Of a stretch of DNA of 60,364 nucleotides, positions 1 to 60,364 are shown piece after piece. The DNA lies in IMG/VR virus record IMGVR_UViG_3300043468_000417, positions 1 through 60,364 of that record; one strand, 5' to 3'. Both the position numbers and the translations under genes were made by a program. This DNA comes from a virus. Lineage: Duplodnaviria > Caudoviricetes. Under the pieces are notes generated by a model, which did not search any database, was not told where the DNA came from, and saw only the letters and a program-made list of their open reading frames with translations. How positions within the stretch are numbered: position 1 is the first letter of the stretch; every line of letters starts with the position of its first letter.

Positions 1-1
1 A

Positions 2-85
2 ATGTTAGTTTCAACAAATGAAATTACATCTTACATAATGAGATTCTATAATGGTCATTATGGATTACTAGATAATTTATTCTAG
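2..85 (+). CDS. Small hypothetical ORF, probably truncated by the window edge
   Basis: Open frame MLVSTNEITSYIMRFYNGHYGLLDNLF ending TAG at 83-85. Confidence 0.35.
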   Translation: MLVSTNEITSYIMRFYNGHYGLLDNLF

Positions 86-114
86 TTGACTAGAATATTA
101 TAATAGTATACAAT
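80..114 (+). promoter_or_regulatory. Sigma70-type promoter overlapped by palindrome TTCTAGT-TG-ACTAGAA
   Basis: TTGACT (86-91), 17-nt spacer, TACAAT (109-114); ATG 7 nt later. Confidence 0.65.
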
Positions 115-121
115 AGATACA

Positions 122-229
122 ATGGCTTCTCATAGAATTGTTATTTGTGATAAATGTAGGCGGGAAATAGAAGTAAGATCTGGATTTGCCCATATGACAC
201 TATTCAATCACCAAAAAACATGCAAGTAA
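122..229 (+). CDS. 35-aa C2HC zinc-finger-like microprotein (not in ORF track)
   Basis: MASHRIVICDKCRREIEVRSGFAHMTLFNHQKTCK: CxxC...HxxxC; directly behind a promoter. Confidence 0.6.
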   Translation: MASHRIVICDKCRREIEVRSGFAHMTLFNHQKTCK

Positions 230-303
230 TGATATACTGGATATAGAAAAAATATTTTATTAACATTTTGTTAATTATAAAATACTAGTCGACTAGGATA
301 TAT

Positions 304-510
304 ATGGCAGAGAATGAGAACACATCTTGTTTTACATACAAGGTTGAAATGATTATTCAAATATTAGCAGCAGATCAAGAAACAGCTCGTATGCAACTTG
401 ATGATAAGGGTGGATATGTAACATCACGAAAAGTTACATTCATGGATTCAGTACAAGTATATAAAGGCAATAAGTTAACTAAAAAAGATAAAGAAGCTTT
501 ACCTGATTAA
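304..510 (+). CDS. Hypothetical protein
   Basis: 68-aa ORF, AGGA upstream, preceded by CTAGTCGACTAG palindrome. Confidence 0.7.
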   Translation: MAENENTSCFTYKVEMIIQILAADQETARMQLDDKGGYVTSRKVTFMDSVQVYKGNKLTKKDKEALPD

Positions 511-594
511 TTAAAATTTAAAAAAGCGGGGACACTAAGAAATTCTCTTGCTATAATTAAGCTATATGAGACACTCTTATAGGTATTACCTAGG

Positions 595-879
595 ATGAAG
601 TCCGAAAAGCTCTCTATAGCCAAACAGAAGGCTCATTTGGCATCATATATCAGAGACCTTAAAGAAAAATCTCCTTGTAGAGACTGTGGGAAGTTTTATC
701 CATACTATGTCATGGATTTTGACCACGTCCGTGGCAAGAAGCATGCAAATGTAATGGAACTTATTCCCACATTGTCTAAGAAGAAGATAGATGAAGAAAT
801 AGCCAAATGTGAGATAGTATGTTCTAATTGTCATCGTATTAGGACTCATATGAGACGTATAGCTAAAAAGGGTAAATAA
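595..879 (+). CDS. HNH endonuclease (Zn-binding)
   Basis: CRDCG...MDFDH...CSNCHRIRT pattern. Confidence 0.85.
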   Translation: MKSEKLSIAKQKAHLASYIRDLKEKSPCRDCGKFYPYYVMDFDHVRGKKHANVMELIPTLSKKKIDEEIAKCEIVCSNCHRIRTHMRRIAKKGK

Positions 880-897
880 TATGTCTTCTCTTCCCGC

Positions 898-934
898 CGC
901 ACTTTTTTCGGGCGCACTTTTCAAATCGCACTTT
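898..934 (+). repeat. Three direct repeats CGCACTTT in a promoter region
   Basis: Copies at 898-905, 913-920, 927-934, then TATACT at 941-946 and ATG at 953. Confidence 0.75.
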
Positions 935-952
935 ATTTAGTATACTAGAATT

Positions 953-1612
953 ATGGATAAACCACACTATAACGTAATCATCGCCACCCCAGGAATGGAT
1001 ATGGACGGCGGGTACGTTAGATCGCTCACAGAGACTATCGCTGAGTTAAACAAGCGTAACATCAGTAATATATGGATAGGAGATCATTTTTCCATAGTAA
1101 ATCTAGCTAGAGAGTTTACCTTAGATGCGGGATACCTACTAGATAAAGACGAAATAGATTATTCAGCAAAGGGACCTATAAGAGATACTGTTACTTATGA
1201 TAAAATTTTTCTTATAGATTCCGACATATCTTGGACAACTGATCAGTTTTTAAAACTATACTATTCAGAAAAAGATATTGTTTCTGGTCTTTATATGACG
1301 GTTACTGGCCAACCAACGGTATATCCAAAGGATAAAGAATCTTTTGCAAAAAAGAACCTTGCGGTAGACGATGAGATCATTGAAGTCACTGGATTTGGAT
1401 TAGGTTTTGTTTGCGTTAAAAGTGGAGTATTTGAAAGTCTTGAAAGACCATGGTTTCAGTTTCTTTATACTGATAGATATTCCCCAACTCCAAAAACATT
1501 TATGATAGGAGAGGATATTTCATGGTGTATGCGTGTTTCAGAATTAGGATACATATTATATTCTGATTTAGGGGTTAAGGTTAAACACTGTAAAAAAATT
1601 TTTTTAGGATAG
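953..1612 (+). CDS. GT-A fold (GT2-like) glycosyltransferase
   Basis: IIATP start, IDSD DxD motif, GFGLGFVCVK, GEDISWC. Confidence 0.8.
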   Translation: MDKPHYNVIIATPGMDMDGGYVRSLTETIAELNKRNISNIWIGDHFSIVNLAREFTLDAGYLLDKDEIDYSAKGPIRDTVTYDKIFLIDSDISWTTDQFLKLYYSEKDIVSGLYMTVTGQPTVYPKDKESFAKKNLAVDDEIIEVTGFGLGFVCVKSGVFESLERPWFQFLYTDRYSPTPKTFMIGEDISWCMRVSELGYILYSDLGVKVKHCKKIFLG

Positions 1613-1617
1613 TTTTT

Positions 1618-1690
1618 TGGACCATAGCTCAGTTGGCAGAGCGTAGAGCTGTTAACTCTAATGTCCCAGGTTCGAGCCCTGGTGGTCCAG
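1618..1690 (+). tRNA. tRNA-Asn(GTT)
   Basis: Acceptor TGGACCA/TGGTCCA, anticodon arm TAGAG-CTGTTAA-CTCTA, GGTTCGA T-loop; no encoded CCA. Confidence 0.93.
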
Positions 1691-1694
1691 CTTA

Positions 1695-1768
1695 GCACCA
1701 GTAGCCAAGTTGGTTAAGGCCCCGAACTCATAATTCGGCTATCGTAGGTTCAAGTCCTGCCTGGTGTA
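1695..1768 (+). tRNA. tRNA with CAT anticodon (elongator Met or Ile2, not initiator)
   Basis: Acceptor GCACCAG/CTGGTGT, arm CCGAA-CTCATAA-TTCGG; lacks initiator C1:A72 and triple G-C features. Confidence 0.9.
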
Positions 1769-1772
1769 CTTA

Positions 1773-1846
1773 GCGACTATTGCATAGTGGTAGTGCGTAA
1801 CCTTGCCAAGGTTAATGTGCGAGTTCGATTCTCGCTAGTCGCTCCA
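1773..1846 (+). tRNA. tRNA-Gly(GCC)
   Basis: Acceptor GCGACTA/TAGTCGC, arm TAACC-TTGCCAA-GGTTA, ends TCCA (CCA encoded). Confidence 0.95.
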
Positions 1847-1847
1847 A

Positions 1848-1920
1848 ACCTCTGTAGTTCAGTGGAGAGAACAATGGACTTCTAAGCCATGTGTCGCAAG
1901 TTCGATTCTTGCCAGGGGTA
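1848..1920 (+). tRNA. tRNA-Arg(TCT)
   Basis: Acceptor ACCTCTG/CAGGGGT, loop CTTCTAA, GTTCGA T-loop. Confidence 0.9.
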
Positions 1921-1921
1921 C

Positions 1922-1964
1922 AAAAAGAAAAAATCCCATTCAGAGGCGGATCCGAATGGGTTTT
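1922..1964 (-). terminator. Intrinsic terminator, possibly bidirectional
   Basis: 10-bp stem followed by ATTTTTTCTTTTT on minus; short T-run on plus. Confidence 0.75.
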
Positions 1965-2024
1965 CCTAGTGTATTGCTACACATTATACTGGGAGCTTAA
2001 TCTGTGGGATGCTACAACCAGTAC
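1922..2024 (-). ncRNA. Candidate ~100-nt structured small RNA
   Basis: Own promoter, three hairpins (UACUGG/CCAGUA; GUGUA-GCAA-UACAC; CCCAUUCGGA-UCCGCC-UCUGAAUGGG) and U-tract; no convincing ORF. Confidence 0.6.
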
Positions 2025-2030
2025 ATAATT

Positions 2031-2059
2031 ATTATAAAATAACTATTGTTCTAAGTCAA
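2031..2059 (-). promoter_or_regulatory. Near-consensus sigma70 promoter
   Basis: Minus strand TTGACT (2059-2054), 17 nt, TATAAT (2036-2031). Confidence 0.8.
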
Positions 2060-2291
2060 TAGTGTCTTGCACAAAGTTTATATCAGTATTTGGTGTGTCT
2101 GGAACAAATGAGGGTGTAGGACCAAGCAGGTATCCTTGATTATGATATTCGACCATTTTGGAAGTATCTTCTGACCCCACTAATTTATTTGATATTAGGG
2201 TAAGTAGGTCATAAATTCTATGTAGCATAATGTAGTTGACCATTGGTAGATTATCTTCTAAATTCTGAGGTTGTTCTTTATTTTCCGTCAT
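2043..2291 (-). CDS. Hypothetical protein
   Basis: 82-aa ORF, last of a tightly packed minus-strand operon. Confidence 0.7.
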   Translation of the reverse strand: MTENKEQPQNLEDNLPMVNYIMLHRIYDLLTLISNKLVGSEDTSKMVEYHNQGYLLGPTPSFVPDTPNTDINFVQDTIDLEQ

Positions 2292-2394
2292 TTGGTCTAC
2301 CTAGATCTTCCCAAAACTTTTCCCGCCCCATGGCGTCAGTCTCTTTAATAGTGCCTCCGTCAGTTAGAATCGACGGCTGATTTAAGTTTTCCAT
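2278..2394 (-). CDS. 38-aa hypothetical protein (not in ORF track)
   Basis: MENLNQPSILTDGGTIKETDAMGREKFWEDLGRPNDGK fills the gap between neighbours. Confidence 0.5.
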   Translation of the reverse strand: MENLNQPSILTDGGTIKETDAMGREKFWEDLGRPNDGK

Positions 2395-2566
2395 AGTATT
2401 CCAATCCAACATCTTTTTTAAAGCTACAAGATAGGCAGTATAGATATATTATACCTTCGTTTGTTTCGTTGCACATTAAAGGGCCCTGATCCATAGGACA
2501 TTCAAGTCTAGGAACAAGGCCCTTCTCTGCTAGGAGCAGGTATTTAGACACATACTGTATCTTCAT
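2360..2566 (-). CDS. Small Zn-ribbon-like protein
   Basis: CPMD...CLSC; AAGGGTAGGT upstream. Confidence 0.7.
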   Translation of the reverse strand: MKIQYVSKYLLLAEKGLVPRLECPMDQGPLMCNETNEGIIYLYCLSCSFKKDVGLEYYGKLKSAVDSN

Positions 2567-2578
2567 ATACCTACCCTT

Positions 2579-3139
2579 CTAATTTTTGAATTCTATTAGG
2601 AATTCTTTATATCTTTCCCCATTTAGGGAAGACCATGATGACCAATCGGTTCCGCCCTTAGTCATATAATACGTTATCTCTGCATTTATTACTGGATCAA
2701 ATAATGTGATATTTGATTTTAATTCAAATTTTTCTTTACGATCTACGCCGAGGTTACCCAACATATTGATCTGAAAAATTCCATAGGAACTGTCTCCAGT
2801 TTTCCTGTTACCATTGTAAGCCATAGGCCTTGCATTGGATTCTGACTTAGCAATAGCCCAAGCCTGTTTAAGGGCTTTTCCTTCAAAGCCAACAGCTGAT
2901 AGAAGTTCTTTTAGTTCTCCGTCTGTTAGCGTCTCAGAAGGCTTGTACACAGTAGTGCTGTACTTCTCTAAGGTTTCTTTCTTTAGTTGTACTGTAGATT
3001 TCACAGGTGTTTCCACCTGCAATGCTTGAGTTATTGTTGGCCCAGGCTGGACAGTAAATAAGAATAATGTTATCATTCCTATATAAGACCAGTTATGAGC
3101 AACATCACTCAACCGTTGTTTTATATTCTCCATTGGCAT
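2579..3139 (-). CDS. Lysozyme-like lytic transglycosylase with N-terminal hydrophobic segment
   Basis: AIAKSES catalytic Glu, SYGIFQIN, WSSW; GGAGG RBS. Confidence 0.85.
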   Translation of the reverse strand: MPMENIKQRLSDVAHNWSYIGMITLFLFTVQPGPTITQALQVETPVKSTVQLKKETLEKYSTTVYKPSETLTDGELKELLSAVGFEGKALKQAWAIAKSESNARPMAYNGNRKTGDSSYGIFQINMLGNLGVDRKEKFELKSNITLFDPVINAEITYYMTKGGTDWSSWSSLNGERYKEFLIEFKN

Positions 3140-3166
3140 TTCCTCCTTTAGAGATAACGAACTATA

Positions 3167-3209
3167 ATAGTAGCATTACTTGACAGTAGGTGTCAAGCTA
3201 GTCAACCAG
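3167..3209. promoter_or_regulatory. Divergent promoter region
   Basis: TTGACA-N5-TGTCAA (3180-3196); minus strand TTGACA-N18-TACTAT with extended TG; CTAGTCAACCAG at 3198-3209. Confidence 0.6.
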
Positions 3210-3219
3210 AAAGATTAAA

Positions 3220-4203
3220 ATGGAAATATCATATTCTACGCCTAGATCCAACTTGACAACCAAGAATGGTTACGGTCACGCTGGATTTAAAGTAGCAGAA
3301 TGTCTAACTAAAATGGGTCATAGATTAACTTATCAGAACCCTAAAGCTAAATTACAAATTAATTTTTCACAACCTACAAATTATAAATTACATAGAAATC
3401 AATATCAGATTGGTTATACTCCATGGGAATCAACAGTTATTCCAGAATCTTGGAGAGAAAGAATAGATTCTTGTGACGAGTTTTGGACAACATCTCAATG
3501 GTGTAAAGATGTATATGAGAATAATGGATTTAAGGTATCTAATGTTTTCCCGCATGGCATAGATCCAATGTGGTCACCTAAAAAGCGAGAGTATACAAAT
3601 GTTGTAAAGTTCTTACATGTTGGCGAACCAGCAGAAAGAAAAGGCGGACAAGATACAGTAAACGCATTTATAAAAGCGTTTGGTAATAATCCTAATTATA
3701 CATTAACAATAAAGGCTCATAAGTCTAGCGTTCTAAGGGTATACGATAGAGAGGGAAGCATTCTTGGACTTCCCCACGAAATGTATAGTAATATTAAATT
3801 AGATGAAAGAGAATTAGAAGATAACGAGTTGGTAGACATGTATCATCAACATGATGTTATGATCTATCCTACTTATGGAGAAGGATTCGGATTCATTCCA
3901 TTTCAAGCACTTGCAACAGGCATGCCAGTTATATCAACATACGAATGGGCAGACTATAAAAAGTATCTAGGTCCTCTAAAGTTAAACTCTACACTTATAG
4001 ATTCTCCTTGGAATGTGATGCATCCTGGAAAAGTTTACAAGCCAGATAGCAATCATTTAGTTAATTTGATAGAAGATGCTGCAGCTAATTTTAAAGCATA
4101 CTCTGGATATTATTATGCTCAGTCAACTGAAATACATAAAGAATATAATTGGGATCAGTTGACTAATAAAGCTTTTGAAGAAGTATTTAAAAAAATATCA
4201 TAA
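3220..4203 (+). CDS. GT-B fold (GT4-like) glycosyltransferase
   Basis: GYGHAG, FLHVG...RKG, EGFGFIPFQALATGMPVI. Confidence 0.88.
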   Translation: MEISYSTPRSNLTTKNGYGHAGFKVAECLTKMGHRLTYQNPKAKLQINFSQPTNYKLHRNQYQIGYTPWESTVIPESWRERIDSCDEFWTTSQWCKDVYENNGFKVSNVFPHGIDPMWSPKKREYTNVVKFLHVGEPAERKGGQDTVNAFIKAFGNNPNYTLTIKAHKSSVLRVYDREGSILGLPHEMYSNIKLDERELEDNELVDMYHQHDVMIYPTYGEGFGFIPFQALATGMPVISTYEWADYKKYLGPLKLNSTLIDSPWNVMHPGKVYKPDSNHLVNLIEDAAANFKAYSGYYYAQSTEIHKEYNWDQLTNKAFEEVFKKIS

Positions 4204-4290
4204 CCCCTTCCCCTTTGGATTAAAGTTTGGTAGAATTGGACTTCAACTAAAATTATAAACCGCAAGGCGGAGAAAAGGTGTTATTTAAAA

Positions 4291-6225
4291 ATGTCAAGAA
4301 CTATTGAAAACCCATACGAAAACTTTATTGCATTGTCACGTTATGCAAGATGGATATCAGAAGATAACCGTCGTGAAACATGGGGTGAAACAGTAGATAG
4401 ATATTTTGATTTTATGACAGATCACCTAAACAAAAATCACTCATACGTGCCAGAGGAAAAACTTCTTAAAGAATTAAAGGATGCAGTTTATAATCGCAAT
4501 GTAATGCCATCAATGAGATCAGTGATGACTGCAGGTGCTGCATTAGATAGAGATCATGTTGCAGGCTATAACTGTTCATTTGTTCCAGTAGACTCACCAC
4601 GTTCATTTGATGAAACAATGTATATCTTGATGTGTGGAACAGGTGTTGGTTTCTCTGTAGAATACAAGTATGTTAATAAGCTTCCTGCCGTTCCAGAAGC
4701 ATTTGAAAAGTCTACAACCGTAATTGTTGTTGAAGATTCTAAGACTGGATGGGCAAAGGCTTATCGTGAACTACTTGCCATGTTATGGGCAGGACAGGTT
4801 CCAGCAATTGATGTAAGTAAACTACGTCCAGCAGGTGCACGTCTTAAGACAATGGGTGGTCGCTCATCAGGTCCACAACCATTAATTAATTTATTTGATT
4901 TTACAATTGCAAAGTTTAAAGTTGCAGCAGGTCGTCAGCTAAAGCCTATTGAGGCACACGATATTATGTGCAAAATTGGAGAAGTTGTAGTAGTTGGCGG
5001 AGTTCGTCGTTCTGCAATGATTTCACTTTCTAATATTAATGATATTGAAATGGCTCAGGCTAAATCAGGTAACTGGTGGGAAAACAATTCACAACGTGCT
5101 CTTTCAAATAACTCTGTTGCGTATTCTCGCAAACCAGAGATGGAACAGTTTATTGCAGAATGGAAATCACTATATGACTCAAAGTCTGGCGAACGTGGAA
5201 TCTACAATGTTGCAGCAGCCCAAAAGCAGGCAGCTAAATATGGACGAAGGGACCCTGAAGTACATTATGGAACCAACCCTTGTTCAGAAATTATTCTCCG
5301 TCCTTATCAGTTTTGTAATCTTTCAGAAGTCGTATTACGTGAAAAGGATACAAAGAAAGATATCGAAAGAAAAGTAGAGCTTGCTACAATTCTTGGTACA
5401 TGGCAAGCAACTTTAACAGACTTTAAGTATCTTCGTAAAATTTGGAAAGATAACACAGAAGAGGAACGCCTACTAGGAGTTTCTCTAACTGGACAATTTG
5501 GGCATAAGTTTATGTCGGGTAAAGAAGACCTAGTTTCTCTGGAAGCATTTCTAATGTCTTTAAGAGAAAAGGCAAGAGAAGTAAATACAGAAGAGGCTGG
5601 GAAAATTGGGATTCCACAGTCTGCCGCTATTACATGTGTAAAGCCTTCAGGCACAGTATCTCAATTGGTCGGGGTGTCTTCAGGAATGCATGCCTGGCAT
5701 TCTCCATATTATATTCGTACAGTTCGTGGTTCAAAGGGGGATCCAATCTCTACATTTTTGAAAGAAGTTGGAATTCCAGTAGAAGATGATGTAATGAAGC
5801 CAAATGACACATACGTCTTTTCGTTTCCAGTAAAAGCACCAGAAGGTGCAATTGTCAGAAATGATTTAACAGCAATTGAGCATTTAAATATTTGGCTAGT
5901 TTACCAACGTGCATGGTGTGAGCATAAGCCATCAATTACAGTTTCAGTTAAAGAAGATGAGTGGATGGAGGTTGGCGCTTGGGTATATAAGCATTTTGAT
6001 GAAGTATCAGGTATTTCATTCCTGCCACATTCAGATCACTCATATAAACAAGCTCCATACCAAGAAGTTTCTAAAGAAGAATATGAAAATCTGCTTTCTA
6101 AGATGCCTAAGAGCATTCGTTGGGAAGACTTATCTTTTTATGAAACAGAAGATGGTACAAGCGGAACACAGACCCTTGCCTGTACTTCAGATGGAAATTG
6201 TGAGATTGTAGACATTTCCGCTTAA
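4291..6225 (+). CDS. nrdJ: Class II adenosylcobalamin-dependent ribonucleotide reductase (monomeric RTPR type)
   Basis: YNC, GGVRRSA, GTNPCSE, FCNLSE, KPSGTVSQL, C-terminal ACTSDGNCE. Confidence 0.93.
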   Translation: MSRTIENPYENFIALSRYARWISEDNRRETWGETVDRYFDFMTDHLNKNHSYVPEEKLLKELKDAVYNRNVMPSMRSVMTAGAALDRDHVAGYNCSFVPVDSPRSFDETMYILMCGTGVGFSVEYKYVNKLPAVPEAFEKSTTVIVVEDSKTGWAKAYRELLAMLWAGQVPAIDVSKLRPAGARLKTMGGRSSGPQPLINLFDFTIAKFKVAAGRQLKPIEAHDIMCKIGEVVVVGGVRRSAMISLSNINDIEMAQAKSGNWWENNSQRALSNNSVAYSRKPEMEQFIAEWKSLYDSKSGERGIYNVAAAQKQAAKYGRRDPEVHYGTNPCSEIILRPYQFCNLSEVVLREKDTKKDIERKVELATILGTWQATLTDFKYLRKIWKDNTEEERLLGVSLTGQFGHKFMSGKEDLVSLEAFLMSLREKAREVNTEEAGKIGIPQSAAITCVKPSGTVSQLVGVSSGMHAWHSPYYIRTVRGSKGDPISTFLKEVGIPVEDDVMKPNDTYVFSFPVKAPEGAIVRNDLTAIEHLNIWLVYQRAWCEHKPSITVSVKEDEWMEVGAWVYKHFDEVSGISFLPHSDHSYKQAPYQEVSKEEYENLLSKMPKSIRWEDLSFYETEDGTSGTQTLACTSDGNCEIVDISA

Positions 6226-6292
6226 AGGGTATATAATAAAGATTGGGGTAAAACCCAAAATTCCTGGGCACACGGCCCAGAAATAAGGAGGA
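6209..6292 (+). promoter_or_regulatory. Promoter plus two-hairpin 5' leader
   Basis: TAGACA-N17-TATAAT (6209-6237); TTGGG-GTAAAA-CCCAA and CTGGGC-ACACG-GCCCAG; AAGGAGG RBS. Confidence 0.6.
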
Positions 6293-6298
6293 TCTAAA

Positions 6299-6529
6299 TT
6301 GGCAACAAAAGAAGATCTTAACAATGATGGAAAGGTAACTATGCAAGAGAAAATTCTAGCAGCGTTAGCAAGCTATGGTCGTCACTTTTTAGGTGCGGCT
6401 ATTGCTCTTTACATGACTGGAAATACTGACCCAGGAGACCTAATCAAGGGTGGTATTGCGGCTTGTCTACCAGTTATTTTGAAGGCACTTAATCCAAATG
6501 AAAGTTCATTTGGCTTTACAAAGAAGTAA
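6299..6529 (+). CDS. Small two-TM membrane protein, putative holin (TTG start)
   Basis: Two hydrophobic segments, KALNPN..FG and basic C-terminus. Confidence 0.55.
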   Translation: MATKEDLNNDGKVTMQEKILAALASYGRHFLGAAIALYMTGNTDPGDLIKGGIAACLPVILKALNPNESSFGFTKK

Positions 6530-6542
6530 AATTCAGTAAGTA

Positions 6543-6589
6543 ATTAGGACGGCTCCTATGCTAAAATGAGCATAGGAGTTTTCCTATTT
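6543..6589 (+). terminator. Strong hairpin, probable terminator, with an extended -10 in its loop region
   Basis: CTCCTATGCT/AGCATAGGAG 10-bp stem then TTTT; TGCTAAAAT at 6559-6567. Confidence 0.6.
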
Positions 6590-6603
6590 AGGAGATTTAG
6601 CAA

Positions 6604-6951
6604 ATGGCAGGTCAAAAGAATTGGGAAGTGGATCAAAACACTACCTTCACATTTACCGTTGAATATAAAGACGACGACGGAGATCCAATCGTTCTTACAA
6701 ATTGTTCCGCAAAAATGCAGGTTCGTGATACTAAGGGTGGAAGCAAGTTAGCTTTTAGTCTTACATCACCATCAGGCGGAATACTAATAGACGAAGCCCT
6801 AGGCAAGTTAACTATTAAGATGACCCCTACTCAAACCAATAAATTATTCTATCCAAAGTCCTCATATGACATTATGCTAACTGATAGCAATTTGAATAAA
6901 ACCAAATTACTTGAAGGATTCATAACTTTGAGCAGATCGGTGACCATTTAA
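6604..6951 (+). CDS. Ig-like beta-sandwich virion anchor protein (BppU-N-like)
   Basis: DQNTTF...AKMQVR...YDIML...LLEG pattern typical of fibre anchors. Confidence 0.6.
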   Translation: MAGQKNWEVDQNTTFTFTVEYKDDDGDPIVLTNCSAKMQVRDTKGGSKLAFSLTSPSGGILIDEALGKLTIKMTPTQTNKLFYPKSSYDIMLTDSNLNKTKLLEGFITLSRSVTI

Positions 6952-7409
6952 TGCCAATCACTAATAATAATAGCAATCCGACAGTAGTCGTAACAGAAGA
7001 AGTTAAAAGAGTAGTTTTAAATACTCCAGGACCTCAAGGTCCTAGAGGAAAAACAATTTTGAATGGAGATGGTGTTCCAGCCGATAATCTAGGTTTCGAA
7101 GGCGATTTCTACTATGACAAACTAACAACTAGATTCTATGGCCCAAAGCCAAGTGATGCTTCTTGGACTGGGGCAACAAACTATCTACTCAGCACAAGCA
7201 CCCTTACATACCCTTTCTCAATAAATCAGGTTGTAAATGCAGGATCGTACTACTACCTTGAAATAACACATAATATGGGCTATAACCCAAATGTTACCGT
7301 CAAGAATAGCGCTGGAGATATATTAGAAACAGGAATAGACTATAATAGTATTAACAAAATTACACTGACAATGGCTCAACCATTCGGTGGGACAGCATAC
7401 CTGTCTTAA
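6951..7409 (+). CDS. Virion structural protein with short collagen motif and C-terminal HNxG domain
   Basis: GPQGPRG, GDFYYD...FYGPK, THNMGYNPNVTV. Confidence 0.65.
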   Translation: MPITNNNSNPTVVVTEEVKRVVLNTPGPQGPRGKTILNGDGVPADNLGFEGDFYYDKLTTRFYGPKPSDASWTGATNYLLSTSTLTYPFSINQVVNAGSYYYLEITHNMGYNPNVTVKNSAGDILETGIDYNSINKITLTMAQPFGGTAYLS

Positions 7410-7423
7410 GGGAGATATAGCAT

Positions 7424-8845
7424 ATGGCAAGATTATTTGTAACTGACATAAATCTGAATAAGAATGAACTTCAGAATGCCAGAATTCAGGGGCTTTCAAC
7501 AGCTCCATCTAGTCCAGTAACTGGACAAATTTATTATGATACATCAAATAACACGATGTACTACTACAATGGATTGTCATCACCAAATGGTCCATGGATG
7601 TCAATGTCTGGTTCTACAGAAGTTATTCAAGATGTTATTGGCTCAGCAGTATTAGGCGGAGTTGGATTATCAGCAACATACAATGACACAGCTGGAACAA
7701 CAACAATAGATTTAGACAATACAGCAGTAACAGCAGGCTCTTATGGTTCTTCAACAGCAATACCTACATTTACAGTAGATGCCCAAGGACGTTTGACTGC
7801 CGCAGGAACTGCAACAGTAGCAACAACTCTTTCAATTGCTGCAGAATCTGGAACAGCAGACACAGTAAATCTTCTTACAGATACTTTGACATTTGCCGCA
7901 GGCGAAGGAATCAATACAACTGTAACAGATAACACAATTACAATTGCTGGAGAAGATGCTTCTACTAGTAATAAGGGTGTTGCCTCATTCAATTCAGATG
8001 ACTTTAACACAACAGACGGACACGTAGAACTAGAAGATACTGTTGTTAAAACAGTAACAACTGATTCTGGAGCATTAACTCCATCGTCACACGGTCTATC
8101 TATCCTTGGCGGAGAAGGAATCGATGTAACTCATACTGGAACATCAATTACAGTAGCAGGAGAAGATGCAACCACAACTAATAAGGGTGTGGCTTCTTTC
8201 GCAGATGCAGACTTTACAGTAACATCTGGCGCAGTAACAATTAAAAATGTTAACCTTGCCACACAGACAACTGGAAACTATATTGCAACTATTGCTGGAA
8301 CAGCAAATGAAGTTGAGGTTTCAGGTTCTGGCTCAGAAAACTCAGCGGTAACAATTGGTCTTCCAAATGACGTAACAATTACTAATAACCTTACAGTTGG
8401 CGGTAACTTAAACGTAACTGGAACAATTAACTCAGTAAATACCACTCAGGTAAATATTGTTGACAATAAGATTAATCTTAATACCGACTTTACTGGATCT
8501 CCAACAGCAGATGCTGGAATCCGTGTAGAGCGTGGAGATGGCGCAGATGTTGAAATCCTATGGAATGAGACAAATGACAACTGGACCCTTACAAACAATG
8601 GTACAAACTATCATGCAATTGTTCGCAAGTTTGCTTCAGATATTACCACAACAGAGTCAGCACCATTTACATTTACTGCAACACACAATTTAGGAACAAG
8701 AGATGTAACAGTTCAAGTATTTGCAACTGCGTCTCCATATAATCAAATTGAGTGTGACGTAGATCATACATCTACATCAGTTGTAACACTAACATTTGCA
8801 GCAGCACCAACAGCTGGACAATATAGAGTAGTTATAACAGGATAA
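7424..8845 (+). CDS. Fibre shaft protein
   Basis: TVDAQGRLT, duplicated GEDA..NKGVASF repeat, C-terminal THNLGTRDV domain. Confidence 0.7.
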   Translation: MARLFVTDINLNKNELQNARIQGLSTAPSSPVTGQIYYDTSNNTMYYYNGLSSPNGPWMSMSGSTEVIQDVIGSAVLGGVGLSATYNDTAGTTTIDLDNTAVTAGSYGSSTAIPTFTVDAQGRLTAAGTATVATTLSIAAESGTADTVNLLTDTLTFAAGEGINTTVTDNTITIAGEDASTSNKGVASFNSDDFNTTDGHVELEDTVVKTVTTDSGALTPSSHGLSILGGEGIDVTHTGTSITVAGEDATTTNKGVASFADADFTVTSGAVTIKNVNLATQTTGNYIATIAGTANEVEVSGSGSENSAVTIGLPNDVTITNNLTVGGNLNVTGTINSVNTTQVNIVDNKINLNTDFTGSPTADAGIRVERGDGADVEILWNETNDNWTLTNNGTNYHAIVRKFASDITTTESAPFTFTATHNLGTRDVTVQVFATASPYNQIECDVDHTSTSVVTLTFAAAPTAGQYRVVITG

Positions 8846-8847
8846 TT

Positions 8848-9303
8848 ATGGCAAAGCAATTTAAAACACCAATTGCTCCGCCAGCCTTAAGTTCAGATCC
8901 AACAGGAACTGTTGCTGGTGAAATATACTATAATACAGTTTCTGGTGCTTTAAAGATTTATAATGGAACAACCTGGTCTTTACTAACAGGTGGAGGCGGG
9001 GGAACTTCAAATTCATTTGAAGTTTTGTCAACATCTCCAGCATCTCCATCTCAAGGAAGAGTTTATTTTGACTCTTCAGAAAATACAATTAAAGTATATA
9101 ACGGTAATATCTGGTATGATGTTGCGGGGCCAAAAGAATTATTGGATCACCAACACTATGCTGGAGAAGGACTGGTAAGGCATGTAGATTATGGACAATA
9201 TGTAGATGAGTTGAATTATATTGTTTCTATGGATGGCGGAACCGCAAGTACATCATATGCTTCTGCACCAAACAATGATATAATAGACGGAGGAGCAGCA
9301 TAG
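8848..9303 (+). CDS. Fibre connector protein
   Basis: Two GxxYY/F...KxYNGxxW motifs, ends IIDGGAA. Confidence 0.6.
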   Translation: MAKQFKTPIAPPALSSDPTGTVAGEIYYNTVSGALKIYNGTTWSLLTGGGGGTSNSFEVLSTSPASPSQGRVYFDSSENTIKVYNGNIWYDVAGPKELLDHQHYAGEGLVRHVDYGQYVDELNYIVSMDGGTASTSYASAPNNDIIDGGAA

Positions 9304-9306
9304 AAT

Positions 9307-11454
9307 ATGGCAATTAGAATTCAGTTACGCAGAGACACCGCAGCAAATTGGACTTCATCGAATCCAGTATTGCGAGCAGGTGAGTTGGGTATTGAAACAG
9401 ATACTCTTAAATTTAAAATTGGTAATGGTTCCAGCACATGGACACAAATTACAAATTATGCAAACGTTACAAGTACAGGCTTATCAAATAGCCTAAATGA
9501 TTATATACTTTCTGCAACTAAGGGAACCCCTGGAGGACCAGCAGCACTAGATTCAAATGGCGACCTCCTTGTTCCAGAAAATTCAGTCATTCTTTGGAAT
9601 GATGCTGATTATACTTATCAAACAACAGTAAGTGCTACACAGCCTACAGCAAATAGAACAATTACTTTGCCAGATGCTACTGGAACAGTAGCGCTTACAA
9701 CAGATCTTTCCCCATATGCCCCTTTATCTGGAGCTACATTTACAGGAAACATTAGCATTCCAACAGCAATTACTTTTGAAGGCGCAACAGCAAATGACTT
9801 TGAAACAACTATTCAGGTAACAGATCCAACTGCAGATAGAACTATCACTTTCCCAGATGCAGGTGGTACAGTAGCTTTGACCACAAATATTCCTTCAACT
9901 ACAGACAATTTGTCAGAAGGATCAACAAATAAATATTATACAGATGAAAGAGCACAGGATGCCATTGCAACAGCAATTGCGGCGGGAACTCATACAAATA
10001 TAACTATCACATATGATGATGATAATAACAAGTTTACTTTTGTAGGAGCAAACACCTACTCAGATGAAAATGCACAAGATGCAGTAGGAAATGCAGTCGG
10101 CACAGGATTGTCGTATAACGACACAACTGGTGCTATATCAGTAGATACTACAGCAATTCAGGCTCGTGTAGCAGATGTTTCAGATACAGAAATTGGATAT
10201 CTAAATGGTGTTACTTCAGGAATTCAAACACAGATTGATAATAAGGCTTCATTATCTGGAGCAACATTTACAGGAGCCGTTTCTGGAACAAGCTTAACGC
10301 TTTCTGGAGACCTAACAGTTAATGGAACTACTACAACATTAAATTCAACAACAATATCTGTTGATGATAAAAATATTGAACTAGGATCAGTCGCTACCCC
10401 ATCAGATGCTACAGCAGATGGCGGCGGAATAACTCTAAAGGGAGCAACAGATAAAACTTTCAATTGGGTAGATGCTACAGACGCATGGACCTCATCAGAG
10501 CACTTAAACCTTGCTTCAGGAAAGTCACTATATTTAAACGGTACACTATTAAAGGATGCTACAGAAACTCTTACAAATAAGACACTTACATCTCCAGTTA
10601 TTAATACCCCAACTGGGATTACAAAGTCAGATGTAGGTCTTGCAAATGTAGACAATACAACAGATGCAGGAAAGCCTGTCTCAACTGCTACCCAAACAGC
10701 TCTTGATCTTAAACTTGCTTCTGCAACAGCAGCTACAACTTATGAAACAATTACTAACGTAGCTTTAAAGGCACCACTTGCTGACCCAACATTTACTGGA
10801 ACAGTAACACTTCCTTCAACAACATCAATTGGAGATGTATCTTCAACTGAATTATCTTATCTAAACAATGTAACTTCTGCAATTCAAACACAATTGGATG
10901 GCAAGGTAGATGAGTCACTATTTGATACAAAGGGAGATATTTTAGTTGCTTCCGCAGATAACACACCAGCAAAATTAGCAGCTGGAACAAACGGATATTT
11001 GCTTACAGCAAACTCAGCTGCAGCTAATGGAGTTGAGTGGGCGGCAGCACCAGTAAGTCTTCCAACTCAAACAGATAATTCAGGAAAGTATTTAACTACA
11101 GATGGAACCACAGCATCTTGGGGAACTCTAGTAGTACCAATTACAACTGGTACATCAACAGTTTCAGCAAATACAGCAACGACAATAGATACAACAGCAT
11201 TGTCAGCGTTCACATCTATTGAATATATGGTTTCATTAAAGCAGGGTTCAAAGATTAGAACATCTAAGGTAGTTGTTCAGACTGACGGAACTTCTGTAGA
11301 TATGACAGAGTTTGCAATTACAGAAACTGGAGGAACAATTGCAGGAGTAGTTGTTTCAGTCGCAGTATCTTCAACAAATGCAGTACTACAATTAACAGCA
11401 ACAGATGCAGTAACTACAAACGTAACGGTAAAATTTAGCAAAGTAGCACTTTAA
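9307..11454 (+). CDS. Fibre protein with Mtd/HylP-like N-terminal domain
   Basis: IQLRRDTAANW...GELGIETDTLKFKIG; PTADRTITxPDA repeats; C-terminal beta domain. Confidence 0.8.
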   Translation: MAIRIQLRRDTAANWTSSNPVLRAGELGIETDTLKFKIGNGSSTWTQITNYANVTSTGLSNSLNDYILSATKGTPGGPAALDSNGDLLVPENSVILWNDADYTYQTTVSATQPTANRTITLPDATGTVALTTDLSPYAPLSGATFTGNISIPTAITFEGATANDFETTIQVTDPTADRTITFPDAGGTVALTTNIPSTTDNLSEGSTNKYYTDERAQDAIATAIAAGTHTNITITYDDDNNKFTFVGANTYSDENAQDAVGNAVGTGLSYNDTTGAISVDTTAIQARVADVSDTEIGYLNGVTSGIQTQIDNKASLSGATFTGAVSGTSLTLSGDLTVNGTTTTLNSTTISVDDKNIELGSVATPSDATADGGGITLKGATDKTFNWVDATDAWTSSEHLNLASGKSLYLNGTLLKDATETLTNKTLTSPVINTPTGITKSDVGLANVDNTTDAGKPVSTATQTALDLKLASATAATTYETITNVALKAPLADPTFTGTVTLPSTTSIGDVSSTELSYLNNVTSAIQTQLDGKVDESLFDTKGDILVASADNTPAKLAAGTNGYLLTANSAAANGVEWAAAPVSLPTQTDNSGKYLTTDGTTASWGTLVVPITTGTSTVSANTATTIDTTALSAFTSIEYMVSLKQGSKIRTSKVVVQTDGTSVDMTEFAITETGGTIAGVVVSVAVSSTNAVLQLTATDAVTTNVTVKFSKVAL

Positions 11455-11468
11455 GGGGGTAATAGATA

Positions 11469-12191
11469 ATGGCAGATAAAAACTTTAAAGTTAAATCTGG
11501 ATTAAATATCCCGATTGCTTCGGCTGCAATTCTTACCACTGATTCAAGTGGTAATATATCTTCTACCGCCGTTCTTCCAATTACAGCAGGCGGAACAGGA
11601 CAAACATCAGCGACTAATGCTATAAATGCCTTGCTCCCAATTCAAAATGGATCAACAATAAACTATTCAATCCAGTCAGATGGAACAAACATCTCATGGG
11701 CTAAGCTATATAATCAGGTAATTCAAGATGCAGGAGTTTCTGTAAATCCCCGTCGAAATATAAATTTTGTAGGAGGAACATTTGCAGATAATTCAGGATC
11801 TGATACTACAACTATCACATTGCCTCCAACTCCAAAGTATCAAACATCTGCTCCATCTAGTCCAGTAGTTGGACAAATTTGGGTGGACTCAGATGATGAC
11901 GTAGATACATTTAATCCTTATATGATTAGTAGAAATAAGTTTACTGCAACTAGCGGACAGACTGAATTTGCTACAACACAAACTTTTATTCAGGGGTACG
12001 AACAAGTATTTCTTAATGGTATACTTTTGGTATATGGAGATGACTATACAGCTCCTACTACATCCTCCGTCGTTTTATCTTCTGGAGCAGCAGTCGGAGA
12101 TTCAGTAGAAATTATTATTCAAACTAATTTATCCGCATATATAGTTGAAACGCCTCTTAGGGCTTCAACATTTATGTTGATGGGGGCATAA
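11469..12191 (+). CDS. Fibre adaptor (KNFKVK N-terminus, ATxGQT domain, FMLMGA tail)
   Basis: Motifs shared with ORFs at 19267 and 21972. Confidence 0.65.
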   Translation: MADKNFKVKSGLNIPIASAAILTTDSSGNISSTAVLPITAGGTGQTSATNAINALLPIQNGSTINYSIQSDGTNISWAKLYNQVIQDAGVSVNPRRNINFVGGTFADNSGSDTTTITLPPTPKYQTSAPSSPVVGQIWVDSDDDVDTFNPYMISRNKFTATSGQTEFATTQTFIQGYEQVFLNGILLVYGDDYTAPTTSSVVLSSGAAVGDSVEIIIQTNLSAYIVETPLRASTFMLMGA

Positions 12192-12535
12192 TGGCAACAG
12201 AAGTATTTAAGATACTAGGGCAGGTAGCACCAGGAACAACTAATACAGCATTGTATACCGTTCCAACAGGTAAGTCTGCAGTCATATCAACTATTGCTGT
12301 ATGTAATCAAACATCTTCTGATGTAACATTCAGAATTGCTACACAAAAAGCAGCAGATGCCTCAACATCTACAATTTTAGCTAAACAATATATTGCGTAT
12401 GGTTCAACAGTAGCTGCCAACGACACAACATTTGTCACTATCGGAGCTACGCTTGCGGCGGGAGATCAAATAATCGTTTACGGTTCATCTTCTAGTCTTT
12501 CATTCAACGCATATGGCTCCGAGGTGACACCTTAA
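12191..12535 (+). CDS. Small beta-sandwich virion protein
   Basis: FKILGQ...LYTVP...SFNAYGSE; stop/start coupled on both sides. Confidence 0.6.
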   Translation: MATEVFKILGQVAPGTTNTALYTVPTGKSAVISTIAVCNQTSSDVTFRIATQKAADASTSTILAKQYIAYGSTVAANDTTFVTIGATLAAGDQIIVYGSSSSLSFNAYGSEVTP

Positions 12536-14085
12536 TGGGAGTAAGTAAACTAAATCCATCAGCAGGAGGAATTCCATACGGAGATACAGCAGGACGCCCT
12601 GCAAACCCAGGAACGGGAAGACTTTATTCAAATGGTGAAGAAAAGCGTTTAGAGCTTTACACATCTTCAGGATGGCAGAACATTGTTTCTGAAACTCCAG
12701 GAGTTGTTTCTGTATCAGGAAATTATCTTGAATCAACAGGCTCAGGCACAATAGAAATTACAGGTACAAATTTTACAACAGGAGCAATTGCTTCTGTTAT
12801 TGGAACAAACGGTGTTGAAGTAAATGCTAATTCAACTACTGTAAACTCAATAGTGTCAGTCACGGCGGTATTTTCAGGACTATCAAATGCTAATGAGCCT
12901 TACGATGTTAAGGTAACCAATACATCAAATCTATTTGGTTTGCTGACTGATGCTCTTTATGTTAATGCAAGCCCAGTTTGGGTAACTGCTTCAGGGTCTC
13001 TAGGTACATTTAATGAACAAGTTTCTGTATCTGTTTCTGCAACAGCAACGGATTCTGATTCTACAATTACCTATGCATTAGCTAGCGGATCTTCTTTACC
13101 TTCTGGAGTATCTTTAAATTCTTCAACAGGCGCAATTACTGGAACACTTCCAGATATTGCAACAAATACAACATACAGTTTTTCAATAAATGCCTCTGAT
13201 GGGCTAAACACAATACCAAGATCATTTAGCATACAATCTGTTGCTATGCCTGTTGCTGAAATCTTAGTCGTTGGCGGCGGTGGTTCTGGCGCTGTTGGAA
13301 ACGGTGGTTCTGGAGGAGGAGGTGCTGGAGGACTAGTTTACTCATCATCTTATGCACTACTGGGATCAGCACTAGTTACCATTGGAAATGGTGGAGCGTC
13401 TGTAAGCTCAGGCCAAACTGGACTTAATGGAGAGAATACTGTTTTTGGAAACATAACAGCATTTGGCGGAGGTGCTGGTAAGGGTTGGACTGGCGGCGGA
13501 GGAAATAGCGGTGGTTCTGGCGGAGGCGGAGGATCTGGTAGCGGTTCTTCTGCTGGAGGAGGTGCTTCAACACAAACAAGCCCATCAGGTGCAACGGGTT
13601 ATGGAAATAGCGGTGGAACTGGACACGCAAGCGGAGGCCCATATTCTGGCGGAGGCGGAGGTGGAGCTGGCGCAGTAGGACAAACTGTAACAGCAAATAC
13701 TTCTGTTGCTAATGGTGGCATTGGTCGTGCTTACAGCATTACTGGGACCTCAACATACTATGCAGGCGGAGGTGGATCTGGAACCGAAGAAGGCAATTAT
13801 ACTTCTAGCGGATTAGGAGGCTCTGGTGGGGGAGGCCGAGGTGGGTATTTAAATACTGTTGGTACTGCAGGAACTGCAAACACTGGTGGTGGTGGCGGAG
13901 GTGGCGGATATCCACTAGCTTATTACGCAAGTGGTGCGGGAGGTAGTGGTGTTGTAATTATTGCATATGCAGATACATTCCCTGCTATTACAACAATTCC
14001 TGGAACATTAACTTATACCCAACCAACACGTGCAGGGTATAGAGTTTATAGATTTACAGCAGGTTCAGGAACGGTAACATTCTAA
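12535..14085 (+). CDS. Adhesin-like protein: IPT/Ig domains plus glycine-rich domain
   Basis: GDTAGRP, ITGTNF, LPSGVSLNSSTG, VVGGGG...GGSGVVII. Confidence 0.75.
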   Translation: MGVSKLNPSAGGIPYGDTAGRPANPGTGRLYSNGEEKRLELYTSSGWQNIVSETPGVVSVSGNYLESTGSGTIEITGTNFTTGAIASVIGTNGVEVNANSTTVNSIVSVTAVFSGLSNANEPYDVKVTNTSNLFGLLTDALYVNASPVWVTASGSLGTFNEQVSVSVSATATDSDSTITYALASGSSLPSGVSLNSSTGAITGTLPDIATNTTYSFSINASDGLNTIPRSFSIQSVAMPVAEILVVGGGGSGAVGNGGSGGGGAGGLVYSSSYALLGSALVTIGNGGASVSSGQTGLNGENTVFGNITAFGGGAGKGWTGGGGNSGGSGGGGGSGSGSSAGGGASTQTSPSGATGYGNSGGTGHASGGPYSGGGGGGAGAVGQTVTANTSVANGGIGRAYSITGTSTYYAGGGGSGTEEGNYTSSGLGGSGGGGRGGYLNTVGTAGTANTGGGGGGGGYPLAYYASGAGGSGVVIIAYADTFPAITTIPGTLTYTQPTRAGYRVYRFTAGSGTVTF

Positions 14086-14489
14086 TGGCTAAAACAGTTA
14101 AAATTTGGAACGGCACAGATTGGGTAGATCTTGGAGTAAAAGCTGCTCTTCCTCCTGATTATATAGATTCTACTGCTCTTAATTCCGCCCTTGCTTCATA
14201 TAAGCAAGAAGTAAATCTTACAGTATCATCTAACATAACATTAGTGGCGGGACGCAGATATTTTGTAGATACAACAGCTGCTAGAACATTAACACTTCCT
14301 GCAAGTCCAACACTTGGACAAGAAATTGTAGTTGTAGATGCATCTGGAACAGCTGGAACATATAACATTACAATTAATTCAAACAGTGGTAAAATTAACG
14401 GAACAGTACAAAACCTTACAATTGACGTAGATGGAGCAGGCGCTTCATTAATCTATACAGGATCTGCATATGGCTGGAGGGTAGGATAA
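14085..14489 (+). CDS. Fibre adaptor (KIWNG N-terminus plus YFVDT/TLTLPASP domain)
   Basis: Paralog of 26172..26678 and of the C-terminus of 21972..22955. Confidence 0.65.
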   Translation: MAKTVKIWNGTDWVDLGVKAALPPDYIDSTALNSALASYKQEVNLTVSSNITLVAGRRYFVDTTAARTLTLPASPTLGQEIVVVDASGTAGTYNITINSNSGKINGTVQNLTIDVDGAGASLIYTGSAYGWRVG

Positions 14490-17071
14490 TGGCAATTAGT
14501 TTTTCTAGTTTATCTGGCGGTACATCATTTACAGTAGTCACATCTACAGGCGGATCTAAGACAGCCACTCTTGATAAGTCATACCCAGCAGGAACATATT
14601 TAATTGAGTCTAAAGCGTTAGATACAAACCTAGAAGTATATCTAGGAGCATCAGATGGCACCCCCGTAGGATCGGCGGTGGCAGGAGCAAAAACAGTTAC
14701 AGCTACTTCATCCTTCCTATATGTAACAACAGTAAATGCAGATGCCAATGATGCAGTTATATTTACATTAAAATCAGCAGCCTCCCTTGCAACTAAAACA
14801 GATGCAACATGGGCTCCTCCAACAATTACAGATATTACTCCAAGCGGGCTACCAAATGTAAATGACACAACAACTATTACAGGTACAAACTTTGCTTCAA
14901 ACGTAGAGGTTAAATTTAGAAAATCAGATGATTCAACATTAGTAACTCCTAAGACAACAGTTAGAGGATCTGCTACATCTATTATTGCAGGCCGTCCTGA
15001 TTCGTTTGGCCCAGGAGATGCTCCATATGACGTAATTGTCACAAATCCAACCACAACATTATCTGCATCATCGCTTAATGCGATTACATCAGGAGCTGTG
15101 CCAGTTTGGGTTACATCAACAACATTAAATGAGGCTACAATTGATACAGCATTTTCACAAACAATTTCTGCAACTGATGCAGATGGCTCATCAACAATTA
15201 CATATGCAATTGTATCTGGTGCATTTCAAACAGGATTATCATTAAATACATCAACAGGAGCAATTACTGGTACACCAACAGGTTCTGCAGGAAGTACAAC
15301 AGCTGTAATATCTGCAACAGATTCTGGTGGCAACGCAGTAAATAGAACATTTACACAAGTTATTAATCCAGCTAACTTAATTGTTGATCACCTTGTAGTT
15401 GCTGGCGGTGGCGGTGGCGGTGGTAAAAATACAGGTGGTGGCGGTGGTGCTGGAGGATACAGAACTTCTATTGGCGGAACTGCTTTAACCTTGAATTTTA
15501 ATACTGCATACACAGTGACAGTTGGTGCGGGCGGTACAGGTGGAACTTCAACAACTCAATCAAAAGGCGCCAATGGTTCTAATTCTGTATTTTCTACTAT
15601 TACTTCTTCAGGCGGCGGTGGTGGAGGTCAAGGTGTACCACCTAATGCACCTGATGCTGCCCTTAATGGACTTAATGGTGGCTCGGGTGGTGGTGGAGGT
15701 GGAACCGATTCGGGTGGTGGCGGTACTGGTGCTGCTGGTAACTCAGGTTCATACTCTCCCGTAGAAGGTTATGCTGGTGGTAACGGAAATAACGGCGCAA
15801 ATGGTGGAGGTGGCGGCGGTTCATCTGCCGCAGGTTCTAACGCAACAACAAGTGCTGGTGGTAATGGTGGAGCAGGAACTTCTAATTCAATTACAGGAAG
15901 TGCTGTTACCTACGCAGGTGGTGGAGGTGGTGGTGCCAATTCTACTGCTGGAACTGGTGGCTCAGGTGGTGGTGGTAATGGTGCCGCTGGTGGCTCTGGT
16001 GGAAATCCATCAACTCAACAGGCAGGTTCTGGTACTGCTAATAGAGGTGGAGGTGGTGGCGGTGCAGGAGGATTTGAAACACAACTTTCAGGTGGCGCAG
16101 GTGGTTCAGGAATTGTTGTATTGCGTTACGCATCAGCAACTCAAAAAGCTTCAGGCGGTAATGAAGTAACAACCGACGGTACTTATTGGTATCATACATT
16201 TACATCTTCAGGAGTTTTTAACACAACTACATCTTATGTTGCTAAAGCAACAGGTGGAACCGTAACAACTGATGGTGCCTATTGGTATCACGCATTTACT
16301 GGCTCAGGAACATTTGCTCCAACTACAAGCATTACATCTGATTATCTAATTGTCGGCGCTGGCGGCGGTGGCGGCGGATACTCAGGCGGTGGCGGTGCAG
16401 GAGGTTTCCGCACATTTACTTCTCAATCTTTAACTGCTCAGAATTACACAGTTACCGTTGGTGGTGGTGGATTAGGTTCAGCAATAAATTCTAAGCGTGG
16501 TATTAGTGGAACAAGTAGTAGTTTTAATGGTTCTACTTCAGGTGGTGGCGGAGGTGGCGGTTCTGGTGAATCGGGAGAAGGTAATGGCTCCGCTGGCGGT
16601 GCTACAAATGGTTCAGGCGGCGGTTCAGGTTATTTAGGTTCAGGTGGTGCAGGAAACGGCACAGGGGGTTCAGGTGGTAGCGGTATAAACTCTGATGGTT
16701 ATCCAAGCGGTGGCGGTGGTGGCGCCAATGGTAATGGAGGTAACGGTTCAGGTAGTGGTTCAAGTTCAGCTGGTGGTAACGGCGGCGCTGGTTTATCAAC
16801 CGCTATTTCAGGTGGTTCAACAACAGGACTAGGACAACTCTCAAGCGGCAGTTATTACTTTTCAGGCGGCGGTGGTGGTGGTTCAGGAAATCCTGGACCT
16901 GGAACTGCTGGAACTGCTGGACTTGGTGGCGGTGGAACAGGTGGAAGATTTGGTTCAACTGCTCCTACTAATGGTACTGCAAATACAGGCGGTGGCGCTG
17001 GCGGAGGTGGCGCAACAAACCCTGGTGCTAATGGCGGTTCAGGAATAGTAATCATTAGATACCCAGTATAA
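14489..17071 (+). CDS. Adhesin-like protein: IPT/Ig plus two tandem glycine-rich domains
   Basis: Two VxAGG/GAGG...GSGIV units; YWYHxFT motif twice. Confidence 0.75.
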   Translation: MAISFSSLSGGTSFTVVTSTGGSKTATLDKSYPAGTYLIESKALDTNLEVYLGASDGTPVGSAVAGAKTVTATSSFLYVTTVNADANDAVIFTLKSAASLATKTDATWAPPTITDITPSGLPNVNDTTTITGTNFASNVEVKFRKSDDSTLVTPKTTVRGSATSIIAGRPDSFGPGDAPYDVIVTNPTTTLSASSLNAITSGAVPVWVTSTTLNEATIDTAFSQTISATDADGSSTITYAIVSGAFQTGLSLNTSTGAITGTPTGSAGSTTAVISATDSGGNAVNRTFTQVINPANLIVDHLVVAGGGGGGGKNTGGGGGAGGYRTSIGGTALTLNFNTAYTVTVGAGGTGGTSTTQSKGANGSNSVFSTITSSGGGGGGQGVPPNAPDAALNGLNGGSGGGGGGTDSGGGGTGAAGNSGSYSPVEGYAGGNGNNGANGGGGGGSSAAGSNATTSAGGNGGAGTSNSITGSAVTYAGGGGGGANSTAGTGGSGGGGNGAAGGSGGNPSTQQAGSGTANRGGGGGGAGGFETQLSGGAGGSGIVVLRYASATQKASGGNEVTTDGTYWYHTFTSSGVFNTTTSYVAKATGGTVTTDGAYWYHAFTGSGTFAPTTSITSDYLIVGAGGGGGGYSGGGGAGGFRTFTSQSLTAQNYTVTVGGGGLGSAINSKRGISGTSSSFNGSTSGGGGGGGSGESGEGNGSAGGATNGSGGGSGYLGSGGAGNGTGGSGGSGINSDGYPSGGGGGANGNGGNGSGSGSSSAGGNGGAGLSTAISGGSTTGLGQLSSGSYYFSGGGGGGSGNPGPGTAGTAGLGGGGTGGRFGSTAPTNGTANTGGGAGGGGATNPGANGGSGIVIIRYPV

Positions 17072-17076
17072 AACAA

Positions 17077-17105
17077 TAGACTTATCATTTATTAAATGGT
17101 AAAAT
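17077..17105 (+). promoter_or_regulatory. Sigma70-type promoter
   Basis: TAGACT-N17-TAAAAT with extended TG. Confidence 0.6.
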
Positions 17106-17138
17106 ATAAAGAAGCAAGACAACTAACAAAGGAGAAAA

Positions 17139-17519
17139 ATGGCACATTTCGCAGAAATCGACGAGAACAATATAGTTACTCGTGTTCTAGTAGTAAACGA
17201 CGCCGATGCAGCTGATGGACAGAATTTTCTGGCTAACACCTTGGATCTTGGCGGAACATGGATTCAAACCTCATACAACACTTCAGGTGGCGTACATGCA
17301 AATGGCGGGACCCCGCTAAGAAAGAATTATGCAGGAATCGGATATTCATACGACTCAGTTCGTGATGCATTTATCCCACCAAAGCCTTTCGCTTCATGGC
17401 TACTAAATGATGACACATGTCTTTGGGAAGCCCCAACACCAATGCCTGTTGAAGAAGGCAAGATGTTTAGATGGGTAGAAGAAGATTTAAACTGGCAAGA
17501 AGTAGTAATCGGAGAGTAA
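17139..17519 (+). CDS. Conserved phage protein associated with Gly-rich fibre genes (possible chaperone or cap)
   Basis: MAHFAEID...WIQTSYN...RKNYAGIG...DAFIPPKP; AAGGAG RBS. Confidence 0.7.
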   Translation: MAHFAEIDENNIVTRVLVVNDADAADGQNFLANTLDLGGTWIQTSYNTSGGVHANGGTPLRKNYAGIGYSYDSVRDAFIPPKPFASWLLNDDTCLWEAPTPMPVEEGKMFRWVEEDLNWQEVVIGE

Positions 17520-17524
17520 CATAA

Positions 17525-19267
17525 TTGACAAGAGCTAGAGACGTTGCCAACGTACTCTCAACCGCCACTAGTTTAGCGACGGATACAGAGACTGCGGCAG
17601 CTATCTCTAGCCACAATTCTGCAACAACTTCAGTTCACGGTATTTCAGATACAGCAGGATTAGCAACACAAACTTATGTTCAAAATAACAAAGGAATAAA
17701 TAAAGGCAATACTGCCTCACGCCCTGCTTCTCCTGCAAATGGAGATTTATATTATAATACAGAAACATCTGTACTTGAAGTATATGATGGAGGATGGTGG
17801 ATTCCAAATACCGCTCCAGGAATTCCTACATCACCAGTTGCAACAAATCAACCTTCATCACGAGCATTTAATAACGGACAAGCCTCAGTAGCATTTACTC
17901 CCGCAACAAGCGGCGGAAAAGCAACATCATTTACAGTTACTTCAACACCAGGCTCATATACAAATACAGGTTCATCTAGTCCTATCGTAGTTACTGGTTT
18001 ACAATCAAACACAGCATATACTTACGCAGTTACAGCAACTGGACCACTTGGAACATCTTCTGCATCATCTGCGTCTAGCGCAGTAACTGCAACTACTGTT
18101 CCACAGGCTCCAACTATAGGTACGGCTACACCAGGAAATGGATCTGCAACAGTTGCTTATACAGCAGGTGCAACAGGTGGCTCAGAAGTTACCACATTTA
18201 CTGCAACATCAAGCCCAGGGGGATTGACAGGTACAGGATCGTCTCCGATCACAGTTTCAGGATTAACAAATGGAACTTCTTATACTTTTACAGTCACAGC
18301 AACAAACACTAATGGAACATCAGCAGCAAGCTCTGCAAGTAGTTCAGTTACACCAATATCTGCCATAGCTGTTAATTATTTAATTGTTGGTGGTGGAGGT
18401 TCGGGTTCTGTGGCTCCAGTTAATAACGGTGCAGCAGGTGGAGGTGCGGGTGGATATAGAACATCTGTTGCTGGAGGAGTAATATCTGCAGGATCATCTT
18501 TGTCTTTATCAGGTGGCACAACATATACAATAACTGTAGGTGGTGGTGGTGCTGGAGGAACAAAGAGTTCTAATGGTGGTGGTGGATCCGCTGGTTTTGG
18601 AAATAGTGGAACAAGCTCATCTATATCTGGTACTGGATTAACTACAATTACAGCAAATGGTGGCGGTGGTGGCGCACCACAAGGTGGTAATGGCTTATCA
18701 GGCGGTTCTGGCGGTGGTTCAAACCAAGGAAGCGCAGGAGGCAGTGGTAATACGCCATCCACAACACCAGCACAAGGAACTAATGGTGGAAACTCATCTG
18801 GTGACGGTGGCGGAGGCGGCGGAGGCGCAGCACAAGCAGGTAACGTTACTACTGCTCCATCTGGTGATAGTCCTGGAAGCGGTGGTAATGGAGATTACAA
18901 TAATTTAACTAATGCAACATCTACTGGTCAATTATCTGGAGGCAATTACTATGTAGCAGGCGGCGGTGGTGGTGCAGGATACGGTGGCAATTCTGGATAT
19001 GGCAATGGTGGTCTAGGCGGAGGCTCACAGGGACACGCAAGAGCAAGTTCTCCAACTGCAAATGGAGCTGAAAACACTGGTGGAGGCACTGGTGGCGCAG
19101 GAGGAACAACAGGCTCAGTAAATATTTCAGGTAATGGTGGTTCTGGTGTAGTAATACTAAGAACCTCAGATGCAGTTTCAACAGCATCTTCATATACTGG
19201 AACATTATTTACAACTGGTGGATTTAAATATTATAAATTTACAGGAACAGGGAGTATAACCTTCTAA
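17525..19267 (+). CDS. Adhesin-like protein: MTRARD N-terminus, 2x FN3, glycine-rich domain (TTG start)
   Basis: GLQSNTAYTY and GLTNGTSYTF FN3 strands; paralog of 24439. Confidence 0.75.
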   Translation: MTRARDVANVLSTATSLATDTETAAAISSHNSATTSVHGISDTAGLATQTYVQNNKGINKGNTASRPASPANGDLYYNTETSVLEVYDGGWWIPNTAPGIPTSPVATNQPSSRAFNNGQASVAFTPATSGGKATSFTVTSTPGSYTNTGSSSPIVVTGLQSNTAYTYAVTATGPLGTSSASSASSAVTATTVPQAPTIGTATPGNGSATVAYTAGATGGSEVTTFTATSSPGGLTGTGSSPITVSGLTNGTSYTFTVTATNTNGTSAASSASSSVTPISAIAVNYLIVGGGGSGSVAPVNNGAAGGGAGGYRTSVAGGVISAGSSLSLSGGTTYTITVGGGGAGGTKSSNGGGGSAGFGNSGTSSSISGTGLTTITANGGGGGAPQGGNGLSGGSGGGSNQGSAGGSGNTPSTTPAQGTNGGNSSGDGGGGGGGAAQAGNVTTAPSGDSPGSGGNGDYNNLTNATSTGQLSGGNYYVAGGGGGAGYGGNSGYGNGGLGGGSQGHARASSPTANGAENTGGGTGGAGGTTGSVNISGNGGSGVVILRTSDAVSTASSYTGTLFTTGGFKYYKFTGTGSITF

Positions 19268-20991
19268 TGGCCAATAAAGATTTTAAGGTAAAAAATGGGT
19301 TAGATATCCAGACTCCCCTCCCTGTTTCTATGGGCGGAACTGGACAAACCTCTACTACTAATACCCTAAATTCTTTACTACCGTCCCAAGATGGAAACAA
19401 TAATAAAGTTCTAGCAACAGACGGAACTAATACAACCTGGGTGGCACAATCAGTTGCATATCAAAGAGGCGGAACAGCAAGTAGACCAGCATCTCCTACA
19501 GCAGGAGATCTTTATTATAATACTGATAACAACTACTTTGAAAGCTACACAGCAAATGGTTGGTTTCCAATTGCTGCCGCTCCTGGAATTCCTACATCTG
19601 TTGTAGCAACTAACCAGCCATCTGGCAGAGCATATAATAATGGAAAAATGTCTGTAGTATTTTCTACAGCAACAAATGCAGGAGCACCAAGTTCTTTTAT
19701 AGTTACCCCAACTCCTACTACATCTCCAACAACATTTACTGGATCTTCTAGTCCAATTGAAGTAACAGGGTTAGCTTCTAGCACACAATATACTTATACG
19801 GTTGTTGCAACTAGTCCATATGGCACATCATCTGCTTCATCTGCCTCAACAGGAGTAACTGCAACTACAGTGCCACAGGCACCAAGTATAAGCGCTACAG
19901 GTGGTAATGCACAAGCAACAATTACAATTACACCAGGTGCAACTGGTGGTTCAGAAATTACTGGATATTCAATTATTTCAAACCCAGTTACAACAACAGA
20001 AACCACTTCAAATACAACTTATACATTTACTGGTTTAACAAATGGAACATCTTATACATTTACAGCAACAGCAACAAATGCTAACGGAACATCAGCGGCA
20101 AGTTCTGCATCTAACTCAATTACACCAAACGTTACAGGTATTGGATATTTGTATGGAGGTAGCTCTGTATCAACAATAAATAGATTAAACTTTGCTACAG
20201 ATTCTTACTCTACTTTATCTGCTACTGCGCCAGCAGCAATCGGTTCAGGCGCTGGTAGTGCAAATTCTGGAGTTGCAGGATATGCTTATGGTGGCTATGA
20301 ATCAAATTGGACTGATAGAATAGCTAAACTTACATTTTCGGGAGAGACTGTATCAACAATATCGGCAACTATTGCTACTGCCGTGTATGGCAATGCATCT
20401 TTTTCAAATAATGGAACAGCGGGATTTACAGTAAATGGGCATCAAGGAAGTTCATTTTTAGATCAAGTAAATAAATTAAATTACTCAAATGACACTAGGT
20501 CGCTAGGCGGAACAATGGGACCACTATACTTAACAAGTGGAATATCTAATAAAGGATCCGCTGGGTATACAGTAGGTGGATATAGTTGGGGACTAGGTTT
20601 CCCGAATAGAGTTTATAAGTATACATTTTCCAACGATACTGGATCCTTATTGGGAACAACCTATGCGGTAGCTGCGTATAATATTGTTACTTGGGAAAAT
20701 GATGGAACTGCTGGTTATGCTGCTGGTGGTGGAGATATGATGCATACTGGTGTACACAAAATGCCATTCTCAACTGATACAATATCTAGCGCAGTAGCAT
20801 CATTAGCACAAGGAGGAGACTGGGGAGGCGGATTGTCAAGGAGGGGTAACGCTGGATACTATTGTTTAGGTAGAATTAATGTAAATACTACATCTAAGTT
20901 TTTATTTGCAACAGATACAAGAAGTGAAGTTGGTGGAACTTTAACTACTAGAAGTGGCATACTTTCAATGTCTAATAACGGAGTATTTTAA
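19267..20991 (+). CDS. Adhesin-like protein: KDFKVK N-terminus, 2x FN3, Kelch-like six-blade propeller
   Basis: Six G[YF]xxxG blade repeats in the C-terminal half. Confidence 0.7.
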   Translation: MANKDFKVKNGLDIQTPLPVSMGGTGQTSTTNTLNSLLPSQDGNNNKVLATDGTNTTWVAQSVAYQRGGTASRPASPTAGDLYYNTDNNYFESYTANGWFPIAAAPGIPTSVVATNQPSGRAYNNGKMSVVFSTATNAGAPSSFIVTPTPTTSPTTFTGSSSPIEVTGLASSTQYTYTVVATSPYGTSSASSASTGVTATTVPQAPSISATGGNAQATITITPGATGGSEITGYSIISNPVTTTETTSNTTYTFTGLTNGTSYTFTATATNANGTSAASSASNSITPNVTGIGYLYGGSSVSTINRLNFATDSYSTLSATAPAAIGSGAGSANSGVAGYAYGGYESNWTDRIAKLTFSGETVSTISATIATAVYGNASFSNNGTAGFTVNGHQGSSFLDQVNKLNYSNDTRSLGGTMGPLYLTSGISNKGSAGYTVGGYSWGLGFPNRVYKYTFSNDTGSLLGTTYAVAAYNIVTWENDGTAGYAAGGGDMMHTGVHKMPFSTDTISSAVASLAQGGDWGGGLSRRGNAGYYCLGRINVNTTSKFLFATDTRSEVGGTLTTRSGILSMSNNGVF

Positions 20992-20997
20992 AATAAT

Positions 20998-21561
20998 ATG
21001 GATAATTTACCTTTACCAATAGAACCATCACACCCAATATATCTTGCATTAACAGAAATACAAAAGCCTAGGTCCAGATTTCAACTTGAAAAATTTGTAT
21101 TAGGCCAACACGATACTGTTGAACAGCAATATAAACAATGTCTAGTTGAAATTCAAGAACTAATTTATAACTTAAAAATTGTTAGTTTAAAATTAAAAAA
21201 ACAGCAAGTAGAAATAGATAGGCTAAAAGCATCAGAAGATGAAATTGATTTAATTGATTCTGAAATAAAAGAAATAGAAATGCACCAAACAAAACTTGTA
21301 ATGCTCGGCGCACAAAGAGAGTTGCAGGACTTAGTTGGTATTTGGGAGTCTTTTGAGCATAAGTATTCTTATGAAGAATTAGAAAGTTCTCAGTTAGAGT
21401 ACTGGGATAAAAGATTAAAGAGACAGTCAATATTAGAAAACATAGGCGGAAGTCAAGCACAGGCATCTCATTTAGAAGCTCTTAGACAAATAGGTATTAT
21501 TGAAATGGCTCCTAATGGAATAAAAGAAGTTGAATTAGAAGATCGTAAGGAGATATCGTGA
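20998..21561 (+). CDS. Helical/coiled-coil hypothetical protein
   Basis: Charged helical 187-aa ORF directly after the propeller gene. Confidence 0.6.
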   Translation: MDNLPLPIEPSHPIYLALTEIQKPRSRFQLEKFVLGQHDTVEQQYKQCLVEIQELIYNLKIVSLKLKKQQVEIDRLKASEDEIDLIDSEIKEIEMHQTKLVMLGAQRELQDLVGIWESFEHKYSYEELESSQLEYWDKRLKRQSILENIGGSQAQASHLEALRQIGIIEMAPNGIKEVELEDRKEIS

Positions 21562-21863
21562 AATATTACACTTGGAAATTAGATTGGGCTACGCAAGAAG
21601 GAATAGGACCAACTGAAAAAATAAATACAGAAAATGTTCGAATTGAACCGCATTTTACTATAGGAGAGCCTTCAAATCCTAATTCTATAACTTATGGATA
21701 TTTATTAGAAGGTTTAATTAACTTAGATGAATTAAGTAAATGGTCTGTAACAGAAATAACAATTGATGAAATGTTGGCTGCTGCTAAAACATTAAAAGAT
21801 GAGTCATACATTGAAAATGGGTTTATTATATTCCCTCCAATGCCAGCATTACAGGCTGAATAG
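21558..21863 (+). CDS. Hypothetical protein (GTG start)
   Basis: GTGA overlap, AAGGAG RBS. Confidence 0.65.
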   Translation: MKYYTWKLDWATQEGIGPTEKINTENVRIEPHFTIGEPSNPNSITYGYLLEGLINLDELSKWSVTEITIDEMLAAAKTLKDESYIENGFIIFPPMPALQAE

Positions 21864-21971
21864 TATATCTAAATATGCAGGCCACCGACCTCAATATAAA
21901 AGGGAAAACTCCTAAATAATAAAACGGTGGTATAATTAAATAATAAACAACTAGGGGAAATGTGAACTTAG

Positions 21972-22955
21972 ATGGCAAATAAAGACTTTAAGGTCAAGAA
22001 TAAACTTGTTATATCAGGTTTAACTAATGCTAATGGCGTTTTGCTAGCCGAAAATCATGCCGTCGATTCCCACACAAATTTAGCTACACAATATGGCGGA
22101 ACTGGAACAACAACCTCTCCTACTTCTGGCCAAGTATTATATTCAGCTTCTGGCTCTACATATGCCCCAACTACTTTATCATCATTAATTCAGGGATCTA
22201 GTTATCAAGCAGATGCCCCTTCTTCCCCCGACATTGGCGATATATGGATTGAATCAGATTCTACTTCAGACTCATTTGACCCCAACATTATTCGCCGTCA
22301 CACATTTACAGCAACGGCGGGACAAACAAATTTCGTAGCATCAGTAGCATTTATAGATGGATATGAGCAGGTATACTTCAATGGTCTTCTACTATTAAAG
22401 ACAACAGATTATACAACATCTTCTGGTACTACTGTTACTCTTGGTTCCGCCGCAGCAGCAGGCGACATTGTAGAGATAGTTACAATAACAAATTTAAATT
22501 CAACAAATACATATACTCAGTCTGAGATTAATACTATTGTTACAACTCAGGTAAATAATTTAATTGATTCCGCACCTTCCGCCTTAAATACGCTAAATGA
22601 ATTAGCAGCGGCATTGGGCGATGATGCAAGTTTTGCTACAACAGTTACAAACTCTTTGGCTGGCAAGAAGAATGAGACAGCCTCATCAATATCAGCAAAT
22701 ACAAATTTAGCGGTGGGAGTAAGATATTTTGTAACATCTGCTTCTGCTCTTACTCTAACATTACCCTCATCCCCTTCAGTAAATGATCAAATAGATGTAT
22801 TTGATGCTTCTGGAAACGCTTCGACGTATAATATAACTGTGGCCCGTAACTCCAAGTTAATTAATGGTAATGCGGGAAATCTAATTATTGACGTAAACGG
22901 CGGATGGTTTACTCTTGTTTTCACAGGTAATACATATGGATGGAAGGTAGCATAA
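21972..22955 (+). CDS. Multi-domain fibre adaptor
   Basis: KDFKVK, APSSP..GDIW, FTATAGQT, APSALNTLNELAAALGDD, YFV...TLTLPSSP. Confidence 0.7.
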   Translation: MANKDFKVKNKLVISGLTNANGVLLAENHAVDSHTNLATQYGGTGTTTSPTSGQVLYSASGSTYAPTTLSSLIQGSSYQADAPSSPDIGDIWIESDSTSDSFDPNIIRRHTFTATAGQTNFVASVAFIDGYEQVYFNGLLLLKTTDYTTSSGTTVTLGSAAAAGDIVEIVTITNLNSTNTYTQSEINTIVTTQVNNLIDSAPSALNTLNELAAALGDDASFATTVTNSLAGKKNETASSISANTNLAVGVRYFVTSASALTLTLPSSPSVNDQIDVFDASGNASTYNITVARNSKLINGNAGNLIIDVNGGWFTLVFTGNTYGWKVA

Positions 22956-24439
22956 TGGCCGATTTAAGAGCATCAGGATTAGGCGGGGTTCCAAAAGGAG
23001 AAACCGCAGATAGACCATCATCTCCATCAGTTGGCGACGTATTTTATAATGGTACATTAGGTTGTTTAGAGATTTATACGGCACAAGGATGGGTTGCAAA
23101 TAGTGCACCTCCAGGAATTCCAACAATTGGAACAACAACATATTCTGGAACAGACAAAGCATATAATAATTCATCTGCATCTGTAGCATTTACACCTGGT
23201 GAAGGTGGAGGCTTACCAAATTCATATCGTGCAACATCATCTCCTGGTGGATTTACAGGTACTGCATCATCTTCTCCGATTACAGTAAGCGGATTACAAT
23301 CAGCAACTGCCTATACATTTTCAGTAACAGGAACAAATAATTTTGGCACATCTGCAGGATCAACTAATTCTAATTCAATTACAGCAAACACTGTTCCTCA
23401 AATACCTGGAACTCCAGTTGCAGCATATGCTTCAAACACATCCGCAACATTAACTTTTACTGCTGGAGCAACAGGAGGATCATCAATAACAAACTATAAG
23501 TATTCTACAGATGGCACAAATTATACAGCACTGTCTCCAGCACAAACTTCAAGCCCATTAACTATAACTGGATTAACTGCATTTACAAATTATACATTTT
23601 ATATCAAAGCAGTAAATGTAAATGGAGATTCAGTAGCATCACCCATCAGCAATAGTGTATTTACTGGTCCTACAGTTTCTGGAGGAACGTTGACTTCTGA
23701 CTCAACGTATTATTATAGAACATTTAGCGCAACTGACAGTTTAATAATTTCTGGTGCTTCAGTAACTGCAGATACACTTATAGTTGCTGGAGGAGGAGGT
23801 GCTGGATATGATGTTGGCGGCGGAGGCGGCGGAGGCGGAGTTATTTATGCAACTTCAAAAAGTTTATCACCAGCAACCTGGGCAATAACTATTGGCGCTG
23901 GAGGCTCATCTGATAACAATGGATCTCTTACAAAAGGCGCAAATGGACAAAATACAACAGCATTTGGCTTGACAGCATTAGGAGGCGGCGGCGGCGGAAC
24001 ATATAACTCTGTAACGGCTGGTCAATCTGGTGGTTCTGGTGGTGGAGCAGGAATGAACAGTAGTGGAGGAGCTGCAACTCAAACTTCTGGTTCTGGTTAT
24101 ACTGGTTATGGAAATTCTGGAGGTTCTGCGGGTGCGGCTTATGGATCAGGAGGCGGCGGAGGTGCAGGTGGAGTTGGTCAAAATAACACACCGAGTAACA
24201 GAGTTGCTGGTGGACTTCCCTTGTATAGCAGTATAACTGGATCATCTATAGCATACGCTGGTGGCGGCTATGGAAATAGCGATGGCGGTGCAGTATATAA
24301 TCCAGGATATGATTTAAATAATAACTATGTCGGCTACTATGGATTTGGAGCAAATGGTACTGGTACAGGTTCAACTTATCCTAGCGGAAATGGCGGAGTA
24401 GTAATTGTTCGATATACAAAGTCTCAAGTTGGTGGATAA
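22955..24439 (+). CDS. Adhesin-like protein: 2x FN3 plus glycine-rich domain
   Basis: Start moved to ATG 22955 (TAATG overlap); GETADRP, FN3 strands, Gly runs. Confidence 0.75.
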   Translation: MADLRASGLGGVPKGETADRPSSPSVGDVFYNGTLGCLEIYTAQGWVANSAPPGIPTIGTTTYSGTDKAYNNSSASVAFTPGEGGGLPNSYRATSSPGGFTGTASSSPITVSGLQSATAYTFSVTGTNNFGTSAGSTNSNSITANTVPQIPGTPVAAYASNTSATLTFTAGATGGSSITNYKYSTDGTNYTALSPAQTSSPLTITGLTAFTNYTFYIKAVNVNGDSVASPISNSVFTGPTVSGGTLTSDSTYYYRTFSATDSLIISGASVTADTLIVAGGGGAGYDVGGGGGGGGVIYATSKSLSPATWAITIGAGGSSDNNGSLTKGANGQNTTAFGLTALGGGGGGTYNSVTAGQSGGSGGGAGMNSSGGAATQTSGSGYTGYGNSGGSAGAAYGSGGGGGAGGVGQNNTPSNRVAGGLPLYSSITGSSIAYAGGGYGNSDGGAVYNPGYDLNNNYVGYYGFGANGTGTGSTYPSGNGGVVIVRYTKSQVGG

Positions 24440-26172
24440 TGTCTAGAATCAGAGATATAGCAAACTTATTCAGCGCAAATACGTCGGCAGCGACGGATTC
24501 AGAAGTATCTGCTGCTATCTCTGCACATAACTCTTCAACAACAACAGTACATGGTATTTCTGATACTTCCGCCCTTGCTACATCTACATCTGTTGCATCA
24601 GATATTTCAACACATAATACAACAGCAAATGGACATGTTAAAAGAGGTAATACTGCTTCTCGTCCCGCTTCACCTACAACTGGTGACATGTATATGAATA
24701 CACAATTAGGATATCCAGAATTTTATGAAGGAACTGCATGGGTTCCAATTGGAGCAGATCCAACTGCGCCATCGTCTGTTGTTGCTACAAACTCAGGATC
24801 TGGACGGGCATTCAATAATGGTCAAGCATCTGTTGCATTTACAGCAGGAACAGTACCAGGATCTAGTTATACAGTAACATCTTCCCCAGGTTCTTATTAT
24901 AATACTGGTGCATCATCTCCAATCCTTGTAACAGGATTACAATCAAATACATCTTATACTTTTACTGCCACCGCATCAAATGTTTATGGCACGTCTGTTG
25001 CCTCATCTGAGAGTAGCGCAATTACTGCAACTACTGTGCCTGCAGCTCCTAGCGTAAGTGCTGTTGGAGCATCTCAATCAGCAACAATTACCATTACCCC
25101 AGGGGCTACTGGTGGTTCAGCAATTACAGGATATTCAATAATTTCAAATCCAGCAACTACAACTCAAACAGCCTCATCTTCACCTTACACATTTACTGGA
25201 CTTACAAATGGAACATCTTATACATTTACAGCAACAGCAACAAACGCTAATGGATCCTCGGCAGCAAGTAGCGCAAGCAATAGTATAACTGCAGCAAACC
25301 CAGATATTAATGTTCATTATCTAGTTGTAGCTGGAGGAGGTTCTGGGGGAACAGCTGATGATGGCGGTGCGGGCGGCGGTGCAGGAGGATTCAGAACTTC
25401 ATTTGGAACTTCTGGAAGAAACTCTTCTGCAGAATCTCAATTAATTTTAAATTCATCAATACAATATACTATTACTGTTGGAGGAGGAGGATCTGGAGTT
25501 TTGGGTTCCCCAGGAACTGGTAAAGGAAATAATGGTATAGCTTCATCTATCAAAAATGGAGGAACCACATTAGTAGAATCTCTTGGCGGTGGCGGTGGTG
25601 GTGGGATTGTTGATGCAAATAACGCATCTACTGGAAACATGAATGGTGGAAACGGTGGTTGCGGCGGCGGTGCAGGACAAAGATCTGGATACGGTGCTAC
25701 ACCAGGAACTGGAGCCACAGGACAAGGTTTTGGCGGAGGCTCTCTTGACGGATCCACCGTTGATGCTGGTGCAGGAGGCGGCGGTGCAGGACAAGTTGGA
25801 GGAAGTACTTCTGGTCAATCTGGTGGATCTGGAGGAGCGGGAATTTCTTCTACAATAACTGGCTCATCTGTATTTTATTCAGGAGGAGGCGGAGGTGCAG
25901 GTTCTAATTCTTCTGGTTCTGGTGGATCTGGTGTAGGCGGCGCTGGCGCTGCTGGCTCAGGATCAGGTGGATCTAACGGTTCAACAAATTTTGGCGGTGG
26001 AGGAGGCGGATCAAATGCTCATGCTCAATCTTCTGGTAATGGAGGTTCTGGAGTTGTAATACTTCGTACCTCTGTAGCAGCAGCATCTACAACAGGCTCA
26101 CCAGATACAACTGGAACTGGTGGGGGAACGTATGTTTACAAATTTACAGCGACAGGGAGTATAACCTTCTAA
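24439..26172 (+). CDS. Adhesin-like protein: MSRIRD N-terminus, 2x FN3, glycine-rich domain
   Basis: Paralog of 17525 (VHGISDT, GNTASRPASP). Confidence 0.75.
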   Translation: MSRIRDIANLFSANTSAATDSEVSAAISAHNSSTTTVHGISDTSALATSTSVASDISTHNTTANGHVKRGNTASRPASPTTGDMYMNTQLGYPEFYEGTAWVPIGADPTAPSSVVATNSGSGRAFNNGQASVAFTAGTVPGSSYTVTSSPGSYYNTGASSPILVTGLQSNTSYTFTATASNVYGTSVASSESSAITATTVPAAPSVSAVGASQSATITITPGATGGSAITGYSIISNPATTTQTASSSPYTFTGLTNGTSYTFTATATNANGSSAASSASNSITAANPDINVHYLVVAGGGSGGTADDGGAGGGAGGFRTSFGTSGRNSSAESQLILNSSIQYTITVGGGGSGVLGSPGTGKGNNGIASSIKNGGTTLVESLGGGGGGGIVDANNASTGNMNGGNGGCGGGAGQRSGYGATPGTGATGQGFGGGSLDGSTVDAGAGGGGAGQVGGSTSGQSGGSGGAGISSTITGSSVFYSGGGGGAGSNSSGSGGSGVGGAGAAGSGSGGSNGSTNFGGGGGGSNAHAQSSGNGGSGVVILRTSVAAASTTGSPDTTGTGGGTYVYKFTATGSITF

Positions 26173-26678
26173 TGGCTAAATTAATAAGAGTATGGGATGG
26201 AAGTGCTTGGCAAGAAGTCGGCACCGCTATTCCTAATGGCCTTACAACAGATGGAACACAAACATTAACTAATAAAACTATATCTGGTGCATCTAATACT
26301 TTAACTAATATTGGAAATGCCTCTCTAACTAATTCAGCAATTACCGTTAATGGGTCCTCCGTTTCTTTGGGCGGAAGCGTAACAATTGTTACAGGACCAG
26401 CATCTTCTGCGGTATCATCTAATATAACAATGGCGGCTAATAATAATTACTTTGTAGATACTTCAGCGGCAAGAACCCTTACTCTTCCTGCCAGCCCAAC
26501 CCTAGGAGACACCATTGCAATATATGATGCATCAGGGACGGCGGCAACAAACAATATTACAATAGCAAGAAATGGCAACAAGATCAATGGACAAACAGAA
26601 AATGCTATAATAGATGTTGATCAATCAAGTTCTATATTTACATACACAGGCGCAACAGTTGGGTGGAGGTTCGATTAA
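26172..26678 (+). CDS. Fibre adaptor (RVWDG N-terminus plus YFVDT/TLTLPASP domain)
   Basis: Paralog of 14085. Confidence 0.65.
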   Translation: MAKLIRVWDGSAWQEVGTAIPNGLTTDGTQTLTNKTISGASNTLTNIGNASLTNSAITVNGSSVSLGGSVTIVTGPASSAVSSNITMAANNNYFVDTSAARTLTLPASPTLGDTIAIYDASGTAATNNITIARNGNKINGQTENAIIDVDQSSSIFTYTGATVGWRFD

Positions 26679-28207
26679 TGGCAATTAGAAAATCATCAAA
26701 TTCAGGTATTCCTTTTGGCAATACAGCAGGTCGTCCTGCTAGCCCTTCTACTGGCCAGCCATATTTTAATGGCGAGGCTGGAAGACTTGAGCTATACACA
26801 TCAAATGGTTGGCAGAATATTGTACAGGAGACCCCTGGCATAGCCAGCATATCAGGTACATATAATGAGTCTACAGGTTCTGGTACATTTACAATTTCAG
26901 GAACAAATTTTGTTTTAGGCGGAATTGCTTACGCTGTTGGAACAAATGGAACTGAGTATCAGGCAACAACATCGACCATTAATTCAGTTGTTCAAATGAC
27001 GGCCGTATTTACTGGTCTTTCTGCAGCATATGAGCCGTATGATATTAAGGTTTTAAACCCTTCAAATTTATTTGGTCTATTGCCAGATGCATTTTATATT
27101 AATGATTCTCCAGTATGGAGCACAACTACAGGATCACTTGGCACATGGAATGGATCAAGTATTCAATTAGCAGCAACCGATGATGAGTCAAATACTATTA
27201 CATATTCTGTAACATCAGGATCTTTACCAACTGGACTATCTCTTTCTTCAGCAGGATTAATATCTGGAACAAGTACTGCGAGTGGTGGAACATACACATT
27301 TACAGTTTCTGCTTCTGATGGAAGCAATACAGCAGTTACAAGATCATTTAGTATTACTATTCCATTCCCAACAGTTTCTGGCGGTACAATTACATTATCT
27401 GGACTATATAGAATTCATTCTTTTACATCAAGCGGGACACTTGCAATACAAAACGGTTCAGTAGATACTGAGTATCTTATTGTCGCAGGAGGCGGTGGAG
27501 GCGGATCAAGATACGGTGGTGGTGGAGGTGCTGGTGGAATGATAACTGGCTCAACTTCATTATCATCTGGAAATCATTCAATTTTAATAGGTGGCGGAGG
27601 TGCTGGAGCTACTATGGGACCTGGTGATTCAACTGGCGGCGGAGGTGCTTCTGGAGTAAATTCATCAATTAATGCAATATCTGCAACTGGAGGCGGCGGA
27701 GGTGGATCAGCAGATGATTTTACTTCAGGTAAAAATGGTGGATCTGGAGGTGGAGCTTTTTCAGGAAGCATTGGTCAAGGAATTTCTGGACAAGGAAATA
27801 ATGGAGGTACTGGTTCTGGAACTGGAACCTATCCTTATAAATGTGGTGGCGGCGGAGGTGCTGGCGGGGTAGGAGAAAATGCTAATACTAGCGCAGGATA
27901 TGGCGGCGCTGGAGGAGTAGGACTTCAATCTTCAATTACAGGAACTTCAACTTACTATGCAGGCGGTGGCGGTGGCGGTTCACATAATCCATATTCTTCA
28001 AGATCTATTTCTTTAGGAGGTGCTGGTGGTGGAGGAAATTCTGGTAATTATGGACAAAGAAGCCCTGGACAAAACGGATCAACAAACACTGGCGGAGGTG
28101 CTGGAGGAGCATCTACAGACAGTAGTGGAGACTCTAACACTATTGGTGGTGTAGGCGGATCTGGAATTGTTATTGTTAGGTACCTTAAATCAGCAGTAGG
28201 TTTATAG
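26678..28207 (+). CDS. Adhesin-like protein: IPT/Ig plus glycine-rich domain
   Basis: Start moved to ATG 26678; RLELYTS.GWQNIV.ETPG shared with 12535. Confidence 0.75.
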   Translation: MAIRKSSNSGIPFGNTAGRPASPSTGQPYFNGEAGRLELYTSNGWQNIVQETPGIASISGTYNESTGSGTFTISGTNFVLGGIAYAVGTNGTEYQATTSTINSVVQMTAVFTGLSAAYEPYDIKVLNPSNLFGLLPDAFYINDSPVWSTTTGSLGTWNGSSIQLAATDDESNTITYSVTSGSLPTGLSLSSAGLISGTSTASGGTYTFTVSASDGSNTAVTRSFSITIPFPTVSGGTITLSGLYRIHSFTSSGTLAIQNGSVDTEYLIVAGGGGGGSRYGGGGGAGGMITGSTSLSSGNHSILIGGGGAGATMGPGDSTGGGGASGVNSSINAISATGGGGGGSADDFTSGKNGGSGGGAFSGSIGQGISGQGNNGGTGSGTGTYPYKCGGGGGAGGVGENANTSAGYGGAGGVGLQSSITGTSTYYAGGGGGGSHNPYSSRSISLGGAGGGGNSGNYGQRSPGQNGSTNTGGGAGGASTDSSGDSNTIGGVGGSGIVIVRYLKSAVGL

Positions 28208-28210
28208 CCT

Positions 28211-29956
28211 ATGTCTTATCAGCTCAAAGTTATAAAAGATTATCCAATTGGATTTTGGCCATTAGATGAATCATCTGGAACAACAGCATCTGATATTTCG
28301 GGATGCGGAAACAATGCTACATATGTTGGATCACCTGCATCAAATATATTACCATTAGTTTCAGGCGGGGTATCAGGAACAAAGATAACAAATACAGCAT
28401 ATATAACTGTACCAGTTACAAAAGATTATTATGGAGCAACAGTAGGGGCAGGATTTGCAACCTCTTATACTTCAGACAATGACTTTACAATGGAAGCATG
28501 GATATATCCATCAATTGAGTCTTCTTCAGAAACTCCACTTTTTGCAGACTCTACAAATGATATAGGGTTGTTCTGGGAAAACGGCGATATAGTATTTAAA
28601 GTATCAGATACAGAGTCGGTTAGATATTGCGTTACATATAGCAAGAAGTCTTTACACATAGTTGGAGTTTATTCAGTAGGTTCTATAAGTCTTTATATAG
28701 ACTCATTTGTTGTTGATTCAAAATCCCTATCAAATTTTAAATTTACAAACACCACACTTGGACTACAGGTTGGTCCAACAACTGTTTCTGGAGATACATT
28801 TACAGTAGATGCTCCAGCAGTATACAGATATGGCCTACAACCAGAATCAATTAGAAGTCATTATGTAGATGGCAATATTACAAATTCTGCAATCAATGTC
28901 GTTTATCCAGATAAAGGAATATTATTTACTGGCACAGACGCAAACATAAAAGCGGTAATGGATTATTCATATCCAGCCAGCAAGCCATGGTCTGACTTTG
29001 TAGACGACAATACATATTATGATTCAACTAAAAGATATATTACTTTTTATAAAACAGATACAGTACAGTCAAAATCTTTTGTAATAAATGACTACTTTTT
29101 TATCCCTTCACAAATAGGACTTACTACTTCAAAAATTGAGTGGCGGAATGATCTAGGAATAACAGTAGAATCAAGCGTAGATGGAATTACTTATGCTCAA
29201 TGTACAAATGGACAACCCTTGCCTCAATATACAAAAGACTCATTTAATTCATCTGGCAATGTCTATATTAAAATTACAATGTCTACTACAGATGCCAGTA
29301 AATATCTACCAAAACTATCATTCTTCTGTATAACTTTCTATGCTGATAGAACTATATATTCAGATAACTTTGGAGATAAAATAACCTCCTCTACTGATTA
29401 TTATTTAGGATCTTTAAATTATCCAGTTTTATCCCGCCATTACATGAATGGAATTCGAGCTAAAAATGCAGCAGGATTTAATTTAAATTCATCTACATCT
29501 GTGAAGTCCGTAGAAATGCTCTTTACACCGCTTACGTTGGCCGCTAACACCCTTTTCTATGCTTCCAATCCTTCTGCTACCAGACTGGCCTGGAACGGCT
29601 CTGGAGTGGTTTCTAAGGCCAATATAGCCAAGATATATGTCAACAATATAGATGTAACTAATCAAACAAACATTAGTTCATATTTAATTGAAGAAGAGCC
29701 ACATCATATCGTAATAGTATTTAATACCCCAGTAACTGGGACCCTGCAATTAAATTACGAGTCTATAGGTGGTCCAAGTAACCTATATAAGAATATTGCA
29801 ACCTATGATTCTGAATTAACGGCATCAAAAGTTGAAACTCATTTTGAGCTTTATTGTGGTAAGCCAGTCGAATCTATTACAGAAAATGCCATGACCCTGA
29901 CAGAATTAGACACAGATTACTATAATAATGACTGGGTGGTACTGCAAAGTATATAA
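28211..29956 (+). CDS. LamG/concanavalin-like domain virion protein
   Basis: PIGFWPLDESSGTTA, FTMEAWI, HIVGVY. Confidence 0.75.
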   Translation: MSYQLKVIKDYPIGFWPLDESSGTTASDISGCGNNATYVGSPASNILPLVSGGVSGTKITNTAYITVPVTKDYYGATVGAGFATSYTSDNDFTMEAWIYPSIESSSETPLFADSTNDIGLFWENGDIVFKVSDTESVRYCVTYSKKSLHIVGVYSVGSISLYIDSFVVDSKSLSNFKFTNTTLGLQVGPTTVSGDTFTVDAPAVYRYGLQPESIRSHYVDGNITNSAINVVYPDKGILFTGTDANIKAVMDYSYPASKPWSDFVDDNTYYDSTKRYITFYKTDTVQSKSFVINDYFFIPSQIGLTTSKIEWRNDLGITVESSVDGITYAQCTNGQPLPQYTKDSFNSSGNVYIKITMSTTDASKYLPKLSFFCITFYADRTIYSDNFGDKITSSTDYYLGSLNYPVLSRHYMNGIRAKNAAGFNLNSSTSVKSVEMLFTPLTLAANTLFYASNPSATRLAWNGSGVVSKANIAKIYVNNIDVTNQTNISSYLIEEEPHHIVIVFNTPVTGTLQLNYESIGGPSNLYKNIATYDSELTASKVETHFELYCGKPVESITENAMTLTELDTDYYNNDWVVLQSI

Positions 29957-30011
29957 TTTTGTCATGCACCTTGACAAAAAGCTGGACTTAGACCTTAAAG
30001 AGTGGTAAAAT
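29957..30011 (+). promoter_or_regulatory. Head-operon promoter with upstream inverted repeat
   Basis: TTTTGTCA-N7-TGACAAAA (29957-29979); TGGACT-N17-TAAAAT with TG. Confidence 0.6.
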
Positions 30012-30019
30012 AAACTTCT

Positions 30020-30364
30020 ATGGATATCGGTAAAGCAAATACTAAGATTCTGCAAGAAGAATCAACCCTAGGCATCTATGTCTGGGAAATGCCAGACGGC
30101 AGATGGATTGGAGACGATGATGGTAACTTTCTTTCGATCACGTCCAAAAAAGGAAATAGATCCAGAATCGATGCTTTGGCTAGAGAAGTTCGCTCATACG
30201 GTATATATGAAGGCGGGCCTAAATTTCTTTCAGCTCGACGCAAGATTACAGACGAAGAGTACGCAGAACAAGAACAAAGACTTAGATGGGGATTAGTTCC
30301 AGATCCTTTAGATATTGGAAATTATAAAGACGAAATGAAAAACTTGAGGGCAGAGGGACAGTAA
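30020..30364 (+). CDS. Hypothetical protein upstream of portal
   Basis: 114 aa, coupled to portal. Confidence 0.7.
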   Translation: MDIGKANTKILQEESTLGIYVWEMPDGRWIGDDDGNFLSITSKKGNRSRIDALAREVRSYGIYEGGPKFLSARRKITDEEYAEQEQRLRWGLVPDPLDIGNYKDEMKNLRAEGQ

Positions 30365-31947
30365 TGATTCAATACGAAGAAGATGATAACTCACAAGAAA
30401 TAGCAATATCTAATGTTGCCGACTGGATGAAATTTAATACTCCAAGAGAGCAGACAAGTACAGACCTATTTAAAGTAAGCGGAGAAGACCTTACAAAAAT
30501 ATCAGGACTAAGTCCTGCATTCCGTCGTAAGATGAGTAGAGAATTGCAAAAGCGTTTTCAAGGTATTGAAGGAACTGAGACACAGCAAAATTTATTAGCA
30601 CAAGCAATTACTGGCTATGCCATGTTCGATCTTATCGAGCCACCTTATAATTTGGACTACCTTTCAACTATCTACGAAATTTCTCCATATAACTATGCAG
30701 CAATTAATGCTAAGGTTTCAAACATCGTAGGACTTGGTCACGATTTTATTGAGACAAGAAAAACAAACGAGGCATTTGATAATATTACAGATGAGAAAGC
30801 ATTAGAACGTGCTCGTAGAAAGCTAAATAGACTTCGCCAAGATTTATATGATTGGCTAGAACAATGCAACGAAGAAGAAACATTTACAGAAACATTAATT
30901 AAAGCCTACACAGATGTTGAGGCAACAGGAAATGGATATATTGAAATCGGCAGAACATCTGCTGGAAGAATTGGATATATCGGACATATCCCTGCAAAGA
31001 CAATGCGTGTGCGTCGTCTTCGTGACGGCTTCATTCAATTGCTGTATGGCAAGGCAGTATACTTCCGCAACTTCGGAGATCAAGAAACAGAGAACCCAAT
31101 TGCAGGCGGATTAGATAGACCAAATGAAATTATTCATCTAAAGAAATACACACCAACAAATAACTACTATGGCATTCCCGATATCGTAGCATCATCAAAT
31201 GCTATGGCTGGAAACGAGTTTGCTGGAAAGTATAACCTCGACTACTTTGAGAACAAGGCGGTTCCAAGATATATCATTACCGTAAAGGGCGCTAAATTAT
31301 CAACAGAGTCTGAGCGTAAATTGCTCGAGTTTTTCCAGGTGGGTCTAAGAGGTAAGAACCATAGATCTCTTTATATTCCACTTCCACCAGATTCACCAGA
31401 CTCAAAAGTTGAATTTAAGATGGAGCCAATTGAGGCAGGAACTCAAGAGTCTTCATTTAACGTATATCGTAAATCTAATAGAGATGAAATTCTATTATCT
31501 CATCGTGTCCCAATTAATAAGATCGGAACTCCAGAAGGAGTTAATTTAGCAGTTGCAAGAGATGCCGATAAAACATTTAGAGAGCAAGTATGTCGTCCAG
31601 CCCAAATGAATTTAGAAAAGAAATTAAATAAAATTATTGAGGAAATGACCGACGCCCTACTCCTTAAATTTAATGAGCTAACTTTGACCGATGAAGATAC
31701 CCAGTCAAAGATTGATGAGCGATATTTAAGGATGCAGGTAATTACCCCTAATGAGGTAAGAATTAGAATGGGTATGGTCCCATTAGACGGCGGAGATAAA
31801 GTCGTTGAATTAAAACCACAGGCAGCAGCAGAGCAAAGAGCACAGGCAGGGAAAACCAGAACTAGAGATTCTGAACGTTCCGCAAATTCCCCAGATATTT
31901 CTGGAGAAGGCCGAAATGCTCAGGGCGACGGAAGACAAGTCGACTAA
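30364..31947 (+). CDS. Portal protein (PBSX/HK97-like)
   Basis: GNGYIE, EIIHLK...YYGIP, YFENKAVP, TPNEVRIRMG. Confidence 0.93.
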   Translation: MIQYEEDDNSQEIAISNVADWMKFNTPREQTSTDLFKVSGEDLTKISGLSPAFRRKMSRELQKRFQGIEGTETQQNLLAQAITGYAMFDLIEPPYNLDYLSTIYEISPYNYAAINAKVSNIVGLGHDFIETRKTNEAFDNITDEKALERARRKLNRLRQDLYDWLEQCNEEETFTETLIKAYTDVEATGNGYIEIGRTSAGRIGYIGHIPAKTMRVRRLRDGFIQLLYGKAVYFRNFGDQETENPIAGGLDRPNEIIHLKKYTPTNNYYGIPDIVASSNAMAGNEFAGKYNLDYFENKAVPRYIITVKGAKLSTESERKLLEFFQVGLRGKNHRSLYIPLPPDSPDSKVEFKMEPIEAGTQESSFNVYRKSNRDEILLSHRVPINKIGTPEGVNLAVARDADKTFREQVCRPAQMNLEKKLNKIIEEMTDALLLKFNELTLTDEDTQSKIDERYLRMQVITPNEVRIRMGMVPLDGGDKVVELKPQAAAEQRAQAGKTRTRDSERSANSPDISGEGRNAQGDGRQVD

Positions 31948-31965
31948 CCCTACTCAACTGATTAT

Positions 31966-31994
31966 TTGCCTTATATACAATAACGTTATAAAAT
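31966..31994 (+). promoter_or_regulatory. Promoter, leaderless transcript
   Basis: TTGCCT-N17-TAAAAT, ATG 7 nt later. Confidence 0.65.
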
Positions 31995-32001
31995 TAAGCA
32001 T

Positions 32002-33330
32002 ATGAATATTGAGAAATCTCTTTGGTCTTCGCATGGCGATAACATCACGTTATCCGTGCCATTTACCAAAGTAAACCGTGAAAAACGCACAGTCTCAGGA
32101 TTTGCAACACTTGATAATGTTGACCAGACTGGTGATGTAGTCACCTCTGAAGCAAGCATTAAAGCATTTGAAAATTTCCGTGGAAATCTTCGTGAGATGC
32201 ATCAACCAGTTGCAGTAGGCAAGATTGTTTCTTTCAAACCAGAAACTTATTACGATCCAGCATCAAAAGAATTCTATAACGGAGTTTATGTAGATGCATA
32301 CATCTCAAAGGGTGCTCAAGATACATGGGAAAAAGTTTTAGATGGAACTCTCGCAGGTTTCTCTATTGGCGGAAAGATTATTGAATCAGATAATGAAGTT
32401 AATAAGGCAACAGGTAAGACTGTAAGATTTATTAAAGACTATTCTCTAATGGAATTGTCAATTGTAGATTCACCAGCAAACGAACTTTGCAACATACTCT
32501 CAATATCTAAGATGAACGGTCAGCTAGTATTTAAAGGAATGGCAGCGGATATCGTAACAGAAAATATTTTTTATTGTAACGAATCTGATTCAGTATTCAT
32601 TTCCACAGAGTCATCATATGATTCCCCAGTTACAGGTAAGCCTGCAACATTGATCGGATGGGTAGAGTCAAACGATGTTAACAAAGCAAAAGAAATAGAT
32701 AAGATTCTTGATTTACATAAAAAGTCAAGATTGTCGACGCCTGAAACACAAATTGCAAAACAGGCAGACATAGAAGGAGGTAAAGAAGTGTCAGATAACA
32801 CAGAAAACGTAGTTGCAGAAGATGCAGTAGCACCAGAAGCAACCGTAGAAGACACAGCAGCAGTTGCTCCCGCAGAGGAAGCACCAGCTGTTGAAGAAGC
32901 TCCTGCAGATGCAGTAGTAGACGCTTCTGCCGAAACTCTAGAAAAAGCAGCCGACGTATCAGAAGTTATGGTTGATGAACCTGATTTTGCAAAGATGCTA
33001 GGCGATCTTAAAGGCTTTTTCTCAGAAACACTAAATAAGGCTTCAGAAGCAAATGCTGCTCAAGTTTCACTTATCAAAGATACAGTTGAAACATTCAGCA
33101 AAAGCGTTGATGGTCGTATTTCAGAATTGGCAGAACAACATACAGCACTTTCAAAGGCTGTAGAAGATATCAAGAACACGATTGATGGCGTAGAAAAGCG
33201 TGTCGATGCAGTAGAATCAGAGACTGCAATTAAGAAGTCCTCAGACCTTGGCGGGTCTCAGGAAGTAACAATCAAAAAATCAAAGTGGAACGGTTCTTTC
33301 CTCGGTTCCGTAACAGAATTAATTAAATAA
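32002..33330 (+). CDS. Prohead protease fused to scaffold-like C-terminus
   Basis: RTVSGFAT, REMH, GFSIGG, ELSIVDSPAN; acidic linker and coiled coil. Confidence 0.9.
   Translation: MNIEKSLWSSHGDNITLSVPFTKVNREKRTVSGFATLDNVDQTGDVVTSEASIKAFENFRGNLREMHQPVAVGKIVSFKPETYYDPASKEFYNGVYVDAYISKGAQDTWEKVLDGTLAGFSIGGKIIESDNEVNKATGKTVRFIKDYSLMELSIVDSPANELCNILSISKMNGQLVFKGMAADIVTENIFYCNESDSVFISTESSYDSPVTGKPATLIGWVESNDVNKAKEIDKILDLHKKSRLSTPETQIAKQADIEGGKEVSDNTENVVAEDAVAPEATVEDTAAVAPAEEAPAVEEAPADAVVDASAETLEKAADVSEVMVDEPDFAKMLGDLKGFFSETLNKASEANAAQVSLIKDTVETFSKSVDGRISELAEQHTALSKAVEDIKNTIDGVEKRVDAVESETAIKKSSDLGGSQEVTIKKSKWNGSFLGSVTELIK
32788..33330 (+). CDS. Nested in-frame scaffolding protein (180 aa)
   Basis: AAGGAGGT at 32774-32781, in-frame GTG at 32788. 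Confidence 0.65.
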   Translation: MSDNTENVVAEDAVAPEATVEDTAAVAPAEEAPAVEEAPADAVVDASAETLEKAADVSEVMVDEPDFAKMLGDLKGFFSETLNKASEANAAQVSLIKDTVETFSKSVDGRISELAEQHTALSKAVEDIKNTIDGVEKRVDAVESETAIKKSSDLGGSQEVTIKKSKWNGSFLGSVTELIK

Positions 33331-33347
33331 GGTAGGTGAAATATAAT

Positions 33348-34397
33348 ATGAGTAATGAAACATTAGAGAAGGCAATCGCAGCAGGAACAACTGCAACAGC
33401 GACATTTGCCTCAACTACTGGCGCTTCAGGAGTACACGTAGCTGGCGAAGCTGGTAACGGTGGACTTCTAAACGCAGAACAATCAGCCCGCTTTTTAGAT
33501 TATATGTTCGACGCAACCGTAATTGGAAAAGTCGCACGTACAGTCAGAATGAGAAGCGATACAGCAGAGATTGATCGTATGTCCGTTGGTGAGAAGCTTA
33601 TGACTCTCGCAACAGAAGGAGATACAACTGGCTCAAACGCAGCAGTTACTTTCTCAAAGATCTCTCTTTCAACAAAGAAACTTCGCTTGAACTGGGAGCT
33701 TTCAACTGAGTCTTTAGAAGACAATATTGAAGGTCCAGATCTAGAAGATCACATTGCCCGTTTGATGGCAACACAAGCAGGTAACGATATTGAAGACGTA
33801 ATCCTTAACGGAAATACATCTTTGTCTAGCGATGACCTATACAAGTCATTTGATGGCGTTGTAAAGAAGGCCAAGGCTAGCGGACACGTTGTAGCTGGTG
33901 CAGGCGCAGGAGTATCTCGTGAGCTTTTCAACAAGGCTCTAAAGGCACTTCCACGTAAGTACAAGCAACGTCGTGGCGACCTTCGCTTCTTGGTAGGTTC
34001 AAACCTAATCCAAGATTTCCTATATGCTAACAGCATTGGAACAAACCAGACAATCCCACAAGATATCGCATCAAGCGTTATCCGTGGCGCAACTCCAGGA
34101 CTTGGTGGTCCAGCAGGATATGTAGCACCATTCGCATTTGGTATTCCAATTGTTGAAGTTCCTATGCTAAAAGAAGCACAGGATGGTTCATATTCAGGCG
34201 AGACTGGCGATCACGGAGATATCCACTTGACATTCCCAAATAACGTAGTTATTGGTATCAAGCGTGATGTAACCGTCTATCGTTTCTTCCAGCCACGTAA
34301 GGACTCTATCGAGTACACAATGTATACTCGTGTAGGCGTTCAAATCGAGCAGGCAGACGCATGGGTAGTTGTTAAAGACGTTAAGATTGCTTCCTAA
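33348..34397 (+). CDS. Major capsid protein (HK97 fold)
   Basis: GGLLNAEQ, ELSTESLEDNIEG, FGIPIVEVP; start placed at ATG 33348. Confidence 0.92.
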   Translation: MSNETLEKAIAAGTTATATFASTTGASGVHVAGEAGNGGLLNAEQSARFLDYMFDATVIGKVARTVRMRSDTAEIDRMSVGEKLMTLATEGDTTGSNAAVTFSKISLSTKKLRLNWELSTESLEDNIEGPDLEDHIARLMATQAGNDIEDVILNGNTSLSSDDLYKSFDGVVKKAKASGHVVAGAGAGVSRELFNKALKALPRKYKQRRGDLRFLVGSNLIQDFLYANSIGTNQTIPQDIASSVIRGATPGLGGPAGYVAPFAFGIPIVEVPMLKEAQDGSYSGETGDHGDIHLTFPNNVVIGIKRDVTVYRFFQPRKDSIEYTMYTRVGVQIEQADAWVVVKDVKIAS

Positions 34398-34418
34398 TTA
34401 ATAGGATTTAGATCTGCT

Positions 34419-34452
34419 AAAAGCCCCCTGAATTAATTTTTGGGGGGCTTTT
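34419..34452 (+). terminator. Intrinsic terminator after MCP
   Basis: AAAAGCCCCC...GGGGGCTTTT. Confidence 0.85.
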
Positions 34453-34504
34453 CATTTTAATTTAGTAATGCTATAATTGTTTAGAGTAGAAATAGGAGAT
34501 ATAT

Positions 34505-34900
34505 ATGTCATTTGAGACATTAAAAGTATCTGAGATAAAAAAGATTGCAGAAGATTTTGCAGTTGATACAGATGGTCTAAAGAGTAAGGCCGATATCATT
34601 GCCGCCCTCGCAGAAGAAGGCGTAACTTGGTCTGTATATAACAAGACCATGGACAAGATGGAAGAAGAAGATATGACCGTAGAAATCCTGCCTAAGTTTG
34701 ATCCAAAGGCGGAACAGCCAGAAAACACAGTATTAGTAAGAATGACTAGAGATAACTTTAGATATGATATTATGGGATTTACGTTCACAAAAGAGCACCC
34801 ATTTATTGCAATGAGTAATGAAGCAGCGCAAGCAATTTTTGATAAGGAGGAGGGCTTTAGATTAGCAACTCCAAGGGAAGTCCAGGAGTACTACAACTAG
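34505..34900 (+). CDS. Protein with Rho-N/SAP-like helical N-terminus
   Basis: LKVSEIKKIA...KADIIAAL; TGCTATAAT promoter element and GGAG RBS upstream. Confidence 0.6.
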   Translation: MSFETLKVSEIKKIAEDFAVDTDGLKSKADIIAALAEEGVTWSVYNKTMDKMEEEDMTVEILPKFDPKAEQPENTVLVRMTRDNFRYDIMGFTFTKEHPFIAMSNEAAQAIFDKEEGFRLATPREVQEYYN

Positions 34901-34914
34901 TCTACGCCTCTTAA

Positions 34915-35901
34915 ATGGCAGAAGTATTAGTAGGTTCACAATCTCCAGTAACACATAAAGTGTTCTGGAACGGAGATGTTGCAGACGCAACCTCTGCACC
35001 AGTTGTCAAAATTTATGACGTAACAAATGATCCAGCAGTAAGTCCTGCGATTGCTTCGACCACGCTTTTGACAACAATTACATCAACCCTGGATGAAAAC
35101 AATCCAGGAACATATACAATTAACGTCCCTTATGCATATACTGACAGAAACAGAACTTTAAGACTTAAGTGGGAGTATGCAGTTAGCGGAACATCTGTTG
35201 TTAAAACTGAAGACGTTTTTGTTGTAACTCCTTACGTTGATTTTAATCATATTCAAGATATGGGCTTTGCGTCAGATTCATCTGACCCAGGATATAAGTC
35301 ATACTCAGATTTACTTAAAGCAGAGAAATATGCTCGTAAACAAATTGAAGGATATACTGGTCAATACTTTTATTTGTATGATGACGTGTATGTTGTATAC
35401 GGATATGAGTCAGATACTCTACCACTTCCTGCCAAGATCAACTCTTTGCAAAAGCTATTTGTAAAAGATATTTTACTTATAGATAATTTGTCTAGCCCAG
35501 CAGTCAACAACTGGGGATTAGCAGTAAATATATCTGAAACAAAATTTGGTCTTAGAGTTGACAGGTCTAGCACACTAGACAACGCTGTCTATATCGCAAA
35601 CGGAATGGTGCCTCCAAGCATTCATGATTACTCTGGAATATTCCAGTCTGGTATTCCTTATAAAGTTCAAGCAAGATTTGGATGGAGCTCTGTTCCTGAG
35701 AATGTAGAACAAGCGGCAGCAGAATTAATGAAAGACTACTTCTCTAAAGATACAATGTGGAGAAACAAATACGTAAAGAACATATCTACATTTGACTGGG
35801 ACTTTGAATATACAGGAGATGCCTACACTGGAACAGGTAATGCATATGCAGACAACCTATTAGCAGATTACGTCTTAACAGCTAAAGCAGAGATTATATA
35901 A
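34915..35901 (+). CDS. Head-tail adaptor with extra N-terminal Ig-like domain
   Basis: ARKQIEGYTGQYF, FGWSSVPENVEQAA; position after MCP. Confidence 0.75.
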   Translation: MAEVLVGSQSPVTHKVFWNGDVADATSAPVVKIYDVTNDPAVSPAIASTTLLTTITSTLDENNPGTYTINVPYAYTDRNRTLRLKWEYAVSGTSVVKTEDVFVVTPYVDFNHIQDMGFASDSSDPGYKSYSDLLKAEKYARKQIEGYTGQYFYLYDDVYVVYGYESDTLPLPAKINSLQKLFVKDILLIDNLSSPAVNNWGLAVNISETKFGLRVDRSSTLDNAVYIANGMVPPSIHDYSGIFQSGIPYKVQARFGWSSVPENVEQAAAELMKDYFSKDTMWRNKYVKNISTFDWDFEYTGDAYTGTGNAYADNLLADYVLTAKAEII

Positions 35902-36329
35902 TGAATAGCATCGTAGACTCTGTCTTGTCTATGAACTTGGATGTATATAGACAGTCTGAGATTCAAGATACCGACACAGGGGCAATAGTCAGAGAATGGA
36001 ATTTTTATAAAACTGTTCCCTGCCACGTTAAAGGAGTTATTAGCAACTCTGCTACTACCCGCTCTAGCGATAAGCAGATATTTTCAAATAAGTATTTAAA
36101 CGATCAGGTTGTTCAAGTTAGAACAGCAGAGAAATTAACTGCCAGAGAAAAAGTTACAAACATTAGAGACTCAGAAGGCAACACCATTTGGAATGAAATC
36201 AATTATCCAAATGAGACTCCAACAGTATTTGAGGTTATGGGAACAACTCCAGTCACAGATCCGTTTGGTCGTGTGATTGCATATAACTCATCTATGAAGA
36301 GATCGGAGAACCAGCAAATTGGACAATAG
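35901..36329 (+). CDS. Head closure/stopper protein
   Basis: Size, synteny, DTGAIVREW. Confidence 0.6.
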   Translation: MNSIVDSVLSMNLDVYRQSEIQDTDTGAIVREWNFYKTVPCHVKGVISNSATTRSSDKQIFSNKYLNDQVVQVRTAEKLTAREKVTNIRDSEGNTIWNEINYPNETPTVFEVMGTTPVTDPFGRVIAYNSSMKRSENQQIGQ

Positions 36330-37101
36330 CGGAATGTTGGTTCAAGCAGCAAGCGGACTCGAAAGAATGATGTACGCAAATCAAAGCGGACCCTTAAAAG
36401 ATAGCACAGTAGCTCAGGTATCGGCATATGTGTATTATGAAGCAGCAGTATTGTCCAAGCTTACAACGAATGCTCAATTCAAGGCATTGTTTACAAAAAC
36501 AATATTTGATCAGATAAACTTAGACTTTGGAAATTATATAGATGCCTTGGCAAGGTCAAAACCTAAATCCTTGCATCATGTTTATGAATGGAAAAAAACT
36601 GGAAATAAGACCGCAAGACTTTTTAAATTAAATAAAATATCAGAAGACGGATTATCATTTAGACTAAACTACGAGTTTTTGCCATCAAGATCTATGGTTC
36701 CTGGTGCGAGTGGAAAACGTAGACATATGTTTGCAAACAAGGCTTCAGTTATGGAAGCAGGAAAACCTTTGGTTATTAGACCTAAAAATGCAGAGCGTTT
36801 AGTCTTTGAAATAGATGGAGAAACAGTGTTTATGCCTAAAGGCAAATCTGTAACAGTTAGACGACCTGGCGGGTCTGGCTCAACTAATCAATTTACTTTG
36901 GCTCACTCAAGATTTTTTAGCGGTAACTTAGTTAATGCTTCAATTAAAAACTCTGGGTTTCAAAGAATATTTAATTCGAGCATGAGCAAGGCGCTTAGAG
37001 TTCCTTCTAATATTAAAAAAGTTCAGTATTCTTTTTCACCAAATTTAATTAGATCTCAAGCAGATGCCGCATTGGCGGCTTCATTTGGAGGTGCAATGTG
37101 A
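36319..37101 (+). CDS. Neck/tail completion protein (TTG start)
   Basis: Synteny; basic 260-aa ORF. Confidence 0.5.
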   Translation: MDNSGMLVQAASGLERMMYANQSGPLKDSTVAQVSAYVYYEAAVLSKLTTNAQFKALFTKTIFDQINLDFGNYIDALARSKPKSLHHVYEWKKTGNKTARLFKLNKISEDGLSFRLNYEFLPSRSMVPGASGKRRHMFANKASVMEAGKPLVIRPKNAERLVFEIDGETVFMPKGKSVTVRRPGGSGSTNQFTLAHSRFFSGNLVNASIKNSGFQRIFNSSMSKALRVPSNIKKVQYSFSPNLIRSQADAALAASFGGAM

Positions 37102-37610
37102 CGGCTAACTATAAGCTAGATGCAATGCTAGAACTTCGTAAGTATCTATGGAAAGAACTTTATACTCGTAATATATTTGACGAAGAGGACTATTGGTCAG
37201 ATAATCTAAATGAGAATATTGTCCCAATTATCCCAGTTCAACAAGCAGCTGAAATGAATCAGTTCTTGAGCGGCAAAAAGCATATAGTCTACGACAAGAT
37301 AGGTATGTCCTACGAGGACAACTGGCTAATTTGCTGTGAGCAGATACTATTCACCATATACTCAACGTCTGTATCAGATATAAACGAGATTCGAAACTAT
37401 ATGACAGATGAATTTAGGAGAATGGACGAGTCTGCTAGAGATATAAATAAATGGACAGACCTATCAAATAAATTTAAATTTCATACTATTTGGGTAGCAG
37501 ATATCTCCCCAACGGCCCCTTCAGAAGAACTTCAAGGATTCTTTTCAGCAGAGGTCATATTAGAGGTCAAGTATTCAAGGATCACAGATTCGGTGGGTAG
37601 GTTCCTTTAG
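37098..37610 (+). CDS. Tail terminator-like protein
   Basis: Synteny immediately before the tail tube gene. Confidence 0.55.
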   Translation: MTANYKLDAMLELRKYLWKELYTRNIFDEEDYWSDNLNENIVPIIPVQQAAEMNQFLSGKKHIVYDKIGMSYEDNWLICCEQILFTIYSTSVSDINEIRNYMTDEFRRMDESARDINKWTDLSNKFKFHTIWVADISPTAPSEELQGFFSAEVILEVKYSRITDSVGRFL

Positions 37611-37613
37611 GGT

Positions 37614-37642
37614 TTGCCTTTTTACCCGTTATGGAATAAACT
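37614..37642 (+). promoter_or_regulatory. Promoter for tail tube gene
   Basis: TTGCCT-N17-TAAACT. Confidence 0.55.
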
Positions 37643-37728
37643 TATCCTAAGAGGAAAGAAGCCTAGCCAGCTTTAATTTAAGATTTTAACATATATATAT
37701 ATATTGAAATATAGGAGGTAAGAAAACT

Positions 37729-38451
37729 ATGGCACAATCCGTAGGTAATGCTAAAAATATTCTCGTAGGTGCATCTCCGTTGTTCTTGTCAAATATTGAC
37801 ATTAACGACTCAGATTACCAAGCGAACGCAGAAGCAGGAGTTAAATTCCCAGCTTCAGCATCTGGATCATCAATCAGAGTTCCAGCATTTTCATCTGGAG
37901 AATCATACACAACAACACTAAACGCTGTTGATCAGACTGCAGGAACTTTTGGATACCGTAACGTTGGTTTTACTAACAATGGTCTTCAAATTACATACAA
38001 CCCAACATACGATTCAGTAACTGTAGATCAGTTGCTTGATACAGCTAAGTTGTTCAAGTCTGCGATGGAAGTTATGATCGCAACAGAAATGTCAGAAGGT
38101 ACTCTTGAGAACATTGCAACAGTATTTGGACAGGCAGCATCAACTCTAGCAGACAATGGTCTGACTGGAGCAGCAAACGTTAAGACACTCGGTCTTGAGG
38201 CAGGTGCACTTGGTGCAGCCCCAACAGAGCGTCAGCTAATTGCAGTTGGTCAAGCTCCAACAGCTTCATCAACATCATCTGAGCGTGTATATTATGCACG
38301 TCGTGTATTGTCAGTACAACAGTCACAATTCTCACTTGCTCGTACAACCCCAACCACATTCCCAGTAACATTCCGTCTTCTACCAGATGCTGCTTATGCA
38401 GGATCTGAATACGGTAAGATTATTGACCGTGTCTTGGTAGCATCAGCATAA
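37729..38451 (+). CDS. Major tail (tube) protein
   Basis: NILVGA, VGFTNNGLQITYNP, VDQLLD, FPVTFRLLP; GGAGGT RBS. Confidence 0.85.
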   Translation: MAQSVGNAKNILVGASPLFLSNIDINDSDYQANAEAGVKFPASASGSSIRVPAFSSGESYTTTLNAVDQTAGTFGYRNVGFTNNGLQITYNPTYDSVTVDQLLDTAKLFKSAMEVMIATEMSEGTLENIATVFGQAASTLADNGLTGAANVKTLGLEAGALGAAPTERQLIAVGQAPTASSTSSERVYYARRVLSVQQSQFSLARTTPTTFPVTFRLLPDAAYAGSEYGKIIDRVLVASA

Positions 38452-38475
38452 TAGATTTAATTTATTAGCTAGTCT

Positions 38476-38509
38476 GTAAAACCCCCAATTTATTGGGGGT
38501 TTTACGTTT
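38476..38509 (+). terminator. Intrinsic terminator
   Basis: GTAAAACCCCCAAT/ATTGGGGGTTTTAC inverted repeat. Confidence 0.85.
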
Positions 38510-38536
38510 GTATTAGTATATTCTTTTTAGTATAAT
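38508..38536 (+). promoter_or_regulatory. Promoter for chaperone/TMP operon
   Basis: TTGTAT-N17-TATAAT. Confidence 0.65.
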
Positions 38537-38566
38537 GATTATGAATAGATCCTAGGAGGACCTAAA

Positions 38567-38899
38567 TTGGCAACAACAGTATATGACGTAGAAGAGGTAC
38601 AGCTACAAAACGGACAGACCGTAAAGCTTAAGCCACTTTCAATTAAAGAACTTCGTAAGTTCATGATCGCAATTAAAAAGACTAGTGAGTCTCAGACAGA
38701 AGACGAAACTCTAAACATCCTAATTGATGCTTGTGCAATTGCACTAGAAAAACAGTTACCAGATTTGGTAGCAGACAGAGAAGCATTTGAAGATGCAATC
38801 GATGTTCCAACAATGAATCGCATTCTTGAAGTTTGCGGAGGAATTAAACTTGACGACCCAAACCTTCTAGCGGCAGCGGTTCTGGCTGGTCAGAACTAG
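38567..38899 (+). CDS. Tail assembly chaperone (G-like, TTG start)
   Basis: Between tail tube and TMP; AGGAGG RBS. Confidence 0.8.
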   Translation: MATTVYDVEEVQLQNGQTVKLKPLSIKELRKFMIAIKKTSESQTEDETLNILIDACAIALEKQLPDLVADREAFEDAIDVPTMNRILEVCGGIKLDDPNLLAAAVLAGQN

Positions 38900-39231
38900 A
38901 TTTAGCCGCATTAGAAGGAGAGCTTTTTCTTTTAGGACATTGGAGAAATTACGATGAACTTGAAGAAAATCTATCAATGCCAGAACTTATAGCTACTCTT
39001 AAAGCTTTAAAGAAAAGGGAACACGGAGAAAGAAAGTTCCTAGCATCTTTAAAGGGAGTAGATTTAGGTGAGTATGAAGATGATAGCAAGGAAGGTTCTA
39101 GTTTTGAAGAAATAGAATTGAGAGCGGCAGGAATACATGCTAATCCCAATGACGTTGTTTCACTACAAGGAAGATTCGCAGCACAAGCTGGTTTTGGAAT
39201 TGGCGAAGGACTAGGATACACTAAGGAGTAG
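38857..39231 (+). CDS. Tail assembly chaperone T-frame, reached by -1 frameshift
   Basis: Slippery C CCA AAC at 38857-38863; -1 frame open from 38854 through the 38977 ORF. Confidence 0.8.
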   Translation, partial: PKPSSGSGSGWSELDLAALEGELFLLGHWRNYDELEENLSMPELIATLKALKKREHGERKFLASLKGVDLGEYEDDSKEGSSFEEIELRAAGIHANPNDVVSLQGRFAAQAGFGIGEGLGYTKE

Positions 39232-39241
39232 AATATAGTAA

Positions 39242-42200
39242 ATGGCTGAAGAAACAATCAGTACACGAATAGTCGCTAATGCCGACTTCTCAGCCCTTAT
39301 TGCCGATGTGCATAGGGTTACTTCTAGCCTATCTAAATTACAAGAGCAGTTAGCCAACTCAAACAAGATGTTGGCAAATCAAATTGCTGTAATGAATCGT
39401 TCATTTTCAGACACACTAAGAAGCACAGGACAATACTCCACACACTTTGTAAGTCTACAATCAGATGTTGAAAAATTTGGTAAAAACCTTGATGGTGGCA
39501 AACTTAAATTAAATCAATATTTTAATACCTTTAGACAGCATGCACAGCAATCTGGTGGACTTATAAGGGATTTAGCAAAGCAACAAGTAGCCCTACAAAA
39601 CTCAATATTACAACCGCTAGGCAGAAACGCACAAGGACTTATGCAGTTCAACGTGCACGTTCCACGAGGGCTTGATGAAATAAAAAATAAAACCGCCATA
39701 GCAAGACAAGAACTACAGATCATGAATAAGGTAATCCAGGATGGCGCTGGACAACTTATTAACTGGGGTAAAAATACTCAGTGGGCAGGCCGTCAGTTAA
39801 CAGTTGGTTTGACAGTCCCTCTGGTAGCATTTGGAGCACAGGCTGCTAAAGCATTTAGAGAAGCAGATCAAGAATTAGTTCGTTTAACTAAGGTATACGG
39901 AGATGTTGCAGGAACTTCAGCAGCAGAACTGGGCAGAGTTAGAGACGATGTATCAAAAACAGCAAAAGAAATATCTTCAGCTATGGGTGTTTCGTTTAAA
40001 GAAACAATTGGTCTTGCAGCGGATATTGCAGCAACTGGTAAAACTGGAGATGAGTTACTAGGATCAATTAAAGAAACTACCAGACTTGCAGTGCTTGGTG
40101 AAGTAGATAGACAAGAAGCCATGAAGGCAACACTTGCAATTCAGTCAGCATTTAAGCAAAACACAGATGAACTTTCACAATCAATTAACTTCCTTAACGC
40201 AGTTGAAAACCAAACATCTACAACTCTTAACGACTTAGTAGAAGCAATTCCAAAAGCTGGTCCAGTAATCCAAGGTCTGGGTGGAAGCGTACAAGACCTT
40301 GCACTATATCTAACTGCCATGCGTGAAGGTGGTATTAACGCATCAGAAGGTGCCAACGCATTAAAGTCAGCATTAGCTTCTTTGATTAACCCAACAGATG
40401 TTGCGGTAGGAAAATTTCAAACTTTAGGAATAGATTTACTTTCAATAGTAAACGATAATGCTGGAAATTTAACTGGCACATTAATGGAATTGCAAGGCGC
40501 ACTAGATAGATTAAATCCACTACAAAAGCAACAGGCCATAGAGCAGTTATTTGGCAAGTTCCAGTTTTCAAGACTGAACGCCTTGTTTGAAAACTTAGGA
40601 AGAGAAGGAAGTCAGACTTTACAGGTATTAGATCTTATGAAAGCATCTACTGGAGAACTAGCTTCTGTAGCAGATCGAGAATTAGCAGCCGTAACCGAAT
40701 CTGCATCTGGTAAGTATCGCAGAGCAATTGAAAGTTTAAGAGCCTCGCTTGCTGAAGTTGGAGAACAGTTCTTACAGATCAATACAGTTTTAATTAAAGT
40801 AATTGATAAAGTTGTTCAGTTTGCTAATAATTTACCAGGACCAGTAAAGCAAGTCTTAGCATTAGCAGGCGGATTTACTGCAGTTATTGGACCAGTAATT
40901 ATGTTAACTGGTGTGCTTGCCAACTTCTTTGGATATATTCTAAAAGGAATTTTCCATATGAAGGCGTTTTTTAAAGGCGGAGAAGGCTGGAAGTATTTAA
41001 CACCAGAGATGCTTGCTGCAGAAAAAGCAGGAAGATTAGTTGAACAATCATTTTATAGCGATGCAAAAGCAGCAGCGGTATTAAAACAAGCACTAGGTAA
41101 TTTAATTGATGAATTTTCAATACTAGAAGCAAAAGCAAAAGCTGGAGCAATGAGTGTCAACCCAGCAGTATCAACAATGGCTGGCAATCTTGTCATGGCG
41201 GCTGGAGGTTCAAGAGTAGTAGATCCAAACCACCCATTGGCAGGAACAATGGGAACTAGAGCAAGTTCACACATGGTTCCAAGATCTGGAATGACTGATC
41301 AACAAAGAATGCAACAAACTATGTTTGGCATGGTTCCAGGGTCAATTCCTGTAAATCAAAAAATTGGTCAAAATCCACAAATTTATATGAATGAGCAGTT
41401 GCCAAATGTTCCTGGACTTACAACAGTAGGCGGAGTATCAACGGGTATTGTTTCTGGAGAAGCAGCTAGATGGCATGCAATGATGGCCACTTTAGGAATG
41501 CAATCAAAGGCAGAAATTGAAAATCTAAAAAGAACAATTGCAGCAACTGGAACTGTAAGTAAAGAATTTATGATGCAGTTTGATGATATTCTTCCAGCAG
41601 TTAATGTTTTAACAAATAATGCCGCAAAAGAATCTGCCCTTATTGTTGCAGAACTTCGTGCAGGCAAGATGAATTTAGACGCTGCAAGAGCAAAAATTGT
41701 TGCATTAAACTTAGAAACAGAAAGATTAATAGCTGCTACAGTTCAAGCACAGGCGACTGCTATGGGCAGAACAATTAATCCAACAATGGTTCCTACTTTA
41801 AACCAGCCAGTAGTTGACCCAACTGGTAAGTCTAATATGAGAGAGTTATTTAAAAAGGGCAAGACAAGAGACTTTATTAATAAGATTGCTGGAACACTTG
41901 GGGTAAGAACCTCTGGTGCTGGCTACAATGTTGAAACAACAATACCAAAAAAGTTTGCTATGGGTGGAGTCGTATATAGACAAAATGGTAGCGATGGCCC
42001 AGAGTTTGCGCCAATGGGTACAGATACTGTACCAGCAATGCTTACTCCTGGAGAGTATGTTATTAATGCTAAAGCAGCTAAAAACTTTGGAGGACTTCTA
42101 GAAGCAATAAATAATGGAGCGTCTCCAGATGCCGTTGTAGAAGATATTGTTTCTAAATATCCAAAACCAGTAGATCGTTCACAATTTGAAGGTGCTCATG

Positions 42201-45200
42201 CAAGCGGATTTGATTTTGAAGGAAACAAATTGCCTTCTCAAACAGGATCTCAGGTTGGCTCATCAGGAGTTTCTTTAGACCCTAGAACTAGAGCTTTAAC
42301 ACAAGCATTTCCTAATGACGCTATATTCCAAACTAAAGATAAAAACATTTTAAGAATTAGTAAGATAATTAATCAGTTAATGAAAGAAGGTCAAAAGGGA
42401 TCTACTAAGGGGGCCCTTCTTCAGGCATTAAGACAAGCAATGAGAACTGGAGTTCTTTTTGAAGATTTGCCAGTAACAAATAATCAAGTAAGACGGTCAT
42501 TGTATAAAGCAATGCTGTCTACTATAAAACAACTTCCTTCTGGAAATAGAATAGACGATGCAGTTTTTGCAAATGTTTATAGATCTGCAATTGAAAGAGT
42601 TTCTGGTACTTTAAGTCCAGCAGATGGGATTTTGCTAAGAAAATCTATTGGTATTGCAAGCCTGCCACAAGATATAAGAATTGATTCAAGAGCATTTAGA
42701 GCAATGGCTCCAGAAAACCTTCCAGTAATGACAATAGATGAGGCACGAGCAGCTACTGAAGTTGGCGGTAAGACTTGGTACAACACGGGAAAAACAAAAA
42801 GCGGTAAGACTGGTAAAACAGCAGTACATATTAGACCAAGCGAGAATTTCTCTATGAGCGCTAGAAGCGGAGATACATTTTTACAAAAGCCAAGAGACAC
42901 TAAATCAATGATGATGGGTGCTGCAAATAAAATTAATTCAGCCCTTAGATTTGTTCAAAGAGGAAGAAAAGTAATTGGTCCTGATCAAAGATCAATAGAT
43001 CTTACTAATAAATGGCGTAGGGGATACTCGGATGGCGGAATGGTATACATGGCTAACGGAGGCATGGTTCCAAAGGTTCAGTACTTCCAAGATGGAAGCG
43101 ATGGTGCAGTAAAGCCATCTATGATGGGCAGCGGAATGGCCGCCTCATTTGGCGGTATGGGTTTAATGGCTGCAGGATCAATGGTTGGCGGCGGAGCTGG
43201 ACAAGTAATGAGCAGTGCTGGTATGGCAATGTCATTTATGCCAATGCTTCAAATGATTCCTAAAGTTAATGTTCAATTAAGCACAATGCAGAAAAAGTTA
43301 ATAGAGCCAATTGGTCCATTAAATAGATTAAATGCTGGATTCCTTGGCAAAGCAAAAAGCCTTACAGGACTCTCAAAGGCATTTGGTCCAGTATTAAGAG
43401 GACTCTCTTTATTAACTCGTGCATTTAGCCCAATAGGTATTGCTCTAACAGCAACCATATTTGGAGTAAAAAAATTAATTGAAATTTATAAAGATCAGCA
43501 AGAAGCTCAAAGAGTAAATAGATTAGAATTTGGAATGTCCGCAGAGACTATTAAAAAGGCTGGATACTCTATGACAGACTATGGGGCTAACATAAAAAAG
43601 GCAATAGAAGATGCAAAGGCCCTACAAGAAAGAAATAAAATGCTTTACGAAAGCATGTTCCAGGCCAACATTCCTATTAAAATGACAATTGCTGAATATA
43701 AAAAGCTTCGTGAAGAAACAAAAAAGAAGATGCCAGACCTTATTGAATTATTTAATCAAAAGGGCAACTCCGATGTTGCAACTGTTGCTGCAAGACTCAA
43801 AGCGCAATTTATGTCCCTAGGAGACAATGTTGAGACAGCAACAGCCAAGGTTTATGCACTTATGGCTCAATCAAATAAAGCACAGCTAGCAGCTGGAGCA
43901 ATTGGTACAAAGGGATTTGCATCAATAAAAACAGCAGTTGATGCAGCAGTAGCTTCAGCAGGAAGCTTTGATGACGCAATGGCAAAGGGTGACGCTAAGG
44001 CAGCTGCAGACTCACTTATGGTTACCTTTGAAGGAATTGGTAATGCAATAAAGGATAATGCAAAAACAAACAAGTTAGAATTTGGCGATTCAATGGATCA
44101 AATATTAAAGAAGATGGCTACAACTGGTAAAGGCCAAGTAGCAATAAATCAATCTGTTTTGTCCGAATTGAAAAAGCAAAACCCAGAGCTTGCTAAGATA
44201 TTAAATTCTACTGATACCGCCACATCTGCTTGGGCTAAGTACCAACTTGCTTTACAAGGAGTAAATTTAGATTTACAAACTCTTTCTGGAGAAGCTGCAA
44301 CCGCTGCGTTAAAGTTACAATCTTTGGTTGTTGCTAATACTACAACTACTCTTAAAAATACTGCTGGCATTAAAGAGCAGTATACAAAATATGAAGGACT
44401 ACAAAAGAGAATTAAAGATCTTCAAAAAGCTTCTCAAGGTCAATCTGCTAAGCAGCAAATTGATAGCCGAAAAGTAATAGAAGGCCTTAATGAGCAGATT
44501 AAAAAAATTAAGGATGCTGCTGATGCTAAGATTAAAGCACTTCGTGCTCAAAGCCAAGCAGAAAACGACAACTTAGAATTACAAAAATTACAATTAGAGT
44601 ATCAAGAAGCAATTGCTCGTGGAGATCAAGATGCTGCAGCTAGATCTCAAATTGCTATTCAGCAACTTACAAATCAAGTTCAATCTAAAAAAGCAGAAGA
44701 CTCAATTATTGCTAAGGCGGAATTGGAAATTAAGCCTCTGCAGGATCAAATTGATAAACTAGGCAAAAAGAATCAAGAGCTGGCAGACAAAGCGGCCCTT
44801 GCAGGAGAAAGTTTATCTAAGCTACAGGGACAAGCATCGACATTAAAAGAAAAATTAGATGGTTTAGAAAAATCAGTAAGTGCAGCAGCATTTAATAAAC
44901 TACTCTATAAAGCTCTTGGATTAGAGTATACAGGTAGTTCTCAGGAAAAAACAGATCTTGCAGGAGTAGAATCTTTTAACACTGAACTTGGCGGTCCAAA
45001 GTCTGTTGATAAGGTTATTCCAAAAGGCGCAAAAGCAAGACACAGAATTCCAGAAACATTTTCTGATGTTAAGGGTGGCGCAAAAGATTTAGTAGATTCA
45101 ATTTCAAGCGGATTACAAAATGGTGTAAACGCTAAAGAAGTTAATATCTATACGGATAAACTGGCTGGATCTGGTGGTACATCACTGGGCGGAAGAACAA

Positions 45201-45724
45201 AAGAAGCTCCACTTATGGTTGCTACAAATTCAGCATACTCACTTAAGTCAGACGGAGAACTTTCTGATACTGCTGAAAAACAGATCATTAGTCAAAATAA
45301 ATTAGAAAAGGGACAGTTCTTTAAGTATAATGGGATTACCTATGAAGTTTTAAAAACTGGATGGGGATTTGGAGATAGGGCAAAGCCAGTGGGTAGATCG
45401 CTTGGCGGACCAGTTACCCCTGGACGAAAGTATTTAGTAAATGATAGAATAAATGCATTAGGTAAGCAGCAAGAAGTCTTTATGCCTACCATGCCAGGAA
45501 TGATCAAGCCTAATATTGATACAGCATTTAATATTCCATCGCAACAAAATGTTAAGATGCCAGGTATTTCAAATAGCCCAAATAGCAACAACACATACAA
45601 TATTGATATTGAGCTAAATGGTACAAATATTACAGTGGACGACGTTATGAAGTCCATGGAAGCAAAAATGAAATTAGTTGGTGCTACACTAGGTAGACCA
45701 GTAAACGTAGGAGGTAAGTACTAA
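39242..45724 (+). CDS. Tape measure protein
   Basis: 2160 aa, helical Ala-rich, TP901-like core, GTDTVPAMLTPGE motif. Confidence 0.93.
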   Translation: MAEETISTRIVANADFSALIADVHRVTSSLSKLQEQLANSNKMLANQIAVMNRSFSDTLRSTGQYSTHFVSLQSDVEKFGKNLDGGKLKLNQYFNTFRQHAQQSGGLIRDLAKQQVALQNSILQPLGRNAQGLMQFNVHVPRGLDEIKNKTAIARQELQIMNKVIQDGAGQLINWGKNTQWAGRQLTVGLTVPLVAFGAQAAKAFREADQELVRLTKVYGDVAGTSAAELGRVRDDVSKTAKEISSAMGVSFKETIGLAADIAATGKTGDELLGSIKETTRLAVLGEVDRQEAMKATLAIQSAFKQNTDELSQSINFLNAVENQTSTTLNDLVEAIPKAGPVIQGLGGSVQDLALYLTAMREGGINASEGANALKSALASLINPTDVAVGKFQTLGIDLLSIVNDNAGNLTGTLMELQGALDRLNPLQKQQAIEQLFGKFQFSRLNALFENLGREGSQTLQVLDLMKASTGELASVADRELAAVTESASGKYRRAIESLRASLAEVGEQFLQINTVLIKVIDKVVQFANNLPGPVKQVLALAGGFTAVIGPVIMLTGVLANFFGYILKGIFHMKAFFKGGEGWKYLTPEMLAAEKAGRLVEQSFYSDAKAAAVLKQALGNLIDEFSILEAKAKAGAMSVNPAVSTMAGNLVMAAGGSRVVDPNHPLAGTMGTRASSHMVPRSGMTDQQRMQQTMFGMVPGSIPVNQKIGQNPQIYMNEQLPNVPGLTTVGGVSTGIVSGEAARWHAMMATLGMQSKAEIENLKRTIAATGTVSKEFMMQFDDILPAVNVLTNNAAKESALIVAELRAGKMNLDAARAKIVALNLETERLIAATVQAQATAMGRTINPTMVPTLNQPVVDPTGKSNMRELFKKGKTRDFINKIAGTLGVRTSGAGYNVETTIPKKFAMGGVVYRQNGSDGPEFAPMGTDTVPAMLTPGEYVINAKAAKNFGGLLEAINNGASPDAVVEDIVSKYPKPVDRSQFEGAHASGFDFEGNKLPSQTGSQVGSSGVSLDPRTRALTQAFPNDAIFQTKDKNILRISKIINQLMKEGQKGSTKGALLQALRQAMRTGVLFEDLPVTNNQVRRSLYKAMLSTIKQLPSGNRIDDAVFANVYRSAIERVSGTLSPADGILLRKSIGIASLPQDIRIDSRAFRAMAPENLPVMTIDEARAATEVGGKTWYNTGKTKSGKTGKTAVHIRPSENFSMSARSGDTFLQKPRDTKSMMMGAANKINSALRFVQRGRKVIGPDQRSIDLTNKWRRGYSDGGMVYMANGGMVPKVQYFQDGSDGAVKPSMMGSGMAASFGGMGLMAAGSMVGGGAGQVMSSAGMAMSFMPMLQMIPKVNVQLSTMQKKLIEPIGPLNRLNAGFLGKAKSLTGLSKAFGPVLRGLSLLTRAFSPIGIALTATIFGVKKLIEIYKDQQEAQRVNRLEFGMSAETIKKAGYSMTDYGANIKKAIEDAKALQERNKMLYESMFQANIPIKMTIAEYKKLREETKKKMPDLIELFNQKGNSDVATVAARLKAQFMSLGDNVETATAKVYALMAQSNKAQLAAGAIGTKGFASIKTAVDAAVASAGSFDDAMAKGDAKAAADSLMVTFEGIGNAIKDNAKTNKLEFGDSMDQILKKMATTGKGQVAINQSVLSELKKQNPELAKILNSTDTATSAWAKYQLALQGVNLDLQTLSGEAATAALKLQSLVVANTTTTLKNTAGIKEQYTKYEGLQKRIKDLQKASQGQSAKQQIDSRKVIEGLNEQIKKIKDAADAKIKALRAQSQAENDNLELQKLQLEYQEAIARGDQDAAARSQIAIQQLTNQVQSKKAEDSIIAKAELEIKPLQDQIDKLGKKNQELADKAALAGESLSKLQGQASTLKEKLDGLEKSVSAAAFNKLLYKALGLEYTGSSQEKTDLAGVESFNTELGGPKSVDKVIPKGAKARHRIPETFSDVKGGAKDLVDSISSGLQNGVNAKEVNIYTDKLAGSGGTSLGGRTKEAPLMVATNSAYSLKSDGELSDTAEKQIISQNKLEKGQFFKYNGITYEVLKTGWGFGDRAKPVGRSLGGPVTPGRKYLVNDRINALGKQQEVFMPTMPGMIKPNIDTAFNIPSQQNVKMPGISNSPNSNNTYNIDIELNGTNITVDDVMKSMEAKMKLVGATLGRPVNVGGKY

Positions 45725-46197
45725 TGCCAGCTTTATCTTTACCTAGAGGCTCCGTACTTTGGATAGAAGCCAAGGACCTCCTTGCTACAACACCTGGAAC
45801 TACTAAAACCTGGAACAAGGTTAGCGAACACAATAGAAGCCCATTAGAAATAAACGTTGAAAGAATTGAAGCCATAACCAGAACATCTAACGGAAGTCTT
45901 AGAAAAAATCATATTGCTGATAAAAGGAGTTTTTCTGTGTCATGGGAAATGCTTCCTTCATATAGAGATCTTACAGTAGATGGCGGTTGGGGGGCAGAAG
46001 ATTTAAGACAATTCTACCTTAGTGATGATGGAAAGAAGACATTTAATATTAGAATTAATTTAGCAAAGACTGGGTCAGATCAATCTTCTTCAGGATATGA
46101 GTCTTATACAGTTTCATTTAGTAATTGCAGCTTTAGTGTATTAAAAAGAGGAATACAACCACACTGGAGTGTTTCTTTGACAATGGATGAGGTCTAA
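45724..46197 (+). CDS. Distal tail (Dit-like) protein
   Basis: Follows TMP; RTSNGSLRK, FSVSWEMLP. Confidence 0.65.
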   Translation: MPALSLPRGSVLWIEAKDLLATTPGTTKTWNKVSEHNRSPLEINVERIEAITRTSNGSLRKNHIADKRSFSVSWEMLPSYRDLTVDGGWGAEDLRQFYLSDDGKKTFNIRINLAKTGSDQSSSGYESYTVSFSNCSFSVLKRGIQPHWSVSLTMDEV

Positions 46198-48326
46198 TGA
46201 TAACCGCCTCAACTGCCCTTAAAACTTTACTAGAACAGCAATCTACAATTATAATAAACGCAGGTTGTACTGTAGAGTACAATATGAATACTTTAGTAGA
46301 CAGCATAGTTGTTTCTGGTGCAGATATAAGTAGAGCTGATTCAGCAGGTAACGTATATTATCCATTTAAAAAGTTGTTTCCAGTAGATACAGTTATTAAG
46401 CAAAATAGACCATTAGGGGCGGGAATTAAATACGCTATTGTAGGAGACATTGGAACAAATACATATAGAAATCCCAAAAGTAGTGAATATGGCGTAAGCT
46501 ATAGAACATATTATCCAGGATCAGAATCTGTTTATAAATATTATGTTTCAGACAAAGGTGTTGGGCTAGATGTAACTGCTACTTATCCAAAAACAATATT
46601 AACAAATAAAATAGTTATAAGATTTGAATTAGGACACTCTACTCCTTCTACATGGACTGTGTATAGCGGGTCTACACAATTAGCTACAGGTACAAGTTCT
46701 GATATAAAAGCTTTTGGAAATCCAGATGCTGGAACAGTAACAATTTATTATAACGGAACATCTTGGGTAAAAACAGAACCAGCATCTATATCAAATCCAA
46801 TTAACATGACAAGCCTTAGAGTAACCACAGGAGCGGTGACTGGAAAATATATTGGGCTTATCGAAATGTCACCTAGATGGATAAAAGATGTTACAGACAG
46901 AGTGGTAGATTTTGAAATCACAAAAGAAACTTCTAGCGGATCAGATGACATTTTACCAGTTGGATCAGTAACAGCAAACTCTCTTTCTCTTTCAATGGTA
47001 TCCTATGAAGATACCAGGGAAGTTGTATCATTTGATAAAACTATGACTTTTGATTCTACAAAAACTTATATGTATAAGGCTATAGAGGTTGTTCCGTATT
47101 TTAAGATATATCATTCTGATGGAGCTCTAACAGATTCTTCTGGAGCCTACGACAAAATTAAACAAGGTCTATTCTATGTAGATAGCTTTTCTATAGAAGA
47201 GTTTGGAAATGTTTCTGTAACTGCTCTAGACGGCGCAAGGATTTTACAACAACTAATTGCTCCTAGCATAGTCTGTAAAGACTATACAACGGTAGCAGTT
47301 ATCAGAACACTACTAGACAATATTGGATTTACTAATTATAATTTTAATATTACTTCTACTGACACATCTATATTTTCACCAAGATACTGGTGGACTGATG
47401 ATGGTGGAACAGTATGGGATTCTATTCAGAGGCTATGCAGAGATTCACAAATGGTAGCGTTATTTGACGAAAACAATGTTTTGCAATTTTATACTAGAGA
47501 ATATTTATTTAGTACAGTTGGCAAAACACCAATAGAATTTAGATATAGTGCAAGTGGAAGCAACCTTCCAAATATTTTATCATTTAATAAACAAGATCTT
47601 CCTTCAGCAAATCAGGTAAAGGTACTTTGGAAAAGTGTTACTACAAATAATTATACTGGAAACTCTCAGCCACTATGGGCATCTGGAGAAAGAAATTTAG
47701 GAGCACTATCTTTAGAAGGAGATATCTCAGCAATTTCTGGTCAAACAGTTGGGCCATACAGCGTATCTGGAACTAACTCTTACGTAAAATTAAATTTAGT
47801 TGTTGCAAACGATGCTCTTAAGAGTAATGTTTTAAACGAGTATAGCGGATACCTTGTAATAGATTCAGAAATTATAGAATACGATGCAATACAATACGAA
47901 TACACAGATTTGTCTGGAGTAAGGCAATCTAAAGATATTACAAGCGGCTCTGAGGCACTTAAATATCTTGGGCTAAGTCAGCCAGGGGCAAGTAACTATC
48001 AGCCAAATGGAAAGTATAGAATTAAAACACGAGGAGCATTTGGAACAAAAATAGTTGCACACTATAAGCAAGAGAATATATTAAACTCTTGGGCAGGCTA
48101 CGACACTGTTTGGAGCGAAGCTAGCGGCTCTACTCCAGTATTAACAAATGTTGCAAGCGTGACAGCTACAGTTGCTACAACTCAAGTTCCGACAGACTCC
48201 CCATTTGATGCAGATGCATATATAAAAAGTTTAACTTCTCAGGGTTGGACTCAAGCAGAAGCTGCTTCTTCAGCTAGATATGCTGCTCAAGCCGAGTACT
48301 GGTATCGTACGTTAGGAATAAGATAA
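46197..48326 (+). CDS. Tail tip/baseplate hub protein
   Basis: LPVGSVTAN, GLFYVDSF, TVWDSIQRLCRD; synteny. Confidence 0.65.
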   Translation: MITASTALKTLLEQQSTIIINAGCTVEYNMNTLVDSIVVSGADISRADSAGNVYYPFKKLFPVDTVIKQNRPLGAGIKYAIVGDIGTNTYRNPKSSEYGVSYRTYYPGSESVYKYYVSDKGVGLDVTATYPKTILTNKIVIRFELGHSTPSTWTVYSGSTQLATGTSSDIKAFGNPDAGTVTIYYNGTSWVKTEPASISNPINMTSLRVTTGAVTGKYIGLIEMSPRWIKDVTDRVVDFEITKETSSGSDDILPVGSVTANSLSLSMVSYEDTREVVSFDKTMTFDSTKTYMYKAIEVVPYFKIYHSDGALTDSSGAYDKIKQGLFYVDSFSIEEFGNVSVTALDGARILQQLIAPSIVCKDYTTVAVIRTLLDNIGFTNYNFNITSTDTSIFSPRYWWTDDGGTVWDSIQRLCRDSQMVALFDENNVLQFYTREYLFSTVGKTPIEFRYSASGSNLPNILSFNKQDLPSANQVKVLWKSVTTNNYTGNSQPLWASGERNLGALSLEGDISAISGQTVGPYSVSGTNSYVKLNLVVANDALKSNVLNEYSGYLVIDSEIIEYDAIQYEYTDLSGVRQSKDITSGSEALKYLGLSQPGASNYQPNGKYRIKTRGAFGTKIVAHYKQENILNSWAGYDTVWSEASGSTPVLTNVASVTATVATTQVPTDSPFDADAYIKSLTSQGWTQAEAASSARYAAQAEYWYRTLGIR

Positions 48327-49561
48327 TGAGTAATCAAAGATCAATTCAAACATCATTATTTTCTTTAACAAATAATAGTACAAATCCAAATCAACATTCT
48401 GTTGCAATTAAAAACTCTGGAATATCAACTTCTTATTCATATTATGCATTTGGAACAGCAATGTTTTTCCCAGGAACAGTTAATGATGTTGTTAGTTCTG
48501 GAGGATTAGGATTTTTTACTAGCTCAAACGGAAATACTGGATACTACGTGTCGGTTCAAACTACTACTCATTTATCTGATACAGCAGATAAAGAAATAAA
48601 AATTTATAAAGTTGTTAACGGTAAAAAAACTATTTTAGCAGATAGCCAACAGACTCCTTCAAAAACACTAACTGGAGTTTTAGCTGGAACAGTATATAAA
48701 CTTGACGTTAACGTAATTGTTGAATCTACTTACGTTACAATTGATGCTTATGTAAATAGCTATAAAATAACGGCCACAGATAGTGTTTCTCCATTAAGCA
48801 AAACAAGCAACGTTGCAATGTTTGCAAATAGCGGAAAAGTTAATTACGATTACATATATGCTGCTCCAATAACCGAAGATCAATATAAAAGCGGAATTAT
48901 GCAAAATGTATATGAAGGTAAATATGGTCCAAAAACTCTTAGCTTTCTATATGGTGATAAAATTATTGAAAACAAGAACATATCTTCTGGGCAGTCTGCA
49001 TGGCTTGAAGAGTTTGGAACAACAGCCAGAGAACTAAAACAAATAAAAATTAAATATCAAGATCGACCAGCTGACCCGCTATTTGCCACAGTAGGTATAA
49101 ATAAACTAGCAAACATTTTAGGGCAAAGGCTGACCTCATTTGGAGCTGAGGTTTTTGTTTTGAATAATTCTGGAATGATGATACCATTAGCAGACGGCAA
49201 CCTTTATTCGTTTGCTGTAGTCGGAAACTCTATAACAATTTCTGGAGAGCATGAGTATAGCTCTAATACATTAAGTGATACAACCAACCCAGAACCAGTA
49301 GTTTTTGAGACAGCATGGATTCAAAGAGAAGACGATGCTAAAAACTTAGCAACATGGATACAGACCCAATGGTCAAAACAGCAGAGGGTTGTTGAAATGG
49401 AAATATTTAGTAACCCACTTATTTCGGTTGGAGATATCATAACTATTAATTATCCAAAAAATGATTTAGACGGAACTCAAAAATTTGTAGTAACCAGAGT
49501 AAACAATTCATTTAGAGAGGGACTAAATACTAGTATATCAGCACGTTCTATTTATAGCTGA
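48326..49561 (+). CDS. Tail tip protein (hub C-terminal-like)
   Basis: WIQREDDA...NPLISVGDIITI hub-type C-terminus. Confidence 0.6.
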   Translation: MSNQRSIQTSLFSLTNNSTNPNQHSVAIKNSGISTSYSYYAFGTAMFFPGTVNDVVSSGGLGFFTSSNGNTGYYVSVQTTTHLSDTADKEIKIYKVVNGKKTILADSQQTPSKTLTGVLAGTVYKLDVNVIVESTYVTIDAYVNSYKITATDSVSPLSKTSNVAMFANSGKVNYDYIYAAPITEDQYKSGIMQNVYEGKYGPKTLSFLYGDKIIENKNISSGQSAWLEEFGTTARELKQIKIKYQDRPADPLFATVGINKLANILGQRLTSFGAEVFVLNNSGMMIPLADGNLYSFAVVGNSITISGEHEYSSNTLSDTTNPEPVVFETAWIQREDDAKNLATWIQTQWSKQQRVVEMEIFSNPLISVGDIITINYPKNDLDGTQKFVVTRVNNSFREGLNTSISARSIYS

Positions 49562-49580
49562 TAAATGGTATAATAAAAAT

Positions 49581-49979
49581 ATGGCAACAAATAAAAAGGA
49601 ATCAACCACCTCCGTTGGAGTAGTAGCACCATTAACAGACTATGCCGATGGAATAACTACTTATTATTTGGCCCCCCACTTTGGAAGAAATTATCCAGTA
49701 AGAAGAGACGGGGATATGATATCCGTATCCCTAGAAGACGAGTCCTTTGTTGTGGCAGGAGATGATGGCCCAGATGGTCCAGATTCTATAGAAGACCCTA
49801 ATAATCCAGAAAAACCAGGGCTTGTCAGAAGATCTCCAACTCTTATGGACATAGAATTAATTTCTAATGAAGTTGTTTATGACGCTTTAAATAATCCAAC
49901 TGCAAAAGTTACTTTTAGAATTAGAAATTCAAGCGGGGAATCAGTAAAAGCAGTAAACGTTTTAGTGGAGAAAAAATGA
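49581..49979 (+). CDS. Hypothetical protein
   Basis: TGGTATAAT 6 nt upstream (leaderless). Confidence 0.6.
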   Translation: MATNKKESTTSVGVVAPLTDYADGITTYYLAPHFGRNYPVRRDGDMISVSLEDESFVVAGDDGPDGPDSIEDPNNPEKPGLVRRSPTLMDIELISNEVVYDALNNPTAKVTFRIRNSSGESVKAVNVLVEKK

Positions 49980-50878
49980 TAACTAAATTTGGCAAAAGAT
50001 TTCTTATAGATTTTATTGCTGGAAATTCAAACTTTACGTCTAAAGATTTAGCTATAGGTATTGCTACTGGAACCCAACTATCTGAAGCAGACACCAACAC
50101 AAGACTGGGTTTTGAAATTTATAGAATGCCAGTAAGTTTGTCATCTATTAATATTGAAAGTGATGGATCTGGAGGATTTAACTATTATTCAATATTTAAA
50201 GCTACAATACCTCAAGATATCTCTGGAGTAATAACAGAGATTGGGTTATATCCTGGACTTAGAAAGTCTATTAATTTTTATGATAGCAAGTTTATAACAG
50301 CGTTTGAAAATAATATTTTATGGGTAGACTCCAGCGGTAATAGCCCAGCACTTGAATCAAATTCAACAGATGGAACCACATTTGTTTCTAAAATAGGCGA
50401 GAATATGGTTAGATTTAATGTTACCCAGTCTACATCAAAGGAATACAAAAATACAATTGCTTTACTAGATTTATCTGGATATAGCGTAAATGATAGCCTT
50501 ACCCTAGCATACAAAAAAGCAGATAACAACACTTCAAAAATTAGAGTTAAGTTCTATAGTTCTAGTTCTGCATATTATTATGTTGATTTTACTCCATCTG
50601 GATCAAATGAGGATAAAATTCAATCTGTTTCAATGTCTACTCTTTTTAGTAACATTGTGGGTTCACCAGATTTAACAAATATTACAAGCATAGGAGTTGA
50701 GGTTACTGCAGGATCTGGCGGAAACACCGTCGTATACTTTGATGGACTTAGGGTTAATGATGAAGATACATTTGACCCACAATATGGTTTAATAGCAAGA
50801 CATGTTCTAACAACCCCACTTAAAAAGCCATCAGGTCGTCCAGTAGACGTAGAGTATAAATTGCAACTGGAGTTTTAA
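49976..50878 (+). CDS. Minor tail/baseplate protein
   Basis: MITKFGK...AIG...LGFEIYR...ITEIGLY fibre-anchor-like motif. Confidence 0.6.
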   Translation: MITKFGKRFLIDFIAGNSNFTSKDLAIGIATGTQLSEADTNTRLGFEIYRMPVSLSSINIESDGSGGFNYYSIFKATIPQDISGVITEIGLYPGLRKSINFYDSKFITAFENNILWVDSSGNSPALESNSTDGTTFVSKIGENMVRFNVTQSTSKEYKNTIALLDLSGYSVNDSLTLAYKKADNNTSKIRVKFYSSSSAYYYVDFTPSGSNEDKIQSVSMSTLFSNIVGSPDLTNITSIGVEVTAGSGGNTVVYFDGLRVNDEDTFDPQYGLIARHVLTTPLKKPSGRPVDVEYKLQLEF

Positions 50879-53419
50879 ATGTCGGAACTAGATACAGCTA
50901 CCCTGCAAAAGTATTATCCTAAAGATTTAATTATAAATCCTACCTCAGAAATTTTAGCAGCAAACACTGCAACGGATAAAAATAATTTTACAGTTGTTGT
51001 GCCAAATTTAAAAATAGATTCAAATTATGCATTTCAGTTTCAGTATGTTTTTGAAGATGGTGTAAAAAGTGATTGGTCCCCAGGAAAACTCGTAACTACA
51101 AACCAAGAAACAATCCCAGGTGCCCCCGTTATAGTTGTAGAAGGAGGGGCAGGTTTTATAAAAGTAACTCTTGCAACTTTTCCTGCAAATGCCTCACGAG
51201 TAGACATAAGAATATCTGGTGGAACTTTTGGAAGTGGAACGGTTGTTGCAGATTCTTTTACTTCTGCTGGAACAAAAACAATTACCGCAGCAGGTGGTTC
51301 TGGAAGTGGATCACCTTATTCTGTTTCTGCAATTACAATACGTCCTACAAAAAATGGAACAGCATCAACCCCAGTAACTGTTTATGTTACAGACCCCACT
51401 TCTACCCTGGTTGTTGAACCATCAGCAACTCCGTCCACCCCCACAGTATTATCAGTAGTTGGAGCTATACAGTTATCTTGGAACGGAAAAAAATCTGACG
51501 GGGGAGACCAGCCAGCAGGTTTTAAAGCAGCAAAAGTATATGTTGGCACATCTTCTAATTTTACACCAATAGATTCAGGCAATCAAAACGCCAATCAGGT
51601 AGATGTTTTGGATTTTGGAAATGGACAAAATACTTTAAACATAGGTGTAGGCACCATTGTAAATGGTGTTGCAATAACATATGATACAGATTATTACGTA
51701 AAAATAAAAACTACAAACGGAAATGCTACAGAAGATTCTTCTGCTGTAGCTGCTACTGGTAACCCAGTTCAAATAGGAAAAGTTGGAAATAACGGACTTA
51801 TTGAGATTACTGCAGATAAAATTACAACTGGAACCCTTCAGTCAAATTCTACTATAACTGTAGGTGCGGTTGGTGGAAGAAGGGTTGAACTAAGAGGAAG
51901 CGGAGTACCATTTGAGATATTTGGAACTGGAGGATCTTCTTTACTTTCATATAATGCATCTTCTAATAAACTTTCTATAACTGGTGAAGGAACATTTAGC
52001 GGAGCACTACAGGCAGCAAGTGGTGATTTTACTGGAAGCCTTCAGGTTGGATCTTCGAGCAATCCAGTAATTACTAATATCACTTCAGACGGAACCTATT
52101 TAACAATTTTTGCTAAAACCATACTTGCGGTTGGAGATGTAATTTCTATTTCTGGAGTAAGGTCATCAAATGCATTTGTTACTGTTACAAATGCTGTAGG
52201 AAGTGGCACTAGTGTTACATACACTGGAAACAATACATTTTCTGTTGGAGAAACAGTAACAGTTTCAGGTATAACTCCTTTTCAATATAATTTAAAAGGC
52301 GTAGTATCTAGTAGAACAAACAGCCAATTTATTATATCTAGCAATAAAACTGGAGCGTATATAAGTGGAGGAGTTGCTGGATACCCCCACGCTTTTGATC
52401 TGAATAGTCTTACAGTAAATAGAATAACAGATGCTGCTGGAAATCATATAACTACTTCTGGAGTAGATGTTTATGCAGAAAGTTTTAGGGTTACCAATTC
52501 AACTACTGGATCTTATACTTCTGGAGGCTCAATAGTTAGATCTGCATTTCAAGTAGGTTCTACTGGAATATTAAAAGCCGCAGAAGGAATTATTGGCGGT
52601 TGGCTAATAAATGGAAGCAAATTAGTTAGTTCTGGAACAGTAAATAGAATTGAACTAGATCCCCTTACACCAGCCATTACTCTTAACAACTCACTTGGAA
52701 ATATTACAATAAGTGCATCTAATGGTATAGCTCACAGTAGTGGCAGTTTTACTTTGACGCCAGGAGGAAATTTAACTATATCTGGAGTAATTACAGCAAG
52801 CTCAGGATCTAATATTGCAGGTTGGCAAACAACTTCTACTGCTATATCTGCGGGCGGAGTTTCTCTAAATAGTTCTGGCAGTGTTGTTTCTACAGGAAAT
52901 CTAACTGGATTTTTAGGAGAATTGGTTCCTACAACTTCAACTTTATCTAGTGGATACTTAGATCTTTACTCTAATGAAAATACAGTAGCATTTTTAGGTA
53001 TGAGTGATGGTTTAACTTCAGGTAGCGGATCAATTATAAGAAATAATACAAATCAACTTAAAACAACTGCTGCTGGAATTAGGCTAGATGTTACAAGTCA
53101 ACAAAATGGAGTCCCTATTGGCGGATTTTACATAACACATGTTTCTGGAGACTATAATGTTCATTTTGGACTTTATAATACTGCTGGATCTCCTACTTCA
53201 AGAAGATTTGTGTTTGATCATTGGAACAATGCAACACAACGAAATCAAGACAACTATGCTGCTGCTTATGATACATTAACTCAATCTTTAAGACCATTGG
53301 TTATAGATAGTGACGGCAGCGCAGGCTTAGGATGGTCTCAATATTTTTCAACTACTCAAACAACAACTCCGTCATCTGGCACAGGTGCCAACGGAGATAT
53401 ATATTTAAGCACGGCGTGA
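50879..53419 (+). CDS. Tail fibre/spike with FN3-like domains
   Basis: ITADKITTG, GIIGGWLI, beta-rich; ends GANGDIYL. Confidence 0.7.
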   Translation: MSELDTATLQKYYPKDLIINPTSEILAANTATDKNNFTVVVPNLKIDSNYAFQFQYVFEDGVKSDWSPGKLVTTNQETIPGAPVIVVEGGAGFIKVTLATFPANASRVDIRISGGTFGSGTVVADSFTSAGTKTITAAGGSGSGSPYSVSAITIRPTKNGTASTPVTVYVTDPTSTLVVEPSATPSTPTVLSVVGAIQLSWNGKKSDGGDQPAGFKAAKVYVGTSSNFTPIDSGNQNANQVDVLDFGNGQNTLNIGVGTIVNGVAITYDTDYYVKIKTTNGNATEDSSAVAATGNPVQIGKVGNNGLIEITADKITTGTLQSNSTITVGAVGGRRVELRGSGVPFEIFGTGGSSLLSYNASSNKLSITGEGTFSGALQAASGDFTGSLQVGSSSNPVITNITSDGTYLTIFAKTILAVGDVISISGVRSSNAFVTVTNAVGSGTSVTYTGNNTFSVGETVTVSGITPFQYNLKGVVSSRTNSQFIISSNKTGAYISGGVAGYPHAFDLNSLTVNRITDAAGNHITTSGVDVYAESFRVTNSTTGSYTSGGSIVRSAFQVGSTGILKAAEGIIGGWLINGSKLVSSGTVNRIELDPLTPAITLNNSLGNITISASNGIAHSSGSFTLTPGGNLTISGVITASSGSNIAGWQTTSTAISAGGVSLNSSGSVVSTGNLTGFLGELVPTTSTLSSGYLDLYSNENTVAFLGMSDGLTSGSGSIIRNNTNQLKTTAAGIRLDVTSQQNGVPIGGFYITHVSGDYNVHFGLYNTAGSPTSRRFVFDHWNNATQRNQDNYAAAYDTLTQSLRPLVIDSDGSAGLGWSQYFSTTQTTTPSSGTGANGDIYLSTA

Positions 53420-53424
53420 TATAA

Positions 53425-55542
53425 ATGCCTAGTATATGGAGAAAATCTGGCGGCAGCTGGGTTAAGATTAAAACTGTTTATAGGAAAACAAACGGATCTT
53501 GGCAATCAGTTAAACGTATTTGGAGAAAATCAGACGGAACATGGAGGCTTGTATTTTTACAATCTCTTACTCCGTCAATTGCTCAACAGGTTTCTATAAG
53601 CATGCTTACAACAACAACACAAACTAAAACATTAGTTGGAACTTTATATCGCTGGAGCGATGCAACATCAGTAACTTATCAGTTTGCAAAAAGTACAAAT
53701 GATATAACGTACAGTAATATTTCTGGAGCATCTGGTACATCTACAAATCCTACGACTAGTAATACCTTAGACAGATACACTCTTTCTCAATCAGATGTTA
53801 GTCCAAACACTACAAATTATTATAAATATATTTCTAAAGGAATTAACTCAACATTTGGAACAGAGCAAACATCAGCATCTGATTATATTACTTTAGAGGC
53901 ATCTAGAGATTTAACTCTTACATCTACAAAAACTTCTACGTCAATAACAGTTTCTTGGACAAACGATACCTACTCTGGAAGATATGAATATCAATATAAA
54001 TTATCATCTAGTGGTACATATGGAACATCTGTATTTATTGCTCCTGGATCTACTACAACATCATTTACTTTATCTTCTTTATTAAACGATACAAATTATG
54101 ATATTCAGGTAAGAGGATGGACTGGAACATCTAGTGGTTTTGGATATTACGGTAACTGGTCAACAATTACTGTTAGAACAGATCCTCCAACTGCACCGAA
54201 TTCACCTACTAATGTTCGAGCTGCTTCTGGAACAATAGACACTGATAGTTTCTTTTTAGAATGGACTGCTTCCACAGTTGATTCAACACACGATGCTGCA
54301 ACATCTTATGATTTTGGTATTAATAGCTCATCCAATAATCCACCAACAAATTTAATCACTACTGGAAATCCAGGAGTTGGTCAATATAGAAATAAACTTA
54401 TTGCAGATACAAATCTATACGAACTTATAAGCAGCTTGTCTTCAAACACTACTTATTATGCATATGTTAGAGCTAAAAACTCAGGAGGCTCATCTTCTTG
54501 GGCAGCCTCTGGCGCAATTACAACAGAAGCATTGAAGCCACCTAATAACATAACTAATTTAATAAAAGATACATCTGTTGACTCTGAAACAAGTTTAAAA
54601 TTTACATGGACTGCTCCATCAACTGATAGTACCCATAATGAGGCAACAAGCTATGTATATTCTTATGGAACTACAAATTCAGCGCCTACCAATAATGGAG
54701 ACTACGAGACATTTGGCGGAGGAGCTGGCACCGAAATAACTCTTACAGGATTAACTGGTAATACAACATACTATATTTTTATTAAAGCAAAAAATGCTGA
54801 TGGGTTGTCGTCTACATGGGTGAGCCAAAGTGGAAAAACAAAAGCGGCATCAAATCCTCCAGGAACTCCAACAAGTGTTAGTTTAGGAAACCCTTCACAA
54901 TCGGGACTTAGATTCACTTGGGCTGCAGGAACTGGTGGAACACCTACATCTTATGTTATTGCATTAAGCACTACTACAACAGAACCAACTACTGAAAATC
55001 TTTTTGACTATGATGATTTTTACTATGATACAGCTACTACAACCACCAACTTTACTTTTGGGCTCTTAGACCCAAACAAGACTTACTATGCTTGGGTAAA
55101 AGCAAGAAATGCAGATGGGACTTCGGCTTCTGTGAGAAGAAACGCTACTACAGCAGCTGCCCCTAGTGTTGGAGCGCCGACCTGGACTTCGGCAACAAAC
55201 TTTCAAAGAACTTCTACACAAATAAGATGGGGCTGGGGAAATACTGGAACTTTATCCCCAACATCTGGAACATACACAGCAATGACTAGAAGCACAATGT
55301 TTTGGCAATTTTATACAACTTCAACAACAAATACCGTTACTGCTTCAGGATCTAAAGACTATACAACAACCAATGATACTAGAACAACTGTAAACTCAGT
55401 AAACTTTCCATATTTGTTGACTAGCGGATCTAGCTCACCAGATGTTACCTATAGCACCAGCGGTAGGTTTGTTAGAGTTCAGGCATCAGCGTATGATTAT
55501 GACGGCAAATCCTGGGATTCAGCATGGACGGCAAGAATATGA
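53425..55542 (+). CDS. FN3-repeat tail fibre protein
   Basis: Four LxxNxxYY/D FN3 repeats; RKxxGxW N-terminal repeats. Confidence 0.75.
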   Translation: MPSIWRKSGGSWVKIKTVYRKTNGSWQSVKRIWRKSDGTWRLVFLQSLTPSIAQQVSISMLTTTTQTKTLVGTLYRWSDATSVTYQFAKSTNDITYSNISGASGTSTNPTTSNTLDRYTLSQSDVSPNTTNYYKYISKGINSTFGTEQTSASDYITLEASRDLTLTSTKTSTSITVSWTNDTYSGRYEYQYKLSSSGTYGTSVFIAPGSTTTSFTLSSLLNDTNYDIQVRGWTGTSSGFGYYGNWSTITVRTDPPTAPNSPTNVRAASGTIDTDSFFLEWTASTVDSTHDAATSYDFGINSSSNNPPTNLITTGNPGVGQYRNKLIADTNLYELISSLSSNTTYYAYVRAKNSGGSSSWAASGAITTEALKPPNNITNLIKDTSVDSETSLKFTWTAPSTDSTHNEATSYVYSYGTTNSAPTNNGDYETFGGGAGTEITLTGLTGNTTYYIFIKAKNADGLSSTWVSQSGKTKAASNPPGTPTSVSLGNPSQSGLRFTWAAGTGGTPTSYVIALSTTTTEPTTENLFDYDDFYYDTATTTTNFTFGLLDPNKTYYAWVKARNADGTSASVRRNATTAAAPSVGAPTWTSATNFQRTSTQIRWGWGNTGTLSPTSGTYTAMTRSTMFWQFYTTSTTNTVTASGSKDYTTTNDTRTTVNSVNFPYLLTSGSSSPDVTYSTSGRFVRVQASAYDYDGKSWDSAWTARI

Positions 55543-55790
55543 CGTTTTCTTTATATGATAAAATACGCATGGTTGAAAAAAGAGTTATAGAAAAATCTAG
55601 GGCTAGAGAGGCTCTATGGGAAAAAATTAATTCAGAGGGCCTATACTGGGAAGATATTCCTGACCACGAATATATGAAGCAGATAGAAGAATTTAGGGTA
55701 GTAATTAATGCTCTAATGACAGAAAGAGACCTCTTGTATAAAATTATAGAGGATGATACAATAGGAAGGGAGGCTACAAATGACTTATGA
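55539..55790 (+). CDS. Hypothetical protein
   Basis: ATGA overlap at 55539-55542. Confidence 0.55.
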   Translation: MTFSLYDKIRMVEKRVIEKSRAREALWEKINSEGLYWEDIPDHEYMKQIEEFRVVINALMTERDLLYKIIEDDTIGREATNDL

Positions 55791-56004
55791 ATTAGACAAT
55801 CAAGACAAGATTAATATGGTTAATCAACATATTAAAAATTTAAGCTACGCTAAGTATGATGCAGAGCTATCAAAAATTGAAGCATTAGCAGTTAATACTG
55901 TTGAGCAAGTTGCTTCAATGTCTTTTCAAGATCAAATAGATGATCTTACTGCTAAAATTCTAAAATTAGAAGAAGTTTTAGATACATTACACCCAACAGA
56001 ATAG
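55780..56004 (+). CDS. Small coiled-coil protein
   Basis: GGGAGG RBS; TTGTAT-N17-TACAAT at 55734-55762. Confidence 0.65.
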   Translation: MTYELDNQDKINMVNQHIKNLSYAKYDAELSKIEALAVNTVEQVASMSFQDQIDDLTAKILKLEEVLDTLHPTE

Positions 56005-56011
56005 GACTAAA

Positions 56012-56197
56012 ATGGCAGAAAAAGCAGAGCTAGTTATTACCGCCCTACAGCAACGCATAGGAGAAATCGTATCAAATTATGAAACTCAAATTGCAATACT
56101 CAGGGCAGAAATTACTAATCTTATTGAAGAGAAAAAGGAAAAAGTTGATGCTATTCAAGCGTATGAAGAGCAACTTAATAATATCACAGGCGACTAA
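56012..56197 (+). CDS. Small coiled-coil protein
   Basis: 61 aa with heptads; AGGA RBS. Confidence 0.65.
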   Translation: MAEKAELVITALQQRIGEIVSNYETQIAILRAEITNLIEEKKEKVDAIQAYEEQLNNITGD

Positions 56198-56543
56198 CTT
56201 TCCTTCTGGTATAGCTGTCAAGGCAGATAAAGACACATATTGGATTAAAGATGGTAAAAGATATAGATTGATTTCGGATAGGGCCGCCCAGTCTTGGTGC
56301 TTTACTACGGTATTAGCAACTGAGGCGGCATTATCAGGAATCAAACTTGTAGGCAAATTAGGTTTTAGAGACGGCACCTTGATCAAGAACGTCGCAGATG
56401 GTAAAATGTATCTAGTATCACAGAATAAACTAAGACACATTGTAGACCCAGATTCCTTTAATCGATACGGTCTTGATAGGTCAAAAATTATTGAAGTTTC
56501 TGAAAAAGAAATTTCAGCACATGATTTAGGAGAAAATTTATAA
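56148..56543 (+). CDS. Hypothetical protein with two internal repeats
   Basis: GIAVK...YWIKDGKRY / GTLIK...YLVSQNKLR; start uncertain. Confidence 0.6.
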   Translation: MLFKRMKSNLIISQATNFPSGIAVKADKDTYWIKDGKRYRLISDRAAQSWCFTTVLATEAALSGIKLVGKLGFRDGTLIKNVADGKMYLVSQNKLRHIVDPDSFNRYGLDRSKIIEVSEKEISAHDLGENL

Positions 56544-56965
56544 TGGCAGCATTTGATGACGGAACCCCTTTAGACGCAGCTGCTCTACAGGATCTTGATA
56601 GAAGACTTGTTGAATTAAAAGCTAGCATACCTAAAATTGGCTCCGCTGCAACAACAAACACTCCTGGTAGTTTAGAAAATTTAACAGTTTCTGCTAAACA
56701 GATATTGGGCGGGATAAGTGATTCAGTAAAACTTGTTCCAGGAAAAGCAGTTCCGTTTACAATTAATTTTAAAACTACGCTAGACTCGACTCCAAAAGCG
56801 GTAGTATTAACTCCTATAAGAACTGCAAATATACCAAGCGTATTTAGTTTTGCAGTAGATAGCAAAACTTTAAGCGCATCAGGAGTTTCAGGAAATGCTT
56901 ATTTAAACTCAGCGGCAAAAGAAGGCTACACAATTCATTTCTATTGGATGGTAATTTGTCACTAG
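56543..56965 (+). CDS. Small virion protein, possible lectin-like C-terminus
   Basis: FDDGTPLDAAAL, INF...TPKAVVLT, FYWMVI. Confidence 0.55.
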   Translation: MAAFDDGTPLDAAALQDLDRRLVELKASIPKIGSAATTNTPGSLENLTVSAKQILGGISDSVKLVPGKAVPFTINFKTTLDSTPKAVVLTPIRTANIPSVFSFAVDSKTLSASGVSGNAYLNSAAKEGYTIHFYWMVICH

Positions 56966-57036
56966 CCTATTGACAGGCTGCTTAGATATGCTACAATTTA
57001 TATAATATCAAGGTCACGACTCCGTGACCCTTTTTT
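56964..57036 (+). promoter_or_regulatory. Promoter followed by terminator-like hairpin
   Basis: TTGACA-N16-TACAAT with TG; GGTCACG-ACTC-CGTGACC-CTTTTTT. Confidence 0.65.
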
Positions 57037-57051
57037 ACGCAGGGAAGTTAA

Positions 57052-57852
57052 ATGACAAACGATTTAAAATGGATGTTGTCATCCGATCAGCAGTTCCCTT
57101 ATCAAGACGATAAGATGATTGCGCTATGGTTTAAGGTTATGAAATGGTTTAAACCAGATGTAGTAGATTATCTAGGGGACACAGACGATCAAGCTTGCTA
57201 CAGTAAATATACAGAGGGAAGATCTGCAGAATTTCTTCAGCTTCATAAAGATGATAGCCGTGACTTAATTGTTCCTATGATGAGACATGAAGCAAAAGGT
57301 GCAAGAGACTTTTATGCTAAGACTCGTGAGATGCTTCCAGATGCACAATTGTTTTCAGCATTAGGAAACCATGACATACGTATCTTTGATTATATAGACA
57401 AGAAGCTTCCAGATTATGCAAAGGATGTTACTCCAGAATCCTTATGGTCTTTAGACTCATTAGGATATGAATATATTTACTATGACTCATTGCCTAAGCG
57501 CCGCTTTGGAGATGTTCACGTACACCACGGAATTTCTATTGCAGCAACTGGTTCTGTTCGTAAAGACATGGAAGACCTACAGGTATCTTTAATTAGAGGA
57601 CATTCTCATAGAATCGCTTCGCATATGGTAACATATGAACTTAGAAACGGTGGCGAAGGAGAAACTCTTCGTGGATATGAAATTGGTCACATGTGTGATG
57701 AAAAAGGGCCAGGAATGAAATATACTCAGCACCACGATTGGCAAAAGGGGTTTGCAATTGCACATATTGTAAACGATTACCCACACATTCAAATGATCCA
57801 TATTGCTCCAGACTACTCATGCGTCGTGGACGGAAAGACATTCTCGTTATGA
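57052..57852 (+). CDS. Calcineurin-like metallophosphoesterase
   Basis: SDxQ, GDxxD, GNHD, HHG, GHSH motifs. Confidence 0.9.
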   Translation: MTNDLKWMLSSDQQFPYQDDKMIALWFKVMKWFKPDVVDYLGDTDDQACYSKYTEGRSAEFLQLHKDDSRDLIVPMMRHEAKGARDFYAKTREMLPDAQLFSALGNHDIRIFDYIDKKLPDYAKDVTPESLWSLDSLGYEYIYYDSLPKRRFGDVHVHHGISIAATGSVRKDMEDLQVSLIRGHSHRIASHMVTYELRNGGEGETLRGYEIGHMCDEKGPGMKYTQHHDWQKGFAIAHIVNDYPHIQMIHIAPDYSCVVDGKTFSL

Positions 57853-58037
57853 TGAAATGTCAAAAATGTAATGGTAGAGTATTTGTAGATAGAGTATTCT
57901 CTCAAAAACTACATACAGAATTATTTTGCATCCTTTGCGGTAAGCGATGGATGATTAACAAGGAAACAAGTGCGTTTGGTAAATGGCTAGAGAAAACAGA
58001 CAAAGATTACGCAAAAAGTTCGTCTATTTCTTCTTAA
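57849..58037 (+). CDS. Zn-ribbon protein
   Basis: CQKC...CILCG; start at ATGA overlap 57849. Confidence 0.75.
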   Translation: MMKCQKCNGRVFVDRVFSQKLHTELFCILCGKRWMINKETSAFGKWLEKTDKDYAKSSSISS

Positions 58038-58465
58038 ACGGTAAAGTACATAAAGTACTTAGACTATCAAGAGCTAAAGACGAGGTTGTCGCTTGGTCCT
58101 ATTTAGACAATAAAAGAGTTATGTATTCATATGCTCAAGTAGATAAACATATGGAGCGGGCTTATGGAATTGTAGAAGTAAGCAAAATTATAGGCAGACA
58201 TAGGGTAACTATAGAAGAATATATTTTGCAGGGTAAGGTAAAGCAACCTCAAAAAGTATATCCAATTAGTAATCCAGACAGCAGTTGGTCTAAGTATATG
58301 TTTAGCGAATCGGACATATTGGACATTCATCAATTTATTATTGATGCTGGACATATCAGAGACTTACCTTCAAGATCAGAATTGCAGGCTATTCTCAAAC
58401 ACAGCTTAATATTGTATACTAAGACCGATGACGGTAAATTTGTACCTGTATGGAAGGCGGAGTAA
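57983..58465 (+). CDS. HTH (MerR/Xis-like) DNA-binding protein
   Basis: YGIVEVSKIIGRHRVTIEEYILQG. Confidence 0.65.
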   Translation: MARENRQRLRKKFVYFFLNGKVHKVLRLSRAKDEVVAWSYLDNKRVMYSYAQVDKHMERAYGIVEVSKIIGRHRVTIEEYILQGKVKQPQKVYPISNPDSSWSKYMFSESDILDIHQFIIDAGHIRDLPSRSELQAILKHSLILYTKTDDGKFVPVWKAE

Positions 58466-58671
58466 TGGCAGAAACAAGAGTTAAGGTAGACCTATCTTTT
58501 ACACGTAACCTAGGAAATTACGAAAGCATTAGAATTAATGTTGGCGTTGAAGACGATGTTCGTAAAGGTGAAAATGTAGAGACGGCTACCGAAAGAGTAT
58601 ACGCCTTTGTAGAGAACAAGCTTATTGAAAAGACTCGTGAGGTTGAAAAGGAATTGAACAGTGGCAAATGA
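58465..58671 (+). CDS. Hypothetical protein
   Basis: TRNLGNYESIRI; TAATG overlap. Confidence 0.7.
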   Translation: MAETRVKVDLSFTRNLGNYESIRINVGVEDDVRKGENVETATERVYAFVENKLIEKTREVEKELNSGK

Positions 58672-58981
58672 GAAACAGCCATATGTCCTTATCGGATTAT
58701 ACGAATTACTTTACTCAGAGAAGTATGGCAAAAAGCCAAGGCTTAACAAGTTTCGTGAAAAGTGGGCTATGCAGGACGTTATAGATAGCGTTGGATTTGA
58801 TAGAGCTAAAGATCTTTTGGTATACTATTTTAAAACCAATAAGTCTGGTCACCCACTTAGTTTCTTTTTCTATAACTTTGACAAGATTGATTACATAAAA
58901 TCAGAGCGTGAGAAAGATGAAAAGCATCGTCGATTGCTATTGCAAGCAACGAAAGAATTAGTAGAAGGCGGAAGCGAATGA
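58661..58981 (+). CDS. Hypothetical protein (helicase-adjacent, GTG start)
   Basis: Coupled to helicase. Confidence 0.6.
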   Translation: MANEKQPYVLIGLYELLYSEKYGKKPRLNKFREKWAMQDVIDSVGFDRAKDLLVYYFKTNKSGHPLSFFFYNFDKIDYIKSEREKDEKHRRLLLQATKELVEGGSE

Positions 58982-60222
58982 ATACAGAAGCAGAGTTGCT
59001 ATCAGCAGTATGCAAGAATAAAGATATAAGCACACTACTGGCAGATAATGTAGATGAGATTTTTACATCACATAAAGATATCTGGGATTCGCTTAAGGCA
59101 TATTATTATAAGTTTAAAGCTGTTCCAGAGGCTGGAATTCTTATGGAGCGTTTCAAAGACTTTGAGCCAGTTGAAACAAAGGCTGAGACTGGATACTATT
59201 TAGATAAGTTAAAGAATGAATACCTAACTAGTAGATTAAAGAATATTATTCTTCAAAGCGGATCTGCTTTAAAAGAAGATGCTGCAACCAGAGTACTCGG
59301 AGACCTGCAAGCAAAGCTTTCACAATTGTCTAAGTTTACAAATCATGTTCGTGACGTAGACATTACAGATATTGAATTAGCAGAGAAGCACTTTTTAGCG
59401 GTTAAAGAGCGCTCATCTATTATGGGTGGAGCCCCAGGAATTCTAACAGGGTTTGATGCTATTGATAAAGCATACCCTACAGGAATGGCTCCAGGACACC
59501 TCATCGTGGCTATTGGTTGGCCAGGACGTGGTAAGACATGGTTCACATCTTATCTTGCTTGTAAGGCTTGGGAGCAAGGATTTAAACCTATGATTGTATC
59601 TCTTGAAATGTCTCCAGAGAATATGCGTGATCGTATCTATACAATGATGGGCTCTGGTCTATTCCGTGCATCTGATTTTGCAAGAGGCGATGTTAACGTT
59701 GACACATTTAGATCTTGGGGTCAAAAAAGATTTGAAAATAAGAATGGTTTTATTTTAGTATCTAACGAAGGTATGGGTGAAGTTAATGCTAATACAGTTC
59801 AGGCTAAGATAGACCAGCATAAACCAGATTTAGTTATTCTAGATTATCATCAACTATTTTCAGATAACAAGAGAAGCACTGGTGCAACTGAGCGCAATAT
59901 GAACGTGTCTCGTGAATTTAAAATGCTTGCTATGACAAACAATATTCCAGTAATTGATATTACTGCAGCAACTATGGATGATATTACAGACCAAGATGCT
60001 CCTCCTATGCTATCTCAGGTAGCGTGGTCAAAGGCTATTGAATATGATGCAGACATGGCTATTGCTATTCATAAGTACACGGACACAAATATGATTGAAG
60101 TTGTTAGCAGAAAGAATCGTCATGGGCAGGAGTTCAACGTATTCTTAGATTGGGATATCAACAGGGGTATCATCAAAGAGATTTATGAAAACCCTTTTGC
60201 GAATGACGCATCGAAAAATTAA
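58978..60222 (+). CDS. dnaB: DnaB-like replicative helicase
   Basis: GWPGRGKT Walker A, SLEM, ILDY, IEYDAD, KNRHG. Confidence 0.95.
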   Translation: MNTEAELLSAVCKNKDISTLLADNVDEIFTSHKDIWDSLKAYYYKFKAVPEAGILMERFKDFEPVETKAETGYYLDKLKNEYLTSRLKNIILQSGSALKEDAATRVLGDLQAKLSQLSKFTNHVRDVDITDIELAEKHFLAVKERSSIMGGAPGILTGFDAIDKAYPTGMAPGHLIVAIGWPGRGKTWFTSYLACKAWEQGFKPMIVSLEMSPENMRDRIYTMMGSGLFRASDFARGDVNVDTFRSWGQKRFENKNGFILVSNEGMGEVNANTVQAKIDQHKPDLVILDYHQLFSDNKRSTGATERNMNVSREFKMLAMTNNIPVIDITAATMDDITDQDAPPMLSQVAWSKAIEYDADMAIAIHKYTDTNMIEVVSRKNRHGQEFNVFLDWDINRGIIKEIYENPFANDASKN

Positions 60223-60364
60223 AAGATTCCAAATAGGTGTTGAGTTTCAGGATAATGCACAGCTTATTAGCTTGAGACCACAGTATGAAAATTTGTTAAT
60301 TCAAGACATGAGGGGTAAGGGATACGTCAGAGTACTTGACATAGACCCAGCCTTTTCGGTAGAA
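60203..60364 (+). CDS. Hypothetical protein, truncated by window end
   Basis: MTHRKIKRFQIGVEF... open to the end. Confidence 0.6.
   Translation, partial: MTHRKIKRFQIGVEFQDNAQLISLRPQYENLLIQDMRGKGYVRVLDIDPAFSVE

Follow-up and report, generated by a model that had tools for sequence, protein, structure and literature searches.

A predicted family of small structured RNAs with their own promoter and terminator in phages of likely actinobacterial hosts, and its candidate target messages

The 60,364-bp IMG/VR virus record analysed here (called the window, by which the whole stretch of DNA is meant; the record is rated 56% complete) carries, as judged by comparison with its relatives, a real, self-contained and independently organised gene for a structured RNA of about 99 nt, which represents a new family. 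It is proposed, with moderate confidence, that this stand-alone RNA is a trans-acting antisense regulator of the phage's own messages and that it contacts them through two separate segments. It probably tunes the messages of a whiB-type regulator and of DNA replication, since two near-invariant, exposed stretches of the RNA mirror the starts of these messages. The gene had been pointed out in an earlier note; the observation is confirmed here and its interpretation as an independent small RNA is supported. That the gene is real beyond chance is concluded from the conservation across relatives and not from the features of the single sequence.

Anatomy of the RNA gene

The elements of the gene and of its immediate surroundings in the window are the following.

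1618..1921, plus strand: cluster of tRNA genes (Asn, Met, Gly, Arg), converging on the RNA gene
1922..1934, minus strand: U-rich tail AUUUUUUCUUUUU
1927..2025, minus strand: small RNA of about 99 nt, predicted ends
1935..1960, minus strand: hairpin H3, the putative intrinsic terminator stem CCCAUUCGGA...UCUGAAUGGG
1943..1953, minus strand: seed 2 block GGAUCCGCCUC, with the 6-nt loop UCCGCC at 1950..1945
1969..1982, minus strand: hairpin H2, GUGUA-GCAA-UACAC
1986..2024, minus strand: hairpin H1, 39 nt
2004..2019, minus strand: seed 1 GGUUGUAGCAUCCCAC, with the core GUAGCAUCCCAC, at the top of H1
2031..2036, minus strand: -10 hexamer TATAAT, separated by a 17-nt spacer from the -35 hexamer
2043..2291, minus strand: ORF82, coding for a small two-helix protein, upstream of the RNA gene
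2054..2059, minus strand: -35 hexamer TTGACT, inside the last codons of ORF82

The promoter TTGACT-N17-TATAAT is present on the minus strand across the end of ORF 2043-2291, as described in the earlier note, and its ranking there as one of the best holds within positions 1..6000, where it has 11 of 12 consensus matches and stands at the top of 23 promoter-like sites. The scan alone proves nothing, because this number of sites is equalled by shuffled sequences (22.5 on average) and is not above chance. A TTGACA-like and a TATAAT-like hexamer, 16-18 nt apart, are characteristic of housekeeping-sigma promoters, and the site is a putative promoter of this type. The 5' end of the RNA (~2025) was deduced from the promoter, and the 3' end was placed within the U-tract 1934..1922.

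The computed fold of the transcript 2025..1927 contains all three elements previously described, i.e. a long hairpin with CCCACA at its apex (H1), a hairpin with a GCAA tetraloop (H2) and a terminator with a UCCGCC loop (H3). Its minimum free energy is -34.1 kcal/mol, compared to -21.1 +/- 3.2 kcal/mol for 200 shuffled sequences, none of which was as good (z = -4.0). H1 is composed of a 7-bp helix P1 (GUACUGG/CCAGUAU), a conserved asymmetric internal loop, a short helix P1b and the apical loop AUCCCACAGAUUAA. An A-rich linker between H2 and H3 pairs with the U-tract and lengthens H3. The latter has 10 pairs, five of them G-C, and a loop of six nucleotides, and it is followed in the terminator scan by ATTTTTTCTT; among the three terminator-like sites of 1..6000 it is the only one falling inside the RNA element. 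A G+C-rich stem-loop with a U-tract defines the intrinsic (Rho-independent) terminator, and H3 is predicted to be one. In the relatives the tails are U-rich and often interrupted. The convergence with the tRNA cluster is also borne out: the four plus-strand tRNA genes face the RNA gene and stop at 1921, 5 nt from the RNA tail.

Transcripts of the region were looked for in RNA libraries, and 24 RNA runs were found to contain small shares of positions 1..4300. In the lake library X1 the bin 1873..2016 showed a summed depth of 110 against 8-17 over ORF82, as counted on assembled contigs, which carry neither ends, strand nor level. In the three other lake libraries the same bin had a depth of zero (X2 and X3) and 1.22 (X4); these values also derive from contigs only and hence are not evidence of absence.

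Conservation, covariation and genomic context

More than 550 relatives of ORF82 are contained in IMG/VR, and 80 loci were retained. The RNA element was found by blastn in 72 of these 80 ORF82-linked loci, with 70-100% identity. In seven of the eight loci in which it was missing, the contig reaches no further than 620 nt from the ORF start; in the other one (L069) more than 1 kb downstream of ORF82 is present and no RNA was found there. A pattern built from the two most conserved words of the RNA retrieved at least 117 further stretches, and the family occurs in well over a hundred IMG/VR contigs; its carriers are uncultured phages of lakes and number in the hundreds. The covariance model R1, constructed from the 51-sequence alignment A1, matched the window with 114 bits (E ~1e-23), in which it detected the sole full-length copy, and gave one match apiece in 99 of 100 sources, with scores of 65-115 bits. 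The lone source with no R1 match is a stretch of a bacterial MAG, in which the pattern had matched by chance. Each of the five larger records carries a single copy, including one of 103,695 bp with terminal repeats, rated 100% complete.

Homologues and covariation, a check which had been suggested for the element, were examined. In an alignment of 87 distinct rows fitted to model R1, 98.3% of the pair cells held standard pairs, versus 85.8% in column shuffles, none of 500 being as high, and 37-51% in controls with slid register; the same compensations are visible in a plain MAFFT alignment. Sixteen of the 31 pairs change on both sides, and these are distributed over H2 (5 of 5), H1 (7 of 12), the linker/tail helix (2 of 4) and the terminator (2 of 10). 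In H1, 98% of the pair cells are paired. About 297 of 2556 pair cells, summed over the pair types, are G-U; read from the opposite strand they would turn into A-C mismatches, so that the functional strand is the minus one. The loops of H2 among the relatives are GCAA, GUAA, GAAA, UUCG and CUUAGG, and H2 probably acts as a structural spacer because its sequence varies freely.

The promoter is conserved together with the RNA. TTGACN is kept in all 107 distinct flanks of family members. The spacer measures 17 nt in 93 and 18 nt in two of the 95 flanks which were caught by the pattern; the remaining 12 flanks contain GATACT preceded by TGTG, and their 17-nt spacing was read by eye. Across the flanks the -10 hexamer ends 5-6 nt ahead of helix P1, and the promoter is retained alike across the end of ORF82, between genes and behind an inserted ORF. 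The constancy of the promoter in 107 of 107 flanks and the compensation of all three hairpins support the proposal of an independent small RNA of about 100 nt. It had been argued that a terminator alone would need neither the promoter nor the extra hairpins, and both are indeed conserved across the relatives, whatever the neighbour context.

As regards the primary structure, none of the 51 rows departs from GGAUCCGCCUC in an alignment that was not selected on it, and in the same unselected alignment GUAGCAUCCCA is conserved to at least 90%. The core of seed 1, GUAGCAUCCCAC, is nearly invariant among the relatives, and the loops AUCCCAC and UCCGCC are both present and invariant. The region was said to hold no convincing ORF, and the comparison agrees: loop lengths vary with no period of three, and the mini-frame AUG-UAC-UGG-UUG-UAG of the window is absent from most relatives. 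The predicted gene is noncoding and has its own promoter and its own terminator, an organisation that, as judged by sequence and conservation, is the one expected of trans-acting base-pairing small RNAs.

Between ORF82 and the RNA anything from an overlap to a gap of about 1.5 kb is seen. The genes before the RNA are the same nearly throughout and share its strand: of 94 distinct loci, 89 have the gene of a lysozyme-like membrane protein, 89 that of a zinc-ribbon protein and 92 ORF82. This constancy could suggest that the element belongs to the ORF82 operon as its 3' end, consisting of a two-way terminator with protective hairpins, next to a fortuitous promoter, and having no RNA function of its own; in agreement with it, H3 is a terminator that faces tRNA clusters in the window and in other loci. 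However, the promoter keeps its fixed distance to P1 in 107 of 107 flanks even when it is separated from ORF82 by an extra ORF or by 200-1500 nt, and neither an invariant loop nor an invariant 12-nt segment in another hairpin would be required in a terminator. Moreover, only TTTTCC follows the H3 stem on the plus strand, on which no terminator was called there by the scan. Such an operon end is regarded as very improbable.

Depending on the locus, the RNA is followed by converging tRNAs, by same-strand, promoter-proximal ORFs or by AGTGC-box repeats, so that it is not tied to one neighbour. In 58 of 94 loci the next gene is an ORF of the same strand, starting about 18 nt past the tail, as might be expected if the element were a cis-acting leader, that is a riboswitch or an attenuator whose terminator gates read-through into this gene. 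Against such a leader, the converging tRNAs come next in the window and in other loci, the downstream ORFs carry their own GCGGTATAAT motif 6-8 nt ahead of the ATG, and a conserved alternative pairing with the terminator was not seen on reading the alignments. We attach to it the smallest probability of all the readings considered.

ORF82 itself (82 aa) matches phrog_12271, and its AlphaFold2 model is a two-helix hairpin with a pLDDT of 72. No Pfam family was matched, the Atlas search gave only unnamed viral clusters, and homologues were found only in Streptomyces phages (24 records). As an RNA-binding partner ORF82 was set aside in view of the Pfam result and of the two-helix model.

The portal protein of the window shares 58-60% identity with its counterparts in Streptomyces phages of about 130 kb, which according to two annotated records belong to the family Stanwilliamsviridae. 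WhiB, a protein which among the control set was detected only in Corynebacterium, is encoded by two fuller relatives possessing the RNA. The phages are relatives of these Streptomyces phages, and an actinobacterial host is likely because of both this kinship and WhiB.

Candidate targets of the two conserved segments

In the proposed mechanism the RNA would be transcribed from its own strong housekeeping-sigma promoter, probably early in infection, a timing deduced from this strength and type, and transcription would stop at its own intrinsic terminator. Seed 1 (GGUUGUAGCAUCCCAC) would pair with 12-16 nt at the very start of the message of orf75 and of the overlapping WhiB-type transcription factor. 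Seed 2, i.e. the loop UCCGCC and its flanks, would pair with GGCGGA in or near the ribosome-binding sites of ribonucleotide reductase (RNR), DnaB, Pol III alpha and small early genes. The default effect would be a hindered access of ribosomes; for seed 1, protection of the 5' end from decay is considered equally possible.

The analysis of targets included the window and eight fuller relatives fetched whole (nine genomes, 1183 called genes). The relatives G001-G005 share 77-86% identity with the window, over just 41-56% of it. The scoring of full-length duplexes was dominated by artefacts from the self-complementarity of the terminator and was replaced by the scoring of seeds. The seed-1 stretch reads GCAUCCCAC in the RNA, and the candidate words at the starts of target genes are GUGGGAUGC and AGGCGGA.

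The 75-aa ORF orf75 overlaps the WhiB gene by 20 nt and is preceded by a promoter, TTGACA-N17/18-TGTATAAT, from the placement of which the orf75-whiB message is predicted to begin with the seed-1 site. At -31..-20 of orf75, G002 and G003 contain GTGGGATGCTAC, the exact 12-nt complement of GUAGCAUCCCAC; G001 and G005 read GTGGGATGCTGC at this site, which gives a G-U wobble. The site lies about 24 kb from the RNA gene in G002. The upstream regions of orf75 were collected from 69 of 71 loci and comprise 48 distinct sequences, of which 21 have GTGGGATGC, five have it with a 1-nt deletion and one has it in part. Another 15 carry GGCGGA(C) in the loop of a small hairpin, and the last six have neither.

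The orf75 gene was the top seed-1 target in each of the four genomes having it, with -23.6 kcal/mol, the next-best targets reaching -13.8 to -17.3 kcal/mol and the mean of the genes being about -8.5 (sd ~2.8). On orf75, seed 1 was equalled by none of 40 shuffled seeds in each genome. The orf75 leader alone is predicted to be unstructured, and cofolding it with the RNA gave -8.6 and -11.6 kcal/mol net of the opening of hairpin 1; H2 and H3 remain folded in the complex, and 0 of 100 shuffled leaders gave as good a gain. On the level of sequence, a conserved and apparently accessible seed is found here together with conserved complementary sites.

No seed-1 target was found in the window, where the matches at up to two mismatches number three against 3.1 expected. 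The main target of the RNA of the window is deduced from the relatives, because the window, being 56% complete, does not contain orf75-whiB; the pair would presumably lie within the missing 44% of the genome. The seed scan of the start regions of the window itself was no better than shuffles (4/30; 7/40 and 5/40).

The 12-bp word shared by the RNA gene and the orf75 promoter could also be explained, with a low probability, as a DNA operator through which one phage regulator would shut the early promoters of the RNA gene and of orf75. Both copies are located just downstream of strong TTGAC-N17-TATAAT promoters, and the copy of orf75 overlaps an inverted repeat, CCGYAG...CTRCGG, which spans the -10 hexamer and covaries as DNA. 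The two copies, however, are oppositely oriented and stand at different distances from their promoters (~+11..+22 vs +2..+13), and the one of the RNA gene sits in helices which show covariation of the RNA type. GCTGC is read in 15 of the 21 distinct upstreams bearing the site, all aligned RNAs reading GTAGC or a close variant; the two RNAs would still pair at this position, as G-U, whereas as DNA the two copies differ by a base pair. Four additional G-U pairs, read from the sequences, extend the RNA duplex. The A/G variation in the orf75 target follows the upstream inverted repeat and not the RNA.

Returning to the antisense reading, seed and site were compared record by record. In the distant clade formed by G006, G007, G008 and G010 the RNA is present at 80.5, 73.6, 42 and 40 bits and keeps CGGAUCCGCCUCYG over a fully compensated stem, and the top of its first hairpin differs. 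In this clade the seed-1 motif is missing from the RNA and the seed-1 site is missing from the orf75 leaders; G006 and G007 carry AGGCGGAC in the leader in its place. Seed and site are both present in G001, G002, G003, G005, G015 and a contig common to L056/L244 and both absent in the four members of the distant clade, with no discordant record. One further record has a variant RNA, GACGCAUCCCAC, with the target GUGGGAUGCUGU, in which a 9-bp core is left. This joint presence and absence comes from two or three clades, and since the records fall into so few clades, it is suggestive and not statistical. Among the RNA and target variants compared no compensatory changes of seed and target were found; an RNA variant matching the target with the 1-nt deletion, searched as GTAGCACCCA plus the seed-2 block, occurred in none of the IMG/VR contigs.

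Seed 2 was compared with the starts of all called genes. GGCGG occurs at -26..-3 of 50 of the 1183 genes of the nine genomes, GGTGG at 28, GGGGG at 19 and the other pentamers made of G and C only at 3-13. The genes most concerned, and the two candidate sites of the window, are the following.

Ribonucleotide reductase, leader hairpin: GGCGG in 8 of 8 genomes; GGCGGA in 81 of 83 distinct upstreams among the loci
DnaB-like helicase: GGCGG in 7 of 9 genomes
Pol III alpha: GGCGG in 4 of 8 genomes
76-aa membrane protein: GGCGG in 4 of 4 genomes; match of 10 nt, AGAGGCGGAU, directly adjoining the ATG
138-aa protein: GGCGG in 4 of 4 genomes
134-aa protein: GGCGG in 3 of 3 genomes
4257..4271, plus strand: candidate target, leader hairpin ACCGCAAGGCGGA, 20-34 nt upstream of the ATG (4291) of ribonucleotide reductase
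58966..58972, plus strand: candidate target AGGCGGA, 6-12 nt upstream of the ATG, DnaB-like helicase gene (58978..60222)

In the 76-aa gene the word is found in five of six distinct promoters, the sixth having GAGGAG. The word before DnaB corresponds to Gly-Gly codons at the end of the upstream ORF, and the word before RNR is the paired 3' arm of a hairpin. GGCGGA occurs 73 times on the plus (coding) strand versus 6 times on the minus strand, an abundance on the coding strand that is due to Gly codons. The energies of seed 2 were equalled by 4-8 of 40 shuffled seeds. With up to two mismatches AGAGGCGGATCC has six matches in the window against 1.4 expected; by their coordinates the five extra sites lie inside ORFs, and they were rejected as targets and are discounted as coding words because of this position and of the bias towards Gly codons. 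The seed-2 block also persists in distant relatives, in which all changes of the stem are compensated. Seed 2 appears to mirror the GGCGGA words before RNR, DnaB, Pol III alpha and small early genes, and the case for this correspondence is weaker than that for seed 1 and orf75.

The 3' end of 16S rRNA is GGAUCACCUCC. In a proposed reading GGAUCCGCCUC resembles this end, with a change that matches GGCGG. It is tempting to speculate that the RNA could serve as a private anti-Shine-Dalgarno sequence gating an early and replication regulon that uses GGCGG for GGAGG, the other arm controlling WhiB, and that the clades have switched the arm which holds whiB; this is an unlikely extension of the antisense reading, to which a modest chance is given.

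It may also be supposed that the trans-acting RNA binds a protein or another factor, as a decoy, a scaffold or a counter-defence RNA, and that the complementarities to messages are incidental. The most conserved bases do include the asymmetric internal loop GG-UYGU-AGC, of a kind typical of protein recognition sites, the seed-2 matches are individually non-significant, and compensatory changes between seeds and targets were not seen. An incidental origin is hard to reconcile with a perfect 12-nt complement at the 5' end of a conserved early message, an outlier in four of four genomes, or with the joint loss of seed and site in the distant clade; no partner protein is indicated either, ORF82 being a bare two-helix hairpin. 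Binding of a factor in place of messages is judged rather unlikely, with a chance slightly above that of the operator.

Comparison with known RNAs

The earlier note did not recognise the RNA family, and the searches bear this out. With Rfam 15, positions 1..6000 gave only the four tRNAs and chance matches at E up to 10, and the element itself (1915..2035) gave a best score of 18.9 bits against a cut-off of 60. No match among the known families marks it as a known cis element, and structural conservation is present. The Rfam C4 model was not among the matches at E up to 10. The 6C model (RF01066) gave no match on the window and was absent from the weak matches on 1915..2035; the control, Corynebacterium glutamicum, was detected, though below the family cut-off.

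A blastn search of 1922..2062 in 50,697 records of cultured phages gave only chance matches (E >=0.4), and with a query of 901 nt only the tRNAs were matched. A scan for exact copies of the two-motif pattern matched one of 185,579 bacterial species genomes; this single match, the MAG stretch mentioned above, is devoid of the structure and not matched by R1. In 86 records of Streptomyces phages the ORF82 homologue is followed by a conserved stretch with hairpins. It was rejected as a homologue, R1 giving 14.9 bits (E 0.03 in 12 kb) and both seeds being missing.

Regulatory RNAs of phages are known mainly from a few enterobacterial models, and freshwater actinobacteria are abundant and largely uncultured. 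The RNA family now has target predictions that can be tested, namely the leader of the phage whiB operon and the replication genes marked by GGCGGA. If these predictions hold, one small RNA would time both the takeover regulator and the replication genes in Hfq-less hosts, and the two segments would represent a compact, chaperone-independent pair of regulatory parts. The culturable Streptomyces phages which possess ORF82 and a conserved noncoding stretch at the matching place could offer a route to the laboratory.

A full-text search of the literature found no regulatory RNA described for phages of freshwater actinobacteria; the large catalogue PMC10690425 may include one. This catalogue of structured RNAs from IMG/VR lists 8,495 covarying candidates, 1,241 of them with a predicted Rho-independent terminator (Fremin, Bhatt and Kyrpides 2023, PMC10690425). 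It draws on the same data source, and the passages of its main text that were consulted contain neither the present RNA nor its promoter or any target; the RNA may already be among its unnamed candidates.

Two known systems are close to the proposed one. The first is the c4 antisense RNA of phages P1 and P7, which is shorter than 100 nt, pairs through exposed loops at the ribosome-binding region of its own message with two contact segments, and is processed from a transcript that also bears its target. The present RNA resembles c4 in being a phage-encoded structured RNA with two separate short contact segments, which are here predicted, and differs from it by its own promoter and terminator and by candidate targets located tens of kb away. 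Moreover, the hosts of c4 are enterobacteria, whereas those of the present phages are probably actinobacteria.

The second is the 6C RNA of actinobacteria. Its loops hold six cytosines, whereas the loops here have three to four, and one predicted contact is a duplex of 12-16 nt. 6C is encoded by the host; the present RNA is borne by a phage and has no RF01066 match. Its C-rich loops are reported to bind G-rich stretches of several messages, including dnaB, in a chaperone-free manner (PMC6486639). The likeness to what is described there concerns the Hfq-less setting of high-GC Gram-positive bacteria, the loops AUCCCAC and UCCGCC and the DnaB-like helicase as a candidate target. The RNA described here may thus be seen, by analogy, as a new family of a known kind, the phage-encoded antisense regulators, which is most like c4 and 6C and appears to belong to neither.

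AAGTGC boxes and the neighbouring genes

The region beyond the tRNA cluster contains a set of spaced boxes and two ORFs:

881-950 (minus-strand reading): AAGTGC box in three spaced copies, then GGCGGGAAGAGAAGA
595-879: free-standing HNH endonuclease ORF (phrog_3106 match, E 7e-22)
953-1612: 219-aa glycosyltransferase-like ORF

The same arrangement of AAGTGC boxes and GGCGGGAAGAGAAGA was also found 3' of the terminator of the small RNA (~99 nt) in many relatives, such as L140, L114 and L186, and the matching place in five Streptomyces phages is occupied by a TAGTGCGCCC box, TTGAC and GGGAAGGTTCC, invariant in all five. The array probably binds a regulator conserved among the phages, or else acts as part of a promoter. 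Contigs of one RNA library span positions 865-1008 at a depth of 28, overlapping the box region. The HNH endonuclease ORF adjoins the boxes, and in the Streptomyces phages too an HNH endonuclease comes after the matching stretch. Contigs from two lake RNA libraries link position 946 straight to the tRNA cluster (1618, 1622 or 1694), omitting the glycosyltransferase-like ORF; this gene is therefore absent from relatives.

ORF82 and the Streptomyces phage stretch

ORF82, the 82-aa two-helix protein ORF just upstream of the RNA (2043-2291, minus strand), showed 36 invariant columns among 18 sequences in its core (residues 10-60), a conservation far above that usual in small phage proteins. Its C-terminal extension in the window arises solely because the reading frame continues through the -35 region of the RNA.

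In 86 Streptomyces phage records (L198, 3300-3460, and 85 others), a conserved non-coding stretch lies 3' of the ORF82 homologue; among the 60 matches listed, the records mostly had the stretch at two places, and one had it at one. It contains the hairpins GCCCG-UCU-CGGGC and GCCCCCUAGG...CCUAGGGGGC, in which some changes are compensated. The stretch may encode an RNA of unrelated origin, or it may be a signal located where the terminal repeat borders.

Repeats and hairpins at other genes

~1135-1190 of L228-L265: inverted repeat CCGYAG...CTRCGG, orf75 promoter in relatives
4257-4271: small hairpin CCGC-AAG-GCGG, 20-34 nt upstream of the ribonucleotide reductase start
37098-37610: 170-aa ORF in the structural block

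The arms of the inverted repeat flank both the -10 and the point where the orf75-whiB message (a 75-aa ORF with an overlapping WhiB gene) begins, and they covary in L228-L265, T with A and C with G. The repeat looks like an operator. Its left arm (GCCGTAGCATTTCC) is similar in some phages to seed 1, the near-invariant segment at the top of hairpin 1 of the RNA. Of 83 distinct upstream sequences, 81 keep the ribonucleotide reductase hairpin and two form a hairpin with different letters. The 170-aa ORF gave a marginal Pfam match to the endoribonuclease GhoS (22.5 bits vs a cut-off of 21, E 1e-4).

ORF starts close to -10 words

49561-49583: GGTATAAT-AAAAAT-ATG, upstream of ORF 49581
935-955: TATACT-AGAATT-ATG, upstream of ORF 953

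In the window and in relatives, many ORFs begin 6-8 nt past a -10 word that is TATACT or resembles GCGGTATAAT, without a ribosome-binding site; in L180, L129 and L118, for example, such starts come directly after the RNA. Starts of this kind would be expected if the messages were leaderless, as many are in actinobacteria.

Follow-up and report, generated by a model that had tools for sequence, protein, structure and literature searches.

A siphovirus gene array that probably encodes a multi-level branched lateral tail fibre

Gene content and setting of the array

The stretch of DNA analysed here (hereafter the window) is 60,364 nucleotides long, covers positions 1 to 60,364 of IMG/VR record IMGVR_UViG_3300043468_000417, and is a siphovirus fragment in which the portal, a capsid protein and a 2160-aa tape measure are encoded downstream of an array of fibre genes. 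This array, placed between the ribonucleotide reductase and portal genes, adjoins the head genes, the tape measure and distal tail genes being far from it. A megablast search of 50,697 phage records with the complete array as query returned no match, and a limited literature search found no description of the fibres of this phage group, which consists of abundant uncultured aquatic phages. Genes are named below by their first coordinate.

6604..6951, plus strand: collar protein, like T5 p132 / DT57C LtfC, 115 aa (phrog_1084, E 5.8e-23)
6951..7409, plus strand: small base protein, 152 aa, with a beta-strand-like N-terminus, a short collagen-like GPQGPRGK and a C-terminal HNxG domain
7424..8845, plus strand: fibre segment, 473 aa, with a MARLFVTDINLNKNEL start and a C-terminal HNxG domain (HNLG)
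8848..9303, plus strand: adaptor, 151 aa, with a MAKQFKTPI start, two hairpin motifs and a C-terminal ...IIDGGAA tail
9307..11454, plus strand: stalk fibre, 715 aa, with an Mtd_N start and a conserved C-terminal domain of ~110-170 aa
11469..12191, plus strand: hub A, 240 aa, with a KNFKVK start, an APSSPVVGQIW strand and an FTAT beta-sandwich domain (FTATSGQT)
12191..12535, plus strand: small protein, 114 aa, candidate adaptor for 12535 (phrog_1276, E 4e-8)
12535..14085, plus strand: tip, 516 aa, with a MGVSKLNPSAGGIPYG start, He_PIG and Gly_rich_2 (Pfam E 6.4e-18 and 1.7e-12)
14085..14489, plus strand: adaptor, 134 aa, with a MAKTVKIWNGTDW start (MAKTVKIWNG) and a C-terminal XD1 domain
14489..17071, plus strand: tip, 860 aa, with two Gly_rich_2 domains (Pfam E 3.1e-21, two stretches)
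17139..17519, plus strand: small protein, 126 aa (phrog_7759, E 1.7e-40)
17525..19267, plus strand: tip, 580 aa, TTG start codon, with a MTRARD start, fn3 and Gly_rich_2
19267..20991, plus strand: tip, 574 aa, with a KDFKVK start, fn3 and six repeats of ~48 aa
20998..21863, plus strand: two accessory ORFs after the putative propeller gene, 187 aa (helical; phrog_1409, E 8.4e-8) and 101 aa
21972..22955, plus strand: hub B, 327 aa, with a KDFKVK start, an APSSPDIGDIW strand and an FTAT domain (FTATAGQT)
22955..24439, plus strand: tip, 494 aa, with a MADLRASGLGG start (D at position 3), fn3 and Gly_rich_2
24439..26172, plus strand: tip, 577 aa, with a MSRIRD start, fn3 and Gly_rich_2
26172..26678, plus strand: adaptor, 168 aa, with a MAKLIRVWDGSAW start (MAKLIRVWDG) and a C-terminal XD1 domain
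26678..28207, plus strand: tip, 509 aa, with a MAIRKSSNSGIPFG start, He_PIG and Gly_rich_2
28211..29956, plus strand: Laminin_G_3 (ConA-like lectin) protein, 581 aa (Pfam E 1.7e-8; phrog_11584)

A sequence-only reading of the window had described the array as a branched assembly in which N-terminal peptides (plugs) dock on partner domains (sockets). The eight motif classes on which it was built are all present in the translations at the genes and coordinates named, including the two HNxG domains (HNMG and HNLG), the MA[RK]xF starts of 7424 and 8848, the Mtd-like fibre 9307 and the K[ND]FKVK starts of 11469, 19267 and 21972. Of its seven tips, six proteins pass Gly_rich_2 (PF21722; 30.1-76.9 bits against a gathering cut-off of 24.3), and the six repeats that end 19267 are consistent with a propeller, in a region that has no Pfam match. 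Two FTAT domains and two APSSP motifs do occur together with the matching starts, but genes 11469-19267 and 21972-28207 form paralogous blocks (11469 with 21972, 14085 with 26172, 12535 with 26663 and 17525 with 24439; identity is 49% between 12535 and 26663-28207, and 52% between 17525 and 24439). Because block duplication yields paired counts, those within the window are not independent, and its 2:2 ratios are weak evidence.

At the base of the array, the predicted structure of 6604 (pLDDT 87) is Ig-like. Its top four Foldseek matches in the PDB are 7qg9_L/J (T5 tail tip) and 8hqz_Q/T (DT57C baseplate), chains of 137-140 aa (TMq 0.72-0.77, identity 17-20%), and many immunoglobulin domains appear among the lower-ranked matches. 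The protein also matches phrog_3304 ('L-shaped tail fiber protein assembly', E 9.9e-6); phmmer against the PDB gave chance-level matches only and no relative. This predicted fold suggests that 6604 would anchor the fibre to the tail tip as its base. The next protein, 6951, carries HNMG, matches the HNxG seed HMM and is conserved in its place behind the collar gene across the arrays; it may insert into the collar by analogy with LtfA of DT57C, whose N-termini are described as donating beta-strands to the LtfC collar. Fibre segment 7424 contains one full P..SP..G..YY...Y.G..W hairpin motif, its start (MARLFVTDI) is of a class present in every whole array, and its residues 382-473 match phrog_38707, phrog_8309 and phrog_2647. 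Mtd_N (PF18454) scores 57.3 bits in 9307 (gathering cut-off 26.3; E 1.5e-15). A further pair, beyond those of the sequence-only reading, consists of a protein whose C-terminal tail is [DN]GGxx and the Mtd_N protein encoded after it: 13 of the 15 distinct proteins directly preceding Mtd_N proteins end in this way, regardless of their N-terminal class.

The XD1 domain and the protein encoded after it

The YFV..TLTLP[AS]SP..GW domain of 14085, 21972 (C-terminus) and 26172 (E 1e-85, 4.7e-29 and 1.2e-29, respectively) is the XD1 domain of CBA120 TSP4 and of T4 gp9 and gp10. By phmmer, it matches residues 68-173 of 7rfv_A, 7rej_A and 7rfo_A (E 5.9e-11 to 1.5e-10; 5.9e-11 for 26172 against 7rfv_A), a stretch that is XD1 of TSP4-N by the domain limits of the CBA120 TSP4 structural paper. 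Foldseek matches XD1 to TSP4-N (E 6.4e-7), gp9 (1qex, E 5.3e-4) and gp10 (5iv5 and 2fl8). In hub B, where XD1 is C-terminal to a helical LNTLNELAAALGDD segment, both the FTAT (107-173) and XD1 (238-327) domains are modelled with confidence, and the structure matches TSP4-N as well as T4 gp9 and gp10; the four weak tblastn matches of this hub among cultured phages all concern XD1 only. Relatives of 14085 were found in 73 loci. The TSP4 structural paper regards XD1 as a spacer and assigns docking to XD2 and XD3.

As the sequence-only reading had observed, each of the three XD1 domains of the window is followed, at the stop codon, by the gene of a Gly-rich protein (14489, 22955 and 26678); the MAISFSSLSGG start of 14489, for example, overlaps the stop of 14085. 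The arrangement recurs widely. XD1 is C-terminal in all 143 XD1 ORF rows of the fetched loci (overlapping loci included), and 125 genes downstream of XD1, with 87 distinct N-termini, start -4 to +30 nt from its stop. An erroneous break in what would be a single gene was rejected as the origin of the XD1 gene and its downstream neighbour, as the stop-start junction recurs in these 125 cases at diverse loci. Within arrays, 34/34 XD1 domains are C-terminal and the next gene fits the plug pattern in 34/34 cases, versus 24 of 353 other genes. The MGVSKLNPSAGGIPYG start of 12535 resembles the same plug class.

One cognate pair was modelled, with a result in line with the specificity that the sequence-only reading implied. 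The XD1 trimer of 26172 with the N-terminus of 26678 (a tip with no phmmer match in the PDB) scored 0.75, versus 0.01 for the best of three controls, in models built with our own alignments and three copies per chain, a set-up that differs from the tool's calibration (the score mark is reached by 58/80 solved complexes and 2/110 mismatched pairs). At least 88% of the contacts are shared between runs, with a partner pLDDT of at least 61, and the predicted contacts on XD1 are made by plug residues 1-6 and 8-9, i.e. the conserved residues. Moreover, the XD1 contact segment 'N.GN' pairs with plugs having D at position 3 in 28/28 cases and with other plugs in 0/60, across three adaptor contexts, and the three XD1-plug pairs of the window belong to three different co-varying types.

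Hubs, stalk and part counts across related arrays

Both hubs carry an APSSP motif and an FTAT domain ~25 residues apart, and because the two lie in one protein they are not separately counted parts in the window. The idea that APSSP is a mere part of the FTAT domain was partly rejected: arrays exist with one element alone, and each plug class tracks its own element. The FTAT profile matches a K1 depolymerase twice, in two tandem domains near its N-terminus (9k4a_A, residues 112-176 and 188-246, E 3.8e-4). It also matches Pfam Phage_T7_tail weakly (E 0.006, 3/25 members, below the cut-off); aligned by hhalign with the part of the PhaxI TSP4 homologue that spans XD2-XD3, it gives an E of 0.028 with a probability of 1.8%; phmmer with 11469 against the PDB returned chance-level matches only.

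Part counts were compared across 13 whole arrays from related viral contigs; because of this relatedness, permutation P values make the arrays look more independent than they are. The number of FTAT domains equals that of M[ST]RxRD starts in 12/13 arrays, and the number of APSSP..IW motifs that of MAK..W starts in 12/13, versus only 7/13 and 8/13 for the swapped pairings; the correlation of plugs with sockets expected from the sequence-only reading is thus found for both hub pairings. The exceptions have three MTR starts for two FTAT domains (G009) and four MAK..W starts for three APSSP motifs (G004). In the five arrays with unequal FTAT and APSSP numbers, MTR starts equal FTAT in 4/5 and MAKW starts equal APSSP in 5/5, while the swapped pairings fit in 0/5. 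When a socket element is lost the matching plug class is lost too, in independent arrays. The link from HNxG to MA[RK]xF is invariant across all arrays, and hence uninformative for the count correlation.

The stalk follows a comparable pattern. Its C-terminal domain is conserved in 10/10 arrays with KNFKVK proteins and replaced in the two stalk-bearing arrays without them (G003 and G008), and where it is conserved the KNFKVK proteins number exactly three (10/10 arrays). The C-terminal domain of 9307 would then be the socket for three KNFKVK proteins.

Four strict N-terminal patterns were matched by 0/2397 minus-strand control ORFs versus 30-83 plus-strand ORFs of the fetched loci. Five N-terminal peptide classes occur on unrelated bodies, the first 8-15 residues being conserved across bodies as dissimilar as an XD1 adaptor, a 73-aa adaptor, a Gly-rich tip and a propeller; the start of the 19267 type, for instance, is found in relatives in front of an XD1 adaptor or of a Gly-rich body. 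Finally, one relative (U032) provides a natural fusion: its 295-aa hub corresponds to residues 1-223 of 11469 (60% identity) joined to residues 36-134 of 14085 (78%), without the APSSP segment and without the MAK..W start, exactly the two proposed connectors. The orthologue of 14489 (83% identity) comes after this fused hub.

Proposed assembly, known systems and accessory proteins

Counts, the 34/34 order at XD1, stalk co-occurrence, the modelled pair and the natural fusion all support the branched plug-and-socket reading. On this combination of sequence comparison and modelling, the region probably codes for a siphovirus lateral tail fibre that is branched at several levels and held together non-covalently; we infer the tail position, the trimer stoichiometry, the placement of all branches on one fibre and the binding of host receptors by the tips. 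The collar protein 6604 would form the base, followed by a stalk of 6951, 7424, 8848 and 9307. To the stalk would attach three proteins with a common KNFKVK start, namely hub A (11469), the propeller-like tip 19267 and hub B (21972). Each hub would hold one tip with an M[ST]RxRD start, on or near its FTAT domain, and one adaptor with a MAK..W start at its APSSP..IW strand, and each XD1 (14085, 26172 and hub B) would accept the protein encoded directly downstream, whose first ~9 residues would extend the XD1 sheet. The outcome would be seven distal tips, six of them Gly-rich and the seventh propeller-like. If true, this would rank with the most elaborate fibre assemblies of the non-covalent kind deduced from sequence, and XD1 would gain a docking role absent from the structural literature. 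Peptide-to-domain rules could then serve to predict how receptor binding is built in phages known from metagenomic contigs, and orthogonal peptide-domain pairs could be useful parts for modular fibres in laboratory phages. Natural cases of branches added, fused or lost illustrate the raw material of host-range evolution.

A bolder proposal, to which we give slightly less than an even chance, is that the array is an orthogonal combinatorial peptide-address system with at least six plug-socket classes, its tree being rewirable by the phage lineage. The six classes would be HNxG with MA[RK]xF, [DN]GGxx with Mtd_N, the stalk C-terminal domain with KNFKVK, FTAT with M[ST]RxRD, APSSP..IW with MAK..W, and XD1 with a strand of ~9 residues. 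Under this proposal, the APSSP..IW and MAK..W strands would complete one beta-hairpin in trans, XD1 plugs would come in several co-varying subtypes (three in one virion), and small adaptors would turn one address into another, with rewiring by module swap, fusion or split. XD1 would serve as a terminal socket generally, cultured cyanophages and pelagiphages included.

Three KNFKVK starts for one stalk C-terminal domain could also mean that proteins with the same plug, or tips with similar XD1 plugs, compete for a single site, virions carrying varying subsets as a population-level bet hedge. Bodies behind a given plug are indeed swapped freely among relatives, and cyanophage S-SSM7 has three paralogs with a common MA[NS]Y[RS]SY start behind one fibre gene that ends in XD1. 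However, a number fixed at three in all ten arrays speaks against such a cassette of alternative tips, as do the distinct residues that the three proteins keep after the motif (K[SN]GL..P; KNGLDIQ.PLP; KNKL...G); these are conserved by position, which suggests three distinct places. The different co-varying types of the window's three XD1-plug pairs likewise argue for orthogonal sites, and we regard the cassette as unlikely.

The position of the array beside the portal gene, distant from the tape measure and distal tail genes, would fit fibres decorating the capsid or neck instead of the tail tip, and the HNxG domain matches a PHROG labelled head decoration, with neck and capsid-spike chains among the weaker Foldseek matches. 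We nevertheless hold a head or neck location to be very improbable: the best structural matches of 6604 are tail-tip collar chains of T5 and DT57C, and wherever XD1, Mtd_N or gp17-N-like modules were found in solved structures, they belong to tail fibres. The lateral fibre and collar genes of T5 are likewise encoded away from its distal tail genes. It is harder still to credit that the shared N-termini are mere leftovers of tandem duplication, on independent fibres each attached to the tail. The two modules of the window are clearly duplicated, and equal counts follow trivially from this; but the N-terminal peptides are conserved on bodies without detectable similarity, loss of a socket accompanies loss of its plug class in independent arrays, and the modelled interface uses exactly the conserved plug residues.

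The branched-fibre reading has precedents. Although the sequence-only reading did not know its grammar to be described, the general principle of an anchor, a T4gp10-like branching domain and conserved N-terminal peptides has already been published for phages of Klebsiella and for K1-5, G7C and CBA120 (PMC6872550). In the Klebsiella phages of Latka et al. 2019 (PMC6872550), standard branching domains receive variable proteins by way of standard N-terminal peptides of 7-29 residues, and repeated use of such units yields up to 11 receptor-binding proteins. The present array shares with that scheme its short conserved N-terminal peptides on variable bodies. Compared with the Klebsiella phages, G7C gp66-gp63.1 and K1-5 gp37, it would have at least six plug-socket classes, which are not known to be named in Latka et al. 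2019, at several levels; to the Latka scheme it adds separate plug-to-socket adaptors, a possible split beta-hairpin link and non-enzymatic tips. As far as sequence and models tell, it is a richer new version of the published Klebsiella-phage principle.

In CBA120 and other Kuttervirus phages, the TSP1-4 complex, modelled on T4 gp10 and gp9, contains the homologue, in sequence and fold, of the present XD1 within TSP4-N, whose domain order is AD-XD1-XD2-XD3, and both systems have branched trimeric receptor-binding proteins on small beta-sandwich modules. Docking in CBA120 is assigned to XD2/XD3, domains of beta-jellyroll type, however, whereas here XD1 is always the C-terminal end of the polypeptide and the modelled socket; XD2/XD3 were not clearly found in the array by hhalign against the PhaxI TSP4 homologue. 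CBA120 is also a myovirus with beta-helix tailspikes, unlike the present siphovirus with its Gly-rich tips. The lateral fibres of the siphoviruses T5 and DT57C are alike in collar fold and in N-terminal beta-strand donation to a beta-sandwich, and those of DT57C are reported to be branched and held, three in number, by a dodecameric tail-tip ring of LtfC. DT57C has two fibre proteins, versus ~16 fibre or adaptor proteins and seven tips predicted here, and no sequence relatives of LtfA or pb1 were found in the array. A branched apparatus of many tail fibre proteins is also described for the Alcyoneusvirus phages RaK2, with nine such proteins in its long fibres, and phiK64-1, but these phages are jumbo myoviruses whose tips are depolymerases and whose proteins are unrelated to those of the array. 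The glycine-rich distal domains of Pam3 gp24 and S16 gp38, proposed to bind the receptor and encoded upstream of a chaperone gene, resemble the Gly-rich tips by analogy only, with no sequence relation found.

Several small proteins accompany the branches. The family of 17139 (phrog_7759) recurs after Gly-rich tip genes, with 0-4 copies per array, and 17139 may be a fibre chaperone. That of 12191 recurs after hub A in relatives; its profile found no relative in the PDB, and a divergent XD1 was rejected as its identity (hhalign probability 0.7%). ESM Atlas placed 12191 and 17139 in unnamed viral clusters only, nothing in Pfam rose above the cut-off for 17139, 12191 and 20998, and the second accessory ORF (101 aa) had no PHROG match. 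The ORFs of 20998-21863 occur only in the window among the loci searched (two HMM matches each, i.e. the window and its own locus copy). The Laminin_G_3 protein, finally, is encoded by the last gene in 13/13 arrays, directly before the portal region.

Array content and genomic setting

The window, 60,364 bases long, is a linear virus record of IMG/VR estimated to be 56% complete, and its positions 6604-28207 are filled by twenty genes, all on the plus strand. Portal, protease/scaffold, capsid protein, tape measure (2160 aa) and distal tail genes lie 3' of this fibre array, and the virus is thus a long-tailed siphovirus; the length of the tape measure protein (39242-45724, 2160 residues) implies a very long tail. 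The portal (30364-34397) and a class II ribonucleotide reductase (4291-6225) have their closest relatives in ~130-kb Streptomyces phages (59% and 67% identity, respectively). By contrast, window G+C is just 35-46%; a possible host is an aquatic actinobacterium of low GC content. Immediately 5' of the reductase and the array lies a glycosyltransferase-like gene of family 1/4 (3220-4203, Pfam E 8.7e-7). A search of 50,697 phage records gave no match to the array at the DNA level, and only four weak protein matches were obtained there for the second hub protein (21972, hereafter hub B; genes are named by their start coordinates).

In six proteins Pfam identifies Gly_rich_2, accompanied by fn3 or He_PIG spacers, and in the stalk protein 9307 it identifies Mtd_N; by analogy, the Gly-rich domains would bind receptors. 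The sequence-only reading had interpreted the array as a branched assembly, in which conserved N-terminal peptides (plugs) dock onto domains of partner proteins (sockets) present in matching numbers. All the motifs it named were found at their positions in the translations, and strict N-terminal patterns match none of 2397 minus-strand control ORFs. The numbers also pair two to two in the window as claimed, but the genes involved form paralog pairs (11469 and 21972, 14085 and 26172, 12535 and 26663, 17525 and 24439). As block duplication alone yields matched counts, these two-to-two counts are not independent evidence of pairing.

Pairing of hub elements and N-terminal peptides across related arrays

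Two scans of viral contigs yielded 73 and 17 loci. The remainder of each array was retrieved for ten contigs selected on length, and three pairs of overlapping loci were merged. Counts were made in 13 arrays, all delimited by the LamG end gene and 12 by the collar gene as well, a truncated array (U004) being excluded. Collar, HNxG protein, MAR.F fibre and small adaptor follow one another in this order in every whole array, and the proposed HNxG to MA[RK]xF link shows no variation.

Equality of element and peptide counts in 13 related arrays, after manual checks
FTAT hub element and M[ST]RxRD start: equal in 12/13 arrays (exception G009, 2:3)
APSSP..IW hub element and MAK..W start: equal in 12/13 arrays (exception G004, 3:4)
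FTAT and MAK..W start (swapped): equal in 7/13 arrays
APSSP..IW and M[ST]RxRD start (swapped): equal in 8/13 arrays
FTAT and XD1 (unrelated class): equal in 1/13 arrays

Correlated plug and socket counts among relatives, on which the earlier reading had staked its interpretation, were thus recovered for both hub pairings. In five arrays (G005, G008, G009, U037, and U032) FTAT and APSSP counts differ: M[ST]RxRD tracks FTAT in four of these and MAK..W tracks APSSP in all five, while swapped pairings hold in none. For example, the G008 hub has retained APSSP..IW and lost FTAT, and its array contains a MAK..W adaptor and no M[ST]RxRD protein. Shuffling of arrays gave P <=1e-4 for the proposed pairs, in a test that ignores the kinship of arrays.

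A natural fusion provides another line of evidence. The first hub of U032 (295 aa) combines two window proteins in one polypeptide: residues 1-223 of hub A (11469; 60% identity) without the ~30-residue APSSP segment, followed by residues 36-134 of the adaptor 14085 (78% identity), whose MAK..W start is absent. It is followed by a gene orthologous to 14489 (83% identity). Exactly the two proposed non-covalent hub-adaptor connectors have vanished in the fused protein. The docking interpretation is supported by the count test and by independent lines, all of them computational.

The reverse arrangement is seen in G005 and G009, where hub A is split over three genes: the first codes for a KNFKVK protein of 132-136 aa, the second for a 12191-like protein of 100 aa and the third for a protein of 404-450 aa beginning with FTAT; the 12191 family thus lies between the two hub halves. 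Comparison with hhalign ruled out 12191 as an XD1-like protein.

FTAT itself is a small beta-sandwich, confidently predicted in the hub B model. Its profile matches two tandem N-terminal domains of a depolymerase of Klebsiella K1 type (E 3.8e-4), and there is a weak match to the T7 fibre N-terminal family. An hhalign comparison of FTAT with the XD2-XD3 stretch of the PhaxI TSP4 homologue gave E 0.028 at a probability of 1.8%, so that FTAT may or may not be related to XD2/XD3. Foldseek searches with hub B also return T7-type fibre N-termini (~75 aligned columns), the part matched being either FTAT or another region of the hub.

Related arrays carry 0-4 copies of the 17139 family (phrog_7759; 17139-17519 in the window; start MAH[FWY]A.[IL][DN]ENN), placed between a Gly-rich tip gene, which it follows directly, and the next gene with a plug. 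These proteins may be fibre chaperones, by analogy with Pam3 gp25; they belong to no known family, and no homology supporting this role was found. The MTRARD tip gene 17525 has a TTG start six bases past the stop of 17139-17519, and its paralog 24439 starts with ATG.

The XD1 domain and the gene that follows it

The YFV/TLTLP domain aligns with CBA120 tailspike 4 over residues 68-173 of the latter (E 5.9e-11). In the structure paper of that protein, XD1 lies between linkers Gly76-79 and Gly179-Arg188, is related to T4 gp9/gp10 and is regarded as a spacer, the docking sites being XD2/XD3. Similarly, the hub B model (pLDDT 70 overall, 85-90 in this domain) retrieves TSP4-N, gp9 and gp10 with Foldseek. 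XD1 is C-terminal in 143/143 ORF rows, some of which are the same contig seen twice, and occurs behind MAK..W, KNFKVK, M[ST]RxRD and Mtd_N starts. Downstream of XD1, 125 genes (87 distinct N-termini) start at or shortly past the stop of the XD1 gene. The sequence-only reading had noted an adhesin directly after each of the three such domains in the window. In the arrays, the plug pattern M-x-[ILV]-x-x-[STL] or M-x-D-[IL]-x-x-[STN] is carried by 34/34 downstream genes versus 24/353 others. What follows the peptide is a Gly-rich tip in 24 cases, an unrelated protein in 9 and a 65-aa adaptor in one.

We modelled a complex of XD1 from the adaptor 26172 and the first 60 residues of 26678, each in three copies. 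The complex scored 0.75, versus 0.01 for the best of three controls; the score mark is attained by 58/80 solved complexes and 2/110 mismatched pairs, in a calibration that differs from our model, for which we built the alignments ourselves and used several copies per chain. The runs had at least 88% of their contacts in common, with a partner pLDDT of at least 61. Contacts on the plug side are confined to residues 1-6 and 8-9, and those on XD1 are residues 124-125, 130, 138-149, 152, 154 and 167-168. The motif 'N.GN' in the XD1 contact strand accompanies D at plug position 3 in 28/28 cases and other plugs in 0/60, and the window contains three different XD1-plug subtypes. Co-inheritance of adjacent genes can also produce such a match; however, the match recurs in KNFKVK, M[ST]RxRD and other adaptor contexts.

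XD1 is present in 631 phage records. In Synechococcus phage S-SSM7 (NC_015287.1, 93784-100662), the large annotated tail fiber protein SSSM7_113 terminates in XD1, and three paralogous ~262-aa proteins with the common start MA[NS]Y[RS]SY[RK]K are encoded 3' of it. This cultured T4-like cyanophage looks like another case of the socket-then-plug gene order, and the XD1 rule may thus be general.

Collar, stalk and known branched systems

For the collar protein, encoded by the first gene 6604 (model pLDDT 87), the best structural matches are chains of 137-140 aa from the T5 tail tip and DT57C baseplate (TMq 0.72-0.77), which we take to be p132/LtfC from their length and the table of the DT57C paper (LtfC residues 1-140). 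According to that paper, the fibres are held by LtfC, which forms a dodecameric collar; the N-termini of LtfA contribute beta-strands to the sheets of LtfC, and LtfB is in turn attached to LtfA. Latka et al. 2019 (PMC6872550) set out a scheme in which anchor domains, T4gp10-like domains for branching and conserved N-terminal peptides down to seven residues serve as standard units, whose repeated use gives as many as 11 receptor-binding proteins. Given this scheme and the branched CBA120, DT57C and RaK2, the branching principle is not new. The sequence-only reading knew of no description of this grammar, whose general principle is already in print; the literature searches made here found no account of this array itself. 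New elements are the number of levels and classes, adaptors that convert between addresses, XD1 in the role of a terminal socket, a possible hairpin completed in trans by the APSSP..IW and MAK..W strands, the use of Gly-rich tips, and the host group.

Ten arrays, the truncated U004 among them, have three KNFKVK proteins each, and four arrays have none; the KNFKVK start is found on hubs, on tips (Gly-rich ones and a propeller) and on adaptors (with XD1, or of 137 aa). All 10 KNFKVK arrays share the stalk C-terminal domain, with stalk lengths of 715 to 1126 aa. Where KNFKVK proteins are missing, the stalk has another C-terminal domain (G003 and G008) or is itself missing (G006 and G007). Proteins directly 5' of Mtd_N proteins end in [DN]GGxx in 13/15 distinct cases; one exception has NGGSA three residues from the called end, and the other, 159 nt upstream, lacks the motif. 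These preceding proteins start with four different plug classes. The tail and Mtd_N form a candidate pair beyond those of the sequence-only reading, and 8848 would accordingly be an adaptor that links 7424 to the stalk 9307.

Finally, a stretch without long plus-strand ORFs lies ~17.9-20.5 kb into each of the G003 and G008 arrays, bordered by duplicated fibre genes with a MATQ[LI]I[DN]LG start; it may be an inserted minus-strand cassette.

Follow-up and report, generated by a model that had tools for sequence, protein, structure and literature searches.

A fibre motif divided between two proteins of a tailed phage and its probable completion in trans

Background

Why should a phage that encodes many complete copies of a small fibre motif also encode two proteins that carry only the beginning of this motif and two others that open with its remainder? 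The question is raised by the fibre genes of the window, i.e. the whole 60,364-nucleotide stretch of viral DNA analysed here (IMG/VR record IMGVR_UViG_3300043468_000417). An initial annotation of this DNA had proposed that the two parts form a single domain completed in trans, which would act as the branch joint between fibre proteins by analogy with donor-strand complementation in pili. The ORFs that it named are all present on the plus strand, on which all features described below are also encoded. A blastn search of positions 11000-15000 against a phage collection returned a sole match of 87 bases, implying that there is no annotated close relative. Our analysis favors the view that two proteins complete a split domain in trans and thereby join fibre proteins, in a form of phage fibre branching that resembles donor-strand complementation, and we assign this reading a probability of roughly 0.6. 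The argument for completion in trans is computational throughout and draws on the tiling of the two fragments, their co-occurrence, their matching and alternating copy numbers, their covariation, which includes one charge-compensating pair, and a model of three acceptor and three donor chains with controls.

Probable identity of the intact motif as a small trimerisation domain

A search of 51 window proteins with a local HMM made from the intact copies recovered, at i-E-values between 9.5e-17 and 6.7e-21, nine full-length copies of the roughly 36-residue motif, distributed over eight proteins. These are g7424 (7493..7600), g8848, which has two copies (8887..8991 and 9025..9132), g12535 (residues 18-53, 12586..12693), g17525 (17711..17818), g19267 (19474..19578), g22940 (23003..23110), g24439 (24652..24756) and g26663 (26723..26830). 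The single-chain copies previously noted at 7424, 8848 and 17525 are thus borne out, as part of a larger set of eight proteins. Across 68 aligned intact copies Asn33 and Trp47 are invariant and Pro22 is nearly so.

The g12535 copy served as the reference for modelling and structure superposition. Its AF2 model (pLDDT 83.8) contains an antiparallel three-stranded sheet, with strands at positions 30-33, 38-43 and 46-49. As a phmmer search of PDB with g8848 gave nothing useful, a profile search was needed to relate the motif to a known structure: a profile of 68 copies of the N-terminal motif matched, over profile positions 11-50, residues 582-623 of the CBA120 tailspike TSP3 (E 0.0035 for 6NW9 and 0.004 for 5W6F). 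In a VIA-align superposition, residues 13-51 of the g12535 model fall on TSP3 residues 583-623 with a Z score of 5.0 and an rmsd of 1.6 Å over 39 residues (33% identity), and Foldseek aligns the same pair with 38% identity and an rmsd of 1.4 Å over 40 columns (E 0.056). According to the TSP3 study, the D4 part is a three-stranded sheet that gives rise to a beta-prism II, the core of which contains Asn, Trp and Pro (PMC6517402). The Pro-rich lead, the three-stranded antiparallel sheet and the conserved Asn, Trp and Pro are common to D4 and the intact motif. Judging from the profile matches and the models, the intact motif is probably a small trimerisation domain with a Pro-rich lead and three antiparallel strands, three copies of which are predicted to pack as a beta-prism II like that of TSP3 D4. 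However, D4 is C-terminal and built from one kind of chain, whereas the motif of this phage lies mostly near N-termini, is repeated in eight proteins and, in four further proteins, is divided between two different chains.

Pfam provides no name for the intact motif, the acceptor or the donor peptide; a weak match to DUF2793 was seen in one of the 68 intact copies (E 0.052). The motif resembles Mtd_N (PF18454) by eye, but this assignment was rejected, as none of the 68 copies matches that family at E values up to 1, and hhalign aligns 4 columns of the motif profile with the N-terminus of g9307, the only protein to match PF18454 in a Pfam scan of the 18 fibre-module ORFs.

Division of the motif between acceptor and donor proteins

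The first acceptor protein, g11469 (240 aa, 11469..12191), begins with an M-A-D-K-N-F-K-V-K module, followed by the acceptor site (residues 124-150, 11838..11918), which was delineated using the HMM, hhalign, AF2 and complex models, and by a beta-sandwich (11922..12122). The acceptor site comprises a Tyr, a lead of the form A-P-x-x-P-x-x-G, the beta1 strand (G-x-I-W-V-D) and an acidic, S-D-rich exit, and lacks beta2 and beta3. The sandwich, for which the AF2 model has pLDDT values of 82-94, resembles the N-terminal domains of T7-like phage fibres and the XD1 domain of TSP4 in Foldseek comparisons. The second acceptor protein, g21972 (327 aa, 21972..22955), has the same type of N-terminal module, an acceptor site (residues 78-104, 22203..22283; motif HMM and alignment) and a sandwich, and then continues through a linker into an XD1-like domain (residues 242-326, 22695..22949) that matches chain residues 89-174 of PDB entries 7RFV, 7REJ and 7RFO (E 2.4e-4 to 8.4e-4).

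The two donor/adaptor proteins, g14085 (134 aa, 14085..14489) and g26172 (168 aa, 26172..26678), open with the part that the acceptors lack. The donor peptide of g14085 (residues 1-17, 14085..14135) corresponds to beta2-beta3 with the two core Trp residues and has the pattern M-A-K-x-[IV]-[KR]-[IV]-W-x-G-x-x-W; that of g26172 (residues 1-17, 26172..26222) was located by the motif HMM and a start-codon check. Both proteins are matched by PHROG tail-spike and gp34-type families, and these matches place an XD1-like domain at residues 46-134 of g14085 (14220..14486; 46-49% identity to the g21972 domain) and at residues 84-168 of g26172 (26421..26675). Both start codons are ATGs that overlap the upstream stop (TAATG). 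The in-frame sequence upstream of the two starts does not encode the first half of the motif, and its content and in-frame stops rule out a frameshift or an upstream start that might have supplied it.

When compared to the intact-motif HMM, g11469 aligns only to model positions 3-18 (residues 127-142, i-E 2.8e-4) and g21972 only to positions 2-15 (i-E 0.049), whereas g14085 aligns only to positions 20-33 (residues 3-16, i-E 0.072) and g26172 to positions 22-34 (i-E 0.99), all of these being weak values from single sequences. Comparisons of profiles with hhalign place acceptor positions 19-35 on positions 19-35 of the intact motif (E 0.0037, probability 9%) and donor positions 3-16 on positions 37-50 (E 0.037, probability 1.4%), both short matches, and the two profiles tile the intact motif without overlap. 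The division proposed in the initial annotation therefore stands in that the first part alone occurs in g11469 and g21972 and the remainder opens g14085 and g26172, but the parts are not equal halves: since the motif is three-stranded, the lead and beta1 are separated from beta2 and beta3, which begin at Met1 of the donor. The range 11838-14135 given for the split motif is exact, extending from the conserved Tyr of g11469 (residue 124) through residue 17 of g14085. Two of the alignments (A1 and A2) were built with regular expressions, and hence Pro22, Pro25, Gly28 and Trp31, as well as Met1, Lys3, Gly10 and Trp13, are invariant partly by construction, while the conservation of Tyr17 and Ala21 is unaffected by this selection.

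In an AF2 monomer model of the g11469 acceptor on its own there is no hairpin, and the region (pLDDT 62-76) contains only a short strand at 31-33. Thus, independent folding of the domain by the half-motif protein, which had been named as an outcome that would contradict complementation, is not seen in the monomer model. In all, 29 distinct acceptor segments were recovered, each with a sandwich domain after it. A profile of acceptor plus sandwich found 10124 matches at E values up to 0.001 in a library of 1.84 billion proteins, indicating that the host scaffold is widespread; among the 116 sandwich domains in the best 150 of these matches, the acceptor form precedes 39, an intact motif precedes none, and 77 have neither before them. 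The donor peptide, in turn, opens 36 of the 71 ORFs recovered as relatives of g14085.

Co-occurrence and covariation of the two elements

Among 84 viral contigs, 35 contain both elements, 39 neither, 9 the donor only and 1 the acceptor only. The 39 contigs with neither come from relatives whose XD1 proteins bear other N-termini. In eight of the nine donor-only contigs the donor lies no more than 3.3 kb from the contig end; for the ninth (L021) an acceptor was predicted beyond the edge of the locus and was found there, 3.3 kb upstream. The acceptor-only record also has a standard acceptor-donor pair outside the fetched locus. Wherever the flanking DNA suffices, an acceptor is present upstream of every donor at a distance of 1.5-6.2 kb, and a separate metagenome scan recovered an acceptor for each of the 11 donors that had 6.5 kb or more of DNA upstream. 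The numbers of acceptors and donors match and alternate in five whole records (3:3, 2:2, 2:2, 1:1 and 1:1); the ratio is 2:2 in the window, and also in L082 and L083. A failure of the two halves to co-occur in other genomes had been proposed as grounds for abandoning complementation; the 35 viral contigs and 11 of 11 metagenome loci display the opposite. All the contigs belong to related phages with syntenic fibre modules, and consequently neither the co-occurrence nor the mirror-tree correlations represent independent events.

Such correlations were computed for 30 unique pairs, in which the donor peptide correlates with the acceptor segment with r 0.66 (partial r 0.49) and with the XD1 domain of its own protein with r 0.49, while XD1 and acceptor correlate with r 0.25. 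In one pair N-T-A replaces the acidic D/E-S-D of the acceptor, and Asn replaces Lys at donor positions 3 and 6. This case of charge compensation represents one lineage, and it could not be replicated, as a search for sequences related to the neutral donor variant retrieved two identical copies only. A second, looser case of charge compensation was observed in L085.

A model of the joint

The complex was modelled in one job from three acceptor chains (g11469 residues 108-240) and three donor chains (g14085 residues 1-45). It attained ipSAE values of 0.61, 0.61 and 0.59, whereas the best of three controls scored 0.00. Of 157 solved complexes 116 reach this ipSAE mark, as do 2 of 215 mismatched pairs, which is a rough guide only, given that the present job used its own alignments and copies, unlike the calibration set. 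The partner pLDDT is 54-56 and contact agreement between runs is at least 52%. The modelled interface involves acceptor residues 13, 15, 17, 21-22, 25-34 and 36-38, and donor residues 1-10, 13-14 and 16-20. The strands pair in antiparallel fashion with i+j=37, a register that corresponds to the closing pair 33:38 and the turn 34-37 of the intact hairpin, and Trp13 of the donor is placed on Ala21, Pro25 and Trp31 of the acceptor. Hence, in the trimer modelling of 11469 with the 14085 N-terminus that the initial annotation had suggested, the donor is predicted to land on the acceptor strand in the register of the intact hairpin, with the caveat that the model may rebuild the prism from the likeness of the pieces to the intact motif, which is likeness and not binding.

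These features suggest the following mechanism. As g11469 and g21972 retain only the lead and beta1, their trimers would leave three strand edges exposed and unpaired, along with half of the prism core. The missing beta2-beta3 hairpin with its two core tryptophans would be supplied by g14085 or g26172, such that three donor N-termini insert beside three acceptor strands to form one six-chain prism, in which the acidic residues after acceptor beta1 might face Lys3 and Lys6 of the donor. The donor chains would then exit as a trimer of their own that ends in the XD1-like domain, while the acceptor chains run on into the sandwich, so that the joint would either pass on the fibre or branch it. Its description as a branch joint follows from the order of the domains and is accordingly provisional as to geometry.

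Alternative explanations

Could the donor N-terminus instead dock on some other site, such as the XD1-like domain, the C-terminus of the upstream glycine-rich fibre or the acceptor sandwich, or cap its own trimer, with the acceptor being a degenerate but self-sufficient remnant of the prism? There is precedent for this, in that the published account of the known branched complexes includes short N-terminal regions that dock on gp10-like domains (PMC8825819). The gene order is also compatible with it, as each donor gene lies directly 3' of a glycine-rich fibre gene with a conserved C-terminus and overlaps it by one base. Moreover, the fused form that might serve as a Rosetta stone, namely an intact motif right before the sandwich, is found at none of the 116 sandwich domains in the best 150 of the 10124 matches, and so offers no fused ancestor of acceptor and sandwich. 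Against these points, the fragments tile the intact motif exactly, the donor peptide tracks the acceptor more closely than its own XD1 domain, and the acceptor retains a Pro-rich lead, the element that packs on a Trp absent from the acceptor itself. The acceptor modelled alone forms no hairpin, the complex model, whose controls score 0.00, sets the donor against the acceptor strand, and g11469, although it lacks an XD1 domain, is in every case accompanied by a donor. We hence regard docking elsewhere as unlikely.

Still less probable, in our estimate, is the absence of any physical link, whereby acceptor and donor would be independently conserved in one syntenic fibre cassette and the modelled interface would be an artefact of likeness. 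That related phages supply all the examples, that, by the modelling tool's own caveat, a pass may stem from likeness and that the single-sequence motif E-values are weak are all in keeping with this possibility. It is harder to reconcile with the 1 to 3 copies per record that always match and alternate, or with the very different host proteins in which the elements occur, their lengths ranging from 222 to 1262 aa for acceptors and from 116 to 393 aa for donors. Both elements are also absent together from the 39 contigs whose XD1 proteins have other N-termini, and a charge-compensating pair exists. Completion of the prism in trans remains the reading that we prefer over both.

Relationship to known systems and implications

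The closest parallels in overall organization are the branched receptor-binding complexes of the Ackermannviridae (CBA120 TSP1-4) and of phage G7C (gp66/gp63.1), where adaptor proteins bear several trimers of fibres or spikes. In the sections of PMC8825819 that deal with these proteins, binding is assigned to the surfaces of trimeric XD2 and XD3, with XD1 as a spacer, and XD1 of TSP4 is delimited to residues about 80-178. The domain that ends the donor proteins and g21972 matches TSP4 residues 89-174, and therefore probably equates to XD1. In contrast to the T4 gp10-like XD systems, the joint proposed here is a split mini-domain, and no XD2 or XD3 was identified.

In chaperone-usher pili the incomplete beta-sheet of one subunit is completed by the N-terminal extension of the next; the pilin is Ig-like, receives a single donated strand and depends on a periplasmic chaperone and an usher. 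The likeness lies in an incomplete sheet being completed by the N-terminus of another chain, whereas the phage joint would be a trimeric prism with two strands donated per chain and three donors per joint. No chaperone or usher families were detected among the 18 fibre-module ORFs searched with Pfam or the 44 ORFs searched with PHROGs, a set made up of those 18, 4 others and 22 non-fibre ORFs. The comparison with pili drawn in the initial annotation thus applies to the mechanism, which is alike, and not to family membership, as the prism is not an Ig fold and no chaperone or usher was found. The literature searched contained nothing relevant on strand complementation or donor strands in phage fibres, and the split-domain joint probably constitutes a new form of phage fibre branching.

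The assembly of branched multi-receptor-binding apparatuses is known for a few model phages, where it proceeds via gp10-like domains. If the proposed mechanism is correct, a 36-residue trimerisation domain split across two proteins would provide another, highly compact kind of joint. Fibre wiring might then be predicted from gene sequences in uncultured phages, and the two fragments would represent a small natural tag-and-socket pair for fixing receptor-binding modules to laboratory phages. A more tentative extension, which we consider possible but doubtful, is that split beta-prism joints are a general, addressable plug-and-socket device that wires multi-fibre networks, with one to three orthogonal pairs per virion, possibly several sockets per protein, and a handful of interface residues determining specificity, in part through the match of acidic with basic or neutral with neutral positions. 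Under such a scheme the topology of branched fibres would be readable from sequence, and cargo domains could be attached by means of a 17-residue tag. As to which acceptor would meet which donor in this phage, the gene order suggests the pairing of g11469 with g14085 and of g21972 with g26172.

The intact motif and its division between two proteins

The intact copies were used to build a local HMM, which detects nine full copies of the fibre motif, a mini-domain of about 36 residues with a proline-rich lead and three strands, in eight proteins of the window (i-E 9.5e-17 to 6.7e-21), in agreement with its earlier description from single chains. Across 68 N-terminal intact copies, taken from the window and from related loci, Gly16, Arg21, Gly28, Asn33 and Trp47 are invariant, and the AF2 model (pLDDT 83.8) contains three strands (30-33, 38-43 and 46-49). 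The motif profile matches residues 582-623 of CBA120 TSP3 (E 0.0035), which is also the top Foldseek match of the model (38% identity, rmsd 1.4 Å over 40 columns, E 0.056), and VIA-align places model residues 13-51 on residues 583-623 of the TSP3 chain (Z 5.0, rmsd 1.6 Å, 39 residues). According to the section of PMC6517402 that deals with it, this region, the D4 subdomain, is an antiparallel sheet of three strands, and three such sheets assemble into a β-prism II whose core is made up of Asn, Trp and Pro. The intact motif belongs to the same prism type by sequence and fold, and it is thus probably a mini trimerisation domain of a known kind. A stretch at about residues 175-195 of the minor tail protein g46197 (46197-48326; ORFs are on the plus strand and named by their start) is similar to the motif's second part (aromatic-N-G-x-x-W); it is internal rather than N-terminal.

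The initial annotation placed a motif split into halves at 11838..14135; these coordinates are exact and the division over two proteins is confirmed, but the parts are unequal, namely the lead plus β1 against β2 plus β3. In the acceptors g11469 (240 aa) and g21972 (327 aa) the HMM match is confined to the first part of the motif (i-E 2.8e-4 and 0.049), and in the donors g14085 (134 aa) and g26172 (168 aa) to the last part, from residue 3-5 (i-E 0.072 and 0.99), matches that are weak when judged in the window alone. The ATG of each donor overlaps the preceding stop by one base, and the first half of the motif is not encoded upstream of either. With hhalign, acceptor positions 19-35 align to the same positions of the intact motif (E 0.0037) and donor positions 3-16 to positions 37-50 (E 0.037); the two alignments, both short and of low probability, are complementary with a single-residue gap between them, and donor residues 1-3 correspond to the end of the β1-β2 turn. 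As the acceptor and donor rows were selected with regular expressions, part of their stated invariance is by construction.

Co-occurrence and covariation of the two fragments

Scans of viral contigs with g14085 and g11469 returned 73 and 18 loci, respectively. For the g14085 matches 71 ORFs were recovered, of which 36 are headed by the donor peptide, the remainder being large proteins or having other N-termini. The two fragments had been expected to co-occur in other genomes, and 35 of 84 contigs, all from related phages, contain both (neither, 39; donor only, nine; acceptor only, one). In eight of the nine donor-only contigs the donor lies within 3.3 kb of a contig end; the ninth, L021, reflects a locus edge, its whole record having an acceptor 3.3 kb upstream, as predicted, outside the locus first scanned. 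The acceptor-only locus, L085, has an atypical site, and a standard acceptor-donor pair occurs elsewhere in its record. The donor is found 1.5-6.2 kb downstream of the acceptor. An independent metagenome scan, whose patterns included the donor peptide itself, found the acceptor for 11/11 donors preceded by 6.5 kb of DNA or more and for 9/51 preceded by less. Copy numbers match and alternate: acceptor:donor is 3:3, 2:2, 2:2, 1:1 and 1:1 in five whole records, always in that order, and 2:2 in the window and, after correction of one miscalled start, in L082 and L083.

Identity matrices for 30 unique pairs (first 17 donor residues, 34 acceptor residues) give r 0.66 (partial r 0.49) for donor peptide against acceptor segment, 0.49 for donor peptide against its own XD1-like domain, 0.50 against the acceptor's sandwich, and 0.25 for XD1 against acceptor; shared ancestry inflates all these values, and their ranking is the informative part. 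One acceptor, found in a single record, carries neutral residues in place of the acidic D/E-S-D, and the donor that follows it has Asn, not Lys, at positions 3 and 6; when more relatives of this donor were sought, identical copies only were returned.

Structure models and a proposed completion in trans

The acceptor region modelled alone (g11469 108-240, 40-row alignment) is a confident β-sandwich whose fold is similar to TSP4 XD1 and to the N-terminal domains of T7-type fibres. The acceptor site alone is predicted to form just a short strand (31-33, pLDDT 62-76), and folding of the domain by this fragment, which would speak against a joint, is not seen in this monomer model. The trimer comparison proposed earlier was carried out as a single complex of three acceptor (g11469) and three donor chains (g14085 residues 1-45), with ipSAE of 0.61, 0.61 and 0.59; the best of three controls scored 0.00. 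The mark of the complex is reached by 116/157 solved complexes and 2/215 mismatched pairs, counts that apply only roughly to a model of this kind. Partner pLDDT is at least 54 and contact agreement between runs at least 52%. The confident contacts line up as an antiparallel ladder (i+j=37), which with the offset of 34 added is the register expected from the hairpin of the intact motif (closing pair 33:38, turn 34-37); donor Trp13 is packed on acceptor Ala21, Pro25 and Trp31, and one donor chain contacts two acceptor chains. As the model may recall the intact domain, it indicates compatibility rather than binding.

Tiling of the fragments, co-occurrence, covariation and the model, all of them computational evidence, concordantly support a probable completion in trans, which would be a new variant of fibre branching. 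Donor-strand complementation is a mechanism of pili; the proposed joint would work alike, but does not belong to the pilus system, and we found no such split-domain joint of phage fibres in the literature searched. An origin by gene fission is not supported, since none of 116 sandwiches (from the 150 top-ranking of 10124 hits to the profile) is fused to an intact motif; the preceding segment has the acceptor form in 39 and neither form in 77.

Domain architectures and a possible socket

Proteins with acceptor sites span 222 to 1262 aa and differ in their N-termini. Behind the donor peptide come highly varied linkers, with collagen-like G-x-T or other repeats, which lead to the XD1-like domain; the collagen-like G-x-T/G-P-T versions (L015, L022, L025, L031, L035, L045) fit a trimeric stalk of variable length. 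In a 769-aa protein of L019 (6197-8506) three intact motifs precede a single acceptor site, after which an XD1-like domain comes directly, without the sandwich, and in L082 (13750-14637) a 295-aa protein is headed by two tandem donor-like strands. A more divergent module of the same logic occurs in L085 (2422-8742): one acceptor-like site is present in a 528-aa protein, which precedes one gene with a donor-like N-terminus, and a 481-aa protein with two acceptor-like sites, neutral and not acidic, precedes two donor-like genes without the lysines.

The donors and g21972 end in a domain that matches TSP4 XD1 (limits from PMC8825819). The portion of that study concerned with branched complexes describes docking via XD2 and XD3 surfaces and regards XD1 as a spacer (PMC8825819). 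XD1-ending genes usually precede, often overlapping, a fibre gene with an N-terminal intact motif at about residues 18-57 (e.g. g21972 then g22940, 21972-24439; g26172 then g26663, 26172-28207; also L008, L019 and L026), with g14085 then g14489 as an exception. This suggests that XD1 may be a socket for the fibres encoded next to it.

Genomic setting

The window is a virus record in its full length of 60,364 bases. The fibre-like genes form a 23-kb plus-strand block (about 6.9-30 kb; 6900-30000) of a siphovirus-like genome, flanked by genes for ribonucleotide reductase (4291-6225, plus strand) and portal, the latter followed on the plus strand by protease, capsid, 2160-aa tape measure and distal tail protein genes. 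No annotated close relative is present in the phage collection searched. The block lies a long way from the genes for the tape measure and distal tail (39242-55542). It encodes six glycine-rich PF21722 proteins that carry FN3 or He_PIG domains, a protein headed by Mtd_N (g9307) and a number of small proteins. One conserved small protein (phrog_7759, about 115-126 aa; window 17139-17519) recurs beside large fibres in fibre modules (L008 9652, L021 1682, L075 14645, L082 14637) and may serve as an assembly factor. The proteins g11469, g19267 and g21972 have an N-terminal module in common, M-A-[DN]-K-[DN]-F-K-V-K ... G-G-T-G-Q-T, and a second conserved type, M-[ST]-R-[IA]-R-D-[IV]-A-N, heads g17525 and g24439; both are probably further attachment peptides.
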